In this document: positions 1 to 64,000 of the stretch, in pieces | Layout of the letters: each line of letters opens with the position of its first letter | Numbering within the stretch: position 1 is the stretch's first letter | IMG/VR virus record: IMGVR_UViG_3300032050_000035 | From: a virus | Lineage: Duplodnaviria > Heunggongvirae > Uroviricota > Caudoviricetes | Direction: 5' to 3' (one strand) | DNA: 64,000 nt | Made by a program: the position numbers and the translations under genes | The notes under the pieces: model-generated | The model's input: only the letters and a program-made list of their open reading frames with translations | What the model was told of the DNA's origin: nothing | Database searches by the model: none

Positions 1-151
1 CTATATTGATCTTTGGAGTTATTCAAAAGTTCCAACAATTCAGTTTTCAACTGAGTATCGAACTGTTGTTTTTAGAAGATACTTAATTATATTTTTAAAA
101 AGTTATAAAACAAATATTAAAGAATTTATTCAAAATGAAGAATATAAGAAA

Positions 152-508
152 ATGGATAGTGCTCAACTTTGGCGTTCATTTCTTACATTAATAACTGATA
201 TTGTTTATGATTATGAGAAAAGTATGGAAGAGCAAGGTATCCCTAAAATTATTATAGATAAAATGAAGGCTAAGAATAATGATACAATTAATCTTATTAT
301 TGATTTAATTGAAGGTATATGTAACTCTTCTTTTTACAACTCCGAAGGAAACTTCTTAAAAGTTTATTCAATTTTAAACATAATACTTTCTGTTTTAGAA
401 AACACAATTTCTCATTCAGAAGCAACTTGTAATTCAATAAATGGTCAATTAAAAGGTCTTTCGTTTAATGATAATGGTAAAATCGTAACAGAACCATCAG
501 TCCATTAG
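152..508 (+). CDS. hypothetical protein; the reading frame is open upstream to position 2, so the gene may begin before the window
   Basis: ORF track; in-frame open reading continues to the window edge; no recognisable motifs. Confidence 0.35.
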   Translation: MDSAQLWRSFLTLITDIVYDYEKSMEEQGIPKIIIDKMKAKNNDTINLIIDLIEGICNSSFYNSEGNFLKVYSILNIILSVLENTISHSEATCNSINGQLKGLSFNDNGKIVTEPSVH

Positions 509-1048
509 TGAATAAACATCATCAGCAGTAAAGTCTGGATCAGTAACTCTTAAATCATAATCATTAAATGATTTGAAGTCTTCTTCATCAGCGTCTAATC
601 TTCGTTCTACTGAATCATTTTTATCACCACGACCTTGTATTCGTTTTTTACGAGTTTCTCTGTCTATGTCTAAATAAACAACAAAACAACCTTTCCTAAC
701 TTCAGGTGTTATATTTTCAAATTCAGCTGGAGTCATTATCATTACTTGTGAATTTTGGAAGTCTTCGTTTGTTATTCCATAATACCAAGTTTCAGGATCT
801 CTTCCCTCTGGAGTAACATTAAAAGTTTGATATGCTAAAAATTCTTGATTATTTATTGATTCAGTAAATATATTATCATCAACGAAATTATATGTGATAC
901 CTTGTTTCTCGAACTTTCTCATTGGACGAGTTGTCCATTTAACACAAGGCTTTAAACCGATTTCTACTAACTTTCTAACTAAGAAGTCTTTACCAGAACC
1001 GGACTTTCCCAACACTATTAGTTTTTCTTTTTTATCTGAAGCAGACAT
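497..1048 (-). CDS. guanylate kinase-like nucleoside monophosphate kinase
   Basis: P-loop GKSGSGKD followed by a TTRPMR..Y.FV motif typical of guanylate kinases (TTRPPR..DGVDYHFV). Confidence 0.6.
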   Translation of the reverse strand: MSASDKKEKLIVLGKSGSGKDFLVRKLVEIGLKPCVKWTTRPMRKFEKQGITYNFVDDNIFTESINNQEFLAYQTFNVTPEGRDPETWYYGITNEDFQNSQVMIMTPAEFENITPEVRKGCFVVYLDIDRETRKKRIQGRGDKNDSVERRLDADEEDFKSFNDYDLRVTDPDFTADDVYSLMD

Positions 1049-1090
1049 AACTAAAGTTTTTCTTTTTATATCATAGTGATAAATAAAAGT

Positions 1091-2224
1091 TTAATGTATT
1101 TTCTCAACAATAAATTGAATTTTATTTACTTTTATTTCAGATACACTGTTCATTGAGTATACCTTATTAAATACTAAATCTTTATTATCAATCAACTTAT
1201 TCATAAATTCCGTTGTCTTTTTAAATTCATAATCAGCCATATTAAGTCTATTAATGGAATAAAAAGAAGCTTCTTCTGAACCACATTTACCATAAGAAAC
1301 TAATGATGTATTTTTATGAGGACTTTTATCTATCTTATTTAAAAGATCGGTACCTAAAATAGTAAATAATCTTCTCGTTAATTCATAATTAATATTTCCA
1401 AGGTTTTTAAAATTCCTCAATAAATAGTACTCATTTTTATTATCAAATAGAAAATTAACTTTAGTTGTAAATTCGCCAAATCCTTCATCACTTAGATAAC
1501 CAGATATTCTTTGAGCAACTCTATTAACTTTCTCTCCTAAATCTTTAGTATAATTTTCATCAATTGTGATTGTTACATAGAATTTATCTGATTGTTTATT
1601 TGATGTTATTTGTCTATCTGGGAAAAGATATTCCTCCCACTCATCAATTAAAATATCTTCGATATAAACTTTAATATCTTCAGATTTCTCAACATTACTA
1701 AATTTAGCACAAACTATAATTGCTGGATTTTTAAGTAAAAAATCTTCTAAACTCTTTTTATCATCTTTAAAACTAGATAAATCATAAACATCATTATCAT
1801 TTAATCTATCACCAGTAATATAATCACCAACATTAATTTCATCTTTAGTGATGTAAATAAAATCTCTTTTTGTTGGAGTTACTCTACTTGGATCATTACC
1901 ACCTTCCTTTATATAAAAGTTCCATTTGTCTAACATTAAACCAAAACCTAGTTTACTTTTTGGAAAATCTTCTTTAGTTATTTTTCTCCAAGGTTCTTTA
2001 ACAATAGATCCATCTGATCCTGATGAAGATACAATAGATATAAATTTAGAATCATTAGTTTTCTTTTTAATTTCTTTATATCTATAATTAAGTAAAGGAA
2101 ATAATTTGAATATCTTTTTAAGTAAAAATCCACCAATTAAAACCGGTGCGTGTAAAATCATTCTTTTCTCTTCAGGTCTTAACTCCTCATTTATGTAATT
2201 ATCATATTTCTTTATGTGTTTCAT
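1091..2224 (-). CDS. hypothetical protein with N-terminal leader MKHIKKYDNYINEE
   Basis: long ORF; shares the N-terminal leader motif seen on many ORFs in this window. Confidence 0.5.
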   Translation of the reverse strand: MKHIKKYDNYINEELRPEEKRMILHAPVLIGGFLLKKIFKLFPLLNYRYKEIKKKTNDSKFISIVSSSGSDGSIVKEPWRKITKEDFPKSKLGFGLMLDKWNFYIKEGGNDPSRVTPTKRDFIYITKDEINVGDYITGDRLNDNDVYDLSSFKDDKKSLEDFLLKNPAIIVCAKFSNVEKSEDIKVYIEDILIDEWEEYLFPDRQITSNKQSDKFYVTITIDENYTKDLGEKVNRVAQRISGYLSDEGFGEFTTKVNFLFDNKNEYYLLRNFKNLGNINYELTRRLFTILGTDLLNKIDKSPHKNTSLVSYGKCGSEEASFYSINRLNMADYEFKKTTEFMNKLIDNKDLVFNKVYSMNSVSEIKVNKIQFIVEKIH

Positions 2225-2225
2225 A

Positions 2226-3131
2226 TTAAAAGTTTATTTTAGCTCCGATTGTATTAACACCGGTTATTCTAGTGAAATTGAATTGAACATCATGTCCATA
2301 TAAAGAAACTGTTTTGCTGTATGATAGATTAAGAATAGGCATTAAAATCGGTTGGTTATCAGTATCTAATCCTCTAACAAAAAAATAGTTTATATGTAAT
2401 GGAAATTGTGGCTTAGATAATAAATCCAAGTCACTTAAAGATAATTCAGGTAAGTTTTTATTCTCTTTAAACGCTAAGAATTCATTCTCCAACAAAGAAA
2501 CCGATAGAGTACTTTTACCAACTTCATCATTTGTGACAATATTTGGATATTTCTCTATAATAGTATCAGCAAACTCTTTTATAGAACCATCATTTGTTTG
2601 TTCCACTAATGTTGTTGTATCTTTTACAGGATCCTTAGTAATTACCTCTTTCGGCATTGTAGGCTTTAATAAAGAAGAAGCTGCTAAACCAATTGCACCA
2701 ACAGTTGTTGCTATACCCTCATCTTTTTTAACAGTCATCATATCATCTTTAGCGAAGTTATCATAGCTCATAACTTTAGGTTGTTTAGTTTCACCTTCAC
2801 CTTTTGTAAAATCTTGTCTTCTTCTAAAAAGAATATCTTTAAATGATTTTACTTTTTTATCTCTATTTGATCCGTGACTTCTGGATTTTCTCATCGGGAC
2901 CTTTTGAAACACTCTATTAACACCACTTGGATTATAAGGAATTGCTATTTCATCTGGCTCAGAGCTTTTGGAACTTGCCCAATTTGTTCCAATAGTTTGA
3001 CCAGCTAAACCAGAAGCAGCTGATCCATAACCCATACCACCACCGATAAAAGGTCCACCAGTTGCTGATGTTTCATTGATATCATCGTTGTCAAACGATT
3101 CGAATGTTTCATAAGAGTTTAAATATTTCAT
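2226..3131 (-). CDS. hypothetical Gly/Ser-rich protein with N-terminal leader MKYLNSYETFESF
   Basis: ORF; leader motif; Gly-rich N-terminal segment. Confidence 0.5.
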   Translation of the reverse strand: MKYLNSYETFESFDNDDINETSATGGPFIGGGMGYGSAASGLAGQTIGTNWASSKSSEPDEIAIPYNPSGVNRVFQKVPMRKSRSHGSNRDKKVKSFKDILFRRRQDFTKGEGETKQPKVMSYDNFAKDDMMTVKKDEGIATTVGAIGLAASSLLKPTMPKEVITKDPVKDTTTLVEQTNDGSIKEFADTIIEKYPNIVTNDEVGKSTLSVSLLENEFLAFKENKNLPELSLSDLDLLSKPQFPLHINYFFVRGLDTDNQPILMPILNLSYSKTVSLYGHDVQFNFTRITGVNTIGAKINF

Positions 3132-3141
3132 ATTTTATATA

Positions 3142-3396
3142 TTAAAAATTCTTGTCAACTATTTTATAGTCGTATTTATTTTTTTCCGCCCATTGTATAA
3201 CCTTTTCAATATTATCACCAATCTCGAAATTGATATCTAAATCTTTTATTTTAAGGTTATAAATCTTACAAAAAATCACTCTTTTCTTTGGTGTGTAATA
3301 AACATAAAACTCAAACTTTTTCTTCCAAAAAAGAAAACGTCTTTTTTCGCCACTAATTAAAATTAAGTTTAAATATTTTCTAATATTAGTGTTCAT
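3142..3396 (-). CDS. hypothetical small protein
   Basis: ORF in a tight operon-like arrangement. Confidence 0.35.
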   Translation of the reverse strand: MNTNIRKYLNLILISGEKRRFLFWKKKFEFYVYYTPKKRVIFCKIYNLKIKDLDINFEIGDNIEKVIQWAEKNKYDYKIVDKNF

Positions 3397-3449
3397 TTTG
3401 TAAAACCAAAGAGTATTTTACTTATATATAAATAACCGGAAATAAAATT

Positions 3450-4043
3450 ATGAATAACCTAGAAAAACTTGAAATTAAAAGGCTTCTAAAGGAGTTATAT
3501 TTTATAGAGTCAGATTATGAATATAAAAACGAGTTGATAAATCAACTTGAACTTGAATTTATTGACTCGGTTAATAACTATTTAGATAATCATCCGACAC
3601 TAAAAGAGGCTTTTGATGATAAAATTAATCAAAGATTTCAAGAAACTATAAATAAAAAAATAGAAGAATCAAAAAAAGAAGTTGCTATTGTTGAAAAAGA
3701 AATAATAGAAGTTGATCCTAAGGTTAAGAAGCTTTATAGAGAAATAGTTAAGAAGACACACCCAGATAAAGTAAAAGATAGTGACTTAAATGATCTTTAT
3801 ATAGAATCGACTAAATATTATGAGAAAGGTGATATTTTATCAATCTATAAGATATGTGACGAATTAAACTTAGAATATGAGTTTGGTTTAGAAGAAAATG
3901 AGTTGATTAAAAATAAAATAACATCATATAAAGAAAAGATAGAACTTTTACAATCAACGTTTACTTGGAAATGGAGTTCTACTGAAGATAGTTCTAAAAA
4001 TCAAATAATTGAGGATTATATAAAAATACAATTATTTAGATAA
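3450..4043 (+). CDS. J-domain (DnaJ-like co-chaperone) protein
   Basis: KKLYREIVKKTHPDKVKD matches the J-domain helix II/III signature with the HPD tripeptide. Confidence 0.5.
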   Translation: MNNLEKLEIKRLLKELYFIESDYEYKNELINQLELEFIDSVNNYLDNHPTLKEAFDDKINQRFQETINKKIEESKKEVAIVEKEIIEVDPKVKKLYREIVKKTHPDKVKDSDLNDLYIESTKYYEKGDILSIYKICDELNLEYEFGLEENELIKNKITSYKEKIELLQSTFTWKWSSTEDSSKNQIIEDYIKIQLFR

Positions 4044-4665
4044 TATTTAGTTTAACTTTTCTATCATCTAATAAAGTTTGTAGCTCTTCCTTTCTGAAAT
4101 TTTTTTTATAAATATCATTTAACTTTAGAGGATTTTGAAGTTCCCAATCACTTCCGTTACTTGTTGTGTAAATATAATTCTCATCACCATCAACTATTTC
4201 AATTGTTTTTGATGAAAGTTTATCATAGAATCTTTTTACATCATTGTTAACTTTATATAACTTAGAATCACCCCATCTATTCAATGATTCATTCCAAATT
4301 TGGAATATTATGTAAAGTGGATTCTCTAACTCATTTTGTTCTTGGCTAAAGATAAACATAAACTTACATGGTTTGTTTAAAAATGTTTGATAAGTTTCTG
4401 TATCTTCTAATTGAGATTTTTTAAGAGCTAAACTTGATAAAGAATTTATAAACTCAACATTATTAAAAAGAAAATCTAAATCTAGATTATCTTTAAGTTC
4501 TGTTGGTAATTTTAAAGTATCAAATATATCAACCTCTTCAGCGTTGATTGAATTTAAAAGAATATCATGCCATATATTCAGCGATTCCATTAAGTCAACT
4601 GATTGAAAAGTAAGGTCAATAACTAATGACTCTTTATATTTTTTGTATGATTTTATCCACTTCAT
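4036..4665 (-). CDS. hypothetical protein with N-terminal leader MKWIKSYKKYKES
   Basis: ORF; leader motif; TTTAATATATATATT promoter-like motif upstream in the divergent region. Confidence 0.5.
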   Translation of the reverse strand: MKWIKSYKKYKESLVIDLTFQSVDLMESLNIWHDILLNSINAEEVDIFDTLKLPTELKDNLDLDFLFNNVEFINSLSSLALKKSQLEDTETYQTFLNKPCKFMFIFSQEQNELENPLYIIFQIWNESLNRWGDSKLYKVNNDVKRFYDKLSSKTIEIVDGDENYIYTTSNGSDWELQNPLKLNDIYKKNFRKEELQTLLDDRKVKLNII

Positions 4666-4717
4666 TAAAATTGAATAAATATTTTTAATATATATATTAA
4701 AATTTTAATCTCAATAA

Positions 4718-5473
4718 ATGAAGGTTTGTTCTAAATGTAAGATATCAAAAGACTTTAGTAATTTTCATAATTGTTCTAAATCTAAAGATGGTTTAAAATC
4801 AGCTTGTAAAGAGTGTCGTAACTTAGATAGTAAGATTCGAAGAAAAAGTGAGAACTGTAAAATAAAAGAAGAAGAATATAAAAAAAATAATATTGATAAA
4901 ATAAAAAAATATAAAAAGGAATATTATTTAAAAAATAAGGAGGAAATTATAAAAAATAGTAAAAAATACTATACAGATAACAGAGATTATGTGAATAGTA
5001 GGAATAGTATTTATTATTCAAAAAATAAAGAAAATATTTCCAAATATCAAAAAGAGTATTATGTTAATAACAAAGAAATATTAAACGAATATAAAAAAAA
5101 TTGGTTCAATGAGAAATATAAATCTGATGAGATTTTTAAATTAAAGAATAGTATTAGAACTCTAATAAGAACATCTCTTAAAAAAAGTGGATTTGAAAAA
5201 AAATCAAAAAGTGTAGATATATTAGGATGTGATATAGAAGAATTTAAAATTTACTTAGAGAGTAAATTTGAAGATTGGATGTCTTGGGATAATTATGGTA
5301 AATATAAGGGATATCCAAAATCAGGATGGGAGATAGATCATAAAATACCACTAGCTTCCGCTAAAACAGAAGAAGATATTATTAATTTAAATCACTTCAC
5401 CAATTTACAACCACTTTGTGGATATATAAATAGAAATATTAAAAAAGATAAAATATACTATGAAATGGATTAG
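4718..5473 (+). CDS. HNH endonuclease with N-terminal Cys-rich zinc-binding region and Lys-rich linker
   Basis: C-terminal GWEIDHKIPLA...NLQPLC is an HNH motif; N-terminal CSKC...C..C..CKEC. Confidence 0.6.
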   Translation: MKVCSKCKISKDFSNFHNCSKSKDGLKSACKECRNLDSKIRRKSENCKIKEEEYKKNNIDKIKKYKKEYYLKNKEEIIKNSKKYYTDNRDYVNSRNSIYYSKNKENISKYQKEYYVNNKEILNEYKKNWFNEKYKSDEIFKLKNSIRTLIRTSLKKSGFEKKSKSVDILGCDIEEFKIYLESKFEDWMSWDNYGKYKGYPKSGWEIDHKIPLASAKTEEDIINLNHFTNLQPLCGYINRNIKKDKIYYEMD

Positions 5474-6908
5474 AAATTATAAATTATTTAAGGAATCTAA
5501 AGATAATTCAAAATACAACCCGAAAAATATAGTACAAGAGATTTGTATTAGTATGATTTTATTAAATAATGAATTTCTCGATCCTATACTGGATAGAGGT
5601 TTAAAAGCAAGATATTCAGAAGACTCAAGTGTCTTCTTAACAGATTTAAAAAACTTATTATTAGCAAAAAATAGACTTACTCTTGGTAGATTTGTTGATT
5701 CTAAAACTTGTGTAGAGGATGATGAGATTTCTAAAATAAATGGATTCTTTAATGAAGTTGACTTCAGTATAGATAAAGACTGGAATAAACTATCAGATAG
5801 TAGAACAACCGCTAGAAACTTAATGGATAAACTATTAGGTGATGAGAAATTAACTTCTGATAGAATTAGAAAAATTTATTGGATAGGACCTAATAAATCT
5901 AAAGATTTTAATGAAGATATTGTTATAGAAACAACTGAGGGTAAACAATTTTCTATTTTCTTAAATAAAAATCTATCATCACAAAAAACATCATCTTTTA
6001 ATACATTTGGTGATGATTTAATCGGATCTAATATGGAGAAATTGTATTCAGAAGAATACATGGAGAAATGGAATAAGTTAGTTCAAACTTGGGTTACTAT
6101 AATTTATGAAAATGCTGACAAACCAATTCAAAGACATATTGAAAAGTTTATAGATCCACGAAGAGTTGAAACTATGGGTTACTTTGAGTATTTTGATATC
6201 AAACATCAAGATCCAAGATATAAACACTTAGGCGAATTCTTTAGAGAGTTTGATAAGAATATTTTAAAGTTTTCTGAATTATGTGATGAGATATGGAAGA
6301 ATAAAGAAAACTGTTTTATGGATGTTGAAAGAGTTAAAAAAGAATGGTATGAAGCTAAGATTGTAATTCTTAATTCTAAAATTCTTGAAAACTTATTAAC
6401 AAATTCATTAAAAAGTGAATTCTCTGATGATATACAAAAGTTAGATAATGGAATGAAACGAGCTGAAGGTACAGTTAAAATGAAATTATTTAAAACTATT
6501 GTTGAAAAAATGGGTTGTTTGGAAAGAACACTTTATTATGTTTCAAATGGTGGTAATCAATTTAGTGTAATTCCAGCAAGAGATTTCTTTAGAAAGTATT
6601 ACAATGATATTGATTTAAGCTTTGATTACCACGTTAAGTTTAATTATAATGAAGAAGATGAAGAATTAAATGATTTCAAAATCAGTTTGAATTTACAACT
6701 TGATGGTGAAAATTTAATTGATATGATCATATTCGTTAAATTTACTGGTGGTGAACTTTCTTCTAAATTAAGTGCTAAATACAAATTTGAATTAGTTGAT
6801 GACTTCAATTATCGAATTGCTAAGAAAAGACTTTCTGAATTTGAACCTAAAGAGGATCAAGGTGATGAAGAAGATTTTGAAGAATCGGAAGAAGATCAAC
6901 TAAATTAA
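5460..6908 (+). CDS. hypothetical protein with N-terminal leader MKWIRNYKLFKES and acidic C-terminus
   Basis: ORF; leader motif. Confidence 0.5.
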   Translation: MKWIRNYKLFKESKDNSKYNPKNIVQEICISMILLNNEFLDPILDRGLKARYSEDSSVFLTDLKNLLLAKNRLTLGRFVDSKTCVEDDEISKINGFFNEVDFSIDKDWNKLSDSRTTARNLMDKLLGDEKLTSDRIRKIYWIGPNKSKDFNEDIVIETTEGKQFSIFLNKNLSSQKTSSFNTFGDDLIGSNMEKLYSEEYMEKWNKLVQTWVTIIYENADKPIQRHIEKFIDPRRVETMGYFEYFDIKHQDPRYKHLGEFFREFDKNILKFSELCDEIWKNKENCFMDVERVKKEWYEAKIVILNSKILENLLTNSLKSEFSDDIQKLDNGMKRAEGTVKMKLFKTIVEKMGCLERTLYYVSNGGNQFSVIPARDFFRKYYNDIDLSFDYHVKFNYNEEDEELNDFKISLNLQLDGENLIDMIIFVKFTGGELSSKLSAKYKFELVDDFNYRIAKKRLSEFEPKEDQGDEEDFEESEEDQLN

Positions 6909-6978
6909 TCTTACATTTTAACGGCATGGAAAGTTGTATGTGTAATATATACAATTATAAAAAAACTTAAAAAGTTTT

Positions 6979-9900
6979 ATGCCATTAAGTGATTTCGTAG
7001 GTTTTCCATTATATAGAGACAATTTATTAACAGGTCCATCAAATGTTTCATTAGCAATACCGGGACTTGATAGTGTTATTTCAAAGTCAATTGGAATGAC
7101 TAGTTCGGCCATGTTATTGGTTCCTAATCTTGATTTTTTATTAGAATTTGCTAAGGGTAACCTTGGTATAAGTGATAACCTTTGGAAGTCTGTTATTTCA
7201 GCAAATATGAATTCTCCAATATCGGCTAACAGCGAAGGTGTATTTAAAAGTTTTGCTAAAGCAAATGACTTACCATTAGATGATATTAACAAATATAAAA
7301 AGAATGGTAAATTTAAAATGCCAGTATCCGCAGTTGAACTAAGTTCAGCATTTGATGGTTCTGGATTAAAAGCATTTGAGAAAACAACAATACTATCAAT
7401 CTTTGAAAGTCAAAAACCTTATATGGAAATAGCAAGAACTGTTGCCAGTTTATTTGTTGATATTGAAGATGTAGTTGCTAGAATAATGCCGTTGGTATCT
7501 CTTAATCCATTAACACATAAGTCTGCTATACCAAAGATGAATGGTGGTGGTGGAAAAAGACCAAAAGCTGTTGGTTTTAAAAATGGTGAAGAAATAAATG
7601 AAGCTTTGAAAAAACTTAAAGGAGCTTCAAGTAAAGGAGGTAAGATTAAAGTTGATAAAAATGGTGGTGTTACGAAAGAATCGACTGATATACAATCAAC
7701 AGATTTAGGTGAGTATTTAGATCAAACTGTTAATCAGTTAAAAACTAAATATAAAATAATTAAAGTTCAATATTCAACTGGACAATTTGATCCAAATGAA
7801 GACTATATTTATACATTTATTGATTTACCGCCAGATTCAGGTGCTGAACCGGATAATTCCCCACCAGAAGATGATGAAGATCCATATGATAAATATAAAC
7901 CAGAAAAAATAATATTAGGAATTTATAATTCAAAAGGTGTTCCTATTAATCCCAATGAATTTCTTAGAACAATAGGATATACTGGTAATCAAAAAACTGA
8001 ATTAGATACAACATATAAAAGAGCTGAGTGGATAACTAAGTCTGAAAAATGGAAATTTAGAAATGGTGATTTCACATGGCCAACTTTAGGAACTCCTAAT
8101 TATGTTTTTGAAAGAGGACTTTTAACACAGGTAGCTAAAACTGCTCCTGAAAAATACACTCTTAAAAAATATAAAAAAGATGATAAAAACATTTTAACTA
8201 ATGAAACCGCTATAGAAGGTGATCCAGTTATTGATAGCTTTGATTTAACGGATTCCGATGTTTATACTAGATTCTTTACGGAATACACCAATATACAAAT
8301 AAACTTGGCTAAAGATTTAGAACCTGAAGATAAAGAAGAAGCTAGAAAAGAAGTTCTTAGTAGAATAAATGTTCCTTCTCATTTAGAAAACTTATCAAAT
8401 TATAGTCAAAATAAGAAAACATATTATAAACCTATAAATGGTCAACCTGCTTTTCCGGAAACTTTAAAAACTATATTTAAACCATATCAGATATATTCAG
8501 CATCAGCTTCAGCAGACCCAAAACTTGCTGGATTAAATGGTTTAATTTGGATTGATCCAGAAGCTGATTATGAAACTAAAGTTATAAGAGTTGATCCAGT
8601 TTTTAAAATAAAAACAGATAAAGTAAAAGATGAATCTAAATTAGAAACAACAATAAAATCATTTGTTAAGAATTTATATGAAATAAAGAAATCTGATAAT
8701 TCGAGTTTTGGAATAGAAATTAAGAAAAATGGAACTCTATTGGAAAGTATAGAAAGTACAAAAGTTTATAATTTAGATAACTGGAATTATCAAAATGGTC
8801 AAATAATTAATACCAATACTTTTACATTTAAAATGTGGTCTGATGAACCAATATATGAGTATAAAACAGCAACTGTAAAAAATTGGGGTACAAAAACTCT
8901 TAAAAAAGAAACCAATGGATGGACATATACCGAAGGTTCTAGTAAAATAACAGGTGATAGATTATTAGGTGATAATAAAACATATATTTATGTAGAAGAA
9001 GGTATAGTAAAAAGATGGTATTATAAATATAATCAAGTACTATCTTCTGTACAAAATACAACAAATACCACACAAACAATAACTATAACTGATAGTACAT
9101 TTACATTACCTACCGATTTTGGTTCAAAGAAGTCAGTTACTTTAAATGTTTCGACTGGGAGTTGGACTACATCACAGAGTAAAGTTCCTTTCTATTCTAT
9201 AAAAGTAACAGACCTTAGTAATCCAGGAGGAACTATAATTGATCCATCAAAAGTAGATAATTTATTCTTATCTGGTAATGAACTATTTTCAAAAGGTAGA
9301 TATGGTGTTGGTGATCCAAATGAAAGTCCTCAAGAGATTGATATTATAGAAAGATATCAAATGACTGATTTAGATACTGAAAGTTATTATATAATAGAAG
9401 GTGTTAGATCGACTGCTAATAAAACTGGTCCTGTTGATGGTGAAACAAGTGCTGGTAAGAAATGGTATAAGTTACCACAAGCAATCGGTGCTATAATGGT
9501 ATTCATAAAAGTTCTTATAAAGATATTTACAAAATTAGTTCCAGCTATAACAAAATTAATAAAACTTTTGAAGAATCCAATTGAATTTATAACTGATATA
9601 ATATCAGAGAAATTGGGTGAATCATTTGATTGGTTATCAAAAGATGCCTTTAAGGCTTTTTCGAGTTTAGTTGAGACAGTTAAAAAGAGAGAGGAGATAT
9701 TAAAACAAGGTGGTTCTGCTTATGTTGATAAAGTAAAACAAATAGTTAAAAATTCTCCTTTAAAAGATTATGTATTTGTTAATGGATTTGGTCAAAAGAT
9801 TTCAAAACTTTCGTCAGCAGTTAATGATCTTACAAAGTCAGCAACACAGAATGCTACACAAGTTGGAAATACAATAACTAAAAATCTTGGTGGAGCGGCT

Positions 9901-12501
9901 GCTAATATAACAACATTTGGTAGTGGAGTTGATAATAATTTACAAAGTCAAACAAGTGCCATTGCTAATAATTTACAAACACAAGGACAAAATTTATTAA
10001 ATCAGGGTCAGAATGTTGTTAGTAACTTACAAAATCAAGCTGGTAATATTGCTAACAATTTACAAGCACAAGGACAAAATTTATTAAATCAAGGACAAGG
10101 TGTTGTTAGTAATTTACAAACACAAGGACAAAATTTATTAAATCAAGGACAAGGTGTTGCTAATAACTTACAAGGACAAGCTGGTAATATAATTAATAAT
10201 ATATCAACAACTGGATTATCATTTTTTGATAGTACTACTGGTCAAGTTAGTACAATAGTTGGTAATTTTTCACAAGCGGTCTCAAATAATTTAAGTGGTA
10301 AGACACAAGAAATTGCGTCTTTAGTCGAAAAAGCTGGTAAAGATACTAAATTCACAAAGGGTGTATTATCAATTGCTGATCGAGCTATGAACGATTCATC
10401 TTTATTTGGTAATAAGAACATCGCTCCAATAATAAAACAATCACAAGGCTTAGGAGATTTTAAATTTCTTTTAGATGGTGTTGGTTTTATACCATTCTCT
10501 ATATTTAATTTTGACTTATCTTTTGGAATGGAGTTAAATTTCTCAAACTTAATTTACAAAAAAGCTCCTATAAAATTGCTATTTGATAAATCAAAAAGAA
10601 ATAGTAGTGATAAAAAAGATCCTTGTGCTAGTGATGAGAGTGATACTAATAGTGTTAGTAATGATAAGGCAGCTGGTAATAATTCAGATGCTAAAAATCC
10701 ACAAGATGGATATCAAATAGTTTCAACTTGGTATTCAACTGGTCAATTTGTTGAAGGTGTTGATTATAATTATTTTTATGTTACTCAACAAAACGAGGAG
10801 TTGCTAAATGAAGTAGATACATTAGAAAGTACTGGTAATCCAGATGATATGTATTTAGCGAAGGAGAAATTACAAGAGGCTATTAAGAAAAATCCATTTG
10901 ATGAAACATTGAAAGAGAAGTTAAAAAGTTTGAAATTAAAACTTGTTGATTCTGCGACAGCAACTCAACCTATATTAAAACTTATTATAAGTTTGGTTTC
11001 GTTACCATTAAAAATAATTGCTGATATTATTGAGTGGTTACTTTGTTTTTTTAAAGGATTAATAAATCCACTTACTCTTCCAGCTAAATTAGCTGAGTTT
11101 TTTAGTTTTGAATGGTTACTTAAATTTGTAACTCCAGTTGGTATATTACAAACTCTTGGTATAAAGTTTAATCCACAATTATTATTAGGATGGATTGGTA
11201 AAGCAATTATGACTAATCCACCAATTGATGAGTTAGCCAATAAATTTTCGGATATTTCAAGTACACTTGGTGATAAAACACAAAAAACATTTGACAAGGC
11301 AACTAGCACTGCTAATAATACAATTAATAATGTACAAGGTCAGGCTGATAATTTAAAGAATAACTTAGTAGGTGGTGCTACTGAACAAGTTAAGAAAGTT
11401 AAGGGTTATTTATATTCAGATGACTTTGAACTAGCAAATTTAAGTGAATTCTTTAGTGCTCCATTTTTAGCACCGTTGCCAACTTTTACAGCTGGCAATT
11501 TAAGAGGTTTATTAAAAAATATTTCTAGTAAATATATAAGTGCTCTTCTTAAAAATGATTCATTTGAACAAATTGATCAAAAAATCAACAAACTAAAAAG
11601 TGTTGTAACTGAAAATCAAAATGTATTGAGTACTTTAGTTGGTAAAAACTCACAAGTAACACAAAACTTTAACAGTCAAGTTTTATTATCTATAACTAAA
11701 CAAATAGAATCCGCTAATAATTCTTTTAATTTATTATCAGAAACTGGATCAACTCTTTTTAGTGGATCTAATATAGCAAATAATCTAAGTGGTGGAAATA
11801 ATTTAACAAATAATGTTGTTAATCAGATAACTGGTAATCTACAAAGTCAAACAGGTAATATTGTTAATAATTTACAGGGTCAGGCTGGGAATATTATAGT
11901 AAATGTTCAAGGACAAGCTAGTAATGTAGTTAATAATCTTCAAGGACAAACAAGTAATATTGCTAATCAAATTGCTAATAACTTACAAGGTCAAACCATA
12001 AATGTGACAAATAATTTAAACAATATTGGTGGTAGTATTGTTAATAATTTAGTAAACGTAAACTCAGCTATTCTAAACAATTTGACACAGAAGTCAGCTT
12101 TTATTGCCAATCAAATAAAACAGACAGCTAATCTTCTTTTAAAACAATTTTTTAAAATACCTTTCTTTAAAATAATATTTCCATCTCTTTGTTTTATTGA
12201 AAAGGTGGTAAACGGTTTTATTAACTTTATATGGTCTTTGTTAGGTATTGAAGTTATTATACCACCACCACAAATAAAACTTTGTAAATCAGATAATCCA
12301 CTTGATTTATTGAAGGTTTTAAAGAATGAGAAAGTTACCGAAGTTAATAGTACAATACCATATGAAGAACAGAAAGCTTCAGATTCTTTTATTTATGAAG
12401 TTAAATTATCTGATGGTGCGGTTAAATCATTTTTAGACAGAGAATCACTAGATGATTTTATTGCTGAGAATGCGGATATAAACTTTGATCTACAATTTTA
12501 A
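6979..12501 (+). CDS. giant (1840 aa) virion structural protein candidate (tape-measure-like) with tandem 11-residue Q/N/G-rich repeats and internal hydrophobic segments
   Basis: single uninterrupted ORF; repeats NLQxQGQNLLNQGQxVV around 9950-10210 and again 11820-12060; two predicted transmembrane-like stretches (about aa 830-870 and 1330-1400), as often seen in tape-measure proteins. Confidence 0.5.
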   Translation: MPLSDFVGFPLYRDNLLTGPSNVSLAIPGLDSVISKSIGMTSSAMLLVPNLDFLLEFAKGNLGISDNLWKSVISANMNSPISANSEGVFKSFAKANDLPLDDINKYKKNGKFKMPVSAVELSSAFDGSGLKAFEKTTILSIFESQKPYMEIARTVASLFVDIEDVVARIMPLVSLNPLTHKSAIPKMNGGGGKRPKAVGFKNGEEINEALKKLKGASSKGGKIKVDKNGGVTKESTDIQSTDLGEYLDQTVNQLKTKYKIIKVQYSTGQFDPNEDYIYTFIDLPPDSGAEPDNSPPEDDEDPYDKYKPEKIILGIYNSKGVPINPNEFLRTIGYTGNQKTELDTTYKRAEWITKSEKWKFRNGDFTWPTLGTPNYVFERGLLTQVAKTAPEKYTLKKYKKDDKNILTNETAIEGDPVIDSFDLTDSDVYTRFFTEYTNIQINLAKDLEPEDKEEARKEVLSRINVPSHLENLSNYSQNKKTYYKPINGQPAFPETLKTIFKPYQIYSASASADPKLAGLNGLIWIDPEADYETKVIRVDPVFKIKTDKVKDESKLETTIKSFVKNLYEIKKSDNSSFGIEIKKNGTLLESIESTKVYNLDNWNYQNGQIINTNTFTFKMWSDEPIYEYKTATVKNWGTKTLKKETNGWTYTEGSSKITGDRLLGDNKTYIYVEEGIVKRWYYKYNQVLSSVQNTTNTTQTITITDSTFTLPTDFGSKKSVTLNVSTGSWTTSQSKVPFYSIKVTDLSNPGGTIIDPSKVDNLFLSGNELFSKGRYGVGDPNESPQEIDIIERYQMTDLDTESYYIIEGVRSTANKTGPVDGETSAGKKWYKLPQAIGAIMVFIKVLIKIFTKLVPAITKLIKLLKNPIEFITDIISEKLGESFDWLSKDAFKAFSSLVETVKKREEILKQGGSAYVDKVKQIVKNSPLKDYVFVNGFGQKISKLSSAVNDLTKSATQNATQVGNTITKNLGGAAANITTFGSGVDNNLQSQTSAIANNLQTQGQNLLNQGQNVVSNLQNQAGNIANNLQAQGQNLLNQGQGVVSNLQTQGQNLLNQGQGVANNLQGQAGNIINNISTTGLSFFDSTTGQVSTIVGNFSQAVSNNLSGKTQEIASLVEKAGKDTKFTKGVLSIADRAMNDSSLFGNKNIAPIIKQSQGLGDFKFLLDGVGFIPFSIFNFDLSFGMELNFSNLIYKKAPIKLLFDKSKRNSSDKKDPCASDESDTNSVSNDKAAGNNSDAKNPQDGYQIVSTWYSTGQFVEGVDYNYFYVTQQNEELLNEVDTLESTGNPDDMYLAKEKLQEAIKKNPFDETLKEKLKSLKLKLVDSATATQPILKLIISLVSLPLKIIADIIEWLLCFFKGLINPLTLPAKLAEFFSFEWLLKFVTPVGILQTLGIKFNPQLLLGWIGKAIMTNPPIDELANKFSDISSTLGDKTQKTFDKATSTANNTINNVQGQADNLKNNLVGGATEQVKKVKGYLYSDDFELANLSEFFSAPFLAPLPTFTAGNLRGLLKNISSKYISALLKNDSFEQIDQKINKLKSVVTENQNVLSTLVGKNSQVTQNFNSQVLLSITKQIESANNSFNLLSETGSTLFSGSNIANNLSGGNNLTNNVVNQITGNLQSQTGNIVNNLQGQAGNIIVNVQGQASNVVNNLQGQTSNIANQIANNLQGQTINVTNNLNNIGGSIVNNLVNVNSAILNNLTQKSAFIANQIKQTANLLLKQFFKIPFFKIIFPSLCFIEKVVNGFINFIWSLLGIEVIIPPPQIKLCKSDNPLDLLKVLKNEKVTEVNSTIPYEEQKASDSFIYEVKLSDGAVKSFLDRESLDDFIAENADINFDLQF
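9950..10210 (+). repeat. in-frame tandem ~33-nt (11-codon) repeats inside the giant ORF
   Basis: repeated aataatttacaaacacaaggacaaaatttattaaatcaagg units seen directly. Confidence 0.8.
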
Positions 12502-12526
12502 TATAATCTAAAAAAATAGATTTATT

Positions 12527-12745
12527 ATGCCAAAGTCAAAACACAGAAAAAATCACAAGCAAAAAGTACAAGCTAGAAGAAATAGATTGGCTAGTGAGAA
12601 AGCACACGCTCAAAAATTACAAAGAGAATTCATTATGAATTTAATTAAACAAGAGCAAGATAAAGGAATGTTTGAAAACATGCCTACACTTGATACACAA
12701 GGACCAATTTTAGATGGACCAATCGTAGAAGGACCTTCTATCTAA
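12527..12745 (+). CDS. small basic hypothetical protein
   Basis: ORF 25 nt after the giant gene, followed by a hairpin terminator near 12770-12805. Confidence 0.4.
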   Translation: MPKSKHRKNHKQKVQARRNRLASEKAHAQKLQREFIMNLIKQEQDKGMFENMPTLDTQGPILDGPIVEGPSI

Positions 12746-12976
12746 ATTTTTCTATTTAATGATTTTGAAAAGTTCTTAGACTATGTTTAAGAACTTTTTT
12801 ATTTTGTGATTGAGAAATCTTTTTAAAATTTCAGTTTTATTACAAGAAGGCTGTTTCTTTTTACAAACTGTAAAGTACCAATTTATCATTAATATTTTAT
12901 CTACGTCTTCTTTACACATATAATAAAAACTTTTCTACATCATATATATAAAAAATAAAAATCATTTTTTTAAATT

Positions 12977-14680
12977 ATGAAAAATAATAAAATAACAAGT
13001 GCTTTAATTTCTGTTTATGATAAAACTGGATTAGAGACAATTATAGAAAAACTAATCAATAGTGGTGTTATAATCTACTCTACTGGTGGTACTTATGACT
13101 TCATTAAAAGTTTAGGTTTTCAAGTAGTTTCAGTCGAATCTATAACAGAATATCCTGAGATACTTGGCGGTAGAGTTAAAACTTTACATCCTAAAATCTT
13201 TGGTGGGATTTTAAATCAAAGAGATCTTAAAAAAGATCAAAAAGATGTAAAAAAACATTCAATACCACAAATTGACTTAGTTATTGTTGATCTTTATCCA
13301 TTTGAAGAAACTGTAGCAAATGAAGAATCAACACATGAAGAAATCATCGAAAAGATTGATATTGGTGGTGTTTCATTAATAAGAGCGGCTGCTAAAAACC
13401 ACAAAGATGTTGTTGTTATCTCTTCTAAAGAACAATATGATATTTTAGATAAAATAATTGATGATGGATTAGAACCAACTTTAGAACAAAAGGAATACTT
13501 AGCTGTTGACGCATTTAACAAAACATCTAACTATGATGCTGAAATATTCAAATATCTATTAGATAGAGAAGAAGGTGTTGAAAGTGGTAATGAGTTTGAT
13601 ATAAGTTCTTTAATGGGAGAAGATTCTAAAAACAATTTAAACTTAAATATCACTAAAGACGACTTTGATCTAAATGACTTCTTACTTTGTTGGAAAGAGT
13701 TTGGAGAAAGACCTAACCGTGTTTTAATTCATAACACTTACTCAACTAAGTTAGTAAACTCAGCAATCGAAGAATTTATAAAAGAGAAGAATGTATTCAC
13801 GGAAGTTACTCCAGATGAAGAAGGATTACTCATTAATGATAAAATGTTTGTTAAGTTAGATGATGGTTGTTATATGTCTTATATTGTAGCAGATAGACTA
13901 TCAGAGGCTTCATTTATTGATACTATTACTTTTATCTATAAAAGAGGATATGAACAGATACAAGACTTTCTTGATTTATTGAATGAATGTGTGATGGATT
14001 TTGCTCATGAAGATTCTCACAAACTTAATACAGTAACTTTATCTCAAACTGGATTAGAAATAGAACCAATTAGTTTACATGATATTGATTTAGATAATAT
14101 TGACTTATATTATAACTCAACAACATTTAAAAGAGTTGATAAAGCTATTAAACAAATAAAAAAGTCTGATAAAGGTTTGAGTATATTTTATGGTGAAAGA
14201 GGAACCGGGAAAACTTCAATAATTAATTACATCTCTTCTAAATTAGATAGAATTGTTATTTTTATTCCGAATAATATGATTGAACATACAATCAATAATC
14301 CTGAATTTAGAAAGTATCTTAAAAAATATGATAAACCAGTTTTAGTAATTGATGATTGTGAAGTAGCATTTAGCGAAATCTATGGTAGAACTAATATGTT
14401 TAGTTCAAACTTATTACAAATGGTTGATGGTTTCTTAGCAGAATCAATGAATTGTAATATTGTTGCAATTTTTAACTTAGATAATGAGGATGAAATTGAT
14501 CATTCTTTATTAGAATGTAATAACTTAATTGATTGTATTGAGTTTGAATATTTAGATGCTGAAGATAGTGTTAATTTATCTAAACACGTAAGTAACAATA
14601 AAAAGTATAAAAACAAAACCAAAATGATTGATATAATTAAGAAACGTTCGAATAAAGAAGTATTTGACATAGGTTTTTAA
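12977..14680 (+). CDS. PurH N-terminal (MGS-like IMP cyclohydrolase) domain fused to a C-terminal P-loop ATPase
   Basis: first ~200 aa align by eye almost residue-for-residue with the PurH IMPCH domain (SVYDKTGL..STGGT..GGRVKTLHPKIFGGIL..DLYPF..IDIGG..RAAAKNH); the AICAR transformylase domain is replaced by a Walker A GERGTGKTS and Walker B VLVIDDCE region. Confidence 0.65.
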   Translation: MKNNKITSALISVYDKTGLETIIEKLINSGVIIYSTGGTYDFIKSLGFQVVSVESITEYPEILGGRVKTLHPKIFGGILNQRDLKKDQKDVKKHSIPQIDLVIVDLYPFEETVANEESTHEEIIEKIDIGGVSLIRAAAKNHKDVVVISSKEQYDILDKIIDDGLEPTLEQKEYLAVDAFNKTSNYDAEIFKYLLDREEGVESGNEFDISSLMGEDSKNNLNLNITKDDFDLNDFLLCWKEFGERPNRVLIHNTYSTKLVNSAIEEFIKEKNVFTEVTPDEEGLLINDKMFVKLDDGCYMSYIVADRLSEASFIDTITFIYKRGYEQIQDFLDLLNECVMDFAHEDSHKLNTVTLSQTGLEIEPISLHDIDLDNIDLYYNSTTFKRVDKAIKQIKKSDKGLSIFYGERGTGKTSIINYISSKLDRIVIFIPNNMIEHTINNPEFRKYLKKYDKPVLVIDDCEVAFSEIYGRTNMFSSNLLQMVDGFLAESMNCNIVAIFNLDNEDEIDHSLLECNNLIDCIEFEYLDAEDSVNLSKHVSNNKKYKNKTKMIDIIKKRSNKEVFDIGF

Positions 14681-14696
14681 AAATAATATATAGAAT

Positions 14697-15035
14697 ATGA
14701 AGATTAAAGAATTAAGTGATGAAGAGATTCTAAACTTTTTAATGACATCTGAATTTGAAGATAATTATTCACCAGAAGAATTAAAATATCTCCTTTTAAA
14801 GTGGAGATATTTTTATCGTGTTTTTAATGGTAAACTTGAAAGACTAAAAGATGATAGTTTAAGTGATATAAACATGTTAAATGGTGAAATACAATCATTG
14901 AAAAATAATATTGTCGTTCTACAAACAAATGTTGCTAATAAAGAGAATTTAATTGATTCTATGAAAAATAGAAAACTTACCTGGAAAGAAAGATTCACAG
15001 GAAAAATTATAACAAATGAAGATGAAGATAAATGA
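14697..15035 (+). CDS. hypothetical protein
   Basis: ORF. Confidence 0.4.
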   Translation: MKIKELSDEEILNFLMTSEFEDNYSPEELKYLLLKWRYFYRVFNGKLERLKDDSLSDINMLNGEIQSLKNNIVVLQTNVANKENLIDSMKNRKLTWKERFTGKIITNEDEDK

Positions 15036-16164
15036 ATTTGAGAAATTAGAAAACAAAATTAATAACCAAAACTTTCATGAAAGTTACCGAACATTAAATC
15101 ATGTTATGGTTGCTCTTTCTTATTTTGGTCATATTGCTTCTATATTTTTAGCATTCTTTATGTTATCAAACATATTACTTGGTGTTATGGAGAATAAACC
15201 AGTTGTTTATGTTGTAACTGTTATCATATTAAGTGCTATTGAATTGCTCAAGAGAGATATATTTCACAAATTTAGTATTTTATATTTAAAGTTAAAAGCA
15301 TTTACAAAAGATGTTTTACCTCTTTTCTTTTTAAGTGTTGCTATTATTGGTATTTCATTTTATTCATCTATTAAAGGTGCGAGTGAGTATTCTTCTAAAA
15401 GTGATAAAATTGAACAAGATTATCAAAAAGTAAATAAACAATTTGAGGATAGTCTCACTAAAGTTTATCAAGTTAAGATTGATCAAATTGAGAAACAAAG
15501 TGGTAGTAAAGAAGGAGCTTTAAATACTCTTTATAATCAACAAAATGAACTTAATAACTTAGCATTGAGTGGTGAGTTAACACCAGTTCAAAAGAAATTA
15601 TTAAGAGCATTACCTTCTCAAATTAAGGCTTTAGAAGCTGAAAATAAACCTTTTATTGAGTCTAAGAAAGCTGAGATTGCTTCTATCGAAAAAGAACGTG
15701 ATGATAAAATAAAGAAACATCATACTGATACTGAAAAAGAATCTAAGAAGAAGAAAGATGATAATTCTACAAATTCAGTAGCTTTTATTATATTTTCAAC
15801 TCTTATTGAGATTTCAATTTTAGCTGGTGTTTACTTTAAAGATTATTATGATGTTCGTTCTTATAGAGAAAAGAAAGATCAAATTGAGAAAGATCCTAAT
15901 TTCCAAAAATGGAGATTATATAAACAAATTTTGGAAATTATTTATACAGAAGATACAAAAATAAATCAAAAACTACCTTCAAATAAAGGTATAATTGAAG
16001 CTTGTAAAGTAAATGATATAATTATTTTACCTAAAGATGTTACTAACTTTTTAAAAACAATGTCTAGTTTAGGAATTATAAAAGTATCGGGAAGTAGTAG
16101 ATACGTGAGTAAAGCGAGAGATATTTCATTTGAAAATCTTAACAAACATTTTAATATTGAGTAA
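15016..16164 (+). CDS. hypothetical membrane protein with coiled-coil region
   Basis: ORF with about 4 hydrophobic helices and a long charged coiled-coil-like segment. Confidence 0.45.
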   Translation: MKMKINEFEKLENKINNQNFHESYRTLNHVMVALSYFGHIASIFLAFFMLSNILLGVMENKPVVYVVTVIILSAIELLKRDIFHKFSILYLKLKAFTKDVLPLFFLSVAIIGISFYSSIKGASEYSSKSDKIEQDYQKVNKQFEDSLTKVYQVKIDQIEKQSGSKEGALNTLYNQQNELNNLALSGELTPVQKKLLRALPSQIKALEAENKPFIESKKAEIASIEKERDDKIKKHHTDTEKESKKKKDDNSTNSVAFIIFSTLIEISILAGVYFKDYYDVRSYREKKDQIEKDPNFQKWRLYKQILEIIYTEDTKINQKLPSNKGIIEACKVNDIIILPKDVTNFLKTMSSLGIIKVSGSSRYVSKARDISFENLNKHFNIE

Positions 16165-16420
16165 TATGTGTTATAAAGTTGGTGATGTATTGGTTTTTAT
16201 TGGAAATAACACCAGTGATAACCATTACAATAATTTTGAGGTTGGTAAAAAATATACTGTAAAAAGTGTCGGTTTTTTATATGATTCGGATCAATACTCG
16301 GTAGATAGCTCTTATGTTACTTTTGAAGAAAATACTCACGGATCTTTAGTTTATAAAATAAAAAGACATTTTGTATCTCTAGATGATTATAGAAATATAA
16401 AAATTAATCAAGTATTATGA
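16130..16420 (+). CDS. hypothetical protein
   Basis: ORF overlapping its neighbours by a few nt. Confidence 0.35.
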   Translation: MKILTNILILSNMCYKVGDVLVFIGNNTSDNHYNNFEVGKKYTVKSVGFLYDSDQYSVDSSYVTFEENTHGSLVYKIKRHFVSLDDYRNIKINQVL

Positions 16421-17259
16421 TTGAAACACCATTTAATTACACAGGTTCTAAATATAAATTACTTGAACAGATACTTCCGGAGTTTGACTATACGAAATCG
16501 ACTTTTATTGATCTTTTTTGTGGAGGTGGTTCTGTTTATACAAATGTATTGGATAAATATGATACTGTTATAGCAAATGATATTATAAAAGATCTGATGG
16601 GTATTCACTCAGGTATTTTATATAGTGATGATATAATAGAAGAAACTAAAAAACTTTGTCCTGGTAAAGACAACCCAGAAGGTTATGGTAAACTAAGAGA
16701 TAGTTTTAATGATTATAAAACTCCAGATAAACTTTGGGCTCTTATGTTGAGTTGTACCAATAATATGATGAGGTTTAATAAACAGTTTAAGTTTAATCAA
16801 ACTTATGGAAATAGAGGTTGGAACTCAAATACAGAAAAAAAAGTAGAAGCTTATAAAAATCATATAAGAAAATATTCTGATAAAATTAGATTTATGTCAT
16901 CACAGTTTGAAGATGTTTCTGTTTTTGGTGATAACACAATGGTTTATATTGATCCACCTTATGGTAGAATAAAAACAGAAGATGGTTCACTGGGTAAGAA
17001 ACAAATATCAGAAGCTGGTTACAATTGTTATTGGACAGAGAATGATGATTTTTTATTATACACTTATATTAAAGGTATAAACAATAGAAAATCTTCTTTT
17101 ATGGTTTCTGGTGTTTTAGAACATGATGGTAAAGTTTGTTGGATGTTAGATAAATTAATATCTGATGGTTTTAACTACAAGGTGTTAGATTGTGATTATA
17201 ATAAAGTTTCTAGAAAGGGTGATAAGAAAACAACTGAGGTTATCATAACAAACTATTAG
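16417..17259 (+). CDS. dam: Dam-family N6-adenine DNA methyltransferase
   Basis: AdoMet motif DLFCGGGSV and catalytic DPPY motif in Dam/D12-class order. Confidence 0.7.
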   Translation: MIETPFNYTGSKYKLLEQILPEFDYTKSTFIDLFCGGGSVYTNVLDKYDTVIANDIIKDLMGIHSGILYSDDIIEETKKLCPGKDNPEGYGKLRDSFNDYKTPDKLWALMLSCTNNMMRFNKQFKFNQTYGNRGWNSNTEKKVEAYKNHIRKYSDKIRFMSSQFEDVSVFGDNTMVYIDPPYGRIKTEDGSLGKKQISEAGYNCYWTENDDFLLYTYIKGINNRKSSFMVSGVLEHDGKVCWMLDKLISDGFNYKVLDCDYNKVSRKGDKKTTEVIITNY

Positions 17260-17306
17260 AGGATAATTTAGTTTTTATATATAACAAAAAAATTAAATTA
17301 TTAAAT

Positions 17307-17522
17307 ATGGATTATTTAGATAAGTATGACGCTTTAGTTAAATTATTAACTGAAGAAGTTGAGATCGAAGGTAAGAAGTATGACTTAAAAGAAGATTTTG
17401 ATAAATTCTTTGTTCGTTCAAATAAAACAGCGGGAACTAGAATCCGAAAAGTTATGCAAGAACTTAAAAAGTTAGCTCAAGAAGTCAGAGATGATGTTCA
17501 AGACTACAAAGGAAAAATTTAA
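17307..17522 (+). CDS. small histone H1/Hc1-like basic DNA-binding protein
   Basis: TAGTRIRKVMQELKKLAQEV resembles the Hc1-type (AAQRVRTESIKLEKIAK) motif; strong terminator immediately downstream. Confidence 0.35.
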   Translation: MDYLDKYDALVKLLTEEVEIEGKKYDLKEDFDKFFVRSNKTAGTRIRKVMQELKKLAQEVRDDVQDYKGKI

Positions 17523-17523
17523 T

Positions 17524-17557
17524 AAAAATCCCATCTAAAAGATGGGATTTTTATTTT
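17524..17557 (+). terminator. rho-independent terminator
   Basis: hairpin aaatcccatc-taaaa-gatgggattt followed by a T-run. Confidence 0.7.
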
Positions 17558-17585
17558 AATATATAATAAAAAATAAAAACTTCTA

Positions 17586-18161
17586 ATGAAAAAATTTAGT
17601 ACATCAATTGGTCAGAAAGTAAACGAAGAACCAAAAGTTGAAGTTAAGAAAATAAATGAAGAAGAAATCTTCAAATCAAAAGTTATGAATTTAATGGATC
17701 AATTTTTATCAATCCAAACTTACGGTCCAGTAGATAGATATTTAAGAGCAGGTAATATCAAAATATCTGGTAAAGAAACATTCTTAGAAGCTTTAATGAC
17801 TTTGATGAGTGATAAGTCACAAAAAGATACAAAAGCTGTTTTAGAGGGTTTAAAGGGTCAAATAAAAGATTGGGAAGCTTTAGATAATAAAATTGAAGAA
17901 ATTTCTGTATCTGAGAATAAAATTGATGAGATAAAACACAAGAATAAAGTTCTTTCAATTTATAATAAATATGGATATGATAAAAAACTTTGTTTACAGA
18001 TGTTTGAAAATCATATTTCTAAAATAGAAGATGGTGAAAATGCTTATATGAAGTATGTTGTTACTGAGAAACTTTCAAATACACATGATAATGGAGAGTT
18101 ATTTAAACAAGTATCTGAAAAATATTTAGATAAATCTAAACAATTAGGTTTTAATAGATAA
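17586..18161 (+). CDS. hypothetical protein
   Basis: ORF; TTTTAATATATAAT promoter-like motif upstream. Confidence 0.45.
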   Translation: MKKFSTSIGQKVNEEPKVEVKKINEEEIFKSKVMNLMDQFLSIQTYGPVDRYLRAGNIKISGKETFLEALMTLMSDKSQKDTKAVLEGLKGQIKDWEALDNKIEEISVSENKIDEIKHKNKVLSIYNKYGYDKKLCLQMFENHISKIEDGENAYMKYVVTEKLSNTHDNGELFKQVSEKYLDKSKQLGFNR

Positions 18162-18168
18162 AATTAAT

Positions 18169-18813
18169 ATGGAAAAAATATTAGGTGAAATGTTTGAAGA
18201 AGGTTTTTTTTCAAACATTTTTTTTGTAAATACAAATCCGGCTACTGTAAGTATAGAGAAGATAGGAAAACAAAATGGTGAAATAAAAAAAACCGTCATA
18301 TCAAATACATATGAATTGACATCATTAACAGTTAGTGATGAAGATGATATAAAGTATTCACTTCTACATAATTTTTTTGTTACTCTAAATTATAATTCAA
18401 ATAGAAAAGAATTAAAATATTTTGATAGAGGTTTGTTAAAAAACATATTCACTAAAAAAGATCCTAACATTATTTTAGATGAGATTTTAGAATATGATTG
18501 GATAATAACATCTCCAAATATTATAAATGAAATTACATCTTCATCATTCATAACTACACAAGAGAGTGATGCTTTAGTTAAACTAAAAGGTTATTTCACA
18601 TCTCAATTTAAAAATACTTTAGTATTTGAATTACCACCTGATAATATTAACTCTAATTTATATAAACAATTTTCTAAAAATATAATTTATTGTGGTAAAA
18701 ATAATTCAATAACACCAGTAATCAATAGAAATAAAAAAGATGATAAGGATGGAATAAGAGTTGAATATATATTCAATACAAGTAATGATTTGAAAAAAAT
18801 AATTATCATGTAA
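18169..18813 (+). CDS. hypothetical protein
   Basis: ORF. Confidence 0.45.
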   Translation: MEKILGEMFEEGFFSNIFFVNTNPATVSIEKIGKQNGEIKKTVISNTYELTSLTVSDEDDIKYSLLHNFFVTLNYNSNRKELKYFDRGLLKNIFTKKDPNIILDEILEYDWIITSPNIINEITSSSFITTQESDALVKLKGYFTSQFKNTLVFELPPDNINSNLYKQFSKNIIYCGKNNSITPVINRNKKDDKDGIRVEYIFNTSNDLKKIIIM

Positions 18814-19058
18814 TGAGTGATATTGAATTAACAGATGAGCAAATTAGTATTCTTTATGAAATGACTGAAATACATTTTGAATGTTTTGAGAAATATTATA
18901 AAGAATACCAAATTACTTATCAAAGTGTTTTAGAACTAAATCATAAAAAGATGGTTGATATTTTAAAAGTTTGTCATGACGAAAGAGCTTCTAAAATATT
19001 ATTTAATGGCATGATTAAAGAATACTCAGATATGTTAAATAGAAAGAAAATAAATTAA
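18813..19058 (+). CDS. hypothetical small protein
   Basis: ORF with ATGA overlap to the upstream gene. Confidence 0.4.
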   Translation: MSDIELTDEQISILYEMTEIHFECFEKYYKEYQITYQSVLELNHKKMVDILKVCHDERASKILFNGMIKEYSDMLNRKKIN

Positions 19059-19987
19059 TCCAACAAGTCTTTTAAAATATTATCTCTTCTTCTTGATATA
19101 TCATCAAAATTCGAATAAGAAACTTTTCTACTATTCCCATTATCATCTATAATAACCACATCAATCTCACCACTTGTTGTGATAACACTATCAACACACT
19201 CATATAATTTACCAGCTGTCAATAACCTACTACCTGTTATTCTACTATTTATATCATTCTTAGATCTTAGCATGGTTCCTTTCTTTACAAGAATTAAATC
19301 TTTTAACTTTTTAAAAAGCATATCATTTAACTCATTAATATTGACACTTCTATAATCAATATCTTCTTGAGAATCGATAAATTGTGATATACGACTAAAT
19401 AATTCATTTGTTTTATTACTAGACTCTGTTAAATGTTCATAGTTAGAAATCGTTAATTCATTAGTAAACCATTTTATAACATTATTAAATTCTCCGTGAT
19501 ATTTATTTACTTCACTTAGATTAATATCTATACCATTTATAATTACATAATTGATAATTGGTATAACACATTTTGTAAAACCTTCGCATCTTTCTGAGTT
19601 TCGAGTGCCATAAGACATTCTGCCTCTCATATTCATTTTAGGTTTTGTCTTCCAACTACCATTTAATAATCGATCAAGAACAATTGGATCTCCAAATATC
19701 TTATCAAACTTTGGTTTTGTTTTATTACTAATTAGTTTTTTGAGCCTTTCACTTTTAGTGTTATTAACAATCAACTCTTTTAAATCTCTAAATGACCAAT
19801 ATTTGATAGTTTCATAATCGGAATTAACCACATACATAACAAAAGAACAAAATTCAGAAAGACCGGACTGAACCATCATATTCATAGATGATATACCTTT
19901 CACATAATTAGAAACTAGTGGTATTTGTTCAACCGATTTATTATAAGTTTCTAAATTCCTTTTAATTATATCGTAACTTAAAATCAT
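19055..19987 (-). CDS. hypothetical protein
   Basis: ORF overlapping purN by 4 nt (operon). Confidence 0.45.
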   Translation of the reverse strand: MILSYDIIKRNLETYNKSVEQIPLVSNYVKGISSMNMMVQSGLSEFCSFVMYVVNSDYETIKYWSFRDLKELIVNNTKSERLKKLISNKTKPKFDKIFGDPIVLDRLLNGSWKTKPKMNMRGRMSYGTRNSERCEGFTKCVIPIINYVIINGIDINLSEVNKYHGEFNNVIKWFTNELTISNYEHLTESSNKTNELFSRISQFIDSQEDIDYRSVNINELNDMLFKKLKDLILVKKGTMLRSKNDINSRITGSRLLTAGKLYECVDSVITTSGEIDVVIIDDNGNSRKVSYSNFDDISRRRDNILKDLLD

Positions 19988-20529
19988 AGTATTTCTCTTA
20001 TCACAATTGGTAAATTCTTTTCTAATTCTTTTACTTTATTACAAATTGTTTCTGGTGTGTCGTGATATTCTACTTTACAAGAGTATTGTTTTATAATTGA
20101 ACCTTTATCATACTCTTCATTAACCCAATGAATTGTTATACCGGTTTCAACTTCCTTTTCTTCAAAAACTTTTTTATGAACATTCATACCCCACATTCCC
20201 TTACCACCAAACTTTGGTAGAAGTGATGGGTGTATGTTAATAATCTTAAACTTATCAGTTAAAACTTTAGGTATCTTTAAAAGAAAACCAGCAAGAACAA
20301 TTAAATCTGGTCTTAATTGTTCTAACTGGTTTATAAAATTATCATTATCTAAATCATCTTTAGATATGATACTAAAATCAATATTCTCATTTTTTGCAAT
20401 GTCTAATACCTTTGCCTCAGAGTAGTTGCAAATTATCTTGGAAATATAAATATCACTATTTCGAAAATAGTTTATTATATTCTGTGCATTAGTTCCATTA
20501 CCAGATGCGAAAATGATAATATTTTTCAT
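19984..20529 (-). CDS. purN: phosphoribosylglycinamide formyltransferase (PurN)
   Basis: MKNIIIFASGNGTNAQNII N-terminus and IHPSLLPKFGGKGMW...GITIHWV core match the PurN family. Confidence 0.8.
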   Translation of the reverse strand: MKNIIIFASGNGTNAQNIINYFRNSDIYISKIICNYSEAKVLDIAKNENIDFSIISKDDLDNDNFINQLEQLRPDLIVLAGFLLKIPKVLTDKFKIINIHPSLLPKFGGKGMWGMNVHKKVFEEKEVETGITIHWVNEEYDKGSIIKQYSCKVEYHDTPETICNKVKELEKNLPIVIREIL

Positions 20530-21281
20530 TACTTACCTAAAACTTCTTTTTGGTAGTATTCATCAAATCCTGATAGTAAATTACTAATGTTGTAAGTTTT
20601 ATCATTAGTGATAACTTCATCAATGAAACCAAATTCTAAAGCTTCGTAAGCGTTTAACCATTTATCTCTACGAGCTGCTTCTAATACGTAATTGAAATCA
20701 CGACCAGAATTTTCAGCTAACATCTTAAATAAGATGTAATTGTATTTTTCAGACTCCATTTGAGAGATACGGTTATCTTCGATATGACCTTGAGCACCAG
20801 AACTAACTTGGTGGATCATAACTTTTGAAAAGTTCAAAGAAGAACGTTTTCCTTTTGTACCAGATGAAAGTAAGATTGAACCCATTGAAGCAGCCATACC
20901 AGTGTTGATTGTTTCAATATCAGAATTGATATATCTCATAACATCAACCATACTCAAACCAGATTTAACAGAACCTCCTGGTGAATCAATGTGCATTTTA
21001 ATATCTCTCTTCTCAATCGAGTCTAAATACATTAACTGTGCTTGAACAACAGTTGACATATTATCATTCACCACACCAGCAACCCAAAGAATACGATCTC
21101 TCATTAAACGTGAGAAGATATCCATTTGTGTTACTCTCATTTCTCTTTCTTCTAAGATGTAAGGAGTTAATGAGTTCTCAGGAGAAATTCCATTCTCTAA
21201 ATTTTTCTCGAAATAGTGAAGGTTCATAGATGAAATACCTTTACCAAGTGCGTACTTTTTGAAATCTTTACCGAAATCCAT
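20529..21281 (-). CDS. ClpP-family (S14) serine protease; candidate prohead/processing protease
   Basis: catalytic Ser context GMAASMGS, His context MIHQ and Asp region RDKWLNAYEALEFGFIDEV match ClpP; extra N-terminal extension. Confidence 0.75.
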   Translation of the reverse strand: MDFGKDFKKYALGKGISSMNLHYFEKNLENGISPENSLTPYILEEREMRVTQMDIFSRLMRDRILWVAGVVNDNMSTVVQAQLMYLDSIEKRDIKMHIDSPGGSVKSGLSMVDVMRYINSDIETINTGMAASMGSILLSSGTKGKRSSLNFSKVMIHQVSSGAQGHIEDNRISQMESEKYNYILFKMLAENSGRDFNYVLEAARRDKWLNAYEALEFGFIDEVITNDKTYNISNLLSGFDEYYQKEVLGK

Positions 21282-21298
21282 ATATTTAATTTTAAAGT

Positions 21299-21463
21299 TT
21301 ACTTATTAAAAAACGATTTATCCAATTCTGGATATTTTTCTAAAATTTTAATTCCATCTTCTTGGAATTTTTTTGAGTTCATAACCCAATCTTTATCAGT
21401 GGGTATACCACCCCATAATAACTGACAAATAAAGTTATATTGTTTTGTTGTTAATTTTTCCAT
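21299..21463 (-). CDS. possible small ORF (54 aa) missing from the ORF track
   Basis: ATG at 21463 on the minus strand; MEKLTTKQYNFICQLLWGGIPTDKDW...; fills the gap between clpP-like and the next gene. Confidence 0.25.
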   Translation of the reverse strand: MEKLTTKQYNFICQLLWGGIPTDKDWVMNSKKFQEDGIKILEKYPELDKSFFNK

Positions 21464-21467
21464 ATTC

Positions 21468-21737
21468 TTAGTTTAAGAAGTTGCCTGCTAAATCATTAAA
21501 AAGTGGAGATCTTTTTAAGATCTCATTAATCACATCAAAACCAATATCTTGAAGAGCTAATTTGAAAATTATATCACCATTCCAATCGGTGTGAATTTTT
21601 TCTACAATTTCACCTTTACATAAATTACTTATATCAGATTTGTATAGAGATACTTCGATACCATCATATATAATGAAACCTTTCTTGACAAGAGAAGTGA
21701 AACTTGATTCGTTTAATAAAATTCTATTTTCTTTCAT
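21468..21737 (-). CDS. hypothetical protein
   Basis: ORF. Confidence 0.4.
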   Translation of the reverse strand: MKENRILLNESSFTSLVKKGFIIYDGIEVSLYKSDISNLCKGEIVEKIHTDWNGDIIFKLALQDIGFDVINEILKRSPLFNDLAGNFLN

Positions 21738-21754
21738 ATCATGTTTTATTTTCT

Positions 21755-21958
21755 TTATTTATTAAGTTTAGAACCTTTACAAATATTTTTATTTGTTAAA
21801 TTATTTTCATAATTCCAAACATCATTTGAAACCATATGACATTTATGATTTTCTATTTTACCAAGACTTTTCATCTTTTCAAAATAACTTCTAAACTTAA
21901 TACTATGTTGATTAGTATTGGTCCATGGACACTCTTTACACGGCTTACTACAACTCAT
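21755..21958 (-). CDS. hypothetical Cys-rich small protein
   Basis: ORF; CSKPCKEC...C motif. Confidence 0.35.
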   Translation of the reverse strand: MSCSKPCKECPWTNTNQHSIKFRSYFEKMKSLGKIENHKCHMVSNDVWNYENNLTNKNICKGSKLNK

Positions 21959-22217
21959 CTTCTAAAATCATTCTTAATTTCATTTCTCTAACCATTGAGA
22001 TATCACCATCACAAATATCTTCTAAGGCAGCTTCTAAACAATCATTCTGAGAATACCAAACTTTATCCCAAGAAGATATTTCAACATCACCTGGATAAAT
22101 TATCGTATATGAAAAAGCATCACCAGCAATTTCACCACTCATGCGATCTCTATAAGGTTCTTGTAGAACTAAGACATCACAGTTGTAAAACTTATATTTC
22201 TTTACAATTTTATCCAT
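21948..22217 (-). CDS. hypothetical protein
   Basis: ORF. Confidence 0.4.
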   Translation of the reverse strand: MDKIVKKYKFYNCDVLVLQEPYRDRMSGEIAGDAFSYTIIYPGDVEISSWDKVWYSQNDCLEAALEDICDGDISMVREMKLRMILEDEL

Positions 22218-22492
22218 TTCTTTATTCTATCCATAAAACTTTTCTTTGGTATAGAAGCTTCGATACGAGACCAATTCTTTTTAACATATTCTATTTTATC
22301 CAAATGTTGATTACACAATCTTCTTATCTCGTCATTCGGAAGACCTGTTGTAGCAGTCGTGTATTGCCAAAGGTTCTTACGAGATTGTTCCATTGATTCC
22401 CAAACATCTGGATAGGAATAACCATTTCGAATCGAATAGTCAATATAAAGATCCCACTCCTTCTCTAAGAATTCTCTTTCTGAAATTTTCAT
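22202..22492 (-). CDS. hypothetical protein
   Basis: ORF. Confidence 0.4.
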   Translation of the reverse strand: MKISEREFLEKEWDLYIDYSIRNGYSYPDVWESMEQSRKNLWQYTTATTGLPNDEIRRLCNQHLDKIEYVKKNWSRIEASIPKKSFMDRIKKWIKL

Positions 22493-22722
22493 ATAATATA
22501 AAAAGTTTTCATATCTAAACTATCAACACGAACTATACCATGTTTTGGGAAATCTCTCCATTTACAAGCATCTGTATATCTTTCTTCACTAACCGCAATT
22601 AACTCTTGATCCTTTACCCAGTTCATTAACTCTGTTAGCTTATTAGAAAGACGAATAACATCTATATTAAGTGCTATATTAGAACTCTCTTGAAATATCG
22701 ATTCATGATATATGTTGTTCAT
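22489..22722 (-). CDS. hypothetical protein
   Basis: ORF. Confidence 0.4.
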   Translation of the reverse strand: MNNIYHESIFQESSNIALNIDVIRLSNKLTELMNWVKDQELIAVSEERYTDACKWRDFPKHGIVRVDSLDMKTFYII

Positions 22723-22757
22723 ATTATTTCTTTTTTATAAAAGTAGTAAATATAATT

Positions 22758-23195
22758 TTAAATACCTAATTGTTCTAATCTTTTTCTTCTTGTATTTCTT
22801 GTTATAAGTATGTTTTTGAAAGCTTCTGAATTATAAACATTAAATAATTTATTTACATCTACTTTAGAAGTAATTGGATTAGTTTTAGTAGTACCATCAC
22901 CAAATGTCATTACTCTAATATATTCTATAATAACTGTTTTTTTATTTTTCTTAATTATCTTAATTGTTTCACCTTCTCTTAAAAAATGTATCTCTTTAGA
23001 AAGACTAAAATGATTTTTATCAGTTGTAAATTGATCACCTACTTTTAGATAGTCTAAAAACTCTTCCATTAACGCAGTGTTATATAAAGAATTAAAATTA
23101 CTTAATTGTTTATTTAACTCTTTTTCTTTATCATATAAATCGTTTAATTCTCTTCTAAACTCAGATTGTTTCTGAATGATCTCTAATATATCCAT
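22758..23195 (-). CDS. hypothetical coiled-coil protein ending ...RKRLEQLGI
   Basis: ORF; C-terminal tail resembles the ELGI family motif; AATTAATATATG promoter-like motif upstream. Confidence 0.45.
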   Translation of the reverse strand: MDILEIIQKQSEFRRELNDLYDKEKELNKQLSNFNSLYNTALMEEFLDYLKVGDQFTTDKNHFSLSKEIHFLREGETIKIIKKNKKTVIIEYIRVMTFGDGTTKTNPITSKVDVNKLFNVYNSEAFKNILITRNTRRKRLEQLGI

Positions 23196-23325
23196 ATATT
23201 AATTTTCAACAAAAGTAATAATTTTTTTTATACTACTAAACTTTTTTAAAACATTATTAAATCTATAAAATATAACATTCATACGAGTTCAATTAAGAAA
23301 TCGTAATAAAAAAATATAAAGTAAA

Positions 23326-23598
23326 ATGAATAAAGCAGAATTAGTAGAAGCAATTGCTAACGAAACTGGATTGAGTAAATCTAAATCTGGTGAAGTTGTT
23401 AACACTATCGTGAAAACAATTTCTGAGTCTTTAGCAAAAGGTGAGAAAGTTTCTTTAACTGGTTTCGGTACTTGGTCAACAAACACAAGACCTGAAAGAA
23501 AAGGAAGAAATCCTAAAACTGGTGAAGAAATTACTATCGCTAGTAAAACAGTTGCTAAGTTTAAACCAGGTAATGAGTTAACTAAAAGTGTTAACTAA
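23326..23598 (+). CDS. hup: HU/IHF-family DNA-binding protein
   Basis: MNKAELVEAIA...GFGTWSTNTRPERKGRNPKTGEEI...KFKPG is a classic HU signature including the beta-arm. Confidence 0.85.
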   Translation: MNKAELVEAIANETGLSKSKSGEVVNTIVKTISESLAKGEKVSLTGFGTWSTNTRPERKGRNPKTGEEITIASKTVAKFKPGNELTKSVN

Positions 23599-23619
23599 TT
23601 ATCAGTTCAAATTTTTCTT

Positions 23620-23652
23620 AAAAACCACCAATTTAATTGGTGGTTTTTTTAT
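23620..23652 (+). terminator. rho-independent terminator after the HU gene
   Basis: hairpin aaaccaccaatt-taa-ttggtggttt plus T-run. Confidence 0.7.
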
Positions 23653-23662
23653 ATATACAAAT

Positions 23663-24172
23663 ATGAAATGGATTAAAAGATTTGAGAGCTTTGATATGCC
23701 TTACTACAATAGTGAATGGGAAAAGTATTTACCAAATGAAATAACTATTATAAAAGGTCAAGATGATTTTACACAAAGAAAAGTATATAAAACGGGAAAC
23801 ATAATGATTCATTCAGATATGGTTCAAATAACTTATACACATGAAGAATATCCAATGGATACGAAAGATGTTGTTCCTGAAGTAGTTGATTTTGATATAC
23901 ACTTTGTTAAAAATGGAAGCATATCTTTAGATGTTGATATTACTTATGGTGACTCAATGGCTAGTGAGTTTAAGATAAAGGGTGATAAAGTTCATGTTAT
24001 ACAATATACTTCTTATGGTTCTAAATTTGATCCATCAAATACAGTTTTTGCTTTAGATGAAAATAGTTTAATGAGTTTTATTAAATTCTTTAATATGTTT
24101 GAGGGAATCGATGTTGATAGAAATGAATTTAATTTTTTAGACGATAATCCCAATAATTATACACCAGATTAA
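23663..24172 (+). CDS. hypothetical protein with N-terminal leader MKWIKRFESF (start moved downstream of the track ORF 23588)
   Basis: the track ORF start at 23588 would include the HU terminator hairpin; ATG at 23663 gives the conserved leader. Confidence 0.5.
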   Translation: MKWIKRFESFDMPYYNSEWEKYLPNEITIIKGQDDFTQRKVYKTGNIMIHSDMVQITYTHEEYPMDTKDVVPEVVDFDIHFVKNGSISLDVDITYGDSMASEFKIKGDKVHVIQYTSYGSKFDPSNTVFALDENSLMSFIKFFNMFEGIDVDRNEFNFLDDNPNNYTPD

Positions 24173-24208
24173 TTTTTATTTGTATATTTACATAAATAAA
24201 AATTCACT

Positions 24209-24358
24209 ATGGGAACTTTAGCACTTATAATAATCTTCATTTTATTATTTAGAATTTTGAGACCTGTTTTCTCATTAGCTCTTTCCATTTTAATGCCTTT
24301 CATTAAAATAGTATTAATAGCAATTTTAATATTTGTTGCTTTTATTTATCTTTTTTAA
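24209..24358 (+). CDS. possible 49-aa hydrophobic membrane peptide
   Basis: ATG at 24209; MGTLALIIIFILLFRILRPVF...; competes with a minus-strand small ORF. Confidence 0.25.
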   Translation: MGTLALIIIFILLFRILRPVFSLALSILMPFIKIVLIAILIFVAFIYLF

Positions 24359-24515
24359 AGGGACAGTGGCGACAACCAGTGTTACAACAAACTGGTCTTA
24401 TTATCTTTAAGTATTCCTCGGTGAATACTCTCATTTTTATTCCATCTATTTCTTCCCAATAGAAGTCAACATCTTCTATAAGTTCGTCTGCTCTTAATCT
24501 TTTATTCTGACACAT
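24342..24515 (-). CDS. possible 57-aa Cys-containing small protein
   Basis: ATG at 24515 on the minus strand; MCQNKRLRADELIED...PVCCNTGCRHCP; overlaps the 3-prime end of the plus-strand peptide ORF. Confidence 0.2.
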   Translation of the reverse strand: MCQNKRLRADELIEDVDFYWEEIDGIKMRVFTEEYLKIIRPVCCNTGCRHCPFKKDK

Positions 24516-24555
24516 AATTTATATATTTTTTAATAAAAATTAGTTTTTAGAAAAA

Positions 24556-24572
24556 TATTTTTAATATATACT
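24556..24572 (+). promoter_or_regulatory. TTTTTAATATATAC promoter-like motif about 30 nt before the 24603 start
   Basis: recurrent motif upstream of many start codons in this window. Confidence 0.3.
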
Positions 24573-24602
24573 AAAAAATAGATTAAAAAATACATTATAA
24601 TT

Positions 24603-26279
24603 ATGAAGTGGATAAAATCAAGAAAAAATTTCCTAAACGAAGCTAAGATTGGTGATGTTATCTTACCATCTCAAAAGAAAGAAGTTATCAGAACTTTTGG
24701 TGAGAAGTGGTTAGACATGGAAGAAATTACAGCTACTGAGAAAATTATTCAAGGTGATTGGGAATTATCTAAAGAAGATAAATTTAAAGTTCTAAACGTT
24801 CTTTTTGGATGTGACGTTGAAGAAGCTCAAAAACAATATGCTGATTTACCAGATGAGTTTATAGCTGCGGTTAATGAGTCTTTATCATTCTTAGAAACTG
24901 CTGATGATACAAGAGATGTTAATATCAAAAGAGCTAAAGAATCTTTGTCTGAATTAGATCTTAAAGATATTGGTATTGATGAGATGATTGCTCTTAACTA
25001 CCCAGTTTTAAGAAAGTTATCTAACGAAACTAACAAAGCTGAAATCATTCAAAGAGATGAAACAGGACGTCCTGTTATGGGTGCCGATGGAAGACCAGTT
25101 AAAATTCAAGTTGAACCAGGTCCTGTATTTGAAAAAAACTTAATCAACTTAGAATCTTTCAGACAAGATTATAACAAATATTATGATAAAAAAGTTGAAG
25201 CTAACTTTAATGATAGAAATATTCAAGCTATTATAAACGTTGTTAAACAGGACCATAATAGTGAGTACAAAACATCATATAAAGTATTTAATAGACCAGT
25301 TCATTTAAAAATATCACACAACCCAAAAGATATTTTAAATATGTCTATTTCAAAATTCTACGCATCTTGTCAACATTTATACTCAGGAGGTTATAGAAGT
25401 CAACTTATTGGAAACGTTTTTGATCCACATTCAATTCCAGCTTTCTTAATTGTTAAAACTCCTATTTATAATGGTGATGATTTACTTTCTGAGCAATTAC
25501 CAATTGCTAGAAGTATGGTTAGATGGTTAGATGGATATGATAAGAATGAGAAAGGTGCTATCTTCTTTGATAGAACTTACCCTGATAGATTAAGAGAAGT
25601 TATGTATGAAATGCTAACTAAATATACTGGAATGGAACCTATCGGAACTCAAGCTAAATCAAATGGATTGAAATATACTTTCTCTCCTGATATACCTGCT
25701 CAAGCACAAGGTGATATTAGAGATCCTTATATGGATTCATTAGGATTAAACAGAAAGAAATATGTTGGTATCAACACAACAAGATTAACTACATCAATGA
25801 GTGGATTTGATAAAATGATCATTTCTCCACAAGCTAAAGTTAAAGAGTTAATCGTTGATTCACCATCTGTACCTGAAGCATTATTCTCATTACCATTGAA
25901 ATTAGATTGGATTAAATTTAAGTTTATCAATATCAAAGAAATGCCAGATACAAGTAAGTTTGATTGTAAATCATTTGCTTTTGATAAATGTAAATTTTCT
26001 AGTGAAGATATTCAAAAAGTTATTGCTGATCACAAAGATATGAATAAATTACAATTAACATCTTGTGAAGTTGATGACTTAAAATTAAGTGGTTTAAATG
26101 TTGAAGAATTACAATTAGTTTATACTACAACTGATTCATTAGCTAGTGTTTTAGACGGAGCTACTTTCAAAAAATTAGTTGTTTCTGGTGATTTAATGTC
26201 AGATAAAGCAAATAAAGAATACATCAATAACTTAAAAAGAGGTGGTGTTAAAATTGAAACTGTTGGTTTAGTACTATGA
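24603..26279 (+). CDS. hypothetical protein (558 aa) with N-terminal leader MKWIKSRKNFLNEAK
   Basis: ORF; leader motif. Confidence 0.5.
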   Translation: MKWIKSRKNFLNEAKIGDVILPSQKKEVIRTFGEKWLDMEEITATEKIIQGDWELSKEDKFKVLNVLFGCDVEEAQKQYADLPDEFIAAVNESLSFLETADDTRDVNIKRAKESLSELDLKDIGIDEMIALNYPVLRKLSNETNKAEIIQRDETGRPVMGADGRPVKIQVEPGPVFEKNLINLESFRQDYNKYYDKKVEANFNDRNIQAIINVVKQDHNSEYKTSYKVFNRPVHLKISHNPKDILNMSISKFYASCQHLYSGGYRSQLIGNVFDPHSIPAFLIVKTPIYNGDDLLSEQLPIARSMVRWLDGYDKNEKGAIFFDRTYPDRLREVMYEMLTKYTGMEPIGTQAKSNGLKYTFSPDIPAQAQGDIRDPYMDSLGLNRKKYVGINTTRLTTSMSGFDKMIISPQAKVKELIVDSPSVPEALFSLPLKLDWIKFKFINIKEMPDTSKFDCKSFAFDKCKFSSEDIQKVIADHKDMNKLQLTSCEVDDLKLSGLNVEELQLVYTTTDSLASVLDGATFKKLVVSGDLMSDKANKEYINNLKRGGVKIETVGLVL

Positions 26280-28183
26280 GAAATTTAAAACATATAAAAT
26301 TATTTGAAAGTTTTTCTTTATTAGAAGCATTTGCTTCAACTAGTCTTAATAAAGTTTTTAACTATATTAAAACAAAAGAGAGTAAAGAAAAGTTTTCTAA
26401 CTATGTTAGAGCAATTGCGGGACAGATTGATGTCCCGTCAACTGCTATTACAGATGAATACTTTGAATACCTACCGTATAAAGATGCTATTAGAAAGAAT
26501 GTTTCTATGGATCTTGTTGATTGTAAAGCAACTTCTATTCAAGCTTTTGGAGATCCAACAAAAAGAGGTGGTAAAGGTGTACCAGGTGATGTTTGTACCA
26601 AGGGTAAATTAAAAAAGGCTTATGGTGCTTCAGGTAGAACAAGAGAGTATGATTGTCCTATTTGTAATGGTACTGGTAAAGTAAGTCCTAGTGGTCAATT
26701 AAAATATCTTAAATTCTGGTTAAACTCAAAAGGTGATTTTATTGGTGTTACAGCTGTTGATGGTTTATACCATGCTAATAAGAGAGATGTAAATCAATTT
26801 AAACAAATTGATATAACTGAAGAAGTTAAAGCTGTTTTAAATAGAGAAGGTAGAAATGATGCAACTGTTAAAGCGGATTTAGAAGCTATCGAATCTAAAT
26901 ATGGTTTAGAATCGGGTAAAACTAGATTAGCTACAGAAGGTTTAACAAATTATAGATGGAGAGATCCAAGTGGAATAACAATAGGAACTTATTGGAAAGA
27001 CAGAGATGGTAAGGTTTATATAGCTTCTGGTAATAGTCGTTTAGATGATAAAAGACAAAGACCGGTTGGTGTTAAGTGGAAAGAGTTTGGAAGTTATTTA
27101 GCTCAATTACCTTATATTTTTAATGCTGTTACTGCGAATATTGATAGAGGAATTATAAAAATATTAACTGATATTGAAGAAAAAGATGATGTTCTTTATA
27201 ATGTTGGTGTAAACTTCACATATCCTAAAAGTGGTGGTGGAAGTTTCTCTTTGCAAGATAGTTTAGATAAATCATTTTTAAGTGAGGCTGAGTTTGCTAT
27301 TATATTTGATTTCAAGAAGTTTGAGGATGATATGATTGCTAATAATACAAAAAAACTTTCAACTATCAAAGATGAAAGAACTGAAAGAAAAAAGGGTATT
27401 ATTGGAGGTAAATTAGGTATCTCTGATAAAGATATTAGAAATGCTAATTTAGAAAGATATATAAAAGCTATTTCTGATGTTGATATAACAACTGGTTTTG
27501 ATAGATTAGTTAAGAAACTACCTAGATTCTTTGGTGGTAGATTATCATTCTTTTATATTTATAGTGAGAAAAACTTTATTTCATATAGAAATACTATATT
27601 GAATTTATTACAATTCATGAGAGCTGAAGATGATGATGAGAAAAAAAATATTTCAGATAAAATATCTGATCGAATAAAAGAAACTTTTAATAACAATAAA
27701 ATACACTCTGAGAGATTAGATAGAAGATTGGCATCATATAAAGATATTTTAGCTGATAGATCTGTTACATCAGAAAATGATAATGAAAAAATTTTCTATA
27801 AATCTCAATTAGATATCTTAAATAAAATTATGCAGTTGAGTGCTAAAATATCTAATAAAATATCACAACAGGAAGTTGAGTGTATTGAAGACTTTGAAAT
27901 TATATACACTAAGATAAATGGTATATATAACGCACTCAAATCTGATAGAACGGGACTATTTAAGGGTAGTGGAGGACTTCAATATGTAGGTAGTGGAGGA
28001 CTTCAATATGTAGATTATTTAATTGATTATGATGATGTAAATAGAACAATTAGGTCATTTGAATCTTATTATGGAAGACCAACACCTACACCGACTGATT
28101 TAGGTTCAACTAATTTTAATAGATATGTTGAAGATACTTTAAATAAGTTAGATTATATGATACGATTAGTAGAAAGAATATAA
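26276..28183 (+). CDS. hypothetical protein (635 aa) with N-terminal leader MRNLKHIKLFESF; contains a single DnaJ-like CxxCxGxG motif and a 24-nt in-frame tandem duplication
   Basis: ORF; leader; DCPICNGTGKV; duplicated GSGGLQYV. Confidence 0.5.
   Translation: MRNLKHIKLFESFSLLEAFASTSLNKVFNYIKTKESKEKFSNYVRAIAGQIDVPSTAITDEYFEYLPYKDAIRKNVSMDLVDCKATSIQAFGDPTKRGGKGVPGDVCTKGKLKKAYGASGRTREYDCPICNGTGKVSPSGQLKYLKFWLNSKGDFIGVTAVDGLYHANKRDVNQFKQIDITEEVKAVLNREGRNDATVKADLEAIESKYGLESGKTRLATEGLTNYRWRDPSGITIGTYWKDRDGKVYIASGNSRLDDKRQRPVGVKWKEFGSYLAQLPYIFNAVTANIDRGIIKILTDIEEKDDVLYNVGVNFTYPKSGGGSFSLQDSLDKSFLSEAEFAIIFDFKKFEDDMIANNTKKLSTIKDERTERKKGIIGGKLGISDKDIRNANLERYIKAISDVDITTGFDRLVKKLPRFFGGRLSFFYIYSEKNFISYRNTILNLLQFMRAEDDDEKKNISDKISDRIKETFNNNKIHSERLDRRLASYKDILADRSVTSENDNEKIFYKSQLDILNKIMQLSAKISNKISQQEVECIEDFEIIYTKINGIYNALKSDRTGLFKGSGGLQYVGSGGLQYVDYLIDYDDVNRTIRSFESYYGRPTPTPTDLGSTNFNRYVEDTLNKLDYMIRLVERI
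27961..28008 (+). repeat. perfect 24-nt tandem duplication (ggtagtggaggacttcaatatgta x2) inside the CDS
   Basis: seen directly; encodes GSGGLQYV twice. Confidence 0.9.
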
Positions 28184-28185
28184 TA

Positions 28186-28222
28186 AAAAAAACCACTCAT
28201 TTGAGTGGTTTTTTTTATTTCT
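28186..28222. terminator. bidirectional rho-independent terminator between convergent genes
   Basis: hairpin aaccactcat-ttg-agtggtt flanked by an A-run and a T-run. Confidence 0.7.
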
Positions 28223-28424
28223 CTTCAATTTTGATAGTCACTTCTACCTTAACATTCTTCTTATCAAACTCTCTTAACTTAGAATTGATAAAGTCCGAAA
28301 CATCTTCTAACCTAACATGTCTAAGTGTATTCTCAGTTTCCTCCGAGATAACACTTTCAATTACAAAACTATCTTTAGTTTCATAAACACGTCCTTCAAA
28401 GGACTTTTCATTATATGTTTTCAT
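28215..28424 (-). CDS. hypothetical small protein (MKTYNEKSFE...)
   Basis: ORF; N-terminus loosely resembles the leader motif. Confidence 0.4.
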   Translation of the reverse strand: MKTYNEKSFEGRVYETKDSFVIESVISEETENTLRHVRLEDVSDFINSKLREFDKKNVKVEVTIKIEEK

Positions 28425-28426
28425 AA

Positions 28427-29005
28427 CTATTTAATATAACCTAACTCTTTTAAAGCGTAGTAACCAAAGATACAAGCAAATATACTAATCATTATGCTAC
28501 CACTTAACATACCAAATATAAGTAAAAAAACCGAAGTAACAAGAGAAATACCCATAGATAATTCAAAAGCCTTTCGTCTATTTCTCATATTCAACATTAA
28601 TAAGTCTTTACAAATATGTCCACCATCCATTGGATAGATTGGTAATATATTAAAAATGAATAAAAAGAAATTCACTGTAAAGAATACTTCAACTCCTAAT
28701 ATTAAACCAATTATAGCCAATATTAAATTACTGAGTGGACCAGCCGCAACTACTTTAATATTATCACGAGTGTGCATATTACTATCAACTTGTGCTTGAC
28801 CAGCAAACAAACCAATACTAATACCATAAGCACCATACCCAAGATGTTGTGCCATGAATGTGTGAGCCATTTCGTGTATTAAAATAGCGATAAACGCTGA
28901 AATAAATACATCGAATTGAAAATGAACCATTGGTAATAATAAGAAAAACCAAAGACTGAGGGTTACCGGAACACCTCTAAATGTAAATAATTTAATATCA
29001 CTCAT
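28427..29005 (-). CDS. M50-family (site-2 protease-like) membrane metalloprotease
   Basis: HEMAH zinc motif in a hydrophobic helix and a downstream LPIYPMDGG motif; multiple transmembrane segments. Confidence 0.55.
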   Translation of the reverse strand: MSDIKLFTFRGVPVTLSLWFFLLLPMVHFQFDVFISAFIAILIHEMAHTFMAQHLGYGAYGISIGLFAGQAQVDSNMHTRDNIKVVAAGPLSNLILAIIGLILGVEVFFTVNFFLFIFNILPIYPMDGGHICKDLLMLNMRNRRKAFELSMGISLVTSVFLLIFGMLSGSIMISIFACIFGYYALKELGYIK

Positions 29006-29047
29006 AAATATAGATTTTAGAGTATAAAGATAGTAATTTATTTTTAA

Positions 29048-30199
29048 TTATTTAAATCTTCTGATAAAATTTCTAACTCTTGGTGAATATCCAGTTGCAA
29101 TTCCATAGTTACCACTTGCTGATTGTAATCCAAGACCATTTTTACCACTATAATTTAAGAGTTTACCAGCTTTAACGTCATAAAAACTAAATGTATCAAG
29201 ATAAGGGAAAGCACCATAATATATTTTCTTGACGTTGACTTCCATTTCAACATCATATTTATTACCTTTATACTCAATGTATTCCTGAGATCCTAATCCT
29301 TGATTTAATCTGGTTGCCATCCCATTTTCTTTTGCCCATTTAGTCATACTATATACCATCCAATCTTCAGTTGAATAAACTCGGTCTAAAAACTTTATCT
29401 TACCTTTCAAATCAGTTAAATTCTCTTTGATATCAAAGGCTAATCTAATTTCGGCATCCCAGATAAAAGCTCTTGCGACTAATTTATTAGAACTATCTAA
29501 CATAACTAATAAACTACATACTTCTGGATTTTTTGTATAAATATCAAATAGATTATTAGTTCCTTTAAAACCATATGTGGTGGAAGATCCAAAACGTGTT
29601 ATGTCTGTTCGATCTGATCTACCCTGTTGTTTATCATTCATACAAGAATTACCCAAAGTTCCCTTCATTCGAGCATAGTTAAAAGAATCATAATATTTAG
29701 CTATTTCATTACCTTTAACAACTTTAAATTTATACTCTTCTTTAGCACCAGATTGTGATTGTAAATAAACTACAAACTTATCAATTAAAGATTCTGGGTA
29801 TTTTTTAGGAGTGTTTATAACTTTATTTAAAAATCTACCAATTTTAATTCTCGATCTTGTTTTAGAGTCCAATAAATCAGGTGATATCTCCCTCATTTTA
29901 CTAGTTGGTATCCAAATTAAATTATCGCTTTTTAAACCATCGATAAACTCAGGGTATTCTTTATTAACATTTTTCTGAGTTGTATATGAAAGATTTTTAT
30001 CTTCTAGATCAACAAATGTTATATCATCATCAATTTCTTCACCATATAAGTCAAGTAAGTCTCTACATATATTAGAAAATTCAGATGGTGCTTTACTAAT
30101 AGCTTTGTGAAAATTAGTTAGAAAGTAAAATCTGGTTTCATTTAAGAACTCCAATTCGTTTTGACTTTCAAAAACTTTAAAAGATTTTATATGTTTCAT
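29048..30199 (-). CDS. paralogous family A protein, member 1, with N-terminal leader MKHIKSFKVFES
   Basis: shares GTLGxSCM, GRAxxW, F(M/L)DR(V/I)Y and YP(Y/F)(L/I)DT(L/F) blocks with 32003..33124 and 40616..42331. Confidence 0.55.
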   Translation of the reverse strand: MKHIKSFKVFESQNELEFLNETRFYFLTNFHKAISKAPSEFSNICRDLLDLYGEEIDDDITFVDLEDKNLSYTTQKNVNKEYPEFIDGLKSDNLIWIPTSKMREISPDLLDSKTRSRIKIGRFLNKVINTPKKYPESLIDKFVVYLQSQSGAKEEYKFKVVKGNEIAKYYDSFNYARMKGTLGNSCMNDKQQGRSDRTDITRFGSSTTYGFKGTNNLFDIYTKNPEVCSLLVMLDSSNKLVARAFIWDAEIRLAFDIKENLTDLKGKIKFLDRVYSTEDWMVYSMTKWAKENGMATRLNQGLGSQEYIEYKGNKYDVEMEVNVKKIYYGAFPYLDTFSFYDVKAGKLLNYSGKNGLGLQSASGNYGIATGYSPRVRNFIRRFK

Positions 30200-30324
30200 A
30201 TTCTATATATTAAAGATTAAATCTCACTTTTTAATGACCAAAATAATTATTTTCAAAATAATTAAATAAAATAACAAAGGGAGAGATAATTATTATATAT
30301 ATAATTAAAAATAAAAATAATTAT

Positions 30325-30903
30325 ATGGACTTTACAGAAGAAGACTTAATCGAAATGAAGAAGAAGGTTAAGCAAATGGAAAAAGAATTGAGAGAAAAAA
30401 ATAAACCAAAAACGATTACAATACCTGGTAAAACTCATTCTACTATTAAAAAGTATTGTAGTGAATTAAATTTAAATATTGGTGAGTGGGCTTCTCAAGT
30501 TTTATTAAGAGAAATAGAAAATGATAGTTGTGTTATTAAGTTAGATGATGATTATGATACAAGAACTAAGAAACTCGCGGAAGAGATTAAACAAAAGTAT
30601 AATGTTAAAAGATCAGCATTTAAGTTGGATAAGATATTTATTCATAAAGATTTAAAATCTCTTGGATACTCAAGAATTGATGCTTATCCTATTTATGAAT
30701 ATACAGGTGATAATATAAACGAGTTTAAGGAGAAATATAAAGAAAATATATTAAATATATTCAACTTAGATAATGATGATATTACTGAATTACCTATAAA
30801 CGAAGACCTGGACGTTGTTATACCTTATATAGGTGGTGATATTCCTTGGCAACAATCAATTTTAAAAGATATTGAAAACCTAACAAAGAAAAACTCTCAA
30901 TAA
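30325..30903 (+). CDS. hypothetical protein
   Basis: ORF; TTATATATATAATT motif upstream. Confidence 0.45.
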   Translation: MDFTEEDLIEMKKKVKQMEKELREKNKPKTITIPGKTHSTIKKYCSELNLNIGEWASQVLLREIENDSCVIKLDDDYDTRTKKLAEEIKQKYNVKRSAFKLDKIFIHKDLKSLGYSRIDAYPIYEYTGDNINEFKEKYKENILNIFNLDNDDITELPINEDLDVVIPYIGGDIPWQQSILKDIENLTKKNSQ

Positions 30904-31329
30904 TTATTGAGAGTTTCTTTTTAATTGGTCTTTTTTATAAACTTCTACACAAGATCCTTGTCCGTGAAGAACCTCAAATACCCAATCACCTAAGTAATAC
31001 ATTTCACCGGTAAACATACAAGAATAATCTTCATACTCTTGTTCAGTAAACTCTACACCATATTCTTTAGAATACTCAAGTAGTGTCCAGTAAAGAACTT
31101 CCATAGGTTCTCTACCTAAACTATATTCACGATCACGATACTTATCAGAACTATACTTATCATAAATCTTTTGAATAAGTTCATCGAGATTATCTCTGAA
31201 GTTATCATGGATATATTGAGTATATCTTTCTTGTCTTTCTCTTTTTCTTTTGAGTTTTTCACCAAACTCAATAATACTTTGTTGACCTTCTTCTGAGTCA
31301 AGCCAATCTCTTAAACTATCTAAATTCAT
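30904..31329 (-). CDS. hypothetical acidic protein
   Basis: ORF. Confidence 0.45.
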   Translation of the reverse strand: MNLDSLRDWLDSEEGQQSIIEFGEKLKRKRERQERYTQYIHDNFRDNLDELIQKIYDKYSSDKYRDREYSLGREPMEVLYWTLLEYSKEYGVEFTEQEYEDYSCMFTGEMYYLGDWVFEVLHGQGSCVEVYKKDQLKRNSQ

Positions 31330-31349
31330 TCTACAAAATTAAAAAATTT

Positions 31350-31370
31350 TTTTAATATTTTATATATACA
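31350..31370 (+). promoter_or_regulatory. TTTTTTTAATATTTTATATATACA promoter-like motif
   Basis: recurrent motif immediately before the 31373 start. Confidence 0.3.
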
Positions 31371-31372
31371 TT

Positions 31373-31984
31373 ATGTTAAAAATTAAAACTTATAACCAAT
31401 TTAATTCGAGTGATTGGTTTGGACCTGTTAAGGTTCTAGATATAAAAGATCGTAAAGTTTATACAACTTCTGGAAATTTTGTAAATAATTCTATAAATCA
31501 AATAAAGAAAGGTTATACATATGTTTTTAGATTGAATGGTGATATGATAGTTGATACGGGTATGTCTTGTGTCGATTTAGTTATTTTAGTTGATACTGGC
31601 TCAAATTATAAGATGTTGGCAATTCTAAGAAATAAAGATCCATTTAAAGGCAAGTGGGCTTGTCCTGGTGGGAACATTGACGAAGGTGAAGAACCAATAG
31701 ATGCTGCTATTCGTGAGTTGGAAGAAGAAACAAGTTTAAAAGTACCTAAAAGATATTTGAGATTTATTGATGTATTCAATGAACCGTGGAGAGATCCAAG
31801 AAATAAGAATTGTATTTCTTATGCTTTCTCAGTTATTTTAAGTGATATACCTGAAACATCCGCGGCTGATGATGCTGATGAATGTGATTGGATTGATGTT
31901 AGTTATAGTGGTGAAACTATTGTTGATATGGCATTTGATCATAAATCTGTTATAAAAGGTGCTATTAAAAGAATTAAAAGATAA
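31373..31984 (+). CDS. Nudix hydrolase (ADP-ribose/NAD-derivative pyrophosphatase candidate)
   Basis: Nudix box GGNIDEGEEPIDAAIRELEEETSL. Confidence 0.75.
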   Translation: MLKIKTYNQFNSSDWFGPVKVLDIKDRKVYTTSGNFVNNSINQIKKGYTYVFRLNGDMIVDTGMSCVDLVILVDTGSNYKMLAILRNKDPFKGKWACPGGNIDEGEEPIDAAIRELEEETSLKVPKRYLRFIDVFNEPWRDPRNKNCISYAFSVILSDIPETSAADDADECDWIDVSYSGETIVDMAFDHKSVIKGAIKRIKR

Positions 31985-32002
31985 AGATTAAATATATAAG
32001 AA

Positions 32003-33124
32003 ATGAGAAAGTATAACCAATTTATTTTAGAAAAATTAAATAATGATTTAGTCATCTTATTAGAGGGGTATTTATATTCGACATCCGAATTTCATAGAAA
32101 GATTTCCGAATTATCTAGACAATCTGGTAGAGTGGGTGATATTTCTAAAATCATTGATGAATTCTTAAATAGAAAAGCAGATCCATTTCATCAATTAAAA
32201 GATGATTCAATAACTCAAAACTTTTTTGATACTACCAATCGAGTTGATATGGTTAGTTTCACTATGAATGATAAAGTTCCTAAAGATTGGGATAATGATG
32301 AAGATCCAGATTTGCCATACACATTAGGGAGATCTGAAATGAAAATTGGTAGAGTTTTGAGATCTATTGTGTCTATGATACAAAGTTCAAAATCTATTAA
32401 TTTTAATTTAACCGATAAAGATGTTGAAGACTTTGTGAACGCATATAAATCATTAGAAATAAATGATAAATGGCAGTTTAAAATTGTTAAAGGTGATGAT
32501 ATTATCAAATATTATAACACATCTAATTACTTAAACACTAATGGGACTTTAGGAGGATCTTGTATGGGTGATGCTAGGGGTAAATTAAAACTATATGTGG
32601 AGAATGATAATAAAGTTGGTCTTTTAATTCTACACAATAAAGAAACTGATCAAATTTGTGGTCGAGCTTTAGTTTGGAAACTAAAAAAGTCACCTTGTGA
32701 TGCTAAATATTTTATGGATAGAGTTTATGTAAATAATGATTCTGATGTTATAAAGTTTAAAAATTTTGCTAATGAGAATAAATTTTTATATAAACAGAAA
32801 ATGAATAGTCATACGGAAACAAATGTTTGTTTTTTATATGATAATAAGGAATTTTTTGGCGAAATATCTGTCAAATTAGAAAAATCAAACTTCAATAAAT
32901 ATCCATTCATTGATACACTTTGTTTCTTAAAAGGTAAAAAGTTATCAAACTTACCATCTAAGAATTGTAATTGGTTACATGAAACGGATGGTGGTGATGA
33001 TCAATGTTATGAATGTGATGGTGAATGTTTCTCAAGTTACAATGGAATCTGTGATGTTTGTGGAGATGGTCACATCTTTTTGAAAAGAAAAGGAATTGAA
33101 ACTAAAATAAATAGATTAGTATGA
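32003..33124 (+). CDS. paralogous family A protein, member 2, with leader MRKYNQFILEKL and C-terminal Cys cluster
   Basis: GTLGGSCMGD, GRALVWK, FMDRVYV, YPFIDTLCF blocks; CYECDGEC...CDVCGDGH. Confidence 0.55.
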   Translation: MRKYNQFILEKLNNDLVILLEGYLYSTSEFHRKISELSRQSGRVGDISKIIDEFLNRKADPFHQLKDDSITQNFFDTTNRVDMVSFTMNDKVPKDWDNDEDPDLPYTLGRSEMKIGRVLRSIVSMIQSSKSINFNLTDKDVEDFVNAYKSLEINDKWQFKIVKGDDIIKYYNTSNYLNTNGTLGGSCMGDARGKLKLYVENDNKVGLLILHNKETDQICGRALVWKLKKSPCDAKYFMDRVYVNNDSDVIKFKNFANENKFLYKQKMNSHTETNVCFLYDNKEFFGEISVKLEKSNFNKYPFIDTLCFLKGKKLSNLPSKNCNWLHETDGGDDQCYECDGECFSSYNGICDVCGDGHIFLKRKGIETKINRLV

Positions 33125-34098
33125 GATATATAAAAGAATTTTTCAATTACATAAAAGAAGAATGGTCAAAGAATGAACCAATTCCAGAAATATTAGATAA
33201 AGAAAAAGGATTAGCTGTTTTCCTAATCGGTGCTCCCGGTATTGGAAAGTGCTTAGAATATAATACACCCATTTTAGTGAATAATAAAATGACTAAAATT
33301 GGTAAATTGATAGATAACTATAACACCGAATCAAAAATTGGTGAAATAAATATTCCTGTTAAAAACTTATATGTTAAATCATTAAATGATAGTGGTGAGT
33401 TTGTGGAAAATGAGATTTCGAGTTTATATAGAGGCTATTCAGAAAAGTTAATAAATATAAAAACACAAACGGGTGTTGATATAAAAGTTACACCTATACA
33501 CCCATTATTAGTTTTAGAAAAAAACGGTGATATTATTTGGAAAAAATCATCAGAAATAACAATAGATGATAAGTTAGCCAGACCTAGAATAATAAATAAC
33601 ACTTTTAATAATAAATCAAAAATAAGTAATGAATTATCAAGGATTATTGGTTATTCGTTAAGTGATGGTAATTTTATAAAAAATAAAAATAGTAAATTTC
33701 TAACACTAACAAATATAGATATTGATATAATAGATGATTTTAGAAAATGTGTCGAAAAAGAAAATAAAATATTAACAGTAAAATCTAAAAAAATAAGACA
33801 TAGTGTTCAATATTCAGATGATATTAAATTAGGAAATCGAAGATTTAAAAAAGATAAATATGATTTTATTTCAAATATTTCTGAAATATGTGGTGATTAT
33901 ATTTTTGGCAACAAATCACATAAAGTTAGAATTCCGGATGATATAATATCAAACAGTGAATCATTAAAACATTTCTTAGGTAGTTATTTATCTTGTGATG
34001 GTTCTGTATTTGAAAATAGAGTTGAATATTACACATCGTCATATGAAATGGCTACTGATTTATCTTATGCACTTTTAATGTTTAATTTATTATTATAA
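33121..34098 (+). pseudogene. P-loop kinase gene interrupted by an intein, part 1: N-extein (aa 1-43) plus the intein N-terminal splicing region and LAGLIDADG endonuclease domain; ends at an in-frame TAA
   Basis: Walker A GAPGIGK is followed directly by CLEYNTPILV (intein block A); two LAGLIDADG-like blocks IIGYSLSDGNF and FLGSYLSCDGSVF; TAA at 34096-34098 in the same frame as the downstream ORF. Confidence 0.6.
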
Positions 34099-34572
34099 AT
34101 TAATTCCACCATGTCATCATTTGGTATAAATCCACCAATATTTGTATTAGTTTTTTCAATTGGTTTAATTTTTTTTCTACTACATCTAATATATTTATTT
34201 AATATTTCTCCAAATAAATTAAAATCATCACTTGTTACCCTGACTATATATGATAAAAAATCCTTATTATTTAAATTTGTTTTTTTATTTTTTATTACCG
34301 AATTTATACCAGAAGATGAAACTGGATATAGATTTACTAGAAGTTATAAATATAGAAGAGTAATAACGAAAAAACGTTTTAATAAAATATGTAATTTTTT
34401 AAATGAGAATAATGTTTATATACCAGAAACATATATTAATCATCACAATAACTTATTTTTTGATAAAATAACTAATATATCAACAATAGAACATAATGAT
34501 TATGTTTATGATATAGTCTTAGATAAACATCATAACTTCATAGGTGGTAACTTACCAACAATACTACATAAT
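33250..34572 (+). mobile_element. intein with LAGLIDADG homing-endonuclease domain inserted into the Walker A motif of the host kinase; contains one in-frame stop
   Basis: starts at Cys after GIGK (33250); ends ...DYVYDIVLDKHHNFIGGNLPTILHN, then Ser (34573) resumes the P-loop as GAPGIGK-SHFVNNY. Confidence 0.7.
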
Positions 34573-35142
34573 TCACACTTTGTGAATAATTATTTACATA
34601 CAAAAAATACAAACATTAAAGACTTCTCAACTGATGATATTTCACTTCTTTACACAAAAGATCCAAATGTTTATTATAAAGGAAAAGAAAAAGAAGAAGG
34701 TGGTAGAACAAAAAATGCGTCTGAATTAAACTTAATGAAGATGAAAGGTTTTATGAAAACTGGTCAAAACTTTATCTATGATACAACCGGTGCTGGTAAA
34801 GAATATACTGATACTGGTTATGAACACATTAAGGATATATTTGATTTAGCAAGAGAGAATGGATATGAAATAGTTTTTATTCACTTATTATCTACATTAG
34901 AAACATCAATTGAACAAGATAAATTAAGATCGAGACACGTTGATCCACACTATATTAAATGGGCTTATGCCAAACAAATGGGTGGTGAAGTGGATGGTGT
35001 TAAGGTAACTGGTAATATGAAAAGATATAAGGAATTAGGACCAGATAAATATTATGTTATAACTTCTATTGATAAAAAATATAAGTTTTATAAATTAGAA
35101 GGAGATAAACTTCTTAAAAGAAAAAATGATAAATGGGTTTAA
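34111..35142 (+). pseudogene. intein-interrupted kinase gene, part 2: intein C-terminal splicing region plus the C-extein P-loop kinase body
   Basis: same frame as 33121 (offset 990 nt); blocks F/G VYDIVLDKHHNF...ILHN-S; the C-extein SHFVNNY... completes the Walker A. Confidence 0.6.
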
Positions 35143-35245
35143 TACTCATTTGAATAGTTTTTCTAATTTATAAGCTATCATACCGGCAATAGCTCCTAAA
35201 AAAAATCCTAATATTAGAATGGTTTTCTTCATAAAGTGAAGATAG

Positions 35246-35779
35246 TTATTTCTTTTTACATTTCAAAATCATTAACCACTTTCCGGATTCTAATTTAGGA
35301 AGTGCCTCTGGTGTACCAAACTCTTCAACGGATTGAGCAAATTTTAACATAACTAACTCACCTCTTTCTGGAGATGCTTTCTCTCTACCTTTTAAAGAGA
35401 TAACAACTTTTACTTTATCACCGTCACTTAAAAACTCTCTACCTTTTTTAGATTTAGTTTCTAAATCATGATCTGATATATTAACCGATAATTGTATTTC
35501 TTTTAAAGAGGATTTAACAGCATTTTTCTTTTTCTCTTTCTCAATCTTTTCTTGATTATAAAGAAATTTGTTGTAGTCCTCAATTCTAACAATAGGTGGA
35601 GTTTGATTTTCATTAATCATAATCAAATCTTTTTCCTCTGCTTCAGCCATTCTAATAGCTTCATTTCTAGAAATAACGATTGGTTCTCCATTACCAATCA
35701 ATCTAACATCACTTGATGTTATTTCTAAATTAATTTTGTGTTTTCTTTTTGGTTCTACTCTCTTAAAGGGTTTTCTCAT
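35246..35779 (-). CDS. infC: translation initiation factor IF-3
   Basis: PPIVRIEDYNKFLYNQEK matches the IF-3 N-domain (PPVCRIMDYGKFLYEKSK); the C-domain is conserved as well. Confidence 0.8.
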   Translation of the reverse strand: MRKPFKRVEPKRKHKINLEITSSDVRLIGNGEPIVISRNEAIRMAEAEEKDLIMINENQTPPIVRIEDYNKFLYNQEKIEKEKKKNAVKSSLKEIQLSVNISDHDLETKSKKGREFLSDGDKVKVVISLKGREKASPERGELVMLKFAQSVEEFGTPEALPKLESGKWLMILKCKKK

Positions 35780-35802
35780 TTATTTTTTATTTTTTATTTT
35801 TA

Positions 35803-36564
35803 TTACCACAAATCGAACTCTTTATTCTTCTTTTTATTTATGGTTTTTGATTCATCTATATATTCAAAATTTTCGATATCAAAAATAGCATCTATTTTAA
35901 AATCTCTATAATCAGCAACTCCATTCAACTCTTCCCAACCTCTATTTATCAGCTTCCATCTTCTAGAACTAATTCTTTTTTGATTATACATTTTAGCTAA
36001 GTTATTTACAAGAAACTTTCTATGTTTAGCATGTGAAATAGCACCTGGATAGTTTTGATATAAGTTTTTACCATCATAAGATATACCACAACAACTAATA
36101 TCAACATTAGCAATCAAATCAATAAACGTTTGCGTGTATAAATCTTGAGTAACATCGGATGGTCTTTCAACAGACATAACTCTTGGTCTTATAAGTTGAA
36201 CCACTTTAGTTCCTTTAACATAAGAATAGGGTTCAGATATAACCATATTCATATCATAAACAGATGATAGATCTTTAGGTGCTAAATTTTCATGATAAAT
36301 ATATCCATTCTCAACTAATACTTTATCAACAAAATTCATTGATTTAGTACCAATTAATATATCCACATCATTGATTTTTTGACCGGCTATAATATCTCTT
36401 AAAGCTCCACCAAAAACTCTAACTAACTTATTATAAATTATTCCACGATCTTTTAATTCATTAGTGATGAAAGTATCATCACCAAATAACAAAGATGAAT
36501 CAAACTCTAAGTATTCGTCTAATTTTTGTTTAATCATTATATTCAAGTTTAAGTTTCTTATCAC
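35803..36564 (-). CDS. Pol-beta superfamily nucleotidyltransferase, polyA-polymerase/CCA-adding head-domain-like
   Basis: VFGGALRDIIAGQKINDVDIL resembles the GGxVRD..DxD motif of tRNA nucleotidyltransferases. Confidence 0.45.
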   Translation of the reverse strand: MIRNLNLNIMIKQKLDEYLEFDSSLLFGDDTFITNELKDRGIIYNKLVRVFGGALRDIIAGQKINDVDILIGTKSMNFVDKVLVENGYIYHENLAPKDLSSVYDMNMVISEPYSYVKGTKVVQLIRPRVMSVERPSDVTQDLYTQTFIDLIANVDISCCGISYDGKNLYQNYPGAISHAKHRKFLVNNLAKMYNQKRISSRRWKLINRGWEELNGVADYRDFKIDAIFDIENFEYIDESKTINKKKNKEFDLW

Positions 36565-38254
36565 CTATTTGTAGTATGTAAAGACCTTTAGAAAGTTGTG
36601 GTAACTCTACATCAAAATAATTATCACCTAATTGTAAATCTAATGATTTTTTATAAAATTGTTTACCGGTTAAATCATATATCAATAAGTCTTCAACCTT
36701 ACTAAAAGATGAATGTAAAGAAACATTTATTTCATTTGTAATTGGATTTGGATAAACCGTTAAGTTCTCAATATTTAATTGAATTAATATAGACTCCCAA
36801 TCTGTTCTTTTATAATCACCATTATAATCAGTTTGTTTTAATCGATAGTAAGTTATTCCAGTTTCAATATTTCGATCAATTGCTTGATAGTTTATTCTTT
36901 GAGTTGAATTACCAGCACCTGGTAGAGTTGTAACTATATCATAATCTAAACCATCTTTTGACTTTTCAATTGTGAAATAATCATTATTGTGTTCTGATGC
37001 TGTTGACCATCTTAATTTAACAACACCATCTTCAAATTTAACTTTAAAGTAAATCAACTCAATTGGTAAAGCAATACCATTTGATTCATAACATCCAACA
37101 TCTGGATTACCAATACGACTATAATGTCTCAAATCATCAGTTGGTGCTCCGGTTGTTGTTCCCCAATCTATACAAGGTGATGTACCAGAAAGTGTATAAT
37201 CATCACTAGCACTATTTGTGAATAGTGGATTTGATATTAACGGTGATGTATTTGATGTAGCTGATTTTATCTCAGCTGAATTTCCATAACAACAATTTGT
37301 CATGTTAACGGTAGCGGCATTATTATAAACATCATTGAAAGTATTACCTAAATTATTATAAATAATTGTATTTATTAAATTTATTTTAGCTGATGATAAA
37401 GCCAAAACACCTCCAGTTCCAACAGAAGCATTACCATTAGCAGTTATAGTACAGTTCATAATATTTAATGTACTATATGTATTCATAGCAACAATAACAG
37501 CCTCTCCTGATGATGTATTATTTTCATAAAATAAACAGTTTTCTAATGTTAGAGTAGAGGTAGATCCAACACCAAAGAATATAGCACCTCCGTAATTAGT
37601 AGCGGTATTTGAATAAAAAATTGAATGTTTTATTGATGATGATGATGTTGGTGATAATTCTATTGAAATAGCACCACCATAATATTCAGCATTACAATTT
37701 TTGAAAGTACAATAATCGATGGTTATTCCCTCAGCAGAATAAATAACACCACCTCGGTGATGTAAAGAGGCAGTTCTTGTATCACAATTATCAAACTGAC
37801 AATAAGTTGCTTTAAATCCTGTACATCCAGCAATTATTTTAATTGCTCCACCACCTCCTGGATCACCTCCATCAGAATTTTTATGATCCTTTATAATTAA
37901 TTTAGTGATTGTGATATTATCATTATTTGTGTTATTTAACAATAACCATCTTGCGGTACTACCTGCATCAAAAATAGATGTAGGTACACCAGATGATAAA
38001 GCCGCACCAGAAATTACAAAACCTTCATCATCAGTACCAACAGTAATACCTGTCTCAGAATAAGTTCCTGCTTCAACGAAAATAGTATCATTAGAACCTA
38101 AATTATAGGTGCTGAAAACGTTTGCTAATGTTAATTTTGGTGTAATAGATGATGTTCCATTGTTTGTATTGTTTCCGGTTGAACTAATATAATAATTAGT
38201 TGCTAATGAACTAAATGATAATAATAGTGTTAGTAAAAATAATATTCTTTTCAT
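36530..38254 (-). CDS. secreted right-handed beta-helix protein with T9SS C-terminal sorting domain
   Basis: signal peptide MKRILFLLTLLLSFSSLA; repeated GGAI/NCxF beta-helix rungs; C-terminal ~90 aa match the Por/T9SS CTD pattern (…TVYPNPITNEINV…LYILQIGDKKLKLEY). Confidence 0.65.
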   Translation of the reverse strand: MKRILFLLTLLLSFSSLATNYYISSTGNNTNNGTSSITPKLTLANVFSTYNLGSNDTIFVEAGTYSETGITVGTDDEGFVISGAALSSGVPTSIFDAGSTARWLLLNNTNNDNITITKLIIKDHKNSDGGDPGGGGAIKIIAGCTGFKATYCQFDNCDTRTASLHHRGGVIYSAEGITIDYCTFKNCNAEYYGGAISIELSPTSSSSIKHSIFYSNTATNYGGAIFFGVGSTSTLTLENCLFYENNTSSGEAVIVAMNTYSTLNIMNCTITANGNASVGTGGVLALSSAKINLINTIIYNNLGNTFNDVYNNAATVNMTNCCYGNSAEIKSATSNTSPLISNPLFTNSASDDYTLSGTSPCIDWGTTTGAPTDDLRHYSRIGNPDVGCYESNGIALPIELIYFKVKFEDGVVKLRWSTASEHNNDYFTIEKSKDGLDYDIVTTLPGAGNSTQRINYQAIDRNIETGITYYRLKQTDYNGDYKRTDWESILIQLNIENLTVYPNPITNEINVSLHSSFSKVEDLLIYDLTGKQFYKKSLDLQLGDNYFDVELPQLSKGLYILQIGDKKLKLEYND

Positions 38255-38264
38255 GTTTCTTAAT

Positions 38265-38702
38265 TTATAAATCTATAATGTAGTTATAAGCATTAATAGT
38301 ACCTATTGTACTAAACTGATAACACTTTGTTGGTGAAGTTCCTACTAAAGAAATTTTAATAGACCTTGATAATTCCAAATAATTAAAATATTCTTCTTTT
38401 TTTACATCAGGAGATAGTATAATAGTATAGTCATTAACAATTAAGTCTTTTAGGATAAAAGTTTTTGTTTCTAAACCATATGTTATTTCTAAAACTACGG
38501 TCTGTGTATCAGAAATAAAAGTAGAGTCATGTAAACAAAACATAACATCTTCATAATACTCTTGTAATAACAATTCACTATTACCTGATTTAATATCAGC
38601 AACTCTATAAGCATCTAAACCACTTGTTACTTCCTCATGTAAATTCCATTGAGAGAAAGTAACAAATGGTAAAAAAATCAAAAACAAAATCCAACTCCTC
38701 AT
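38265..38702 (-). CDS. hypothetical secreted protein (signal peptide)
   Basis: MRSWILFLIFLPFVTFSQW hydrophobic N-terminus. Confidence 0.45.
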   Translation of the reverse strand: MRSWILFLIFLPFVTFSQWNLHEEVTSGLDAYRVADIKSGNSELLLQEYYEDVMFCLHDSTFISDTQTVVLEITYGLETKTFILKDLIVNDYTIILSPDVKKEEYFNYLELSRSIKISLVGTSPTKCYQFSTIGTINAYNYIIDL

Positions 38703-38707
38703 AAAAA

Positions 38708-39145
38708 CTATTTAGTTTTAAACCAACCCAACACTTCAATTATTTTTTCTTTAATATTTTCACTACTATCACTAGTTAAAGCATATGATAACATATCAAT
38801 AACATCTGTTTCAGAATATAACTTTTTAACTGGTGAAACAACTACAACACCATTGTGTATTTTAACTTTGTTATCACTATCATAGGAAACCTTAACTGAT
38901 CTAATACTTGGACTTTTAATCCAAGTCCAAATAAAATCATATCCGATATTTGGGTATTCATCTTCTAAGTCAGAAGTAGCAACTACTTTATCAAAAATAC
39001 GAAACTCTAATAAACAATTTTCACCACCTGGTATATTCTTACCTAAAATATCATAAGTATCATCAAATCGTCTTATATTTGATAATTTTGATGTCTGAAC
39101 AACATGAACAGAACATTCTATTTGTTTATCACCTATATTAATCAT
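38708..39145 (-). CDS. hypothetical protein
   Basis: ORF. Confidence 0.45.
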   Translation of the reverse strand: MINIGDKQIECSVHVVQTSKLSNIRRFDDTYDILGKNIPGGENCLLEFRIFDKVVATSDLEDEYPNIGYDFIWTWIKSPSIRSVKVSYDSDNKVKIHNGVVVVSPVKKLYSETDVIDMLSYALTSDSSENIKEKIIEVLGWFKTK

Positions 39146-39300
39146 ATTACTGTAATAAAATTCTTAAATCGAACAAAAATTCTTTCAAATAATTATGAAA
39201 TTTAACTTGTTTTCTATATCTTCTTTTCAACGGTTTAATTTCTCTACTTCTACACTTATTCATAATTACTTTTTTTACAAAAATAAAAAAAAGTTTAATA

Positions 39301-39705
39301 TTATTTACATTTTTTTAAAATTTCTTTACAAGTTTCTAACCATTCAAAATGTTCAACATTTACCGGTTTACAAGGATCACCACTTCTAATAATAGCCCAT
39401 AATTCATCCGGATCATCATCTAAATGAAAAATAAAGTTTTTACCTTCTAAAAACTCAATCTTATCAACGTGTTCTGTAAATTGTATTCTTTCTCTTGGAA
39501 TACCAACCAATTCAGCAACATCATATAACTCTTGATTTTGTTTTTCAACCCACCACCAACCCTTGGCTAAAGCTGGTTCAGTAGCACATCGACTTGTTAC
39601 AATCCAAACTTCATAACCTTCATTTACTAGTTTGGTTGCGTATTCTTGTACATCTTTACGTGACATAGTGCTATCAAAATCCATAGATATTTTATTTCTC
39701 TTCAT
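39301..39705 (-). CDS. HAD-superfamily phosphatase-like protein (start chosen at internal Met to limit overlap with the upstream GIY-YIG gene)
   Basis: MDFDSTM fits DxDxT motif I; VWIVTSR motif II; HLDDD motif IV. Confidence 0.45.
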   Translation of the reverse strand: MKRNKISMDFDSTMSRKDVQEYATKLVNEGYEVWIVTSRCATEPALAKGWWWVEKQNQELYDVAELVGIPRERIQFTEHVDKIEFLEGKNFIFHLDDDPDELWAIIRSGDPCKPVNVEHFEWLETCKEILKKCK

Positions 39706-40525
39706 ATATAATATACTTTTTATTCTCATCATTACTGTATATAACTCGATAAACTTTAGCATATGTCATGTTAGTATTTTTAACTACATCCATTATACTA
39801 TCATAGACAATATTACATTCAATATCTAAAACCTTAATACTATTAGTTGGTTTTTTTCTTTCTCTTTTTCTCCTTATTAGAATATCATCTATTTTAAGAT
39901 CGGCATTTTTAAAAATCCATATAAAGTTAAATGCACTATTACTTTTATATCTAACATTACAGGAAATGTTTTTCCTAGAAAATCCCAATTCCAATTCAAT
40001 ATCTTTAGCACTTTTCCATTCTTTGATAAAATTACCATCCAAATCATATTGCAATATTGGTTTTTTTATACTCTCTGCGTTATTTTTAATCCACTCTTCA
40101 CTTTTATAAACCTTAGTCCCTCTTCTTTTTTCACTTGCTAAAATCTCTTTCTCCGTTCTTTTAGCCTTTTTCTTAGTTTCGGATATCATTTTTTTAGTTT
40201 TATCCGTATGTTTTAATCCACAAGATCCTTCACCACCAAGAGTTAAATTCATTCCAAATTTATAGTTGTATCTTCGAAAACTATTATATTCAATTATATA
40301 CTTTGTCTCCAACTCAGATAAATATTCCTCACTACAAAAATCTTCAAATAGTATCTCAAAACTATGTTTATCCCAACCATATTTAACTAATGATTTATAC
40401 AAAACTCTTTGTTTTTTACACCATAAACCTTTATAAGATCTTACTCTCTTTTCCAAATTAAAAGTTTTACCAATATAAATCCTGTTAGTTGGTGAAATTA
40501 TTTTATAAATATATCCCTTTTCCAT
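39692..40525 (-). CDS. GIY-YIG homing endonuclease (I-TevI-like)
   Basis: GYIYKIISPTNRIYIGKT...R..Y GIY-YIG core; basic C-terminal DNA-binding region. Confidence 0.75.
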   Translation of the reverse strand: MEKGYIYKIISPTNRIYIGKTFNLEKRVRSYKGLWCKKQRVLYKSLVKYGWDKHSFEILFEDFCSEEYLSELETKYIIEYNSFRRYNYKFGMNLTLGGEGSCGLKHTDKTKKMISETKKKAKRTEKEILASEKRRGTKVYKSEEWIKNNAESIKKPILQYDLDGNFIKEWKSAKDIELELGFSRKNISCNVRYKSNSAFNFIWIFKNADLKIDDILIRRKRERKKPTNSIKVLDIECNIVYDSIMDVVKNTNMTYAKVYRVIYSNDENKKYIIYEEK

Positions 40526-40597
40526 AATAGTATATATTTATTATCAAAATCGAAAAGTTTCTTTTCATAAAATGTGAAAAAATTTTTTTAAGTTAAA

Positions 40598-40613
40598 CAT
40601 TTTTATATATAAG
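40598..40613 (+). promoter_or_regulatory. CATTTTTATATATAAG promoter-like motif
   Basis: recurrent motif immediately before the 40616 start. Confidence 0.3.
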
Positions 40614-40615
40614 TT

Positions 40616-42331
40616 ATGAGTAATATTTTAAGATATGATAGTTTCCTAAACGAGAGTAAACTCAATTTACTACTTGAAGGTAATATGGTTTATAAAGATG
40701 ATTTCAAAGAAATTTTGAAGTCGGTTAATAGTCCACTTTCAAAAGAGATTTTAGATTTAGAGGGTGTTGACGTTGATGTTGATACAAACTTTATTGATAT
40801 TTCTGATGATAAAGACAACTTTATACAATTTAAATCCGATAAAAAGTCTAAAAACTCTTGTGTTATAATTGATTTTGGCGCATCATTGTCTATCTTATCA
40901 AAAGAAATATTTACATCATTTGCTAAATTATTTGAAGATCCAAGAGTCGAAAAAGGTTTTTTGAATTGGTATGAATTACTTCAAAGAAACCAAAAAGCTA
41001 CTATTACTAAACAGATAACAAGTATTGATGATTTTAATGATGAGGATGTAAAAAATAGATTAAAATGGTATCTTGATCAAGGACGTAAAATTTATCATAT
41101 AAGATTTAATAGAAGTGGTGAGAATATTGATCTTATCATTGAAGATTATGGTCTTAAAATTGGTGAGGGAGCGGTTTCCTCACAAGAAGTTAGAGTTGGA
41201 TCATTCGTTCAATCACTATTGAAGAAAGCTGGTAAAGAAGTTAAAGGAACTGAAGTTGAAGATTTTGTAACTAAGTTTTCAATTGCCACTAAAGCTAAAA
41301 AAGAAAATATATTCTCTGATTTTGAATTGGTTGAAGGTGATGATATTAAAAAGTTTTATTATGAAGGTAATTATTATCGAGGTGGTAATCATACTTTAGG
41401 AGCATCTTGTATGAGACATGCTAGATGTCAAGACTACTTAAACATATATTCTAAAAATCCTAAAAGTGTTGGATTAGTTATATTAAAATCTAAAGAAGAT
41501 CCAACTAAAATTATAGGTAGAGCTCTTCTTTGGAAAAAACCAGAATATATGCCATGGGATGGTGGTGATGATGAAGGAGTAATAACGAAATATAATTTAG
41601 TAAAACATACCGAATCAGAAGGAAAACCATTTATGGATAGAATTTATGTGAGTAATTCACCAGACCAAGAATTGTTTATTAAATACGCAATTAAAATGGG
41701 ATATGTTTATAAGAAAAATCAAAATATTTCAGAGGAAGAGTTTATGTTTAATGGTTCTGATTCAAACATCGGAACAATTAAAGTTGATTTAGAAATGAAC
41801 GGCTTTAGTAAATACCCTTATTTAGATACTCTTTGTTATTATGAATGGGATTATGGATTCTTAACAAATGAGCAAAAATTAGTAATAAATAGTAACTATT
41901 ACGAACTAAGAGAAACTGATGGTGGTAATGGAGAAGAATGTGAAAGATGTGGTGGTGATGAAAGAATTGATTGCTATGAATGTGAGGGTGATGGAAGATA
42001 TGATTGTGAAGAATGTGGTGCCTCTGGTGAAGTAGAATGTTCTAATTGTGATGGACACGGTACTCTACCTTGTGATAACTGCGAAGGAACTGGAAAAGAA
42101 GACTGTTCTAGTTGTGATGGAACTGGAGAAGATGATGAGGGAAATGAGTGTTCTTATTGTAGTGGATCAGGTAAACAAGATTGTTCTGAATGTGAGGGTG
42201 ACTGTACTAACGAATGTGATAGATGTGGTGGTGATGGTACCAGAGAGTGTGGTGATTGTGATGGTGAAGGTAGAATTTGGTGTAATCGATGTGATGGTGA
42301 TGGTAGAATTGATTGTCCAGATTGTACATAA
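40616..42331 (+). CDS. paralogous family A protein, member 3, with leader MSNILRYDSFLNES and a C-terminal array of about 9 DnaJ-type CxxCxGxG zinc-finger repeats
   Basis: HTLGASCM, GRALLWKKPE, FMDRIYV, YPYLDTLCY blocks; repeats CERCGGDERIDCYECEGDGRYDCEECGASGEVEC... Confidence 0.6.
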   Translation: MSNILRYDSFLNESKLNLLLEGNMVYKDDFKEILKSVNSPLSKEILDLEGVDVDVDTNFIDISDDKDNFIQFKSDKKSKNSCVIIDFGASLSILSKEIFTSFAKLFEDPRVEKGFLNWYELLQRNQKATITKQITSIDDFNDEDVKNRLKWYLDQGRKIYHIRFNRSGENIDLIIEDYGLKIGEGAVSSQEVRVGSFVQSLLKKAGKEVKGTEVEDFVTKFSIATKAKKENIFSDFELVEGDDIKKFYYEGNYYRGGNHTLGASCMRHARCQDYLNIYSKNPKSVGLVILKSKEDPTKIIGRALLWKKPEYMPWDGGDDEGVITKYNLVKHTESEGKPFMDRIYVSNSPDQELFIKYAIKMGYVYKKNQNISEEEFMFNGSDSNIGTIKVDLEMNGFSKYPYLDTLCYYEWDYGFLTNEQKLVINSNYYELRETDGGNGEECERCGGDERIDCYECEGDGRYDCEECGASGEVECSNCDGHGTLPCDNCEGTGKEDCSSCDGTGEDDEGNECSYCSGSGKQDCSECEGDCTNECDRCGGDGTRECGDCDGEGRIWCNRCDGDGRIDCPDCT

Positions 42332-42346
42332 AATATAAAGATAAAT

Positions 42347-42730
42347 ATGAAACACTTAAAAAAGTTTAATGAGAATATTGAAGATGATAGTTTTGACTAC
42401 GACTATGTAAAATTATGCTTTATTGATTTAATAGAGTCTGATAAAATCAAATATATTGATGATGAAGATTTTGTTTTAATAGAGTTTGAAAAGTTACCAG
42501 AGCCAAAAGTAGATTATCGAAATAATTGGGATGGATCACCTCTTATGAAAATTGAAGATTATATAAAAGATCTCCAAATTACAAAAGATATAATGAATGA
42601 TATAAATAGTGGTATTAAAAAAGTAAAAGATGAATATCCAAATTACGAATGTGTAATAACATATGATGATGGTATGGAATATGGAGAACTTATTAGAAAT
42701 CCACAAATAAAAGTATCTATATTTGAATAA
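42347..42730 (+). CDS. hypothetical protein with leader MKHLKKFNENIEDDSF
   Basis: ORF; leader motif. Confidence 0.45.
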   Translation: MKHLKKFNENIEDDSFDYDYVKLCFIDLIESDKIKYIDDEDFVLIEFEKLPEPKVDYRNNWDGSPLMKIEDYIKDLQITKDIMNDINSGIKKVKDEYPNYECVITYDDGMEYGELIRNPQIKVSIFE

Positions 42731-42737
42731 CTATAAA

Positions 42738-42770
42738 CAAAAAACCCACTCAATTGAGTGGGTTTTTTAA
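42738..42770. terminator. bidirectional rho-independent terminator between convergent genes
   Basis: hairpin aaacccactca-att-gagtgggttt flanked by A- and T-runs; near-identical to the hairpin at 28190. Confidence 0.7.
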
Positions 42771-42816
42771 CGAGTGAATAAAGAAATTAGTTTACAAGTT
42801 TGGTGCCTTGTTTAAA

Positions 42817-44397
42817 TTAAACTAATTCAGGTTGTTCTTTAGAAACAAGATCCTCTAACTTCCCACGTATGATGGTCAAAGTCGTTTCGTTATAGAACTT
42901 ACCATCTTTGAAGATAACTTTCAGCTCATTATCTTCCGAGTTAACATCATCCCAAGTACATTTATCAATTAATGTAAACTCACCATCAACTTTAACTACT
43001 TTTAGTAATCCAGTTGCTGATTTTTTAGTACCATCATCAGTGATAGGGTCTTTAAAGATGTTGATACCTTCAACATCACCATCAACTTCAATTTCGATGT
43101 AGGTTGCTTTTTGAGCCATACCATGTGTATCGCGTGTTACCATCTGAAGTGAATAGGATCCCACACCGAGAACGATGTTTGTTGTTGCAAATCCTTTAGC
43201 TGATAATCTTTCATAAATACTCTCAGCTCTCTTATAGTTAATAGAGTCACCATAGATAGCACCAATGTGTGAGTCTAATTTTTTATATCCGGTTGATGTT
43301 TCAGTACCACCAAAGATATCCCATAATAACTCGATAACACCTTTATATTGAGGTTGTTTGTATCTTTCATTATAAGAAGACATATCTGGAGTTATGCTAC
43401 CACAAATAATATCTACTGGATCACCAGAGTCAGGACGGATAACAAGTTTGCCATCTCTTGCTAAAATTTCATCTTTTAATATTTGACAGTACTCCGTAAT
43501 AACTCTCCATAAATCCCAAGTATCAGATACTAATGACAATATTCCAGTTGGAAAAGTTCTTAATAAATACCTAAATGTCTCAACTTCAAAGTTACCAACC
43601 TTATCCCAAGAACCATCTTTAGTCTTAATGAAAAATCCAGTCAATGAACACATAATAGCATGTTCAGATGCGATAACAGAGTTGATACAAACATCTTTTT
43701 CATCATAATACATTCTAGCAGCTGGTATAACAGGTAGTGTATCTGAACCTCTCGAACAAGTAGCAAATCCTAAACCACTATTAACAATAGCTGATTTACC
43801 ACCCATACCTCTCATTGAGAAATCATGATTTTGATAGTCAACAAACCACAAACTCTCCGGATCTGTTTTTGTGATCCACTTTGTTGATAACTCTCTTAAT
43901 GCGAATGATAGCGTCGCTGAAGTTGGTGCTTGCCAAGATTCAGCAGAATTAATAGTTTCTAAGTAATTAACTATCCAGTCAAAAACTTGACCATTTAAAG
44001 GTTTAGTATTAACGATAGTCGATAATGGTATTTTATACGGAATTCTCTCACCTTCAGTGATTGCTCTAAACTCAATCGGAAGATATCCCAATTTATGTAG
44101 TTCTTTGAAGTGAGTAACATCAAAAGGATCACTCAGCATTAACATATCTGTTAAATCCTTCCCAAATTGATCGATTTCTTCAATTGGTCTTTGAAAAAAG
44201 TTAACATCCCAATCTTGTTTCATTTTTCTCACCATCATTTGTTGACCAAACGAAACAATTTTACCATTATTTGGACAATTGCTATATTTACCACTCCTTG
44301 GTGTAAAATTTGATTGCATCAAAACACTACCCACTGGTAGCATTGGTTTGTGTCCTGTTTTATACACATCGGTATAATAAATTTCTAAAAAGTTCAT
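42817..44397 (-). CDS. nadV: nicotinamide phosphoribosyltransferase family enzyme (NAMPT/NadV, or the Namat-type variant)
   Basis: HDFSMRGMGG, RPDSGDPVD and IFKDPITDDGTKKSATGLLKV match conserved NAMPT blocks. Confidence 0.85.
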   Translation of the reverse strand: MNFLEIYYTDVYKTGHKPMLPVGSVLMQSNFTPRSGKYSNCPNNGKIVSFGQQMMVRKMKQDWDVNFFQRPIEEIDQFGKDLTDMLMLSDPFDVTHFKELHKLGYLPIEFRAITEGERIPYKIPLSTIVNTKPLNGQVFDWIVNYLETINSAESWQAPTSATLSFALRELSTKWITKTDPESLWFVDYQNHDFSMRGMGGKSAIVNSGLGFATCSRGSDTLPVIPAARMYYDEKDVCINSVIASEHAIMCSLTGFFIKTKDGSWDKVGNFEVETFRYLLRTFPTGILSLVSDTWDLWRVITEYCQILKDEILARDGKLVIRPDSGDPVDIICGSITPDMSSYNERYKQPQYKGVIELLWDIFGGTETSTGYKKLDSHIGAIYGDSINYKRAESIYERLSAKGFATTNIVLGVGSYSLQMVTRDTHGMAQKATYIEIEVDGDVEGINIFKDPITDDGTKKSATGLLKVVKVDGEFTLIDKCTWDDVNSEDNELKVIFKDGKFYNETTLTIIRGKLEDLVSKEQPELV

Positions 44398-44432
44398 AGT
44401 TTTTATTTTTTATAAAGATAATAATTATTCTA

Positions 44433-45416
44433 TTATTCCAAAACATTTTTGTTGAAAATTTCAGTACTCCATTTTTTATAAACTCTACTATCTATATTAT
44501 CATTTAATATTTTACTCTCCATGATATATGATTCATATAAAGACATTTCCTTTTCAAATAAAATCTCAACATCTTTTATAAAACCTTTAGATTTACTCTT
44601 CAATGACTTTATTCTACTTTCAACCGAAACTGTTGTTATTCCTATTTTATAATAATCACCATTATTTATTCTCAAATAATATAATTTAGATTTTTTATCC
44701 TTTAATTCTGGTTTATCTTCAAATAATTTCTCAGTGTAACCACCAACTAAAATATTATTAAAAACCATATTCTTAATTTTACACTCAAAACAATATTGAC
44801 CGCTTTGGTGTTTTTGAACACTCTTAACAAATAGCCCATGATCCGGACAAATTATATCTATTTTCGACCTCTTGTTAATATAAGTATCTCTATTATATTC
44901 AGGATAAATATATTTATCATTATAAATATTTGATAATTTTTCTATAACATCATCATAGGTTTGTGTTTTATTGAGTACTCTATTATCATTAGCACATAAT
45001 TTACACCCATAGGTGTTATTACTTAATAAATGTATATTCGGTTTTGTATAAAAATCACCATGTTCTGAACAAGTTATTTTTATATAATCACCAACAAACC
45101 CATTGTAGTTTGATAAATCGTATTTGAATTTATCACCAAACTTCTCATAACATCTACCCAAGAACTCATCTTTTGAAATGATATTTGGACCCTTTACATA
45201 ATCTCTTTTTATTTTCTTTTTTTCAATTTCCCAACATAATTTACATCCATATTTTGAACGTAAATGCTTATCAGGTGTTTGAAAAAAATCTTTATGTACT
45301 GGGCATATGATTATAGATTTAGTTTTAGCATTCACATAATTAAACTTACTATAATCAAATTTATTACCAAATTTAACTATCGATTTTTTTATAAATTCTT
45401 CTAACATAAGTATCAC
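44433..45416 (-). CDS. T5orf172/GIY-YIG-like domain protein with three zinc-ribbon-like repeats (homing-endonuclease-like)
   Basis: three repeats C..H(K/G).F...P..HL....GC..C; C-terminal LYYLRINNGDYYKIGITTVSVESRIKSL resembles T5orf172. Confidence 0.4.
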   Translation of the reverse strand: MILMLEEFIKKSIVKFGNKFDYSKFNYVNAKTKSIIICPVHKDFFQTPDKHLRSKYGCKLCWEIEKKKIKRDYVKGPNIISKDEFLGRCYEKFGDKFKYDLSNYNGFVGDYIKITCSEHGDFYTKPNIHLLSNNTYGCKLCANDNRVLNKTQTYDDVIEKLSNIYNDKYIYPEYNRDTYINKRSKIDIICPDHGLFVKSVQKHQSGQYCFECKIKNMVFNNILVGGYTEKLFEDKPELKDKKSKLYYLRINNGDYYKIGITTVSVESRIKSLKSKSKGFIKDVEILFEKEMSLYESYIMESKILNDNIDSRVYKKWSTEIFNKNVLE

Positions 45417-45452
45417 TTCTTTTATACTTATATATATAAGAACCTATTACCT

Positions 45453-46310
45453 CTAAAATAATTTAGATTTCCAGTCTTTATTTTCTTCAATAAGAGATAT
45501 TTTTTGTAGATAATCAACTACTAATTCATAATCATTAACATCATTATCACCAGTGTAGTTCCATTCTACTTCATTCAACCAAGTAGAAGCTTGATCTTTT
45601 TCTAAGTTATATCTCCAAGAAATTTCATTTGAATAGAAATCATGTAATGATGGGTTTTTAATCTCATTTGCGACACCACCAACGACTTTCATAACTTCTC
45701 TTAACAAATCTTTGTGTTGTTCATAGATCTCGTTTCTAACAGCAACTACGAAACAGGGCCAAGGTGTTACAACTTCACCGATACATTTACATTTCTCTGC
45801 TTTAACAAATGGATAAGTTGTAAACTTTTCCCATAAGAAAACATCAGACTGCCCATTCTCTAAAGCCCATAAACCACCATAAACATCACCAACAACTTCA
45901 AACTTTAAATCATCGGTATTCCAACCTCTTTGAAATGAGTTTACATAAGCCATTAAGTGTGAACCAGAACCTTCTCTTGAGATAGCAAATGTTTTACCTT
46001 TGATATCATCAGAAGTTTTCATTTCTGAATTAAAAGGTACGTGAATACCCCATCGTAATGGACTTTTAACATAAACTGTTAATATTTTGGCATCCAAACC
46101 ATCTAAAATTGCTTTTGTAATTCCTTCAGTAAGAAGAACTGCGATGTCAATTGAACCTGCTTGTAAACCTTTAATCATTTGACCAGTACCACCAGTCATA
46201 TCAGACCAGTGTAGATTTACATCTAAATCATTTAATCTTCCTTCTTCAATGGCTAAACGCCAAGGTAAGTTGAAGTGTTCGGGAACACCTCCTATTTTAA
46301 AGTTTTTCAT
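45453..46310 (-). CDS. periplasmic-binding-protein-fold protein (NMT1/THI5 or SsuA-like), cytoplasmic (no signal peptide)
   Basis: overall PBP type 2 pattern G.DIAVLLTEG...GKTFAISREGSGSHLM; no N-terminal signal. Confidence 0.4.
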   Translation of the reverse strand: MKNFKIGGVPEHFNLPWRLAIEEGRLNDLDVNLHWSDMTGGTGQMIKGLQAGSIDIAVLLTEGITKAILDGLDAKILTVYVKSPLRWGIHVPFNSEMKTSDDIKGKTFAISREGSGSHLMAYVNSFQRGWNTDDLKFEVVGDVYGGLWALENGQSDVFLWEKFTTYPFVKAEKCKCIGEVVTPWPCFVVAVRNEIYEQHKDLLREVMKVVGGVANEIKNPSLHDFYSNEISWRYNLEKDQASTWLNEVEWNYTGDNDVNDYELVVDYLQKISLIEENKDWKSKLF

Positions 46311-46315
46311 ATCTT

Positions 46316-47089
46316 TTATATAATACTTTTATAATCAATCAATTCTAAATTATTTAGAACATAATAGTCATACTTACTATTAGTAGTAAATATCTTATCA
46401 TAACACTCAAGACTTGTATTTGGATCTTGAATAGTCATATGACTAACTGCTAAGTATATCTTACCAACATTTCTCTCCTTTAACATATTCAATAGACCTA
46501 TAAATGTACCACCCTTTACACATAAATCATCCAATACTAATATATCTCTACCACCAAAATCAGAACAATCAATAACTTGCTTCAAATCATGTGTTTTTAA
46601 ATCTCTAGACTTACTAGCACAATAAACATCACCATTAAATCCTATTTTATCAACTAATTTATTTATCCATTTAAATGAACCAGCATCTGTTGAAAATAAT
46701 ATTGGATTAGAATCAATTCTACTTAAAACACTTGATATAAATTTAGAATTATCAACAACTCTAATATTATTCAATCCCATTTGAGTGGAATCAGAATGTG
46801 GATGGAAAACATAAACTTTACTAAAATTACATGAGTTGATAAAGTCACAAACTATCTTTAGTTCAAATGATTGATTATCAAAAAATCTACGGTCATGTTG
46901 CTGTTGAAACATACATGGTATAAATAACTCAACATCTTTAATTCCATTAAAATCACAAACCTCTTTGATGGATTTTATGAAAAAAAGGTCCTCATATGAA
47001 TTTATTCTTTCGGTTATTATAGGTTCACTAAAATCCTCTACTTCAACATAAAAGCTACCATCCGGATATTTCTTTTTTAAATATTTCAT
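46316..47089 (-). CDS. ribose-phosphate pyrophosphokinase (Prs)-family enzyme, shorter than canonical Prs; PRPP synthetase or ADP-ribose pyrophosphokinase-like
   Basis: IPCMFQQQHDRRF aligns with the Prs PYFGYARQDRK loop; PRTase type I motif ILVLDDLCVKGGT. Confidence 0.6.
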   Translation of the reverse strand: MKYLKKKYPDGSFYVEVEDFSEPIITERINSYEDLFFIKSIKEVCDFNGIKDVELFIPCMFQQQHDRRFFDNQSFELKIVCDFINSCNFSKVYVFHPHSDSTQMGLNNIRVVDNSKFISSVLSRIDSNPILFSTDAGSFKWINKLVDKIGFNGDVYCASKSRDLKTHDLKQVIDCSDFGGRDILVLDDLCVKGGTFIGLLNMLKERNVGKIYLAVSHMTIQDPNTSLECYDKIFTTNSKYDYYVLNNLELIDYKSII

Positions 47090-47874
47090 AATAATTCTTC
47101 TTTAAATAAAACTGACTCTTTTAATCTTCTCAATAATTTATACTTTATTCCTAAAACTCTACTAATCCTAAGTAAAGGAACTTTATTATACAATAAATCC
47201 TTTATCTCATCAACCCTATCTAAAATAGATCCCATCTCACATTTATCACCATGCCATCTATTATAATTAGCAGAGTCACACTCAACATTACAAATATAAC
47301 AAATTTTTTTATTTTCTTCTATACCCTTTTTTATTTTTTCAATCTCATCATTGGATAATTCTCTATTCTTATTCCAAGGTATTTTTCCCTTACCTGCTTC
47401 TGATATTTTTTTTCTATGTTCATCTGAAAAAGTTCGACCAGAATGTGATTTATTTCCAAATCTAGCTTTTATTAAATTTTTCTTCCACTCACCATCAATT
47501 ACTTTACCAATGTGTGATTTAGATGCCTTCTTCCTAGACTCTTCACTCCAAACTCTTTTTATTTGACCATCACCACCATCTGTCATATTTACTAAATTAC
47601 CTAAACCTAGATCCTTTCTACCATAAAATAAAATCAGATTTTTTTCTAGACTTTTCACATATTCATAATCATCGGTCTCACATACTATCTCAATTGAATA
47701 ATCATCATTCAATAAAGAAACTGTATTTAACCAATGTTTATTTCTCCTTTTTTTATTAAAAGCCCTACTATACTTATTATAAGTTATATCAGATTTATTT
47801 TTTGTCCCTATACCAATATAGAAAATGATATTACTATCATTTCTTATATGTTTATATAAATAATGTTTTCCCAT
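47086..47874 (-). CDS. GIY-YIG homing endonuclease
   Basis: HYLYKHIRNDSNIIFYIGIGTKNK...R.....N GIY-YIG core; basic C-terminal region with a Cys cluster; TTTTTTATATATAGATAATG promoter-like motif upstream. Confidence 0.7.
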   Translation of the reverse strand: MGKHYLYKHIRNDSNIIFYIGIGTKNKSDITYNKYSRAFNKKRRNKHWLNTVSLLNDDYSIEIVCETDDYEYVKSLEKNLILFYGRKDLGLGNLVNMTDGGDGQIKRVWSEESRKKASKSHIGKVIDGEWKKNLIKARFGNKSHSGRTFSDEHRKKISEAGKGKIPWNKNRELSNDEIEKIKKGIEENKKICYICNVECDSANYNRWHGDKCEMGSILDRVDEIKDLLYNKVPLLRISRVLGIKYKLLRRLKESVLFKEELL

Positions 47875-47912
47875 TATCTATATATAAAAAACTTACTCCC
47901 TCAGACGGGAAA

Positions 47913-48272
47913 TTATTTTAATAATTCTTTTAATTTTTTATCTCTGATTTTACCTTTTACCAATTCATCACTATGTGAGCCAACTATATCTTTGAATTTA
48001 AAAGTAACAATTAAATCTTTGTGTTCATGATTATAACTCCATCTCGCAGGAGCGAAATGTAAAGTCTGAATCTCACAATTCAAGAATACCCAAGTGTAAT
48101 GTCTTTTCATACACACCATTTTATCAATTTCCGGAAATGATTTTAAGTAATTTAAATCATCTTCAACACAATCATAAAGATGAAGTACAACAGTTCCGGC
48201 TTTTTTTAATTCTGATGCTTTCCCAAGCATATCCATGGTTTTGTATTCTCGTTCTCCTATTTTAATATTCAT
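47913..48272 (-). CDS. hypothetical protein ending ...IRDKKLKELLK
   Basis: ORF; tail related to the ELGI motif. Confidence 0.45.
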   Translation of the reverse strand: MNIKIGEREYKTMDMLGKASELKKAGTVVLHLYDCVEDDLNYLKSFPEIDKMVCMKRHYTWVFLNCEIQTLHFAPARWSYNHEHKDLIVTFKFKDIVGSHSDELVKGKIRDKKLKELLK

Positions 48273-48274
48273 AA

Positions 48275-48871
48275 TTAAAATTTTAAAATACCATCCAATC
48301 TATTACTACGATTTAATGTTTTCATACTCTTATTGATAACATCAATATTATCTTTTATTTTATCAAATATTTTCTGATTTTTATCTTCATAATATTTGAT
48401 AATATAATCCCATGCAAATATAGTAACATCTTTCTTAATTTGGTGTTTTGTTGTACTTTTTATGTATAGATGATGTTCTGTATTACCGACACCTAATTGT
48501 GTTCTACCAATTCGACAAGTTGAAAATTCAACTTGTTTACCATCGTAACAATTTAATGAAATATACATACAATATTCACCATCATGTGACTCAATCAAAA
48601 CCGTCCAATATGAATAAGTATCCGTACAATAATCATCATCAATCTTTACCTTCCAGTTTTCTAACTTTATGTTCTCCATAAAATTATAAAATGTTTTATA
48701 ATCAGGTTCGATATCTTCATATTGAGGCTCTTCAGGTATATTAGCAACTATCTTAACATCTTTATACTTTTCAATAACCTCTTCACTTTCTTTCTTTACT
48801 TTTAATAACTCTGAATATTTCACAAATAGAAAAACTTGTGATGCTATCAATAACAATACTAAAACTATCAT
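48275..48871 (-). CDS. hypothetical membrane-anchored protein
   Basis: N-terminal transmembrane helix; ORF. Confidence 0.45.
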   Translation of the reverse strand: MIVLVLLLIASQVFLFVKYSELLKVKKESEEVIEKYKDVKIVANIPEEPQYEDIEPDYKTFYNFMENIKLENWKVKIDDDYCTDTYSYWTVLIESHDGEYCMYISLNCYDGKQVEFSTCRIGRTQLGVGNTEHHLYIKSTTKHQIKKDVTIFAWDYIIKYYEDKNQKIFDKIKDNIDVINKSMKTLNRSNRLDGILKF

Positions 48872-49119
48872 ATACCTAATTCATTTAATTTAAAATCTCT
48901 AACTATTTGATCAGAAGGTTCATTTAATAAACTTTCTAACTTTTCTATTTCTTTATTCTTTTCTTCTATTAAATCATCACATTCTTTGTCTGTTAAACCA
49001 CCACCATAAACTCTATCTATATCTTCGAAGTGCCAAAACATTTTAACAAAGTATTTTAATTCAGAAAGTTCTTTTTTGAGTTTTCGCCTTTCTACACCAG
49101 ATATTTTATACGGGCTCAT
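48868..49119 (-). CDS. small protein ending ...RDFKLNELGI
   Basis: ORF in an overlapping array; conserved C-terminal peptide. Confidence 0.45.
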   Translation of the reverse strand: MSPYKISGVERRKLKKELSELKYFVKMFWHFEDIDRVYGGGLTDKECDDLIEEKNKEIEKLESLLNEPSDQIVRDFKLNELGI

Positions 49120-49421
49120 AATAATTCATTTAATTTAATTTCTCTGATTATTTCTTTAACATCTTTTTCAAATTTTAAGTATTCAATTTCATCTTCATAA
49201 TAAGGAATAAAGAATTTATGATTTTTATCTTCTTCATATTTATAATGTGGTTGTATCATAACTAAATCATCAAGATAATCATCAATATTTTCATTTGATT
49301 CGTCATACAAGAATATATCACCATTATACCAATCCCAACCATCAGCATAAAGATAAGGTTTTATGAACTCAAATTGTTCATAGTTACATTTTAAATTTTT
49401 ATAATCAGTGAAGAATTTCAT
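49116..49421 (-). CDS. small acidic protein ending ...REIKLNELL
   Basis: ORF in an overlapping array. Confidence 0.45.
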   Translation of the reverse strand: MKFFTDYKNLKCNYEQFEFIKPYLYADGWDWYNGDIFLYDESNENIDDYLDDLVMIQPHYKYEEDKNHKFFIPYYEDEIEYLKFEKDVKEIIREIKLNELL

Positions 49422-49657
49422 TAGTCTAAAATTGATTCTAATTTTTTATCACGATATTCTTCAACAGTGAGAAAATCACGTCTATAATACTCACCAAGAT
49501 AGTTATTACCATCAAATATCTTATACATATAAACAATACCATATGAAAAACCTAAAGAAACCTCATTGGTTTTAGCGTTGTATTGTTTATTCAATTCTAA
49601 CTTTTTATTTCTTGTATAAGAAATATCTGGTTCATTTATACAAATTACTTTTATCAT
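49421..49657 (-). CDS. small protein ending ...RDKKLESILD
   Basis: ORF in an overlapping array. Confidence 0.4.
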   Translation of the reverse strand: MIKVICINEPDISYTRNKKLELNKQYNAKTNEVSLGFSYGIVYMYKIFDGNNYLGEYYRRDFLTVEEYRDKKLESILD

Positions 49658-49872
49658 TTTATTCCAATTTTTCTTAACTGACTATCTCTCCATTCATCAA
49701 TTTTAATAAAGAAACCAGGTTGATAAACCTCTGATATCATACCATTATCATCTTTTATTAAAATACAATCAAGATCAGCAAATTTATTTAAAATCTCGGT
49801 ATATTTTTTACCAACAGTTAGTCTATGTTCATTAGCAGTATTGTCAACACAAACCCAAATAATTCCAATCAT
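49654..49872 (-). CDS. small protein ending ...RDSQLRKIGIK
   Basis: ORF in an overlapping array. Confidence 0.4.
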   Translation of the reverse strand: MIGIIWVCVDNTANEHRLTVGKKYTEILNKFADLDCILIKDDNGMISEVYQPGFFIKIDEWRDSQLRKIGIK

Positions 49873-50126
49873 ATACCCAACTCTTTTAACAATTCGTCTC
49901 TCATTTCAGACTTATTTAATGGTCTCATAATATCATCACTATAATTACCCTCTACACCATCTTCATTAGTGACTTTATAGAAAGGTCCACTATAATCATC
50001 ATATCTTCTCGAAACAAATGGTACGTGACCAGTTGATATAACATTATATACTTTACCAACTACTAAAGGGTAGGTACTAACTGACCCACCCCATCTCTTT
50101 TGATTGGAAATACATTTAACTTTCAT
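49869..50126 (-). CDS. small protein ending ...RDELLKELGI
   Basis: ORF; conserved C-terminal peptide. Confidence 0.45.
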   Translation of the reverse strand: MKVKCISNQKRWGGSVSTYPLVVGKVYNVISTGHVPFVSRRYDDYSGPFYKVTNEDGVEGNYSDDIMRPLNKSEMRDELLKELGI

Positions 50127-50148
50127 GTAACATCATGATATTAATTAT

Positions 50149-50358
50149 CTATTTTGAGGATTTCTCAAATAGTCCTAAATTACATCTATTATCTACTTCT
50201 TTTAAAGTTTCAAAATTTCTACAAGAAATAACTTTACTTTTAAATTTCACCCAGAAAAAATTATACTTTTGATAAACAATATATTCATCATCAACTTTTT
50301 CATAAAATACTTTTATATCACTAAAGCCGTTGTTCAATATTTTGTTTATTTTTTCCAT
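50149..50358 (-). CDS. hypothetical small protein
   Basis: ORF. Confidence 0.35.
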   Translation of the reverse strand: MEKINKILNNGFSDIKVFYEKVDDEYIVYQKYNFFWVKFKSKVISCRNFETLKEVDNRCNLGLFEKSSK

Positions 50359-50381
50359 ATAACAAAGATATGGAAAATAAA

Positions 50382-50978
50382 CTATATTCCGAGTTCTTTT
50401 AATTTAATATCTCTTAATTCACTAAGAAAAATTTTATTATCTTCATCTGTGATCCACGATTGAACATCAATATGATCCCAATAAAAAACTTTTTTTGTAT
50501 TTGATACTTCTGGTTTATAATTTCCTAAACCTAAGAATCTATTATACCCATATTTTTTCTCAAATGTAACAATCTTTACTACTTTATTATCTTCATGTAT
50601 ATAAAGTTTTATATAAGGTTCAAATACTAGTTCCGGTCTTGGTAGAGATGTTTTAATTTCGGAAATAGATGTCATGTTTGGTTTATCAAATTCAGAATTA
50701 GACATTATAATCATCTTATAACACTCTCTCCATCTAATATCAAATGACCAAGCATCACCTGGTGGTCTACCATTTTCATGCACTTTACAGTTACACCAAT
50801 GTTTAACAGTTCGAAACTCAGCATTTTCATGATCTACTATTCCAATACCATTACAACTTTTACATACATTGTTAAGAGCTTTTTCTACCTTGCGTTCTAT
50901 TTCTTTTTCCTCAATTATTTCTTTTTGTTTCTCAACTTTTTCTAAAAAGTAATTGTAAAGTCTTTTAAAGATATTCAT
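50382..50978 (-). CDS. Cys-rich protein ending ...RDIKLKELGI (start set at internal Met 50978; the track start 51020 lies inside a terminator hairpin)
   Basis: ORF; CKSCNGIG...C.C cluster; conserved C-terminal peptide. Confidence 0.45.
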   Translation of the reverse strand: MNIFKRLYNYFLEKVEKQKEIIEEKEIERKVEKALNNVCKSCNGIGIVDHENAEFRTVKHWCNCKVHENGRPPGDAWSFDIRWRECYKMIIMSNSEFDKPNMTSISEIKTSLPRPELVFEPYIKLYIHEDNKVVKIVTFEKKYGYNRFLGLGNYKPEVSNTKKVFYWDHIDVQSWITDEDNKIFLSELRDIKLKELGI

Positions 50979-50993
50979 ATTTATTATAAATAA

Positions 50994-51023
50994 AAATGAG
51001 TCACCATTTAGGTGACTCATTTA
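50994..51023 (-). terminator. hairpin terminator downstream of the SPFH gene
   Basis: inverted repeat aaatgagtcacc-attta-ggtgactcattt followed by a T-run on the minus strand. Confidence 0.5.
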
Positions 51024-51036
51024 GTTAAACTGTTTA

Positions 51037-51882
51037 TTACTTAATTCCTTTTATCACAGTAGTCCCTGAACCAAAGACGTTGCCAGAACCATAAGGTGAA
51101 CCTTGACCATCAGCGTATCCTTTCCACTTAATGTATTCGATATACTGAGGGTTTTTATTTAATTGTTGAGCCTCTTTCTTAATTGCTTCTGCTTTAAAGG
51201 TTGCTGTAATGATTAAAGAAGAGTCACCACGTGCTTTTTCAATTCTAGCGTCTGCTAAGTTTTTCTCTTCAGTTTTCTTTAACTCAGAAGTTAAGTTTCG
51301 CTGTTTTTGAGTTTCTTTACTAACAATCTCATTCGCAATTGCTCCTGGTAAGTTTACGTCTGCTAACTCAACATAGTTCAATGTTATAAAGTTTTTAGAA
51401 AAGTCTTCTCTTAGGATTTCCTCAATCTCTTCTTCAAGTGCTTCACGTTTAGTTGAGTAAACCTCTTGGTAAGTATATCGACCAATTACGTCTTTAATAG
51501 CACCTTTCACTTTATCATCAATAACTTGGATATAACCAGGTCCGTGTTTTAAGTGTAGTTTAGGTGTTTTACCTTTAGCCGCTGAATAGTTAGTTGATAA
51601 AACAACTGTGATATCTGTACCGTTGATATCCATTACGGTTGTTGTATCACGTTTTGATTGTTGACGAATGTTGTAAGTAACCATTTCGTTCCAAGGAGCT
51701 ACAAAGTAAGTACCCTCGTCATAGATTACTTCTTTTTGGATACCTCCACTATATGGTTTATAAAGGAACCCTTCTGAACCTTGTTCTACATCTTCCCAAG
51801 ACGTGATAAAGATGATAATACTGATAAGCGAAACTAAAGAAATCGCTACTAATTTAATGATGTTTTTTGGTGTCATTTCCAT
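51037..51882 (-). CDS. SPFH/band-7 (prohibitin/stomatin-like) membrane protein
   Basis: N-terminal transmembrane helix then an SPFH-like core and a coiled-coil tail rich in E/K/A. Confidence 0.5.
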   Translation of the reverse strand: MEMTPKNIIKLVAISLVSLISIIIFITSWEDVEQGSEGFLYKPYSGGIQKEVIYDEGTYFVAPWNEMVTYNIRQQSKRDTTTVMDINGTDITVVLSTNYSAAKGKTPKLHLKHGPGYIQVIDDKVKGAIKDVIGRYTYQEVYSTKREALEEEIEEILREDFSKNFITLNYVELADVNLPGAIANEIVSKETQKQRNLTSELKKTEEKNLADARIEKARGDSSLIITATFKAEAIKKEAQQLNKNPQYIEYIKWKGYADGQGSPYGSGNVFGSGTTVIKGIK

Positions 51883-51884
51883 TT

Positions 51885-52175
51885 TTATTTTTGTTTATTG
51901 ATTATTAAATAATTTACTACTAAATAGATGATTGTGAATTCTAATCCAATCACCGCGATTTTACCAACAAGTGGTAAGACTTTCGCAAATCTCAGAGCTA
52001 ATAAGATTGAGATTAGTGAAATAATAATACCAATCGGTATTTTAAAAAAAGGTTTGTTGATTAAAGTCATAAACTTACTGGGTTCACGTACTTTCTTTGG
52101 TTTTTCCAATACCTTATAGATCATAATCATGACTATAATAAGTGGAACAAATGCGATTAAAAATCTAAATATCAT
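51885..52175 (-). CDS. small membrane protein
   Basis: three hydrophobic helices. Confidence 0.4.
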   Translation of the reverse strand: MIFRFLIAFVPLIIVMIMIYKVLEKPKKVREPSKFMTLINKPFFKIPIGIIISLISILLALRFAKVLPLVGKIAVIGLEFTIIYLVVNYLIINKQK

Positions 52176-52207
52176 ATTGTTTTTTTTGTAAAGATAATAA
52201 AAATATT

Positions 52208-52462
52208 TTAAATACCTAACTCATTTAATTTATTTTCTCTTTCTTTTCTTAAAACCTCATTAACTCTACATTTACCGAAATAAAAATTACCCATTATTCT
52301 GCGTTCCGGGTGGAATAAATCAACTGATAACATTTCTACGTGGATTTCTCTAAGTCTAATAACCTCAACACAATCATCAAACCAAATATCATTTACATTT
52401 GCTGTGTTTTCTTCTTTTAAGATAATTAGTATCTTCCTCATTACATCGATATCAATCTTCAT
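52208..52462 (-). CDS. small protein ending ...RENKLNELGI
   Basis: ORF; conserved C-terminal peptide. Confidence 0.45.
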   Translation of the reverse strand: MKIDIDVMRKILIILKEENTANVNDIWFDDCVEVIRLREIHVEMLSVDLFHPERRIMGNFYFGKCRVNEVLRKERENKLNELGI

Positions 52463-52947
52463 TTTTTAAACAATAATTTACCGATTACTTTTGCTTTTTC
52501 TTGAAACTCTTCAAATGTACCATTATTATGTACAACAATATGAGCATCTTCGATTGATATTTTATTTGTGATTTCAGAGTTACCAAGACGCTTTGAAGCA
52601 TCAACCCATATGATTATATCAAAAAGATGTTTAGACGCTTCAAACTCTTCTAAATCTCTCATTCCAACATAACAATCATTTTCTTTCAAGATGGCTTTTG
52701 CTAACTTGGCTTTATCTTCTTTGTTGAAGAAACAGATAAGTTTATACCATAAACTTCTATGGTTTACTCTATCTTCAAAACACTCTTCGATTGATTGGTA
52801 ACCATATTCATCTTTAATTGTGTCGTAAATGAATAGCTCATTTGCCATTTCGGATGAAGATCTGTAAGTCATTCCGAAATACTCATTTAATAATTCAGCG
52901 AGTGTGTCTTTTCCAGACCTCATGTTACCAAGAATCAAAATCTTCAT
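52459..52947 (-). CDS. deoxynucleoside monophosphate kinase (T4 gene 1-like)
   Basis: MKILILGNMRSGKDTLAELL closely matches the T4 gp1 N-terminus MKLIFLSGVKRSGKDTTADFI. Confidence 0.65.
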   Translation of the reverse strand: MKILILGNMRSGKDTLAELLNEYFGMTYRSSSEMANELFIYDTIKDEYGYQSIEECFEDRVNHRSLWYKLICFFNKEDKAKLAKAILKENDCYVGMRDLEEFEASKHLFDIIIWVDASKRLGNSEITNKISIEDAHIVVHNNGTFEEFQEKAKVIGKLLFKK

Positions 52948-53112
52948 ATTTAAATTTATTTATTAAAAATGTACCCACAACACCACTTCTATATTCTTGT
53001 TGCTGTTCGGTTCCTCTTCGGTTGGTCTCTGTAAAGTTATAATCATTTTATATATCAAGTATTATATAACTACCAGAAGGTACATTACAAATATAATAAA
53101 ATAAAGCTAAAA

Positions 53113-53127
53113 GTTTAATATATAATC
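53113..53127 (+). promoter_or_regulatory. GTTTAATATATAATC promoter-like motif
   Basis: recurrent motif immediately before the 53129 start. Confidence 0.3.
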
Positions 53128-53128
53128 T

Positions 53129-53761
53129 ATGAAATATTTAAAATCATTTAAAGAGAGTATTGCTGGTGTTGATACAAATTTAGAAAGAATAGAAAGATGT
53201 AAAGATCTTAACGAACAGGAATTCTTAGACTTATTAAGACAAAATTGTAAAAACTTCTCATTTAGTAATGATTTGTTGTGGAGAGGTAAAAATAAAGTTA
53301 GTAAGTCTGATTTACAATTATTTCAACCAAGTCCTCGTAATGCTAGACCAGTTGCATTTCCTAAATTTTTTAATGACATAGCTGATGATCCTAATTTCCC
53401 AGTTAAAAGAAAGAATTCGTTGATTGGTGGTACCAATCTTGATACACTGAAATTTTTAGTTGATAGTGATATGTTCTTAGTTATACCTTATGATAATTCA
53501 GAAATTGTTTTTTGTCCAATTGTTGACTTATGGGCTTTATCTAATGATAGACCTGGTGGAAGTGAATTAGTTGGTAGAAAACAAATTAGTAAAGATAATT
53601 TTATAATGGTTAATTATACTCCAGATTTTAAAGTTCCTTTAGAAGACTTATCTAAATTAGATAAAGCTAATTTACGTGGAGGTGTTGAGTTTTTCACATC
53701 AAGTCCTTGTTTGTTAGTACACGAATCAAAGGTTGATTGGTTAAGAAACTCTTTAGATTAA
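53129..53761 (+). CDS. hypothetical protein with leader MKYLKSFKESIAG
   Basis: ORF; leader motif. Confidence 0.5.
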   Translation: MKYLKSFKESIAGVDTNLERIERCKDLNEQEFLDLLRQNCKNFSFSNDLLWRGKNKVSKSDLQLFQPSPRNARPVAFPKFFNDIADDPNFPVKRKNSLIGGTNLDTLKFLVDSDMFLVIPYDNSEIVFCPIVDLWALSNDRPGGSELVGRKQISKDNFIMVNYTPDFKVPLEDLSKLDKANLRGGVEFFTSSPCLLVHESKVDWLRNSLD

Positions 53762-54253
53762 ATCACTTAGTTTAATATCTCTAATTATGTTTTTTGAAAT
53801 GGTGGAGTAAGCATCATTATCAGAAAATTTGATAAAGTCTTTCACATCGAAGTTTTCTTCTACATAAGAAAAGAAATCTCCCAACTTAGTAATCCATTTA
53901 TTCTCATGATAATGTTGATTATGATAAAAAGGTAGATAAATATCTACATCACCTGTAAAATGTTTTAAAAACTCACTTGTTTCTTCTTTTAGAAATCTAC
54001 CACCATCTTCTTCGTGAAACATTCTTAAATCTCTAATGAAAACTCTTTTGTGTTTCAATCTGTCTAAATTAAACTTTTTAATGTTTTTTAAACAATAACT
54101 ATTGCCCCAAGTTTCTTGACTTGAATATGAATGTAACATCAAACTATTAGTTTGGTGATAAATAGATTCAATAACTTTTGTTAAGTTATTACCCCATCTA
54201 TCACCAGACAAAAAAGTGGTTTTATTTATCTCTATTTCTATCTTGTATATCAT
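53753..54253 (-). CDS. hypothetical protein ending ...IRDIKLSDLI
   Basis: ORF; tail related to the ELGI motif. Confidence 0.45.
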   Translation of the reverse strand: MIYKIEIEINKTTFLSGDRWGNNLTKVIESIYHQTNSLMLHSYSSQETWGNSYCLKNIKKFNLDRLKHKRVFIRDLRMFHEEDGGRFLKEETSEFLKHFTGDVDIYLPFYHNQHYHENKWITKLGDFFSYVEENFDVKDFIKFSDNDAYSTISKNIIRDIKLSDLI

Positions 54254-54485
54254 TTTTAGATAGTTCTTTTTCTATTAATGATTCGAATGTTTGATCTAAT
54301 TCACTTTTTTTAATAATCCACTTAATCATATTATACATTATGTATAACATTAATAATTTGAAAACTAGTGGTATATTACCAAAAATTAAATCTACACCTA
54401 ATATATATTTTGTGAAGAAATAAAAAAGGTTTAAATCAAATAAATGTAGAATTATTAGGTAACATCTAAGTAGAAATAGTTTCAT
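54222..54485 (-). CDS. small membrane protein
   Basis: hydrophobic ORF. Confidence 0.35.
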   Translation of the reverse strand: MKLFLLRCYLIILHLFDLNLFYFFTKYILGVDLIFGNIPLVFKLLMLYIMYNMIKWIIKKSELDQTFESLIEKELSKNDIQDRNRDK

Positions 54486-55126
54486 TACTTTTGTAATTTA
54501 AGTTTCTTTTTAGCCTTTTTCTCAGCACTTACTACTTTCTTGGCTTCAGCAAAATTGGTTTTTTGATCTTCTGTTAAATCAAGAACTAACTTTTTAACAC
54601 TTTCATGTCGGTTAGTTACTCTATTATAAGTCCAATTTGAAGTATAAATTGGTTTTATATCAGCAAAATTGTAAATACTTAAAAGTGTTTGATACCACTC
54701 AACACTATCATTAGCATAATGTAATAAGTAAGTTCTATATTTCGCAAAAAACTTTTTAAGTGCTGGTTCATCACTTTTCTTTAAGAAGTCCCATTCTTTT
54801 TTAAGAGAGTTGAGATAACGTCTATCATATTCTCTATTAGGTGTGTTAGCACTTTCTAATAACTCAATAAATTTAGAGTGAAGAATTGATTTTTCATCAT
54901 CAACACAAAGTAAACTATCTAGTTGATTATCTCTAACTAAAGAAGATAAATGAGCTGCGATATCAAAAGTTTTGGTTAATTCAAAAACTTCAACTGTACC
55001 CTCTGTTGACTTTTTTAACTCTTGATTTAGTTTTTTCTCGCTATAAACATATGTTATGTTGTTGTAAGTATATTGGTTATTCTGACCATAATACTTCTTA
55101 CTTGTTATTTTCCAAATCTTACTCAT
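54485..55126 (-). CDS. hypothetical protein with Lys-rich C-terminus
   Basis: ORF. Confidence 0.45.
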   Translation of the reverse strand: MSKIWKITSKKYYGQNNQYTYNNITYVYSEKKLNQELKKSTEGTVEVFELTKTFDIAAHLSSLVRDNQLDSLLCVDDEKSILHSKFIELLESANTPNREYDRRYLNSLKKEWDFLKKSDEPALKKFFAKYRTYLLHYANDSVEWYQTLLSIYNFADIKPIYTSNWTYNRVTNRHESVKKLVLDLTEDQKTNFAEAKKVVSAEKKAKKKLKLQK

Positions 55127-55218
55127 TTAATACAATTTTTGACAAATATAAAAAATATTTTTTTTAAATCGATATGAATTTTAAAAAACTTTATTTAATT
55201 TTACACTAAATATGTTGT

Positions 55219-55425
55219 ATGAAAAAAGACAAGAAAAAAAAGAATAAATTAAAAAAGAAAAATGATAAGCTTGATAAAGTAATTGAAAAATTAAGGTATC
55301 ATGTTTATAGAAACTATCAATGGTGTCATCACAACGATTGTGAAGAAACAGATTATATTAAAGGTGTGAATGATATTTGTATTTCAATGGTTGAATTCAC
55401 AAAAAAACTTAAAAAGAAAAAGTAA
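55219..55425 (+). CDS. small Lys-rich protein
   Basis: ORF. Confidence 0.35.
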   Translation: MKKDKKKKNKLKKKNDKLDKVIEKLRYHVYRNYQWCHHNDCEETDYIKGVNDICISMVEFTKKLKKKK

Positions 55426-55775
55426 TGTATTGTATCTGTTGTAAGAAAAATAATGTATCACCATTTATTGATAAAAATCTTGATGAAACCGAAGAAGATT
55501 TACTTTGGAGATCTGTTGAGAAACAAGGTAGAAGATTAACCATCAATAATGAAATGATCAATAATGGTATTATACATATAATTGATGCTGGATACGGATC
55601 TGTCCATGATATGGACCAATTCATTATTGCTATATGTGATGATTGTATAAAAGAAAATCTTAATGATGCTACTTTATTAATATTTAAGAGTGCTGATTAT
55701 AGAAACGCTGATAAACAATTAGAAGAATCAAAAAAGAAATATAGAAGAAGAAAAAATTTAGATGATTTAGTATGA
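55425..55775 (+). CDS. hypothetical protein
   Basis: ORF. Confidence 0.4.
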   Translation: MYCICCKKNNVSPFIDKNLDETEEDLLWRSVEKQGRRLTINNEMINNGIIHIIDAGYGSVHDMDQFIIAICDDCIKENLNDATLLIFKSADYRNADKQLEESKKKYRRRKNLDDLV

Positions 55776-55963
55776 AAATAGTATTAATTATAATAGTATT
55801 AATTTTAACTTCTTGTAATAATTACAATATATACCAACAAAGAATGAATGATAGAAAAGAAGATTCTATCAAAATGTTTCACGAAGTTCATAAGGTAAGA
55901 AAAAAATGTTCAAGTGGTAGAAGAACAAAAAAATTTAGAAAAAAACCAAAATACACGAATTAA
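55772..55963 (+). CDS. small lipoprotein-like protein (TSC at signal end)
   Basis: MKIVLIIIVLILTSCNN looks like a lipobox. Confidence 0.35.
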   Translation: MKIVLIIIVLILTSCNNYNIYQQRMNDRKEDSIKMFHEVHKVRKKCSSGRRTKKFRKKPKYTN

Positions 55964-56006
55964 ATAAACATTTTTCACTATATTTGTTAAACAAAATCTG
56001 AGAAAA

Positions 56007-56690
56007 ATGGTATACGACATCAATCAAAAATTTAATTTCTTACAAGACTTAACCTCAATGGTAGTAGCTGGTATAACTCCTTCTATCTTAGTAACTGGTG
56101 AAGGTGGTTTAGGTAAAACTCATACAGTTAAAGAATCTATTAATGAGAGTGGTTTACAACCAGATGATTATGTTTTCTTTAAAGGTTACTCAACAGCAAG
56201 AGGTCTTTATAATACTCTTTACGATAACAATGGTAAGTTGATTATTTTTGACGATTGTGACTCAGTACTAGATGATAGAGTTGCTGTTAATATCTTAAAG
56301 TCAGCACTTGACTCTTATGATACTCGTGAAATTTCTTGGATGGCTAAAATGAATAAGAGTGATGAATACCCACAACAATTTAAGTTTACAGGTAATATCA
56401 TCTTTATTTCAAATAAAAATAAGTCTAGTATTGATCAAGCAGTTTTATCAAGATCTTTAACTGTTGACTTGTCAATGACTCCATCTGAAAAGATACAACG
56501 TATGAAATTTATCCTACCAAATATCTTACCAGACTATGACATTAAAGTAAAAGAAGAAGCATTAAACTTCTTAGATCTTAACAAAGATAAGTGTGAGTTG
56601 AATATGAGAACATTAATTATGATTTCAAAAATCAGATGTTGTTACCCAGATACTTGGAAAAACTTAGCAAGTTATATGATTAACTCATAA
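56007..56690 (+). CDS. AAA-type (AAA_5/MoxR-like) P-loop ATPase
   Basis: Walker A GEGGLGKTHT, Walker B LIIFDDCD, sensor-like AVLSRS; resembles the ATPase half of 12977..14680. Confidence 0.55.
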   Translation: MVYDINQKFNFLQDLTSMVVAGITPSILVTGEGGLGKTHTVKESINESGLQPDDYVFFKGYSTARGLYNTLYDNNGKLIIFDDCDSVLDDRVAVNILKSALDSYDTREISWMAKMNKSDEYPQQFKFTGNIIFISNKNKSSIDQAVLSRSLTVDLSMTPSEKIQRMKFILPNILPDYDIKVKEEALNFLDLNKDKCELNMRTLIMISKIRCCYPDTWKNLASYMINS

Positions 56691-56694
56691 AAAA

Positions 56695-56724
56695 AAGAGG
56701 TCACAGACCTCTTTTTTAATTTAA
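56695..56724 (+). terminator. rho-independent terminator
   Basis: hairpin aagaggtc-aca-gacctctt plus T-run. Confidence 0.7.
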
Positions 56725-56855
56725 AATAACTATATTTATATAAAAATAAAAATCATGAACCAGTACGAAGACTACTTTGACACAGAACTAATAAAACTTA
56801 TGACAAAAGCGATTGCTTTAGACGCACTTATCTATGATTTAACTTATTATAACTA

Positions 56856-57287
56856 ATGTTAAAAGCATATAAAGTTATTAAAAGTATAGAACTTTCTTTT
56901 CATAATAAAGAAAAGGTTGATTATGGTATTCATTTAGAAAATGGAGATTCATTTTTCATTGAAAGTGGATTCTGGAATAGTAATTATTCTTCTAAATCAG
57001 AGGAAGTCTTTATATTAAGAAGAGTTATCTATTCAGAACAAAATCTTTATAAAGATGAATCAGGTGAAATAAAAACAAAAGAACATACCAAAGATGTTGA
57101 TAATATCAATATCATAAATCCTACTATAAAGTCATATGATGGTGATGGTGTGAGAACCATTGGAACATTCTTTGATAAAAAACCTTTTATTGAAAAAATT
57201 GATATACTAATATCAGAGGGGATAATAGAAGAGTCTGTTTCTTGGAATAGAGAATTAAAACTAAAACAAATTATAAATGAGATTTAA
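56856..57287 (+). CDS. hypothetical protein ending ...RELKLKQIINEI
   Basis: ORF. Confidence 0.45.
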   Translation: MLKAYKVIKSIELSFHNKEKVDYGIHLENGDSFFIESGFWNSNYSSKSEEVFILRRVIYSEQNLYKDESGEIKTKEHTKDVDNINIINPTIKSYDGDGVRTIGTFFDKKPFIEKIDILISEGIIEESVSWNRELKLKQIINEI

Positions 57288-58089
57288 CCACGACGCTAAA
57301 ACAACTGATGAAGCAATTGAATATTTTATGGCGAGAGCTAAACAATTGTTACGATTTGGTTTTTCATTAAATGAAATAATAACTCCGGATGAAGGTGTTG
57401 TTATTGCTTATTTTATTAAAGGTGGACTACCATACCAATCAATTTATATATTAGATGGGTACCGAGGTAAAGGAATTTACAAAGAGTGGATAACAAATAA
57501 AATTATAACGTCAACTGATTGTAACATTTCAGATTACTTAAAAAAGAATGATATACCATTCGTAGAAGTAGATTTTGAAGATACGAAAGAATACAAAACA
57601 ATATCACAATTTTATGGTGATCAAAAGGCAACTCGTAGTGGTGTTTACTTAATGAACCACATAGATGAAGGTCTTTATATTTTAGAAAAAATAGGAGCAT
57701 CAGAAACAGCTAAAAAGGCTTATATGTTACACCCTATTATTCAAAGTGATGAGGCATTAAAACAAAACTATGACCAATTAAAGGAATTTGATACAAAGAC
57801 TATAATTGCTTTAACAGAATATCGTTCAGTAGCAAATGAATACTTATCTAAAAGAGAGATTAATTCTTTAGAAGAAATTAGATTATCTCCTTTAAAAGAT
57901 GTAAATGATATGTTGATCGCTGATAAAATTCAAAATAGAAAAGATTTTGAACTTTATCATTTAGGAACACATCCGAGAAGTAATGAATTAGATCAATACT
58001 TTAAGAATTGGTTAGAAAAATTAGGTATAAGTGATGAAACTTATCAGAAATTTAAAATTGAAATAACAGATTTATATGAGACTTGTTAA
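57277..58089 (+). CDS. hypothetical protein
   Basis: ORF. Confidence 0.45.
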   Translation: MRFNHDAKTTDEAIEYFMARAKQLLRFGFSLNEIITPDEGVVIAYFIKGGLPYQSIYILDGYRGKGIYKEWITNKIITSTDCNISDYLKKNDIPFVEVDFEDTKEYKTISQFYGDQKATRSGVYLMNHIDEGLYILEKIGASETAKKAYMLHPIIQSDEALKQNYDQLKEFDTKTIIALTEYRSVANEYLSKREINSLEEIRLSPLKDVNDMLIADKIQNRKDFELYHLGTHPRSNELDQYFKNWLEKLGISDETYQKFKIEITDLYETC

Positions 58090-58363
58090 AATAACAACAC
58101 TTCCAAAAGCATCAGACGCTTGGATTGATCGAGATGTCATTATGTTACACTCTTGCTTTCAAATTCTTGTAGATTGTGTTGAAAAAGAAGGAGTTGACAC
58201 TCATTGTAATTATGAAGCTCACAAAGATTTTGTAGATGAAGTAAGATTTCTTTATCAATGGTGGAAAATTCGTTCAGATAGAGATTGGAAGTTAAACTCT
58301 GATGATGAAGATGATGAAATGTTACTTCGTCTTATGAAAATCAGAAAATCACTTTGGACCTAA
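58076..58363 (+). CDS. hypothetical protein
   Basis: ORF. Confidence 0.4.
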   Translation: MRLVKITTLPKASDAWIDRDVIMLHSCFQILVDCVEKEGVDTHCNYEAHKDFVDEVRFLYQWWKIRSDRDWKLNSDDEDDEMLLRLMKIRKSLWT

Positions 58364-58394
58364 ACCTTTTCCATAAAATAATTTTTTGATATAA

Positions 58395-58556
58395 TTATAT
58401 CTTTTCTTTGTGGTGGTCTCCAACCTTCAACCTTAATAAAACTCTCATCAAAAGAATATATCCAATTGACTTAACATCTTCATAAATATCACAAACCTTT
58501 TGTATATCAATATCTTCTTTCTTGAAGTAAGCTTCGTATAACTTTAAGTATCTCAT
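58395..58556 (-). CDS. small (53 aa) ORF missing from the ORF track, with leader MRYLKLYEAY and its own TTTAATATATAA motif
   Basis: translated by hand from the minus strand; preceded by the promoter-like motif and the 58575 terminator of the upstream gene. Confidence 0.35.
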   Translation of the reverse strand: MRYLKLYEAYFKKEDIDIQKVCDIYEDVKSIGYILLMRVLLRLKVGDHHKEKI

Positions 58557-58574
58557 TCATTATATATTAAATAA

Positions 58575-58603
58575 AAAAGTCCTGATTTTCATCAGGACTT
58601 TTA
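58575..58603. terminator. bidirectional hairpin terminator
   Basis: aaaagtcctgat-tttc-atcaggactttt with flanking A- and T-runs. Confidence 0.65.
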
Positions 58604-58604
58604 T

Positions 58605-59042
58605 TTAATTCGGATAAACATCTGATAGATTCATCATCACATCTAACTCCTCTCTATTTCGTTCTAACCAATTATTATAGAACTCGTGGAATGGACCACC
58701 TTCTTCAAACGAACTCTCGTCAATCTTTAAGAAACGATCTCCACTATATTTCTCACCTCTTTGTTTAGCAATGTAATACCTAACACACTCTAACGCCGCC
58801 ATACTGTTTTCTTCTCGCCAAACATTATAACCTTTTGATGGCATGTAAAAGATATTAGACTCTGGGTGACCTAATGAACCACCAGTATTCTCAGCCACGC
58901 AAAGACCTTCTTCGATTAAATCATCAAGTATCTTTGCGATTGTTGGACCACCAGCAACTTTAACAATTCCAGATGTTCCCTGACCTGTTAACTTTTGCGT
59001 TTCAATAAACGCTTTGTAAAATTCTTCTTTTGTATAACTCAT
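58605..59042 (-). CDS. hypothetical protein
   Basis: ORF. Confidence 0.45.
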   Translation of the reverse strand: MSYTKEEFYKAFIETQKLTGQGTSGIVKVAGGPTIAKILDDLIEEGLCVAENTGGSLGHPESNIFYMPSKGYNVWREENSMAALECVRYYIAKQRGEKYSGDRFLKIDESSFEEGGPFHEFYNNWLERNREELDVMMNLSDVYPN

Positions 59043-59045
59043 AAC

Positions 59046-59249
59046 TTATATTTCAACTACTTCAAATTCATTAACTGGAAAATCTCCATTCTCTGTGTAA
59101 ATAACATCATCATAACAATCTAGCATTTCTTCAGCATCTAATTTTCTACCAAATGTTATAAAAGCCTCTTCCTCAGGAATTAAAAAGGCACCACCCTCAT
59201 CTTCATATAAAAAGGTATTAGTGGGTTTGTGTTTAATTGCGTATCTCAT
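59046..59249 (-). CDS. hypothetical small protein
   Basis: ORF. Confidence 0.4.
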   Translation of the reverse strand: MRYAIKHKPTNTFLYEDEGGAFLIPEEEAFITFGRKLDAEEMLDCYDDVIYTENGDFPVNEFEVVEI

Positions 59250-59251
59250 AT

Positions 59252-59560
59252 TTATTTTTTAAATGATCTTATATGACTTAATAAATCTTGTACAAAATAA
59301 ATCTCAGATTGATGAAACCCATCAATCTCCAATATCTTCATAGACTTCTCTAAACTTCTTTCAAATATTCTATTGTAGAATAGTGCTTTCTCACCATCAA
59401 ACTTCTGATTGAACTTATTAACAGCATCTCTGATGTAATCACATTGCTTATAAAGTCTAAGTAATGAACCACTTTCTGATTCCTTAACTATGAATTCAGA
59501 TAACACCTCAGCAATGTTAACTAACTTCATGAAATTCTTATCTTTTAATAAATGTTCCAT
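59252..59560 (-). CDS. hypothetical protein
   Basis: ORF. Confidence 0.4.
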   Translation of the reverse strand: MEHLLKDKNFMKLVNIAEVLSEFIVKESESGSLLRLYKQCDYIRDAVNKFNQKFDGEKALFYNRIFERSLEKSMKILEIDGFHQSEIYFVQDLLSHIRSFKK

Positions 59561-59561
59561 C

Positions 59562-59807
59562 TTAATCAGTTAAACGACCAACCCAAGTTCCAATTAAAAC
59601 CCCTGATATGGCAGCAATCGCACCAGTCAACATTCTTGGCATAAATAAACCAGTTACAAACTCGATTGTGAAAATTGATGTCCATAATAAAAGACATAGT
59701 ATTATTACAACTAAAATACCCCTAAACCCTTTATCTGGTCCCTTTCCAATAAAATTTCTAATAAAATTTTCCATACTATCTATATAAAAATAAACAAAGA
59801 GAAACAA
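59562..59807 (-). CDS. small membrane protein
   Basis: two hydrophobic helices. Confidence 0.4.
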   Translation of the reverse strand: MFLFVYFYIDSMENFIRNFIGKGPDKGFRGILVVIILCLLLWTSIFTIEFVTGLFMPRMLTGAIAAISGVLIGTWVGRLTD

Positions 59808-59945
59808 ATATTACAGTGATTATAAATCCCCATAACAACCCATGTAGTGCTGTTATGAATATAAAGAATAAAAGACTACCTAAAATAGGTCTCAATTCCT
59901 TCAATAAAAATCTCTTTAGTTTCATATAACAAATATACTAAATTA

Positions 59946-59960
59946 TTTTAATATATACAC
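59946..59960 (+). promoter_or_regulatory. TTTTAATATATACAC promoter-like motif
   Basis: recurrent motif immediately before the 59962 start. Confidence 0.3.
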
Positions 59961-59961
59961 T

Positions 59962-60393
59962 ATGAAATATCTAAAACTATTTGAAAAATTCACTATTGAA
60001 GAACTCATTGAAAATAATAAAAAGGCTAATGAAATACTAGAAGATATTAAAAGTATATCATATATCATAGAAGATGAGGGATTTGATATTCAATATACCT
60101 TTCAATTCAGTAAAGATTGGAAACAATCATTTATAAATGTTGATGATTATAACACATCAAGAGATGCTGGTAGAGCTAGAAAAAAGATAAATGGAATTTC
60201 TTTAGTTATTCACAAAAATTCGATTGAGACATCTAAAAAAACTAGACTTGATTTTTCACCTTCTGATAATGAAATACTTAATAATTTTATTGTTCTTCTG
60301 AAAGAACACTTAGATTATATAGATGGAAAATCTATTCTAAGTGGGCGCGGTAATTTTAATAATTCAATGAGTATTTTAATTCAATTTGGTTAA
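59962..60393 (+). CDS. hypothetical protein with leader MKYLKLFEKFTIEEL
   Basis: ORF; leader motif. Confidence 0.5.
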   Translation: MKYLKLFEKFTIEELIENNKKANEILEDIKSISYIIEDEGFDIQYTFQFSKDWKQSFINVDDYNTSRDAGRARKKINGISLVIHKNSIETSKKTRLDFSPSDNEILNNFIVLLKEHLDYIDGKSILSGRGNFNNSMSILIQFG

Positions 60394-61106
60394 GAGTAGA
60401 ATTTATCAGAAAACACACTATAATTATTACCAACAGAATTATGATCGTTTATAACAGCAAAAACAACCTCTTTATATAAAGATGAATAACCTTCTTCAAC
60501 TAAAACCTTTCTAAATAATTCTGACATCACATGGGGATCATTCCCAAAAACACCACAACCAAAAGCTCCCAAAACCAAGTTCTCAACACCATGTTTAGAT
60601 GGGATAGTAAGCATCAATCTTATCTTTTGGAGTGTAATCTCTTCATAAGTCTCTTTATCATAACTACGACTGTTTAAGTTTATAGCAGCTATCGTAATAA
60701 TATCACACTCAACCGGTTCCATATCATTATAATCCTTATCTTTAAAGAATGTAGCATCTGATGTATAAAGACAAGTACCATCTTCTAATGGATAAAAATC
60801 TTCTACAATTGAATTGATTAAGTTAGAACATCTAAATAAACATTCTTCTTGAGCTCTGGCTCCATTACGAACTCCACCACCCGGTTTCTTATACGAAGCC
60901 ATATTCAAGCCACAAGTTTTACCAGACTTAGATAACTCTACAAGAGCAGATACCGTATCTAAATTAACGACCTTAACATTACCTTTATAAACTGATAAAT
61001 AAGGTCCAACTATCTCATTATTTGAATGTTGTGTTGTAACACCATCATTAAACTTCACGGACTTGATTTGAGTATCGTGAAATATCTCTACTAAATTATT
61101 TCTCAT
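60390..61106 (-). CDS. bacterial-type poly(ADP-ribose) glycohydrolase (DUF2263 macrodomain)
   Basis: PARG signature GGG-x7-QEE (KPGGGVRNGARAQEE) and diphosphate-binding loop GAFGCGVFGNDP. Confidence 0.75.
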   Translation of the reverse strand: MRNNLVEIFHDTQIKSVKFNDGVTTQHSNNEIVGPYLSVYKGNVKVVNLDTVSALVELSKSGKTCGLNMASYKKPGGGVRNGARAQEECLFRCSNLINSIVEDFYPLEDGTCLYTSDATFFKDKDYNDMEPVECDIITIAAINLNSRSYDKETYEEITLQKIRLMLTIPSKHGVENLVLGAFGCGVFGNDPHVMSELFRKVLVEEGYSSLYKEVVFAVINDHNSVGNNYSVFSDKFYS

Positions 61107-61108
61107 AT

Positions 61109-61408
61109 TTATAAATTATCTGGTTTAGGTGGTTGTTCACCTTCTTTTAAAATCCTATCTTTTGGTGGTGCAGGAACTGGATCACGCCCTTCTTTTATTA
61201 TCTGACTTCTTGGTGGTTTTGGTTTACTAATCTTACCATTAACATACTTAACAGCCTCAGGTCCTCTTGTTACAATAACCTCTTTGATACTATCGACAAC
61301 AGTATCCTCAATTTTACTTTTGAAAGAAACAATCTTCCAAATTAAAAATAATACAGCAATCGCAATAATTCCTAATACGACTACTAATGATATTAAAATT
61401 CCATTCAT
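61109..61408 (-). CDS. membrane-anchored Pro-rich small protein
   Basis: N-terminal transmembrane helix; PKPPRSQ..PVPAPPK. Confidence 0.4.
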   Translation of the reverse strand: MNGILISLVVVLGIIAIAVLFLIWKIVSFKSKIEDTVVDSIKEVIVTRGPEAVKYVNGKISKPKPPRSQIIKEGRDPVPAPPKDRILKEGEQPPKPDNL

Positions 61409-61413
61409 ATTTT

Positions 61414-61674
61414 TTATATTACACCGATCTTTTTAAGTTTAAAATCTCTTCTATCAGAAACCGTTCTAAATAATTTCTTTGGATAAGAACATCTGAGCAT
61501 TTGAGAACCCTTTGGTCCAGAAACATAATCATCAAAGTAAATTAAATATTGACCTTCGAGCCGAGGTGGGACCACTAAATCAGATACCTCTCTAAATTTA
61601 TACCACTTACCAACCTTCAAACTCTTGTAATAACCACAACCATTTGATACACACTGAACCATCCCATCTTTCAT
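61414..61674 (-). CDS. small protein ending ...RDFKLKKIGVI
   Basis: ORF; tail related to the ELGI motif. Confidence 0.4.
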   Translation of the reverse strand: MKDGMVQCVSNGCGYYKSLKVGKWYKFREVSDLVVPPRLEGQYLIYFDDYVSGPKGSQMLRCSYPKKLFRTVSDRRDFKLKKIGVI

Positions 61675-61713
61675 CCTAATATCTTTTTTAATTTACAAAT
61701 TCCGTATAATAAA

Positions 61714-62040
61714 TTAAATACCTAACTCCTCAAAATTCATTTCATCTAAAACCTCAATAGGAACCGGACTTCCATCCATTATCTTAGACAAAACTCCATA
61801 AACCCAACCACTGAAACCAGCATAACTCTCCTTGTGACATTTATAACAACTACCACTAGCTCCTATAAAGTAATAGTAATCACTATCAGATTCCACCTTA
61901 ACAATACCAGAGTTCATCTTCCAACGATCACTGCCGGCATAACCACCACGCCAACCACCGAAAACTCGATAGTAAACACCATCAACACCGTCAATTTTTA
62001 ATATAACCCAGTTCTCTGGGCTTTCAGTTACCACTCTCAT
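61714..62040 (-). CDS. small protein ending ...NFEELGI
   Basis: ORF. Confidence 0.4.
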   Translation of the reverse strand: MRVVTESPENWVILKIDGVDGVYYRVFGGWRGGYAGSDRWKMNSGIVKVESDSDYYYFIGASGSCYKCHKESYAGFSGWVYGVLSKIMDGSPVPIEVLDEMNFEELGI

Positions 62041-62336
62041 AACTTTGATATTTCTTCTTTTATACGTGGGAATAACAATTCATGATTTAAAACTCCCTTA
62101 ACTACTTCTCTCTTATATTCAATACTTGCTCGATATCCGGGTTGACTCCAAAATCTTCTTAGACCATAATTAACTTCTCTGAAAACATCAATTATATCAT
62201 CATACTCATCAATTAATACACGTAAAGGTATATCTTTAAACCTATCTTCTCTTTCACGAGCATAAGACGTAACATAATCAAAAATATAATTCACCTTTTC
62301 TTCTAAAGACTTTTCTCTTAACTCTTCTAATGTCAT
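62037..62336 (-). CDS. 99-aa protein, tandem paralog A
   Basis: shares MTLEELR...VKGVLNHEL(L/I)FPRIKEEISKL with the next gene; about 67 nt near-identical at the 3-prime ends. Confidence 0.5.
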   Translation of the reverse strand: MTLEELREKSLEEKVNYIFDYVTSYAREREDRFKDIPLRVLIDEYDDIIDVFREVNYGLRRFWSQPGYRASIEYKREVVKGVLNHELLFPRIKEEISKL

Positions 62337-62632
62337 AACTTTGATATTTCTTCTTTTATACGTGGGAATATCAATTCATGATTTAAAACTCCCTTAACTA
62401 ATTCATTTTTAAATACATTAGCACCTAATCGATACCAATCGGTATGATATTCAGCTGGTCTTAAACTCCTATTAACTTCTCTAATAGCATCAAATATATC
62501 CTTATATTCAACAATTACTCCACGGAAAGAAATATTTCTAAACTTTGGTCCCAATCCATGAGAGATAACGTAGTCACATATATAATCTACCTTTTCTTCT
62601 AAAGGACGATCTCTTAATTCTTCTAATGTCAT
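62333..62632 (-). CDS. 99-aa protein, tandem paralog B
   Basis: see previous entry. Confidence 0.5.
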   Translation of the reverse strand: MTLEELRDRPLEEKVDYICDYVISHGLGPKFRNISFRGVIVEYKDIFDAIREVNRSLRPAEYHTDWYRLGANVFKNELVKGVLNHELIFPRIKEEISKL

Positions 62633-63021
62633 ATTCCTATAATATTATTTAATTTTATTTCTCTTCTGATTGCTGGTAAATGTTTGTAAAACTCATCACC
62701 AAGATCGAGATCCCAAATAAACTTAGGTTTAATAGTTAAATTTACCTTACTAAGACCAGAACTCTCAAAACTTGTAATCTCTCCATGTATAACCCTATTT
62801 ACAGTATTTATTCTAATTCTAAAACATCTCAATACAATTAAATCAAACCTCTCATTTTGTTTAAAAATATTCTCAATATCATAAAACTCGTTAGTGCTAA
62901 AACCAGTATGTCTATTTACACCACTATAAGTTATGGAACCATCATCCAATAAAGTAAAGTAATCAAAATCAAATGAAAATGATTCAGCCTTATCCGATAA
63001 ACAAAATGTGATCTTATTCAT
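62629..63021 (-). CDS. hypothetical protein ending ...RREIKLNNIIGI
   Basis: ORF. Confidence 0.4.
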   Translation of the reverse strand: MNKITFCLSDKAESFSFDFDYFTLLDDGSITYSGVNRHTGFSTNEFYDIENIFKQNERFDLIVLRCFRIRINTVNRVIHGEITSFESSGLSKVNLTIKPKFIWDLDLGDEFYKHLPAIRREIKLNNIIGI

Positions 63022-63022
63022 A

Positions 63023-63484
63023 TTAAATCGACTTTAGAAAATCATCTAATGACTTATTACCCTTCTTACCATTACACTCACCACAACATGGAGTTATATT
63101 ACTAACATCAAACCTACCTCCTCCTCTTGATACAGGAACGATATGATCAATCGTAGCCTTTATACTTTCTTTGACACGCATCCCATCATACTCAATAACC
63201 AAATCTCCCTTACCACAATAAGTACACTTAATATCACCATCACGAGATAAAACACTCTCTAAATAACTTCTACTAAACTCAATACGTTTATTAATCAAAT
63301 CCATCTTCTCTATATAATCCACATCCATCTCCATTAAATATTTTCTTAATAAGATAGAAGATGCTAATGATTTACAATTACTAACATCAGATAATATTAA
63401 ATCCACCTCTTTTGTAGACCCCGAACTCGACTTCTTAACAAACTTTATCATATTATGTGTGTGATTATATACAAATATAATCAT
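63023..63484 (-). CDS. HNH endonuclease
   Basis: CTYCGK...IDHIVPVSRGGGRFDVSNITPCCGECNGKKGN. Confidence 0.7.
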   Translation of the reverse strand: MIIFVYNHTHNMIKFVKKSSSGSTKEVDLILSDVSNCKSLASSILLRKYLMEMDVDYIEKMDLINKRIEFSRSYLESVLSRDGDIKCTYCGKGDLVIEYDGMRVKESIKATIDHIVPVSRGGGRFDVSNITPCCGECNGKKGNKSLDDFLKSI

Positions 63485-63508
63485 TTAATAATTCTTTTCA
63501 AAGAAAAG

Positions 63509-64000
63509 TTAAATTGGTAGATTAACTTTATTTAAAAGTTGATTAGAAACGTGTGTATATATCTCTGTTGTTTTGGTGGATGAGTGACCTGCTATTTTCT
63601 GTATTATTCTTAGATCTGTTCCATTTTCTAAGAGGTTGGTAAAGGCTGAGTGTCTGAGGGTATGTATAGATGAATTTTCATCAATATATTTTTTATAGAT
63701 ATTTTGACAGGATTGTATTGAATATTTGTTTGTGGATTGACCATTAAAAAGATATTCTTTTGGTGTATATTTTTCTGAATATATTTTTATTAGATTTTGT
63801 ACGTTTTCTGAAAGTGGTACAATTCTATCTTTTTTACCTTTAGCATTTTTAATATGAATAATCATTCTTTTGGAGTCAATATCTTCTATTTTAAGATTTA
63901 TTATTTCGGAAACTCTTAAACCAACTGAATAGGTTAAAGTAAGTATAGTTTTATGCTTAAGGTTTTCTATTTTAGAAAGTTTAGATTTGATATAATCGCC
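63509..64000 (-). CDS. tyrosine recombinase/integrase, C-terminal catalytic portion (N-terminus lies beyond the window end)
   Basis: GLRVSE...DID (box I) continues open to the window edge; HTLRHSAFTNLLENGTDLRIIQKIAGHSSTKTTEIYTHV (box II with catalytic Tyr). Confidence 0.75.
   Translation of the reverse strand, partial: GDYIKSKLSKIENLKHKTILTLTYSVGLRVSEIINLKIEDIDSKRMIIHIKNAKGKKDRIVPLSENVQNLIKIYSEKYTPKEYLFNGQSTNKYSIQSCQNIYKKYIDENSSIHTLRHSAFTNLLENGTDLRIIQKIAGHSSTKTTEIYTHVSNQLLNKVNLPI

Follow-up and report, generated by a model that had tools for sequence, protein, structure and literature searches.

An N-terminal leader shared by many proteins of a Mahaphage-group megaphage is probably a T4-type capsid-targeting propeptide

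Why should a large share of the proteins encoded in one 64-kb stretch of DNA from an uncultured giant tailed phage (hereafter the window) begin with nearly the same dozen residues and then differ? The 15 ORFs for which the initial annotation had listed such a leader all proved real, in coordinates as well as in N-termini, five of them lying on the minus strand and the rest on the plus strand (Table 1). A strict pattern, M[KR][YHWF][ILV][KRN].[FYW], matched 11 of the 97 called gene starts and, over both strands, 11 of the 2,257 ATG triplets, all 11 being gene starts; the chance expectation from N-terminal composition was 0.016 matches (P about 2e-28), and shuffling residues 2-13 within each protein gave a mean of 0.03. 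An independent PSSM, built from the relative LR745206 alone (leader call at a score of 8 or more, reporting threshold 5), reached 8 at 12 window sites, every one a gene start, namely all the bearers of Table 1 except 26276, 32003 and 40616, and no other ATG of the window scored 5 or above. The 12 leaders have the core M-K-[YHW]-[IL]-K-x-[FY], with conservation ending sharply past about residue 12. The three listed ORFs that fell below the score in the ungapped PSSM are indel (26276) or T4-like (32003 and 40616) variants. Since the Nudix (31373), Prs-like (46316) and 28215 genes, earlier taken as weaker matches, all remained under the reporting threshold, the tally is 12 strong leaders and 3 variants instead of at least 16, corresponding to about one gene in seven of the window, with products of 53 to 635 aa.

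The description of the bearers as otherwise unrelated was correct for most of them, the exceptions being the paralogs 29048, 32003 and 40616 and the pair 58395/59962, which have 36 residues in common; BLASTP among the window bearers found no further pair at E <= 0.01. Enzymes had also been counted among them, but the Nudix and Prs-like genes do not score, which leaves the intein-split P-loop NTPase at 33121 (Pfam matches Intein_splicing and LAGLIDADG_3) as the sole real enzyme-like bearer in the window. Pfam and PHROG searches with the products of 1091-2224, which has a hydrophobic-x-Glu site ending at residue 13, and of 53129-53761 gave no match. Orthologs have retained the leader, as MRYIKSYKTFKES for 4036-4665 (LR745206, 68% identity), as MKWLRNFELFKEA for 5460-6908 (LR745206 and LR756502, 63-66% identity) and, in its offset form, as MKDLKHIKLFEAF for 26276-28183. 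The leader also marks true starts: the program call of 23663-24172 from a GTG at 23588 was too long, and for 24603-26279 the start is indicated by the LR745206 ortholog (41% identity), in whose naive ORF the sequence MRWIKNRD begins at an internal Met.

Table 1 Leader-bearing ORFs and the ClpP gene of the window. Slashes mark candidate cleavage points.
Position	Strand	Product (aa)	Leader (position)	TATATA box	PSSM score	Remarks
1091-2224	-	377	MKHIKKYDNYINE/E (2189-2224)		17.2	second of tandem pair with 2226-3131
2226-3131	-	301	presequence MKYLNSYETFESFDNDDINE/TSATGGP... (leader codons 3096-3131)	3136-3141	20.7	
4036-4665	-	209	MKWIKSYKKYKE/S (4630-4665)	4689-4694	15.6	
5460-6908	+	482	MKWIRNYKLFKE/S (5460-5495)	5423-5428	15.6	
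20529-21281	-					ClpP; full-length CLP_protease domain, E = 2.7e-53; probably not part of the leader system
23663-24172	+	169	MKWIKRFESF (23663-23698)	23652-23657	13.4	
24603-26279	+	558	MKWIKSRKNFLNE/A (24603-24638)		8.3	first of tandem pair with 26276-28183
26276-28183	+	635	MRNLKHIKLFE/SF (MRNLKHIKLFESF), offset variant		-2.0 (ungapped)	
29048-30199	-	383	MKHIKSFKVFE/SQNELEFLNE/T (30164-30199)	30204-30209		paralogs 32003, 40616
32003-33124	+	373	MRKYNQFILE/K, T4-like	31993-31998		T4-class regex match; paralog of 29048
33121-34098	+		MRYIKEFFNYIKE/E		9.7	P-loop NTPase N-extein (GAPGIGK), intein-interrupted; continues in ORF 34111-35142
40616-42331	+	571	MSNILRYDSFLNE/S (MSNILRYDSFLNES), variant	40606-40611		paralog of 29048, 32003 (BLASTP)
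42347-42730	+	127	MKHLKKFNE/N (42347-42382)		24.2 (window maximum)	second of tandem pair with 40616-42331
53129-53761	+	210	MKYLKSFKE/S (53129-53164)	53119-53124	22.4	
58395-58556	-	53	MRYLKLYE/A (58521-58556)	58561-58566	10.2	first 36 residues common with 59962
59962-60393	+	143	MKYLKLFE/KF (59962-59997)	59952-59957	19.2	

The window falls within the Mahaphage group. Its complete relative LR745206 (635 kb; protein identity 40-65% where the two are syntenic) has some 100 bearers, about 10% of its gene complement. Once stripped of their leaders, the 79 strict bearers of LR745206 fell into 70 BLAST clusters, 63 of them singletons, and they matched just 2 Pfam families, one being the peptidoglycan peptidase M15, compared with 35 among 79 controls of similar length. 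A hydrophobic-x-Glu ending at residues 5-25 was present in 75 of these 79 and in 392 of 816 non-bearers (odds ratio 20), peaking in bearers at residues 9 and 11-12, whereas non-bearers had no comparably sharp peak. In the AlphaFold model of the 29048 product, residues 1-20 are of low confidence and detached, and the same domain is leaderless in its Cellulophaga phage homolog. Two outcomes that, according to the initial annotation, would speak against a signal were not encountered: cellular genomes are practically devoid of the leader (11 pattern matches in 596 Gb, against more than 119 loci in IMG/VR) and, judging by the window BLASTP and the LR745206 clusters, its bearers are not one paralogous family. 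A search of 50 kb of PTm1, similar in GC content and host class, gave no leader match. The leader is virus-specific and modular, and is carried almost only by fast-evolving proteins without known domains.

Such domain-less putative cargo resembles the hypervariable internal proteins of T4, and T4 IPI (MKTFKEF...) and IPII/IPIII (MKTYQEFIAE/A; T4 record) are in the same register as the megaphage M-K-[YH]-[LI]-K-x-[FY]...E/S. A second leader class comes closer still to the T4 sequence. It is represented by MRKYNQFILE in the window, and LR745206 has MIKKYLQFIKEA, MISKYNQFINEE and MILKFNKFILES, its 40616-42331 ortholog also beginning in this manner (MIKKYLDFIKES); the corresponding regex recovered T4 ipII and ipIII and had no match in the PTm1 control. 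Distant homologs of bearer 29048 begin MLKYDEFILES or MIKYDEFIIES. The P3 residue of T4 sites is typically Leu or Ile, from which the 'FNES' leader sub-class differs in having Phe. T4 propeptides comprise 10-19 residues, and targeting rests mainly on residues 4 and 7 and processing on residues 8 and 10 (PMC9026906); conservation in the megaphage leader coincides with those targeting residues.

A link with the capsid was found at the end of the leader. The major capsid protein has an N-arm similar to the segment that follows the leader in the 2226-3131 product, and in LR745206 both the ortholog of this product (G554784) and a further bearer, G93266, align to capsid protein residues ~48-100. The presequence/mature junction reads ...DWMSEYAEFHSINE44/NAYANASNVSGMGAVVAAQPASLAGTT in that capsid protein and MRYLKPYKKFIE12/NADGSSTSGMGAVSSAQPGGLAGTT in G93266, comparable to T4 gp23, which is cut after FLTE65/A, its propeptide being of 65 residues (PMC5694885). 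The 286 homologs of the 2226-3131 family have a common start, TSATGGP..GMGAVVSAQPSGLAGTTIG, behind interchangeable presequences, which may be a 12-20 residue leader, a leader plus an insert of ~70 residues or a leaderless presequence of ~43 residues; in the examples examined, the presequence end was acidic at the junction or one residue earlier. The leader-terminal Glu coincides with a conserved presequence/mature junction. In the 29048 family, however, Glu21 is invariant even among homologs with almost no leader, so that this residue may be structural and not a cleavage site.

Head genes are located in LR745206, the window being devoid of virion genes. The head module of the relative (193-202 kb) includes Portal_T4 (E = 2.7e-57) and Gp23 (E = 1.8e-26) matches, and the genome also has gp17, gp18, gp19 and gp4 homologs. 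The ORF just upstream of the capsid gene resembles T4 gp21 (Peptidase_S77 E = 0.005, below the Pfam cut-off; BLASTP E = 0.001; hhalign E = 8.9e-5 over 109 columns, probability 60%), with T4 His85 and Ser140 aligning to its invariant H72 and S127, and its homolog P0185 has a precomputed assignment to PF03420. This putative protease, a statistically weak assignment for which sequence and profile searches of the PDB were negative, is fused to a scaffold with 11 repeats of Y-S-E-Y-[LIV]-A-E/N, modelled by AlphaFold as one long helix, while the protease-domain model is unreliable. Even so, it is a better processing candidate than the ClpP protease that had been put forward before, which is an ordinary full-length ClpP, lying in the window beside PurN and small ORFs, and whose LR745206 ortholog is at 75 kb, some 120 kb away from the head module and without TATATA box.

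Could the leader dock its bearers elsewhere than in the head, as an amphipathic helix for a replication compartment, a membrane or a tail/baseplate assembly line? The leader, short, amphipathic and flexibly tethered, would suit this role, it has counterparts of similar appearance in the encapsulation peptides of microcompartments and encapsulins, one conserved bearer adjoins the tail sheath gene in LR745206 and the bearers are numerous for capsid cargo. We nevertheless consider it unlikely, as no compartment-shell gene was found among the Pfam matches of the window or the sampled relative, and the sequence links (capsid presequence, scaffold repeats, T4 internal proteins) all lead to head parts. 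Nor is the leader a secretion signal, since it lacks a hydrophobic h-region (residues 13-40 contain 22% Asp+Glu).

It is very unlikely that the leader is a degradation or recognition tag by which phage ClpP, with a host or phage unfoldase, would time the turnover of a protein class. The relative has kept ClpP at 80% identity and encodes a paralog, and the Met-basic-hydrophobic-hydrophobic start is loosely like one class of ClpX N-terminal recognition motif that Flynn et al. are said to have described in 2003. Such a tag would leave unexplained the T4 register, the Glu at the capsid presequence junction, the presequence swaps and the similarity of the scaffold repeats to targeting sequences, and ClpP is unlinked to the bearers as well as to the head module. 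Common descent from one ancient, extremely diverged superfamily, to which the few window paralogs and the paralog tandem arrays of IMG/VR loci could point, appears highly improbable in view of the many singleton clusters, the range of bearer lengths, the abrupt end of conservation and the identical core domains found with a leader, another presequence or none.

Synonymous codon use at the conserved leader positions equals genome-wide use (Lys2 is AAA in 74% of cases in both; Leu4 uses five codons), indicating selection on the peptide and agreeing with the earlier claim that no shared DNA element is involved; orthologous leaders also swap W/Y/H, K/R, F/Y and I/L conservatively. A TATATA box precedes 8 of the 15 window bearers and 7 of the 82 other genes (p = 1.7e-4), at only 9-15 nt from the ATG in those eight, implying 5' UTRs that are very short or lacking. 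It is enriched at LR745206 bearers too (odds ratio 4.1), 37 of 79 having none within 45 nt. The box was 5' of all 7 virion genes checked, in favour of their co-expression with the bearers, but since some non-virion genes (MGS-AICARFT fusion, Nudix, GIY-YIG) have it too, it is no proof of late timing. That the shared start reflects a nucleotide or translation constraint (a leaderless-mRNA downstream element from TATATA at -10, or a conserved 5' cassette favouring gene shuffling by recombination), for which the box spacing and the clustering of bearers in variable regions and tandem arrays could speak, is scarcely credible, being largely refuted by the codon use and opposed by the peptide-level variation of orthologs, the 7 window non-bearers with the same box distance and no leader, the boxless bearers of the relative and the leaderless PTm1.

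The best explanation, which we regard as fairly likely, is a T4-type capsid-targeting propeptide of a Mahaphage-group megaphage of Bacteroidota. The initial proposal of a T4-like targeting and processing signal has good indirect support from the register, the conservation at residues 4 and 7, the T4-type head module with its protease-scaffold and the presequence swaps at the junction, but not as regards ClpP or enzyme cargo. The first 9-20 residues would make up an amphipathic N-terminal element, short and flexible, in which positions 3, 4, 7 and 10 are aromatic or hydrophobic and the end is hydrophobic-x-Glu; this element would dock the cargo protein on the prohead scaffold core during head assembly, the scaffold being the presumed long helix of 14-residue repeats (Y-S-E-Y-[LIV]-A-E-N-[LV]-D-K-N-I) fused to the gp21-type serine protease. 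After closure of the gp23-type shell, the protease would cut after Glu in the scaffold repeats, the capsid presequence and every leader end, and the cargo would be retained within the head and ejected along with the DNA. We infer these steps of docking, cleavage, packaging and ejection; against them, about 100 cargo species per genome far exceeds anything documented, and the bearers include large proteins (558 and 635 aa) and a P-loop NTPase. The leader would then be a known type of signal, the T4 head-loading tag, deployed at unprecedented scale, which suggests that the proteins injected by giant phages into host cells may be many and diverse.

When the leader, the N-terminal peptide shared by these proteins (its bearers), was defined strictly as M[KR][YHWF][ILV][KRN].[FYW], it was found at 11 of the 97 gene starts of the window, and these 11 were the only matches among the 2,257 ATGs of both strands, against 0.016 expected by composition and a mean of 0.03 after shuffling residues 2-13. 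The window (27% G+C) is syntenic with its closest records, LR745206, LR756502 and LR756504, uncultured phage genomes of 634-642 kb which are the largest of the 'Mahaphage' clade and have Bacteroidetes as predicted hosts (Al-Shayeb et al. 2020; PMC7162821); such a host agrees with the type IX secretion sorting domain borne by one window gene. LR745206 (635 kb) was analysed as a complete genome, joined from 14 pieces. There, 79 of 955 ORFs carried the strict pattern, and 79 of the 81 matching ATGs, out of 24,996 scanned, were gene starts. Searching with a position-specific matrix trained on the LR745206 leaders alone lifted the number of bearers to about 98 (about 10% of genes), the additions including in-frame downstream methionines of ORFs called too early by the naive caller. 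In the window the same matrix recovered 12 leaders, all at gene starts, with no further ATG scoring 5 or more, and three other genes (named, as below, by their start coordinates: 26276, 40616 and 32003) displayed indel or T4-like variants. From the "at least 16" leaders of the initial annotation, these 12 and the three variants were retained, and the Nudix, Prs-like and 28215 weak matches were dropped because they did not score with the matrix. All leader matches began at Met1 of a gene and the conservation covered residues 1 to about 12. In the 79 LR745206 bearers, position 4 was occupied by L (58), I (19) or V (2) and position 7 by F (47) or Y (32), residue classes which the selecting pattern itself demands. 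Both the dominant and the T4-like leader classes were present in a 50-kb sample of LR756504, and the T4-like class alone in a 50-kb sample of the 735-kb LR756501. In IMG/VR, at least 119 loci matched the back-translated leader pattern, and within the loci listed 312 ORF starts reached a matrix score of 12 or more. A literature search returned no text with any of six leader strings, and none tying huge phages to capsid targeting.

The capsid targeting sequence (CTS) of T4 is known on a handful of proteins, with IPI as the classic injected anti-restriction factor, and its protease site is [L/I]-x-E, cut after the Glu. T4 internal-protein propeptides comprise 10-19 residues and target proteins to the scaffold core; the CTS is removed by the gp21 protease and is enough to package foreign proteins (PMC9026906, PMC5694885, PMC8442874, PMC3012670). 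Residues 4 and 7 (Tyr4 and Phe7 in IPIII) are the main determinants of targeting, and residues 8 and 10 those of processing; with Asp at position 10, processing is blocked and targeting is not (PMC9026906). The initially proposed resemblance to this sequence was borne out by the N-termini of the T4 record (IPI, MKTFKEFTSTT; IPII, MKTYQEFIAEARVG; IPIII, MKTYQEFIAEASVV), which are in register with the leader: Met1 and Lys2 are followed by a hydrophobic or aromatic residue at 4, by Lys5 (in IPI), by Phe (or Tyr, in the leader) at 7 and by a terminal Glu near 10. Like the leader, the CTS of IPI, IPII, IPIII and Alt stands at the N-terminus of otherwise unrelated, fast-evolving, non-essential proteins. 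The T4-like class (MRKYNQFILE in window gene 32003; MIKKYLQFIKEA, MISKYNQFINEE and MILKFNKFILES among the 12 matching gene starts of LR745206) has [YWF] and, two residues later, [FY], which can be compared with T4 targeting residues 4 and 7 as a correspondence of sequence only. With its regular expression, ipII and ipIII were recovered from T4, used as a control, and no match came from the Tenacibaculum jumbo phage PTm1; distant homologs of 29048 begin MLKYDEFILES, MFKYDEFILES or MIKYDEFIIES. In contrast to T4, the relative carries about 100 bearers, its dominant class is marked by an additional aromatic residue (position 3) and Lys5, the leader often ends in F-N-E/S or [IL]-F-E/S rather than I-A-E/A (slashes mark the junction), the host belongs to the Bacteroidota and the targeting function is a predicted one. 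The giant phages phiKZ, 201phi2-1 and SPN3US possess diverged gp21 homologs cutting after Glu in a short motif, as is proposed for this group, and they process many internal or ejected head proteins, including paralogs with identical N-terminal stretches (PMC5694885, PMC9026906). Their propeptides are mostly far longer than those of T4, several exceeding 100 residues, with a [S/A/G]-x-E cleavage motif and no single consensus across unrelated proteins, whereas the megaphage leader is one short consensus reused about 100 times.

We consider the junctions following the leader to be the strongest point in favour of a CTS-like role. Of the 15 window bearers, 13 had their first hydrophobic-x-Glu ending between residues 8 and 20, and 23663 had none; in LR745206 such a motif ended at residues 5-25 in 75 of the 79 bearers, with sharp peaks at 9 and 11-12, compared with 48% of the non-bearers, which showed no comparably sharp peak. 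At this candidate site P3 was F (33), I (17), L (11) or Y (10), and P1' mostly Ser. The 44-residue presequence of the LR745206 capsid protein starts with KQKAMKKWSPVLE, aligning with KAELLNKWKPLLE of T4 gp23, and ends in DWMSEYAEFHSINE/NAYANASNVSGMGAVVAAQPASLAGTT, the leader's own pattern; the gp23 junction reads AQAFGSFLTE65/AEIGG, after a propeptide of 65 residues (PMC5694885). One bearer, G93266, reads MRYLKPYKKFIE/NADGSSTSGMGAVSSAQPGGLAGTT, and beyond the leader-terminal Glu it carries the post-presequence segment of the capsid protein (58% identity over 38 residues). The start of window gene 2226-3131 is organised alike (MKYLNSYETFESFDNDDINE/TSATGGPFIGGGMGYGSAASGLAGQTIG). A conserved segment, TSATGGP..GMGAVVSAQPSGLAGTTIG, is common to all of its 286 homologs, and the sequence before it varies: it may be a leader of 12-20 residues (MIYLENFESFSINE/, MKYLKYYNIEEPLNEDEISE/, MIKNFNEFINEN/, MINNFTEFIQEINEM/), a leader followed by an insertion, a domain of about 70 residues (...EEFIPGEISE/), or a leaderless, capsid-protein-like presequence of about 43 residues (...NKENKLLED/). 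Where the N-terminus is interchangeable, the junction has an acidic residue on it or beside it and conservation resumes at once, the three together are the signature of a propeptide/mature boundary. Mature N-termini after the Glu are predicted to be TSATGGPFIGGGMGYGSAASGLAGQTIGTNWASSK for 2226-3131 and SQNELEFLNETR or TRFYFLTNFHK for 29048-30199. AlphaFold modelled 29048 with a mean pLDDT of 81, residues 1-20 being of low confidence and detached from the globular domain. Homologs of the bearer proteins were found in uncultured megaphage records only, and the search for cultured relatives that have a virion proteome yielded none; in Cellulophaga phages, homologs of the 29048 family have no leader and carry no annotation beyond 'hypothetical', and are thus uninformative on virion association.

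No virion gene lies in the window; the head machinery was read from LR745206. Like T4, this genome encodes a gp20 portal (Portal_T4, E = 2.7e-57), a gp23 major capsid protein (Gp23, E = 1.8e-26) and, probably, a gp21-like protease, within a T4-type virion module with terminase gp17 (E = 3.9e-50), sheath, tube and gp4. The protease assignment concerns a 707-residue ORF and is supported by weak but consistent matches: Peptidase_S77 at E = 0.005, below the Pfam cut-off; T4 gp21 by BLASTP at E = 0.001 (VVNRNKRLYP...GELNHP aligned with VKNRNERIYT...GEFDHP); and a profile comparison with gp21 at E = 8.9e-5 over 109 columns (probability 60%). T4 His85 and Ser140 align to H72 and S127, invariant in the family, and one homolog has a precomputed PF03420 assignment; synteny, the ORF being the immediate upstream neighbour of the capsid gene, also speaks for it. 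We regard the ORF as a probable gp21-type protease, so graded because sequence and profile searches against the PDB gave no match and the AlphaFold model (mean pLDDT 52) was unreliable in the protease domain (30-55). After this domain lie 11 tandem 14-residue repeats, Y-S-E-Y-[LIV]-A-E/N-[LV]-D-K-N-I, predicted by AlphaFold as a single helix of about 215 residues; they are followed by an acidic tract and by a C-terminal domain. Every repeat closely resembles the core of the T4 CTS, Y-Q-E-F-I-A-E/A, as expected for a scaffold chopped after Glu by a gp21-type enzyme, and, as in T4, an aromatic-x-x-aromatic-[IL]-x-Glu motif is common to scaffold and capsid presequence. Unlike the separate genes 21 and 22 of T4, protease and repeat scaffold are fused here. 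Homologs of the fusion number more than 4,000 in metagenomes (4,235), the best 120 all at least 69% identical, indicating that this phage group is very abundant.

The leader can also be compared with encapsulin cargo-loading and microcompartment encapsulation peptides, which are short, terminal and amphipathic, are joined by a flexible linker and dock unrelated cargo inside a protein shell, which in encapsulins has the HK97 fold, as in phage capsids. These peptides are usually not proteolysed off, the shells contain no DNA and nothing is ejected; no encapsulin or microcompartment shell genes were seen here. The initial annotation had pointed to a ClpP-family protease, and a full-length ClpP is indeed encoded; it is also the one component seen here that would suit a reading of the leader as an N-terminal ClpXP degron. 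It is an ordinary enzyme beside PurN, its LR745206 ortholog is separated from the head module by about 120 kb and no linkage with bearers or head module was found; it is probably unrelated to the leader. A habit of hosts or of AT-rich genomes was ruled out by a scan of 596 Gb of bacterial and archaeal genomes: the back-translated pattern matched in only 11 places, several on metagenome-assembled contigs, as against the at least 119 loci of the much smaller IMG/VR, so that the leader is not a broad feature of host proteins. The first 50 kb of PTm1 (31% G+C; Flavobacteriia host) also lacked it. The cellular matches include L139, L140 and L144, from one 'Cellvibrionaceae' metagenome-assembled genome (MAG), and L137, from a 'Rickettsiaceae' MAG; several of these contigs, coming from single MAGs, may be mis-binned megaphage contigs.

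A single paralogous family was excluded by clustering, in agreement with the initial description of the bearers as otherwise unrelated. Without the leader, the 79 LR745206 bearers fell into 70 BLAST clusters, 63 of them singletons, and 266 full-length bearers from the listed IMG/VR loci into 111; in the window only 29048/32003/40616 (a three-member family) and 58395/59962 (a pair) are related to one another. Pfam matched 2 families among the 79 LR745206 bearers, peptidoglycan peptidase M15 and a DUF, as opposed to 35 among 79 non-bearers of the same 60-380 aa range, including thymidylate synthase, methylases, GrpE, gp32, RNase P and guanylate kinase. Ten recurrent IMG/VR bearer families had no Pfam match, and Pfam and PHROGs gave nothing on window bearers apart from an intein (no PHROG match). 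Enzymes had been listed among the bearers; for the strong window bearers this holds only for the intein-split P-loop NTPase at 33121, since the Nudix and Prs-like genes had been discarded. This NTPase is split within its Walker A motif (GAPGIGK/C) by an intein with a LAGLIDADG domain, whose frame a stop codon interrupts at 34096-34098 before it reopens at ATG 34111; decay of the homing endonuclease, a split arrangement or an error in the assembly could account for this. The largest bearer family (63 members in 18 loci among the IMG/VR matches listed) consists of proteins of about 222 residues with leucine-rich-repeat (LRR)-like units (MKHIKPYKIFESxSPNFPTTREEVIEVC...SLEGSPQTV.G.F.C), in tandem arrays of up to 7 copies in 6 kb; it has the look of a diversifying family of effectors or receptor-binding proteins. 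A 188-residue LR745206 bearer, coiled-coil by eye, adjoins the tail sheath gene and has family members in 12 independent IMG/VR loci among the matches listed; it could be an assembly or scaffold-like component.

A shared DNA element or a translation-level effect was ruled out by codon usage at the conserved positions: in LR745206, AAA encoded Lys2 in 74% and Lys5 in 72% of the leaders, compared with 74% genome-wide, and Leu4 codons were spread over TTA, TTG, CTT, CTA and CTG. The leader is thus conserved as a peptide, as the initial annotation had held, and orthologs retain it through conservative replacements (MKWIKSYKKYKES and MRYIKSYKTFKES; MKWIRNYKLFKES and MKWLRNFELFKEA). A Sec, Tat or lipoprotein signal peptide was discarded, as the sequence after the leader is acidic and polar (22% Asp+Glu at residues 13-40), with no hydrophobic h-region, and signal-like N-termini in the window look different (e.g. 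MKRILFLLTLLLSFS, in the gene with the sorting domain).

A TTAATATATA box was enriched upstream of the bearers in both the window and LR745206. TATATA lay 9-15 nt from the ATG in 8 of 15 window bearers and 7 of 82 other genes (p = 1.7e-4), and the LR745206 box preceded 27 of 79 bearers and 99 of 876 other genes; bearers without it were mostly the second gene of a tandem pair. All seven LR745206 T4-like virion genes checked had TATATA 20-45 nt upstream, and ClpP did not. The box is a candidate late promoter. Its fit with co-expression of bearers and head genes is only suggestive, because it precedes other genes too. In the window and in LR745206 (loci L006 and L007) it stands 9-15 nt or about 25-40 nt before many start codons; a box at the -10 distance implies mRNAs that are leaderless or nearly so, a notable feature in a phage that also encodes translation initiation factor IF3.

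Other window genes deserve mention. Auxiliary functions comprise IF3, HU, M50 peptidase, ClpP, PurN, Nampt, Nudix, PARG, Dam, guanylate kinase and homing endonucleases. IF3 lies near the gene that combines a signal-like N-terminus with a type IX secretion (Por_Secre_tail) sorting domain in one phage protein. An NAD/ADP-ribose set (Nampt-type phosphoribosyltransferase, PRTase-like, Nudix hydrolase, PARG-type glycohydrolase) is scattered across the window, the PARG gene being convergent with bearer 59962-60393. What could pass for PurH is not complete: it has an MGS-like domain and only the first ~60 residues of AICARFT/IMPCHase, fused to an AAA ATPase domain. Two neighbouring 99-residue paralogs are 56% identical, and 62037-62336 is preceded by the same 20 nt as the next gene, 61714-62040.

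Coordinates of the features discussed in the text
Feature	Record	Position (strand)	Remark
TTAATATATA/TATATA boxes	window	3136-3141, 23652-23657, 30204-30209, 31993-31998, 40606-40611, 53119-53124, 58561-58566, 59952-59957, others	
NAD/ADP-ribose gene set	window	42817-44397, 46316-47089, 31373-31984, 60390-61106	
Incomplete PurH-like/AAA fusion	window	12977-14680 (+)	
P-loop NTPase with intein	window	33121-34098 and 34111-35142 (+)	
IF3	window	35246-35779 (-)	
Type IX sorting domain protein	window	36530-38254 (-)	
99-residue paralogs	window	62037-62336 and 62333-62632 (-)	
Sheath-adjoining bearer	LR745206	172013-172579 (-)	L006:25013-25579
Probable protease-scaffold ORF	LR745206	198546-200669	L007:2546-4669; directly upstream of capsid gene
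LRR-like bearer arrays	IMG/VR	loci L018, L044, L048, L054, L055, L059, L079 and others	

We judge it likely, with the head genes taken from the relative LR745206, that the leader is a capsid-targeting propeptide of the T4 type. It would dock its cargo onto the repeat scaffold of the prohead, the gp21-like protease would then cut it off after the Glu, and the cargo would be left inside the head, ready for ejection. The group differs from T4 in scale, with about 100 bearers in a genome, in its dominant consensus and in the fusion of protease and scaffold, whose CTS-like repeats would suggest a mode of targeting in which the tag mimics a scaffold repeat. More tentatively, and with the odds somewhat against it, Mahaphage-type megaphages might use this one reusable N-terminal tag to load some hundred proteins into the capsid for injection along with the DNA. 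If this were true, the tagged proteins would represent about 10% of the coding repertoire, mostly orphan and fast-diversifying and including the LRR-like tandem arrays, and the leader would be a sequence-only marker of the whole 'injectome' of uncultured huge phages, in which effectors for anti-defence and host takeover should be frequent. Virion cargo in unculturable phages could then be predicted by a simple sequence rule, which would yield candidate anti-defence lists and predicted mature N-termini for metaproteomes, and the leader would provide a second, orthogonal tag for engineered protein delivery by phage capsids. Why the genomes of these largest known phages have grown to such a size, and what their orphan genes do, would also become partly testable, many orphans being pre-made injected effectors.

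Follow-up and report, generated by a model that had tools for sequence, protein, structure and literature searches.

A NARP1-type NAD+ reconstitution operon in a phage, with a host-derived binding-protein-fold gene as its proposed accessory

Several described pathways allow phages to restore NAD+. In NARP1 (Osterman et al., 10.1101/2024.02.11.579819), a phage-encoded Adps-clade gene is followed by a Namat-clade gene on the same strand, and Namat (9w5x/9w5w, PMC12774641) has a conserved catalytic core, a long SCL, and an SCH with an 11-residue GS...TRD spacing and an aromatic residue at position 3. Some NARP1 operons have a third, lineage-restricted gene between or beside Adps and Namat, which widens the range of usable substrates: Adpp, a Macro-domain ADPR-1''-phosphate phosphatase, in NARP1-AP (Adps-Adpp-Namat, 10.64898/2026.01.28.702374), and RyDEP, a gene inside mycobacteriophage NARP1 (10.64898/2026.05.28.727677). 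Both have experimentally proven feeder roles. The aim is the same in NARP2 (Nampt plus NMNAT/Nudix, KVP40) and in NARP3, where a component for the acquisition of precursors, a PnuC-like transporter, is paired with a NadR-like enzyme (PMC13464706). Here, we describe a locus that has the gene order of NARP1 and, like NARP1-AP and the RyDEP loci, a third gene between the two enzymes. This gene, copied from a host chromosome with few changes, encodes neither a Macro nor a RyR domain, but a protein with a periplasmic-binding-protein fold (PBP). The locus differs from classical NARP1 by three additional interleaved genes, and from NARP2 and NARP3 by the lack of NMNAT, NadR, and PnuC; in contrast to NARP3, no transporter of the phage is paired with its binding protein, which is cytoplasmic.

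The stretch of DNA that we analysed (hereafter the window) covers 64 kb of a genome whose full size is probably much larger. The source is a large, low-GC, tailed phage whose hosts are probably Flavobacteriales. All five minus-strand ORFs of the original prediction were recovered with exactly the same coordinates. The DNA has a GC content of 27.8%, and ORFs of 257 to 526 aa with the E-values given below are far beyond what chance could produce. Consecutive genes are separated by -4, 5, 36, and 35 nt, the first value being the overlap between the stop of the first gene and the start of Adps. A terminator-like hairpin on the same strand (42738..42769; 14-bp stem with 5 G-C pairs and a T-run) lies 48 nt past the Namat stop, between convergent genes, and is the strongest of 8 such sites in the region, where 1.8 were expected. 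That these genes form a single operon of five remains a proposal, since they close, on the 3' side, a longer series of about 15 closely spaced minus-strand genes that extends to at least 51882, and the only hairpin ahead of the first of the five (47896-47911) is weak.

The two enzymes had been predicted to belong to a phage NAD+ reconstitution pathway, leaving open whether they were Adps and Namat or Prs and Nampt. Trees, profile scores, and diagnostic motifs concur in supporting the former. The first enzyme (46316..47089, minus strand, 257 aa) matches phrog_619 (6e-43) and is 58 aa shorter than the Prs of Escherichia coli (315 aa), in line with the Prs-like protein lacking some 60 aa that had been described. 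Its score with the TIGR01251 Prs model is 68 bits for a cut-off of 113, and it falls far under the cut-off of all NCBIfam Prs models. It scores 136.8 bits with an Adps profile from which its own lineage was excluded, against 32.7 bits with a profile of 27 Prs; a profile built with just four classical NARP1 Adps still gives 101.8 bits. It has the Adps-type PHSD motif, the catalytic Lys in SKSRD, and a DDLCVKGGT loop. This is the most divergent member of Adps, only 23-28% identical to the classical phage proteins, and by BLAST it is hardly nearer to validated Adps (60-65 bits) than to one archaeal Prs (62 bits). Full-length relatives of the same size were found in two other contigs (255 aa with 68% identity in L192, 264 aa with 63% identity in L191), both adjoining Namat, and a related contig (ClpP 69% identical) has compact Adps and Namat as a plain two-gene pair.

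The second enzyme (42817..44397, minus strand, 526 aa) clearly belongs to the NAMPT family, as predicted (NAPRTase, 2.4e-28; PRK09198, 424 bits for a cut-off of 405; phrog_448, 1.7e-156). It scores 372 bits with the sequences of the SpbetaL1 Namat crystals (9w5x/9w5w), against 154 and 128 bits with the bacterial and human Nampt, and its closest homolog among GenBank phages is a Namat with 46% identity. The scores of the family form two groups, NARP1 carriers at about 300-390 bits and NARP2-type phages at 110-185 bits. The protein keeps the equivalents of Y15, F189, R192, D215, R306, D308, G360, D361, G390, S391, T398, R399, and D400, and its SCL has the length typical of Namat, with Lys-Tyr. 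Its SCH (GSYSLQMVTRD) follows the pattern of its lineage, GS[YF]SLQxVTRD, with Leu at position 5 and a variable position 7, whereas the published consensus has aromatic residues. The Met at position 7 occupies an adenine-stacking position (equivalent to Tyr396, in a published clamp of Tyr/Phe) and is also found in 18 of the 120 members of the lineage, where it is a normal polymorphism. Together with the Leu, it could weaken the preference for ADPR-PP. In neighbor-joining trees with small reference sets, the protein is placed inside the Namat clade and its partner on the Adps side of the Adps|Prs split, each with a bootstrap of 100%. Neither groups with host housekeeping enzymes, and the catalytic residues are intact.

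Could these enzymes instead perform classical salvage, as in NARP2 or KVP40? The Prs-like protein would make PRPP from ribose-5-phosphate, the NAMPT-like protein would use it with nicotinamide to make NMN, and an NMNAT of the host or the phage would complete NAD+. Namat enzymes do still make NMN from PRPP in vitro (PMC12774641), and the clamp position with Met lacks its aromatic residue. A standalone Nudix in the window (31373-31984; 32% identity with the Nudix portion of an NMNAT/Nudix protein from a phage) might feed the route by converting ADP-ribose to AMP and ribose-5-phosphate. An NMNAT could also be encoded in the part of the genome outside the window. However, no NMNAT domain was detected within the 64 kb or in 80 related IMG/VR loci, no NCBIfam Prs model comes near its cut-off, and identity is 44% with validated Namat but only 29% with NARP2-type Nampt. 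Furthermore, both enzymes are inside NARP1 clades, and in the work of Osterman et al. (10.1101/2024.02.11.579819) both pathways never occurred in one phage and 97% of Adps-clade genes adjoined Namat. We thus regard classical salvage as highly improbable. By homology with the characterised enzymes, host NADase defences (such as Thoeris, DSR, SIR2-HerA, and SEFIR) would release nicotinamide and ADP-ribose from NAD+; with ATP, the compact Adps would pyrophosphorylate the ADP-ribose to ADPR-PP, from which, together with nicotinamide, Namat would make NAD+ again.

Two of the interleaved genes resemble phage homing endonucleases (GIY-YIG/NUMOD, such as I-TevI and Seg, and T5orf172) in domain composition, in their insertion between conserved genes, and in their variable presence across related genomes. 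The freestanding gene ahead of Adps (47086..47874, minus strand, 262 aa) matches NUMOD3 (9.7e-8) and the homing endonuclease families phrog_314, phrog_655, and phrog_19446 (best 7.5e-16). Its predicted GIY-YIG identity stands on these PHROG matches and on a visible motif, YLYK...(x11)...FYIGIG...R...E...N, but not on the Pfam GIY-YIG model, which has no match at E<=0.01. Related operons have other genes in this slot, or none. The gene between the PBP and Namat (44433..45416, minus strand, 327 aa, GTG start) had been called a T5orf172/zinc-ribbon protein, and this agrees with a match to T5orf172 exactly at the cut-off (20.0 bits for 20), with phrog_681 "endonuclease" (3e-40), and with three CxxH...CxxC repeats resembling Zn ribbons; MUG113 and DUF723 also match. 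In 17 of 19 other contigs with Adps, PBP, and Namat, Namat is the next gene after the PBP, at a distance of no more than about 100 nt, and one contig with a 91%-identical PBP (P0002) has PBP, DUF723, and a large ORF in the order of the window. A second GIY-YIG/NUMOD1 gene is found at 39692-40525. These comparisons indicate that the T5orf172 gene is a mobile insertion and that both endonuclease-like genes, originally described as freestanding homing endonucleases, are selfish insertions, which would have no part in NAD+ chemistry.

The remaining gene (45453..46310, minus strand, 285 aa) had been described as a PBP-fold protein and left unexplained. The fold is confirmed by PF22384 (Ca3427-like; 50.5 bits for a cut-off of 27, 3e-13), by PDB 2x7p (5e-27), and by an AF2 model (pLDDT 90.2) closest to 2x7p (TM 0.88, 26% structure-based identity), followed by SsuA, Thi5, ThiY, and TauA. 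It has no signal peptide, its first strand starting at residue 2 of the model, and it shares with CA3427 of Candida albicans (2x7p/2x7q, PMC3073944) the cytoplasmic character and the pocket residues Glu11/His12 and Glu/Thr (164/167 in CA3427). We therefore assign it, from profile and model, to the orphan cytoplasmic Ca3427 family of the periplasmic-binding-protein type II fold, which is found in Flavobacteriales and fungi. Fusions of the domain to SAM methyltransferases of small molecules occur in protists; these enzymes are CMAS-like, and could equally indicate a lipid ligand. Among the nearest folds, the ligands are sulfonates, phosphonates, PLP, FAMP, thiamin, and PQQ. Two Gly-rich loops (GGTGQ and SREGSGSH) cap helices 42-51 and 116-127, many Trp are invariant, and so are the polar residues E11, H12, H34, D37, E62, H90, R112, E161, and K162. 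The 68 positions conserved in at least 97% of the proteins are identical in viruses and bacteria, and no polar residue marks a switch of specificity between the two. The phage protein keeps the pocket of the host protein unchanged.

The PBP has no tblastn match in 50,697 GenBank phage records, and the viral members reported here are the first that we could find for the Ca3427 family, for which they provide a defined functional context. They recur: in 19 other metagenomic viral-type contigs, with different flanks and variable inserts, the gene is again between Adps and Namat. It is, then, a recurrent part of this type of operon, something that the original prediction did not foresee. A less favorable reading would be that an ancestor of the phage family captured it once from a host, as an auxiliary metabolic gene without a role in NAD+, and that it stayed there just by descent and convenient early expression. 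The viral PBPs form one clade and their phages have a common syntenic backbone, so a single insertion could be ancestral to much of the recurrence. The native function could concern a lipid, onium, or sulfonate metabolite: the only widely conserved neighbor of the bacterial orthologs is an MsbA-like ABC exporter (69 loci), lost in more distant bacteria, and no link to NAD was found in these neighborhoods. The unchanged pocket, the methyltransferase fusions, and the mainly hydrophobic groove of CA3427, in which no ligand was found and an acyl chain was modelled (PMC3073944), point in the same direction. Moreover, all of the 80 IMG/VR Namat (NARP1) loci lack the gene, which shows that the pathway can do without it.

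Several observations speak against this reading. The PBP keeps its place between the enzymes even though the slots around it turn over (methylase, homing endonucleases, small ORFs) and identity in Adps drops to 30%. Relative to the L016-type operons, the window has 65-78% identity in the PBP, 48-53% in Namat, and 30-34% in Adps. The gene accompanies three different combinations of Adps and Namat types. One of them, L110, associates Adps (86%) and Namat (98%) of the L016 type with a PBP of the window type (93% aa, 91% nt); nucleotide similarity to the window is limited to the PBP ORF. This event is a homologous allele swap and not an independent insertion. In its other sampled contexts, the window-type Namat has no PBP, which implies that the sublineage of the window acquired the gene separately, when its two enzymes were already paired, and in the same place relative to them. 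Where the enzymes do not flank the PBP directly, it is still close to genes of NAD/ADPR counter-defence. L008 has the order Macro-PBP-NADAR-NDT-like-Namat, with a 4-nt overlap between the PBP and the end of the Macro-domain gene, and in L108 the PBP is four genes downstream of Tad3, an inhibitor of type I Thoeris (PMC13402655). That L108 has neither an Adps in the 8 kb upstream of the PBP nor a Namat immediately after it counts against the link to the pathway. None of the bacterial copies examined, at 80 genome loci and about 74 metagenome loci of bacterial type, has Namat nearby. The recurrence, the neighbors, and this lack of linkage in bacteria lead us to consider the PBP as probably a third, lineage-restricted accessory of NARP1, and a passenger without a role in NAD+ as unlikely, if still worth serious thought.

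What could the accessory do? The PBP could be a catalyst, like Thi5, MqnA, or HisG, turning an alternative product of NAD+ breakdown or a side product, for instance the ADPR-cyclic phosphate to which ADPR-PP is known to decay (10.1101/2024.02.11.579819), into a NARP1 substrate, as a step of metabolite repair or feeding. The set of invariant polar residues is unusually large for a mere binder, and enzymes are represented among the closest folds, by Thi5 and by structures deposited under the name "enzyme of biosynthetic pathway." The overlap with the Macro-domain gene in L008 would suit the sequential processing of phosphorylated ADPR species. However, the protein matches no catalytic motif of a known enzyme, PLP, the cofactor of Thi5, did not bind Ca3427 (PMC3073944), and the two crystal forms of the latter were interpreted as an open/closed motion of ligand binding, making a catalytic role doubtful. 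Slightly less probable still is a Venus-flytrap sponge with high affinity for an ADPR-derived immune signal (cADPR isomers, His-ADPR) or for free ADP-ribose, which would silence Thoeris-type signals during the repair of the NAD+ pool by NARP1. The vicinity of Tad3, the ADPR-processing genes of L008, and a fold suited to tight capture of small molecules, with its anion-binding helix caps and Trp residues, are compatible with it, and work cited in PMC13464706 places the phage sponges Tad1, Tad2, and Acb2 in similar islands. Against it, one would not expect a binder of immune signals to have the pocket of a widespread chromosomal bacterial protein, and the PBP resembles none of the known sponges, nor did we find structural relatives among known viral proteins.

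On balance, we favor a NARP1-type operon in which a host-derived cytoplasmic Ca3427-family protein was, from its comparative context, recruited between the two enzyme genes as an accessory. The cleft between its lobes may bind a small anionic metabolite related to NAD, e.g., ADP-ribose, ADPR-PP or a PRPP-like compound, or a pyridinium nucleotide, and the protein could sequester a substrate or labile intermediate, shield it, or pass it on to Namat, following a logic akin to that of the feeders Adpp and RyDEP. The Gly-rich helix caps, the ligands of the nearest folds, the positions shared by viral and bacterial proteins, and the methyltransferase fusions speak for this class of ligand. The recurrence of this arrangement in related phages hints at a third component of the pathway.

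What sets this NARP1 operon apart from known ones is a gene of the Ca3427 family, encoding a protein with a periplasmic-binding-protein fold (PBP), which lies between the two enzyme genes of the pathway. No recurrent gene of this family is described in the NARP literature that we searched. The phage is tailed, with 27.8% GC, and encodes a 1840-aa tape-measure-like protein, ClpP, a Dam methylase and intein/LAGLIDADG elements. A megablast of the operon against GenBank phages gave zero matches, leaving the window without a nucleotide-level relative there. Five ORFs follow one another on the minus strand: a NUMOD3-bearing homing-endonuclease-like gene (47086-47874), a Prs-superfamily protein that we assign to Adps (46316-47089; phrog_619, 6e-43, 148 bits), the Ca3427-like PBP (45453-46310; PF22384, 50.5 bits, cut-off 27), a T5orf172/DUF723 endonuclease-like protein (44433-45416; phrog_681, 3e-40), and a NAPRTase/NAMPT-like protein that we assign to Namat (42817-44397; PRK09198, 424 bits; phrog_448, 1.7e-156). 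The ORFs lie where the original prediction had placed them, and the family scans agree with each of its assignments. They are spaced by -4, 5, 36 and 35 nt, and a strong terminator-like hairpin (42738-42769) marks the 3' end. To speak of one operon of five genes is an approximation, because these genes are the 3' end of a longer, densely packed gene run on the same strand. The Adps and Namat genes share a strand and are separated by 1.9 kb, in which the genes for the PBP and one endonuclease lie. A scan for sigma-70 promoters, a model unsuited to promoters of the Bacteroidota type, showed no enrichment (74 sites, 66.8 expected). Directly upstream of the operon is a run of small ORFs (47913-51020, minus strand) without match in the family scan, many of which have a similar C-terminal motif (e.g. 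...KLKELGI, ...LNELGI, ...KKLKELLK); the ORF at 47913-48272 has homologs upstream of Adps on two contigs with related operons, L110 (47%) and L016 (38%).

In NARP1, Adps turns ADPR and ATP into ADPR-PP, and Namat joins ADPR-PP and nicotinamide to make NAD+, while NARP2 consists of Nampt plus NMNAT (10.1101/2024.02.11.579819). Osterman et al. found that Namat adjoins 97% of the Adps-clade genes and that the two pathways occur together in no phage (10.1101/2024.02.11.579819). The original prediction could not choose between an Adps/Namat and a Prs/NAMPT pair. Clade placement, profile scores and motifs settle the question for NARP1, both proteins grouping with the NARP1 clades at a bootstrap of 1.0. 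All nine NCBIfam Prs models score the window Adps far under their cut-offs (the best, TIGR01251, gives 67.9 bits vs 113), which speaks against a canonical Prs. The protein reaches 136.8 bits against an Adps HMM built without its own lineage and 101.8 bits against an HMM of four classical NARP1 phage Adps, vs 32.7 bits against a Prs HMM (27 sequences, including Prs of Flavobacteriales). Known Adps used as controls gave the same pattern of scores, and the split between Adps and Prs had a bootstrap of 1.0. The window Adps has the Adps-type PHSD motif and a DDLCVKGGT phosphoribosyl loop. The Lys of its SKSRD motif aligns with a Lys of all Adps and Prs and is the putative equivalent of K162 in SpbetaL1 Adps. 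Its small size does not result from truncation, since relatives of equal size (one of 255 aa, 68% identical, and one of 264 aa, 63% identical) adjoin window-type Namat genes on contigs of 623 kb and 228 kb; in one relative, L192, Adps and Namat directly abut.

With the SpbetaL1 Namat chains 9w5x/9w5w, the Namat-like protein reaches 372 bits, vs 154 bits for Xanthomonas Nampt and 128 bits for human Nampt. Scores against GenBank phages are bimodal, with NARP1 carriers at about 300-390 bits and a group of T4-like, Caulobacter and Sinorhizobium phages, where Nampt adjoins NMNAT, at 110-185 bits. The protein falls in the Namat clade (bootstrap 1.0; 5 NARP1 and 3 NARP2 references) in a tree that, like all of ours, is a neighbor-joining one with a small reference set. 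It is 44% identical to Namat vs 29% to NARP2 Nampts. The latter value, together with the lack of any NMNAT in the 64 kb of the genome that were covered, argues against membership of NARP2; a phage NMNAT/Nudix protein matched a single ORF, a standalone NUDIX that has no cytidylyltransferase domain. NARP3 is excluded by the absence of PnuC and NadR genes, and the operon has no Macro gene as expected of NARP1-AP. The Nampt-like catalytic core (F189, R192, D215, R306, D308 and others, SpbetaL1 numbering) is identical throughout in the alignment. Two elements of the protein were compared with the adenine clamp. The beta1-beta2 loop (SCL), PRSGKYSNCPNNGK, has the length typical of Namat, that of NARP2 Nampts being about 7 residues shorter, and carries Lys then Tyr at the stacking position, as in the Bas63 type. 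The 11-residue SCH motif reads GSYSLQMVTRD: the spacing, GS, TRD and the Tyr at position 3 fit, but positions 5 and 7 are Leu and Met. A database search revealed that the window-type Namat lineage is large and environmental (120 clusters, 57-100% identity, motif GS[YF]SLQxVTRD). Since position 7 varies naturally across these 120 members (Y 53, F 21, M 18, H 14, G 9), its Met is a polymorphism and no sign of a defect, yet a strict selectivity of the window Namat toward ADPR-PP has to be read with this Met in mind.

From these sequence comparisons we conclude that the enzyme pair belongs to NARP1, in a lineage with compact Adps, and is predicted to share the substrate specificity of that pathway. 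The pathway is known, and the two enzymes are new and divergent within it. Window-type Namat (62-71% identical where measured) is paired in IMG/VR loci either with Adps resembling that of L016 (L193, L194, L196) or with compact Adps (L197, L198, L259), so the Adps and Namat modules seem to be shuffled among environmental phages. The contig L192 (JBINNZ010004784.1, 623 kb, 28% GC; region 3400-8638) has the compact Adps-Namat pair without PBP, along with a ClpP and an M50 peptidase that are 69% and 40% identical to those of the window. The window phage may be part of a group of very large phages, or this contig may be a chimeric assembly.

The homing endonucleases interleaved with these genes are ordinary. 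In the 19 contigs with an Adps-PBP-Namat triad and in window-type two-gene operons (L190-L192), their slots are empty or otherwise filled, by a DNA methylase, small ORFs or endonuclease VII. Because of this presence/absence polymorphism between related genomes, both genes fit freestanding homing endonucleases; the slot turnover and the matches to nuclease and DNA-binding domains agree with the freestanding insertions originally proposed. The Pfam GIY-YIG model did not match the gene at 47086-47874 (E<=0.01), and its assignment to that class rests on PHROG homing-endonuclease families and a visible GIY...YIG motif. On a contig with a 91%-identical PBP, the order PBP-DUF723-large ORF is the same as in the window. 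The window has a further GIY-YIG/NUMOD1 gene at 39692-40525. Two adjoining ORFs on the plus strand (33121-35142) have intein-splicing and LAGLIDADG domains (PF14890, PF14528), which suggests an intein-containing or intein-disrupted gene and thus another mobile element.

The gene between the two enzymes had been recognized as having a PBP fold and left unexplained. The fold stands, with matches to PF22384 and to PDB 2x7p, the Candida CA3427 protein (5e-27), and the gene is now seen to recur between Adps and Namat. The AF2 model (pLDDT 90.2) has a TM of 0.88 to 2x7p and opens directly with strand 1, without signal peptide. The cleft residues E11, H12, E161, T164 and T165 are invariant in an alignment of 20 sequences. 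The source annotation as a sulfonate-binding protein of an ABC importer is not borne out, given the missing signal peptide, a TIGR01728 score of 46 bits vs 163.5, and the lack of nearby importer genes in the phages. The family is small: a search of 1.84 billion proteins yields 453 representatives at E<=1e-30. The study of the CA3427 structure in 2011 placed it in fungi and Bacteroidetes and reported that PLP and amino acids did not load (PMC3073944); our literature search found no later paper on it. In phages it is scarce: tblastn against 50,697 phage records found no homolog, the IMG/VR scan with the PBP profile found one locus only, and the BFVD viral fold search returned generic PBP folds (TM <=0.57) and no near structural relative.

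The nearest chromosomal homologs (<=65% identity) are all from Flavobacteriales (Crocinitomicaceae, Fluviicola, Lishizhenia). The genome collection has 592 or more candidate stretches that code for a relative, and none of the 80 loci that we looked at has Namat nearby. The sole neighbor conserved widely is an MsbA-like ABC exporter gene, which lies immediately upstream of the bacterial PBP, at a gap of about 3 nt, in 69 loci (L018-L097, Flavobacteriales); in more distant bacteria the PBP has no adjoining exporter of this type. Two positions upstream of the Flavobacteriales PBP is a divergent gene, for UPRTase in about 24 loci and for canonical Prs, accompanied by L25, in about 22. UPRTase and Prs are each PRPP enzymes; the alternation is curious and may or may not be a clue to the PBP.

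The phage context is different. In all but one of the cases examined among contigs of viral type, a status deduced from their gene content, the PBP lies between Adps-like and Namat-like genes (19 contigs from about eleven lineages, with differing flanks). The IMG/VR contig L008 (3348-9915) has the order Adps ... Macro-PBP-NADAR-NDT-like-Namat, and its PBP sits on a long branch about equidistant from bacterial and viral PBPs, a placement that speaks neither for nor against an independent capture. In the window-type Namat lineage PBP is otherwise missing, and it is also absent from 80 of 80 IMG/VR Namat loci, which indicates that the window sublineage gained it between a pre-existing Adps-Namat pair. 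PBP is rare in NARP1, and apparently confined to phages whose hosts own the gene. Per-gene GC and GC3 are uninformative on the direction of the transfer.

This pattern could also be that of an unrelated host gene hitch-hiking in phage genomes. The viral PBPs form one neighbor-joining clade of 59 sequences (genomic context known for seven, six from fetched loci plus P0004, in a Tad3 context), with no copy from a bacterial genome inside, and the phages that bear them have backbone genes in common; a single ancestral capture would therefore explain much of the distribution. We argue from the sequences that the recurrence is probably more than inherited synteny. The gain by the window sublineage, the gene order of L008 and the Tad3 neighborhood of L108 described below all count toward this. 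Between the window and operons of the L016 type, the PBP is 65-78% identical, Namat 48-53% and Adps 30-34%. The contig L110 has Adps (86%) and Namat (98%) of the L016 type, yet a PBP of the window type (93% aa, 91% nt), and its nucleotide similarity to the window extends from about 16 nt ahead of the PBP start codon as far as the stop. This mosaic shows that PBP alleles are exchanged between operon types and should work with either enzyme set, which argues against a tightly co-evolved protein complex. L110 had seemed a near-identical relative of the window lacking T5orf172; the gene-by-gene comparison revealed that the PBP alone is window-like, so the contig cannot map the T5orf172 insertion site.

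The exception to the triad is the phage-like contig L108 (6472-8864; also L109 and L111), the sole lineage without visible NARP1 genes. Its gene order is Endonuclease_NS, Tad3 (PF25185, 5e-28), 2OG-Fe(II) oxygenase, two small ORFs and PBP, the last being 77% identical to that of the window and four genes downstream of Tad3. Adps is absent from the 8 kb upstream of the PBP, and the contig stops 375 nt past it. Tad3, which binds ThsB, is an inhibitor of type I Thoeris (PMC13402655). A PBP acting as a sponge for ADPR-derived signals is a rival reading that could be set beside this neighborhood.

What could such a protein bind? Viral and bacterial PBPs have the same residue at 68 positions that are >=97% conserved, and there is no polar position that is conserved in both and different between them. 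The phage would thus use the specificity of the host protein unchanged. In the alignment and the AF2 model, two Gly-rich loops, GGTGQ and SREGSGSH, cap helix N-termini, one per lobe. Such helix-capping loops clamp an anion in SsuA- and PhnD-type proteins. The nearest PBP folds bind sulfonates, phosphonates, PLP, FAMP, thiamin and PQQ, and the protein has nine invariant Trp and several invariant acidic and His residues. Taking the genomic neighbors of the gene into account as well, our best guess is that the ligand would be anionic and derived from NAD: ADPR, ADPR-PP or a PRPP-like compound, or a pyridinium nucleotide (NMN, NAD+). The PBP might then capture, protect or deliver the substrate of Namat. 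A feeder or repair enzyme is a further rival; the invariant acidic and His residues could be read that way. In a bolder reading, to which we give somewhat less than even confidence, the PBP would be a true third component of a NARP1 variant: its cleft would bind an NAD-derived metabolite, and the phage would have taken it unchanged from its Flavobacteriales host so as to keep, shield or pass on the Namat substrate. Third genes in NARP1 operons have precedents: Adpp (10.64898/2026.01.28.702374) and RyDEP (10.64898/2026.05.28.727677) are proven third genes that, inserted in NARP1 operons, broaden the defences beaten, and NARP3 pairs an acquisition component with an enzyme (PMC13464706). Elsewhere, Ca3427-like domains occur in fusions (representatives P0291-P0378, P0307). 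Their partner in the choanoflagellates Choanoeca flexa and Salpingoeca punica, as well as in other sources, is a CMAS-like class I SAM methyltransferase, and in Amorphochlora it is a GST C-terminal domain; the extension of the closest fusion, P0243, has no recognisable domain. The methyltransferase fusions suggest that the Ca3427 domain presents a small metabolite to the enzyme. Neither these nor the GST fusions identify the ligand of the PBP.

Other genes around these operons also touch on ADP-ribose. The window has a second gene for ADP-ribose processing 13 kb from the operon (60390-61106, minus strand), whose 238-aa product has a PARG catalytic macrodomain of the microbial type (PF10021, 1.1e-20). 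Its reading as a displaced Adpp is not supported, since it is not similar to gp175 of phage Quinn (E 0.038, single comparison), which has a Macro domain and is encoded between the Adps and Namat genes of that phage's NARP1 operon. The standalone NUDIX hydrolase (31373-31984, plus strand; 2.3e-17) has no NMNAT domain, and its identity to the Nudix half of phiN3 NMNAT/Nudix is 32%; as a possible ADP-ribose pyrophosphatase, it would compete with or complement Adps. Around Namat homologs in 80 IMG/VR loci (L193-L272) we found nucleoside 2-deoxyribosyltransferase-like (NDT-like; PF15891; 33), Macro (22) and NADAR (11) genes, often together; NDT-like and NADAR were not found described as NARP1 accessories in the literature searched. 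A 571-aa protein (40616-42331, plus strand) has no Pfam or PADLOC match, and its C-terminal ~150 residues are dense in CxxC/CxxCxGxG repeats, like zinc fingers of the DnaJ type. A PADLOC scan of ten window proteins gave nothing relevant.

Depletion of NAD+ is among the commonest modes of antiviral immunity in bacteria, and the principal countermeasure known from phages is NARP1. With this locus, NARP1 comes to include a large environmental lineage, unsampled so far, which combines compact Adps with Namat having a variant adenine-clamp motif, a natural experiment on the published model of the selectivity clamp. A recurrent third accessory, unrelated to Adpp and RyDEP, would suggest that the two enzymes alone run into some limit in Flavobacteriales hosts (nicotinamide might be lost, ADPR-PP might be unstable, or the NADase might yield another product), or else that ADPR-based signaling is countered in a new way. 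If the PBP is indeed a NARP1 component, it would add a binding-protein type of accessory to the phage NAD+ counter-defence. The Ca3427 family is conserved in Bacteroidota and pathogenic fungi, and was once put forward as an antifungal target. As the phage copy keeps the pocket of the host protein, its context gives a testable hypothesis for the whole family, which, if true, would provide a first function and ligand class for proteins that have been orphans with a crystal structure since 2011.
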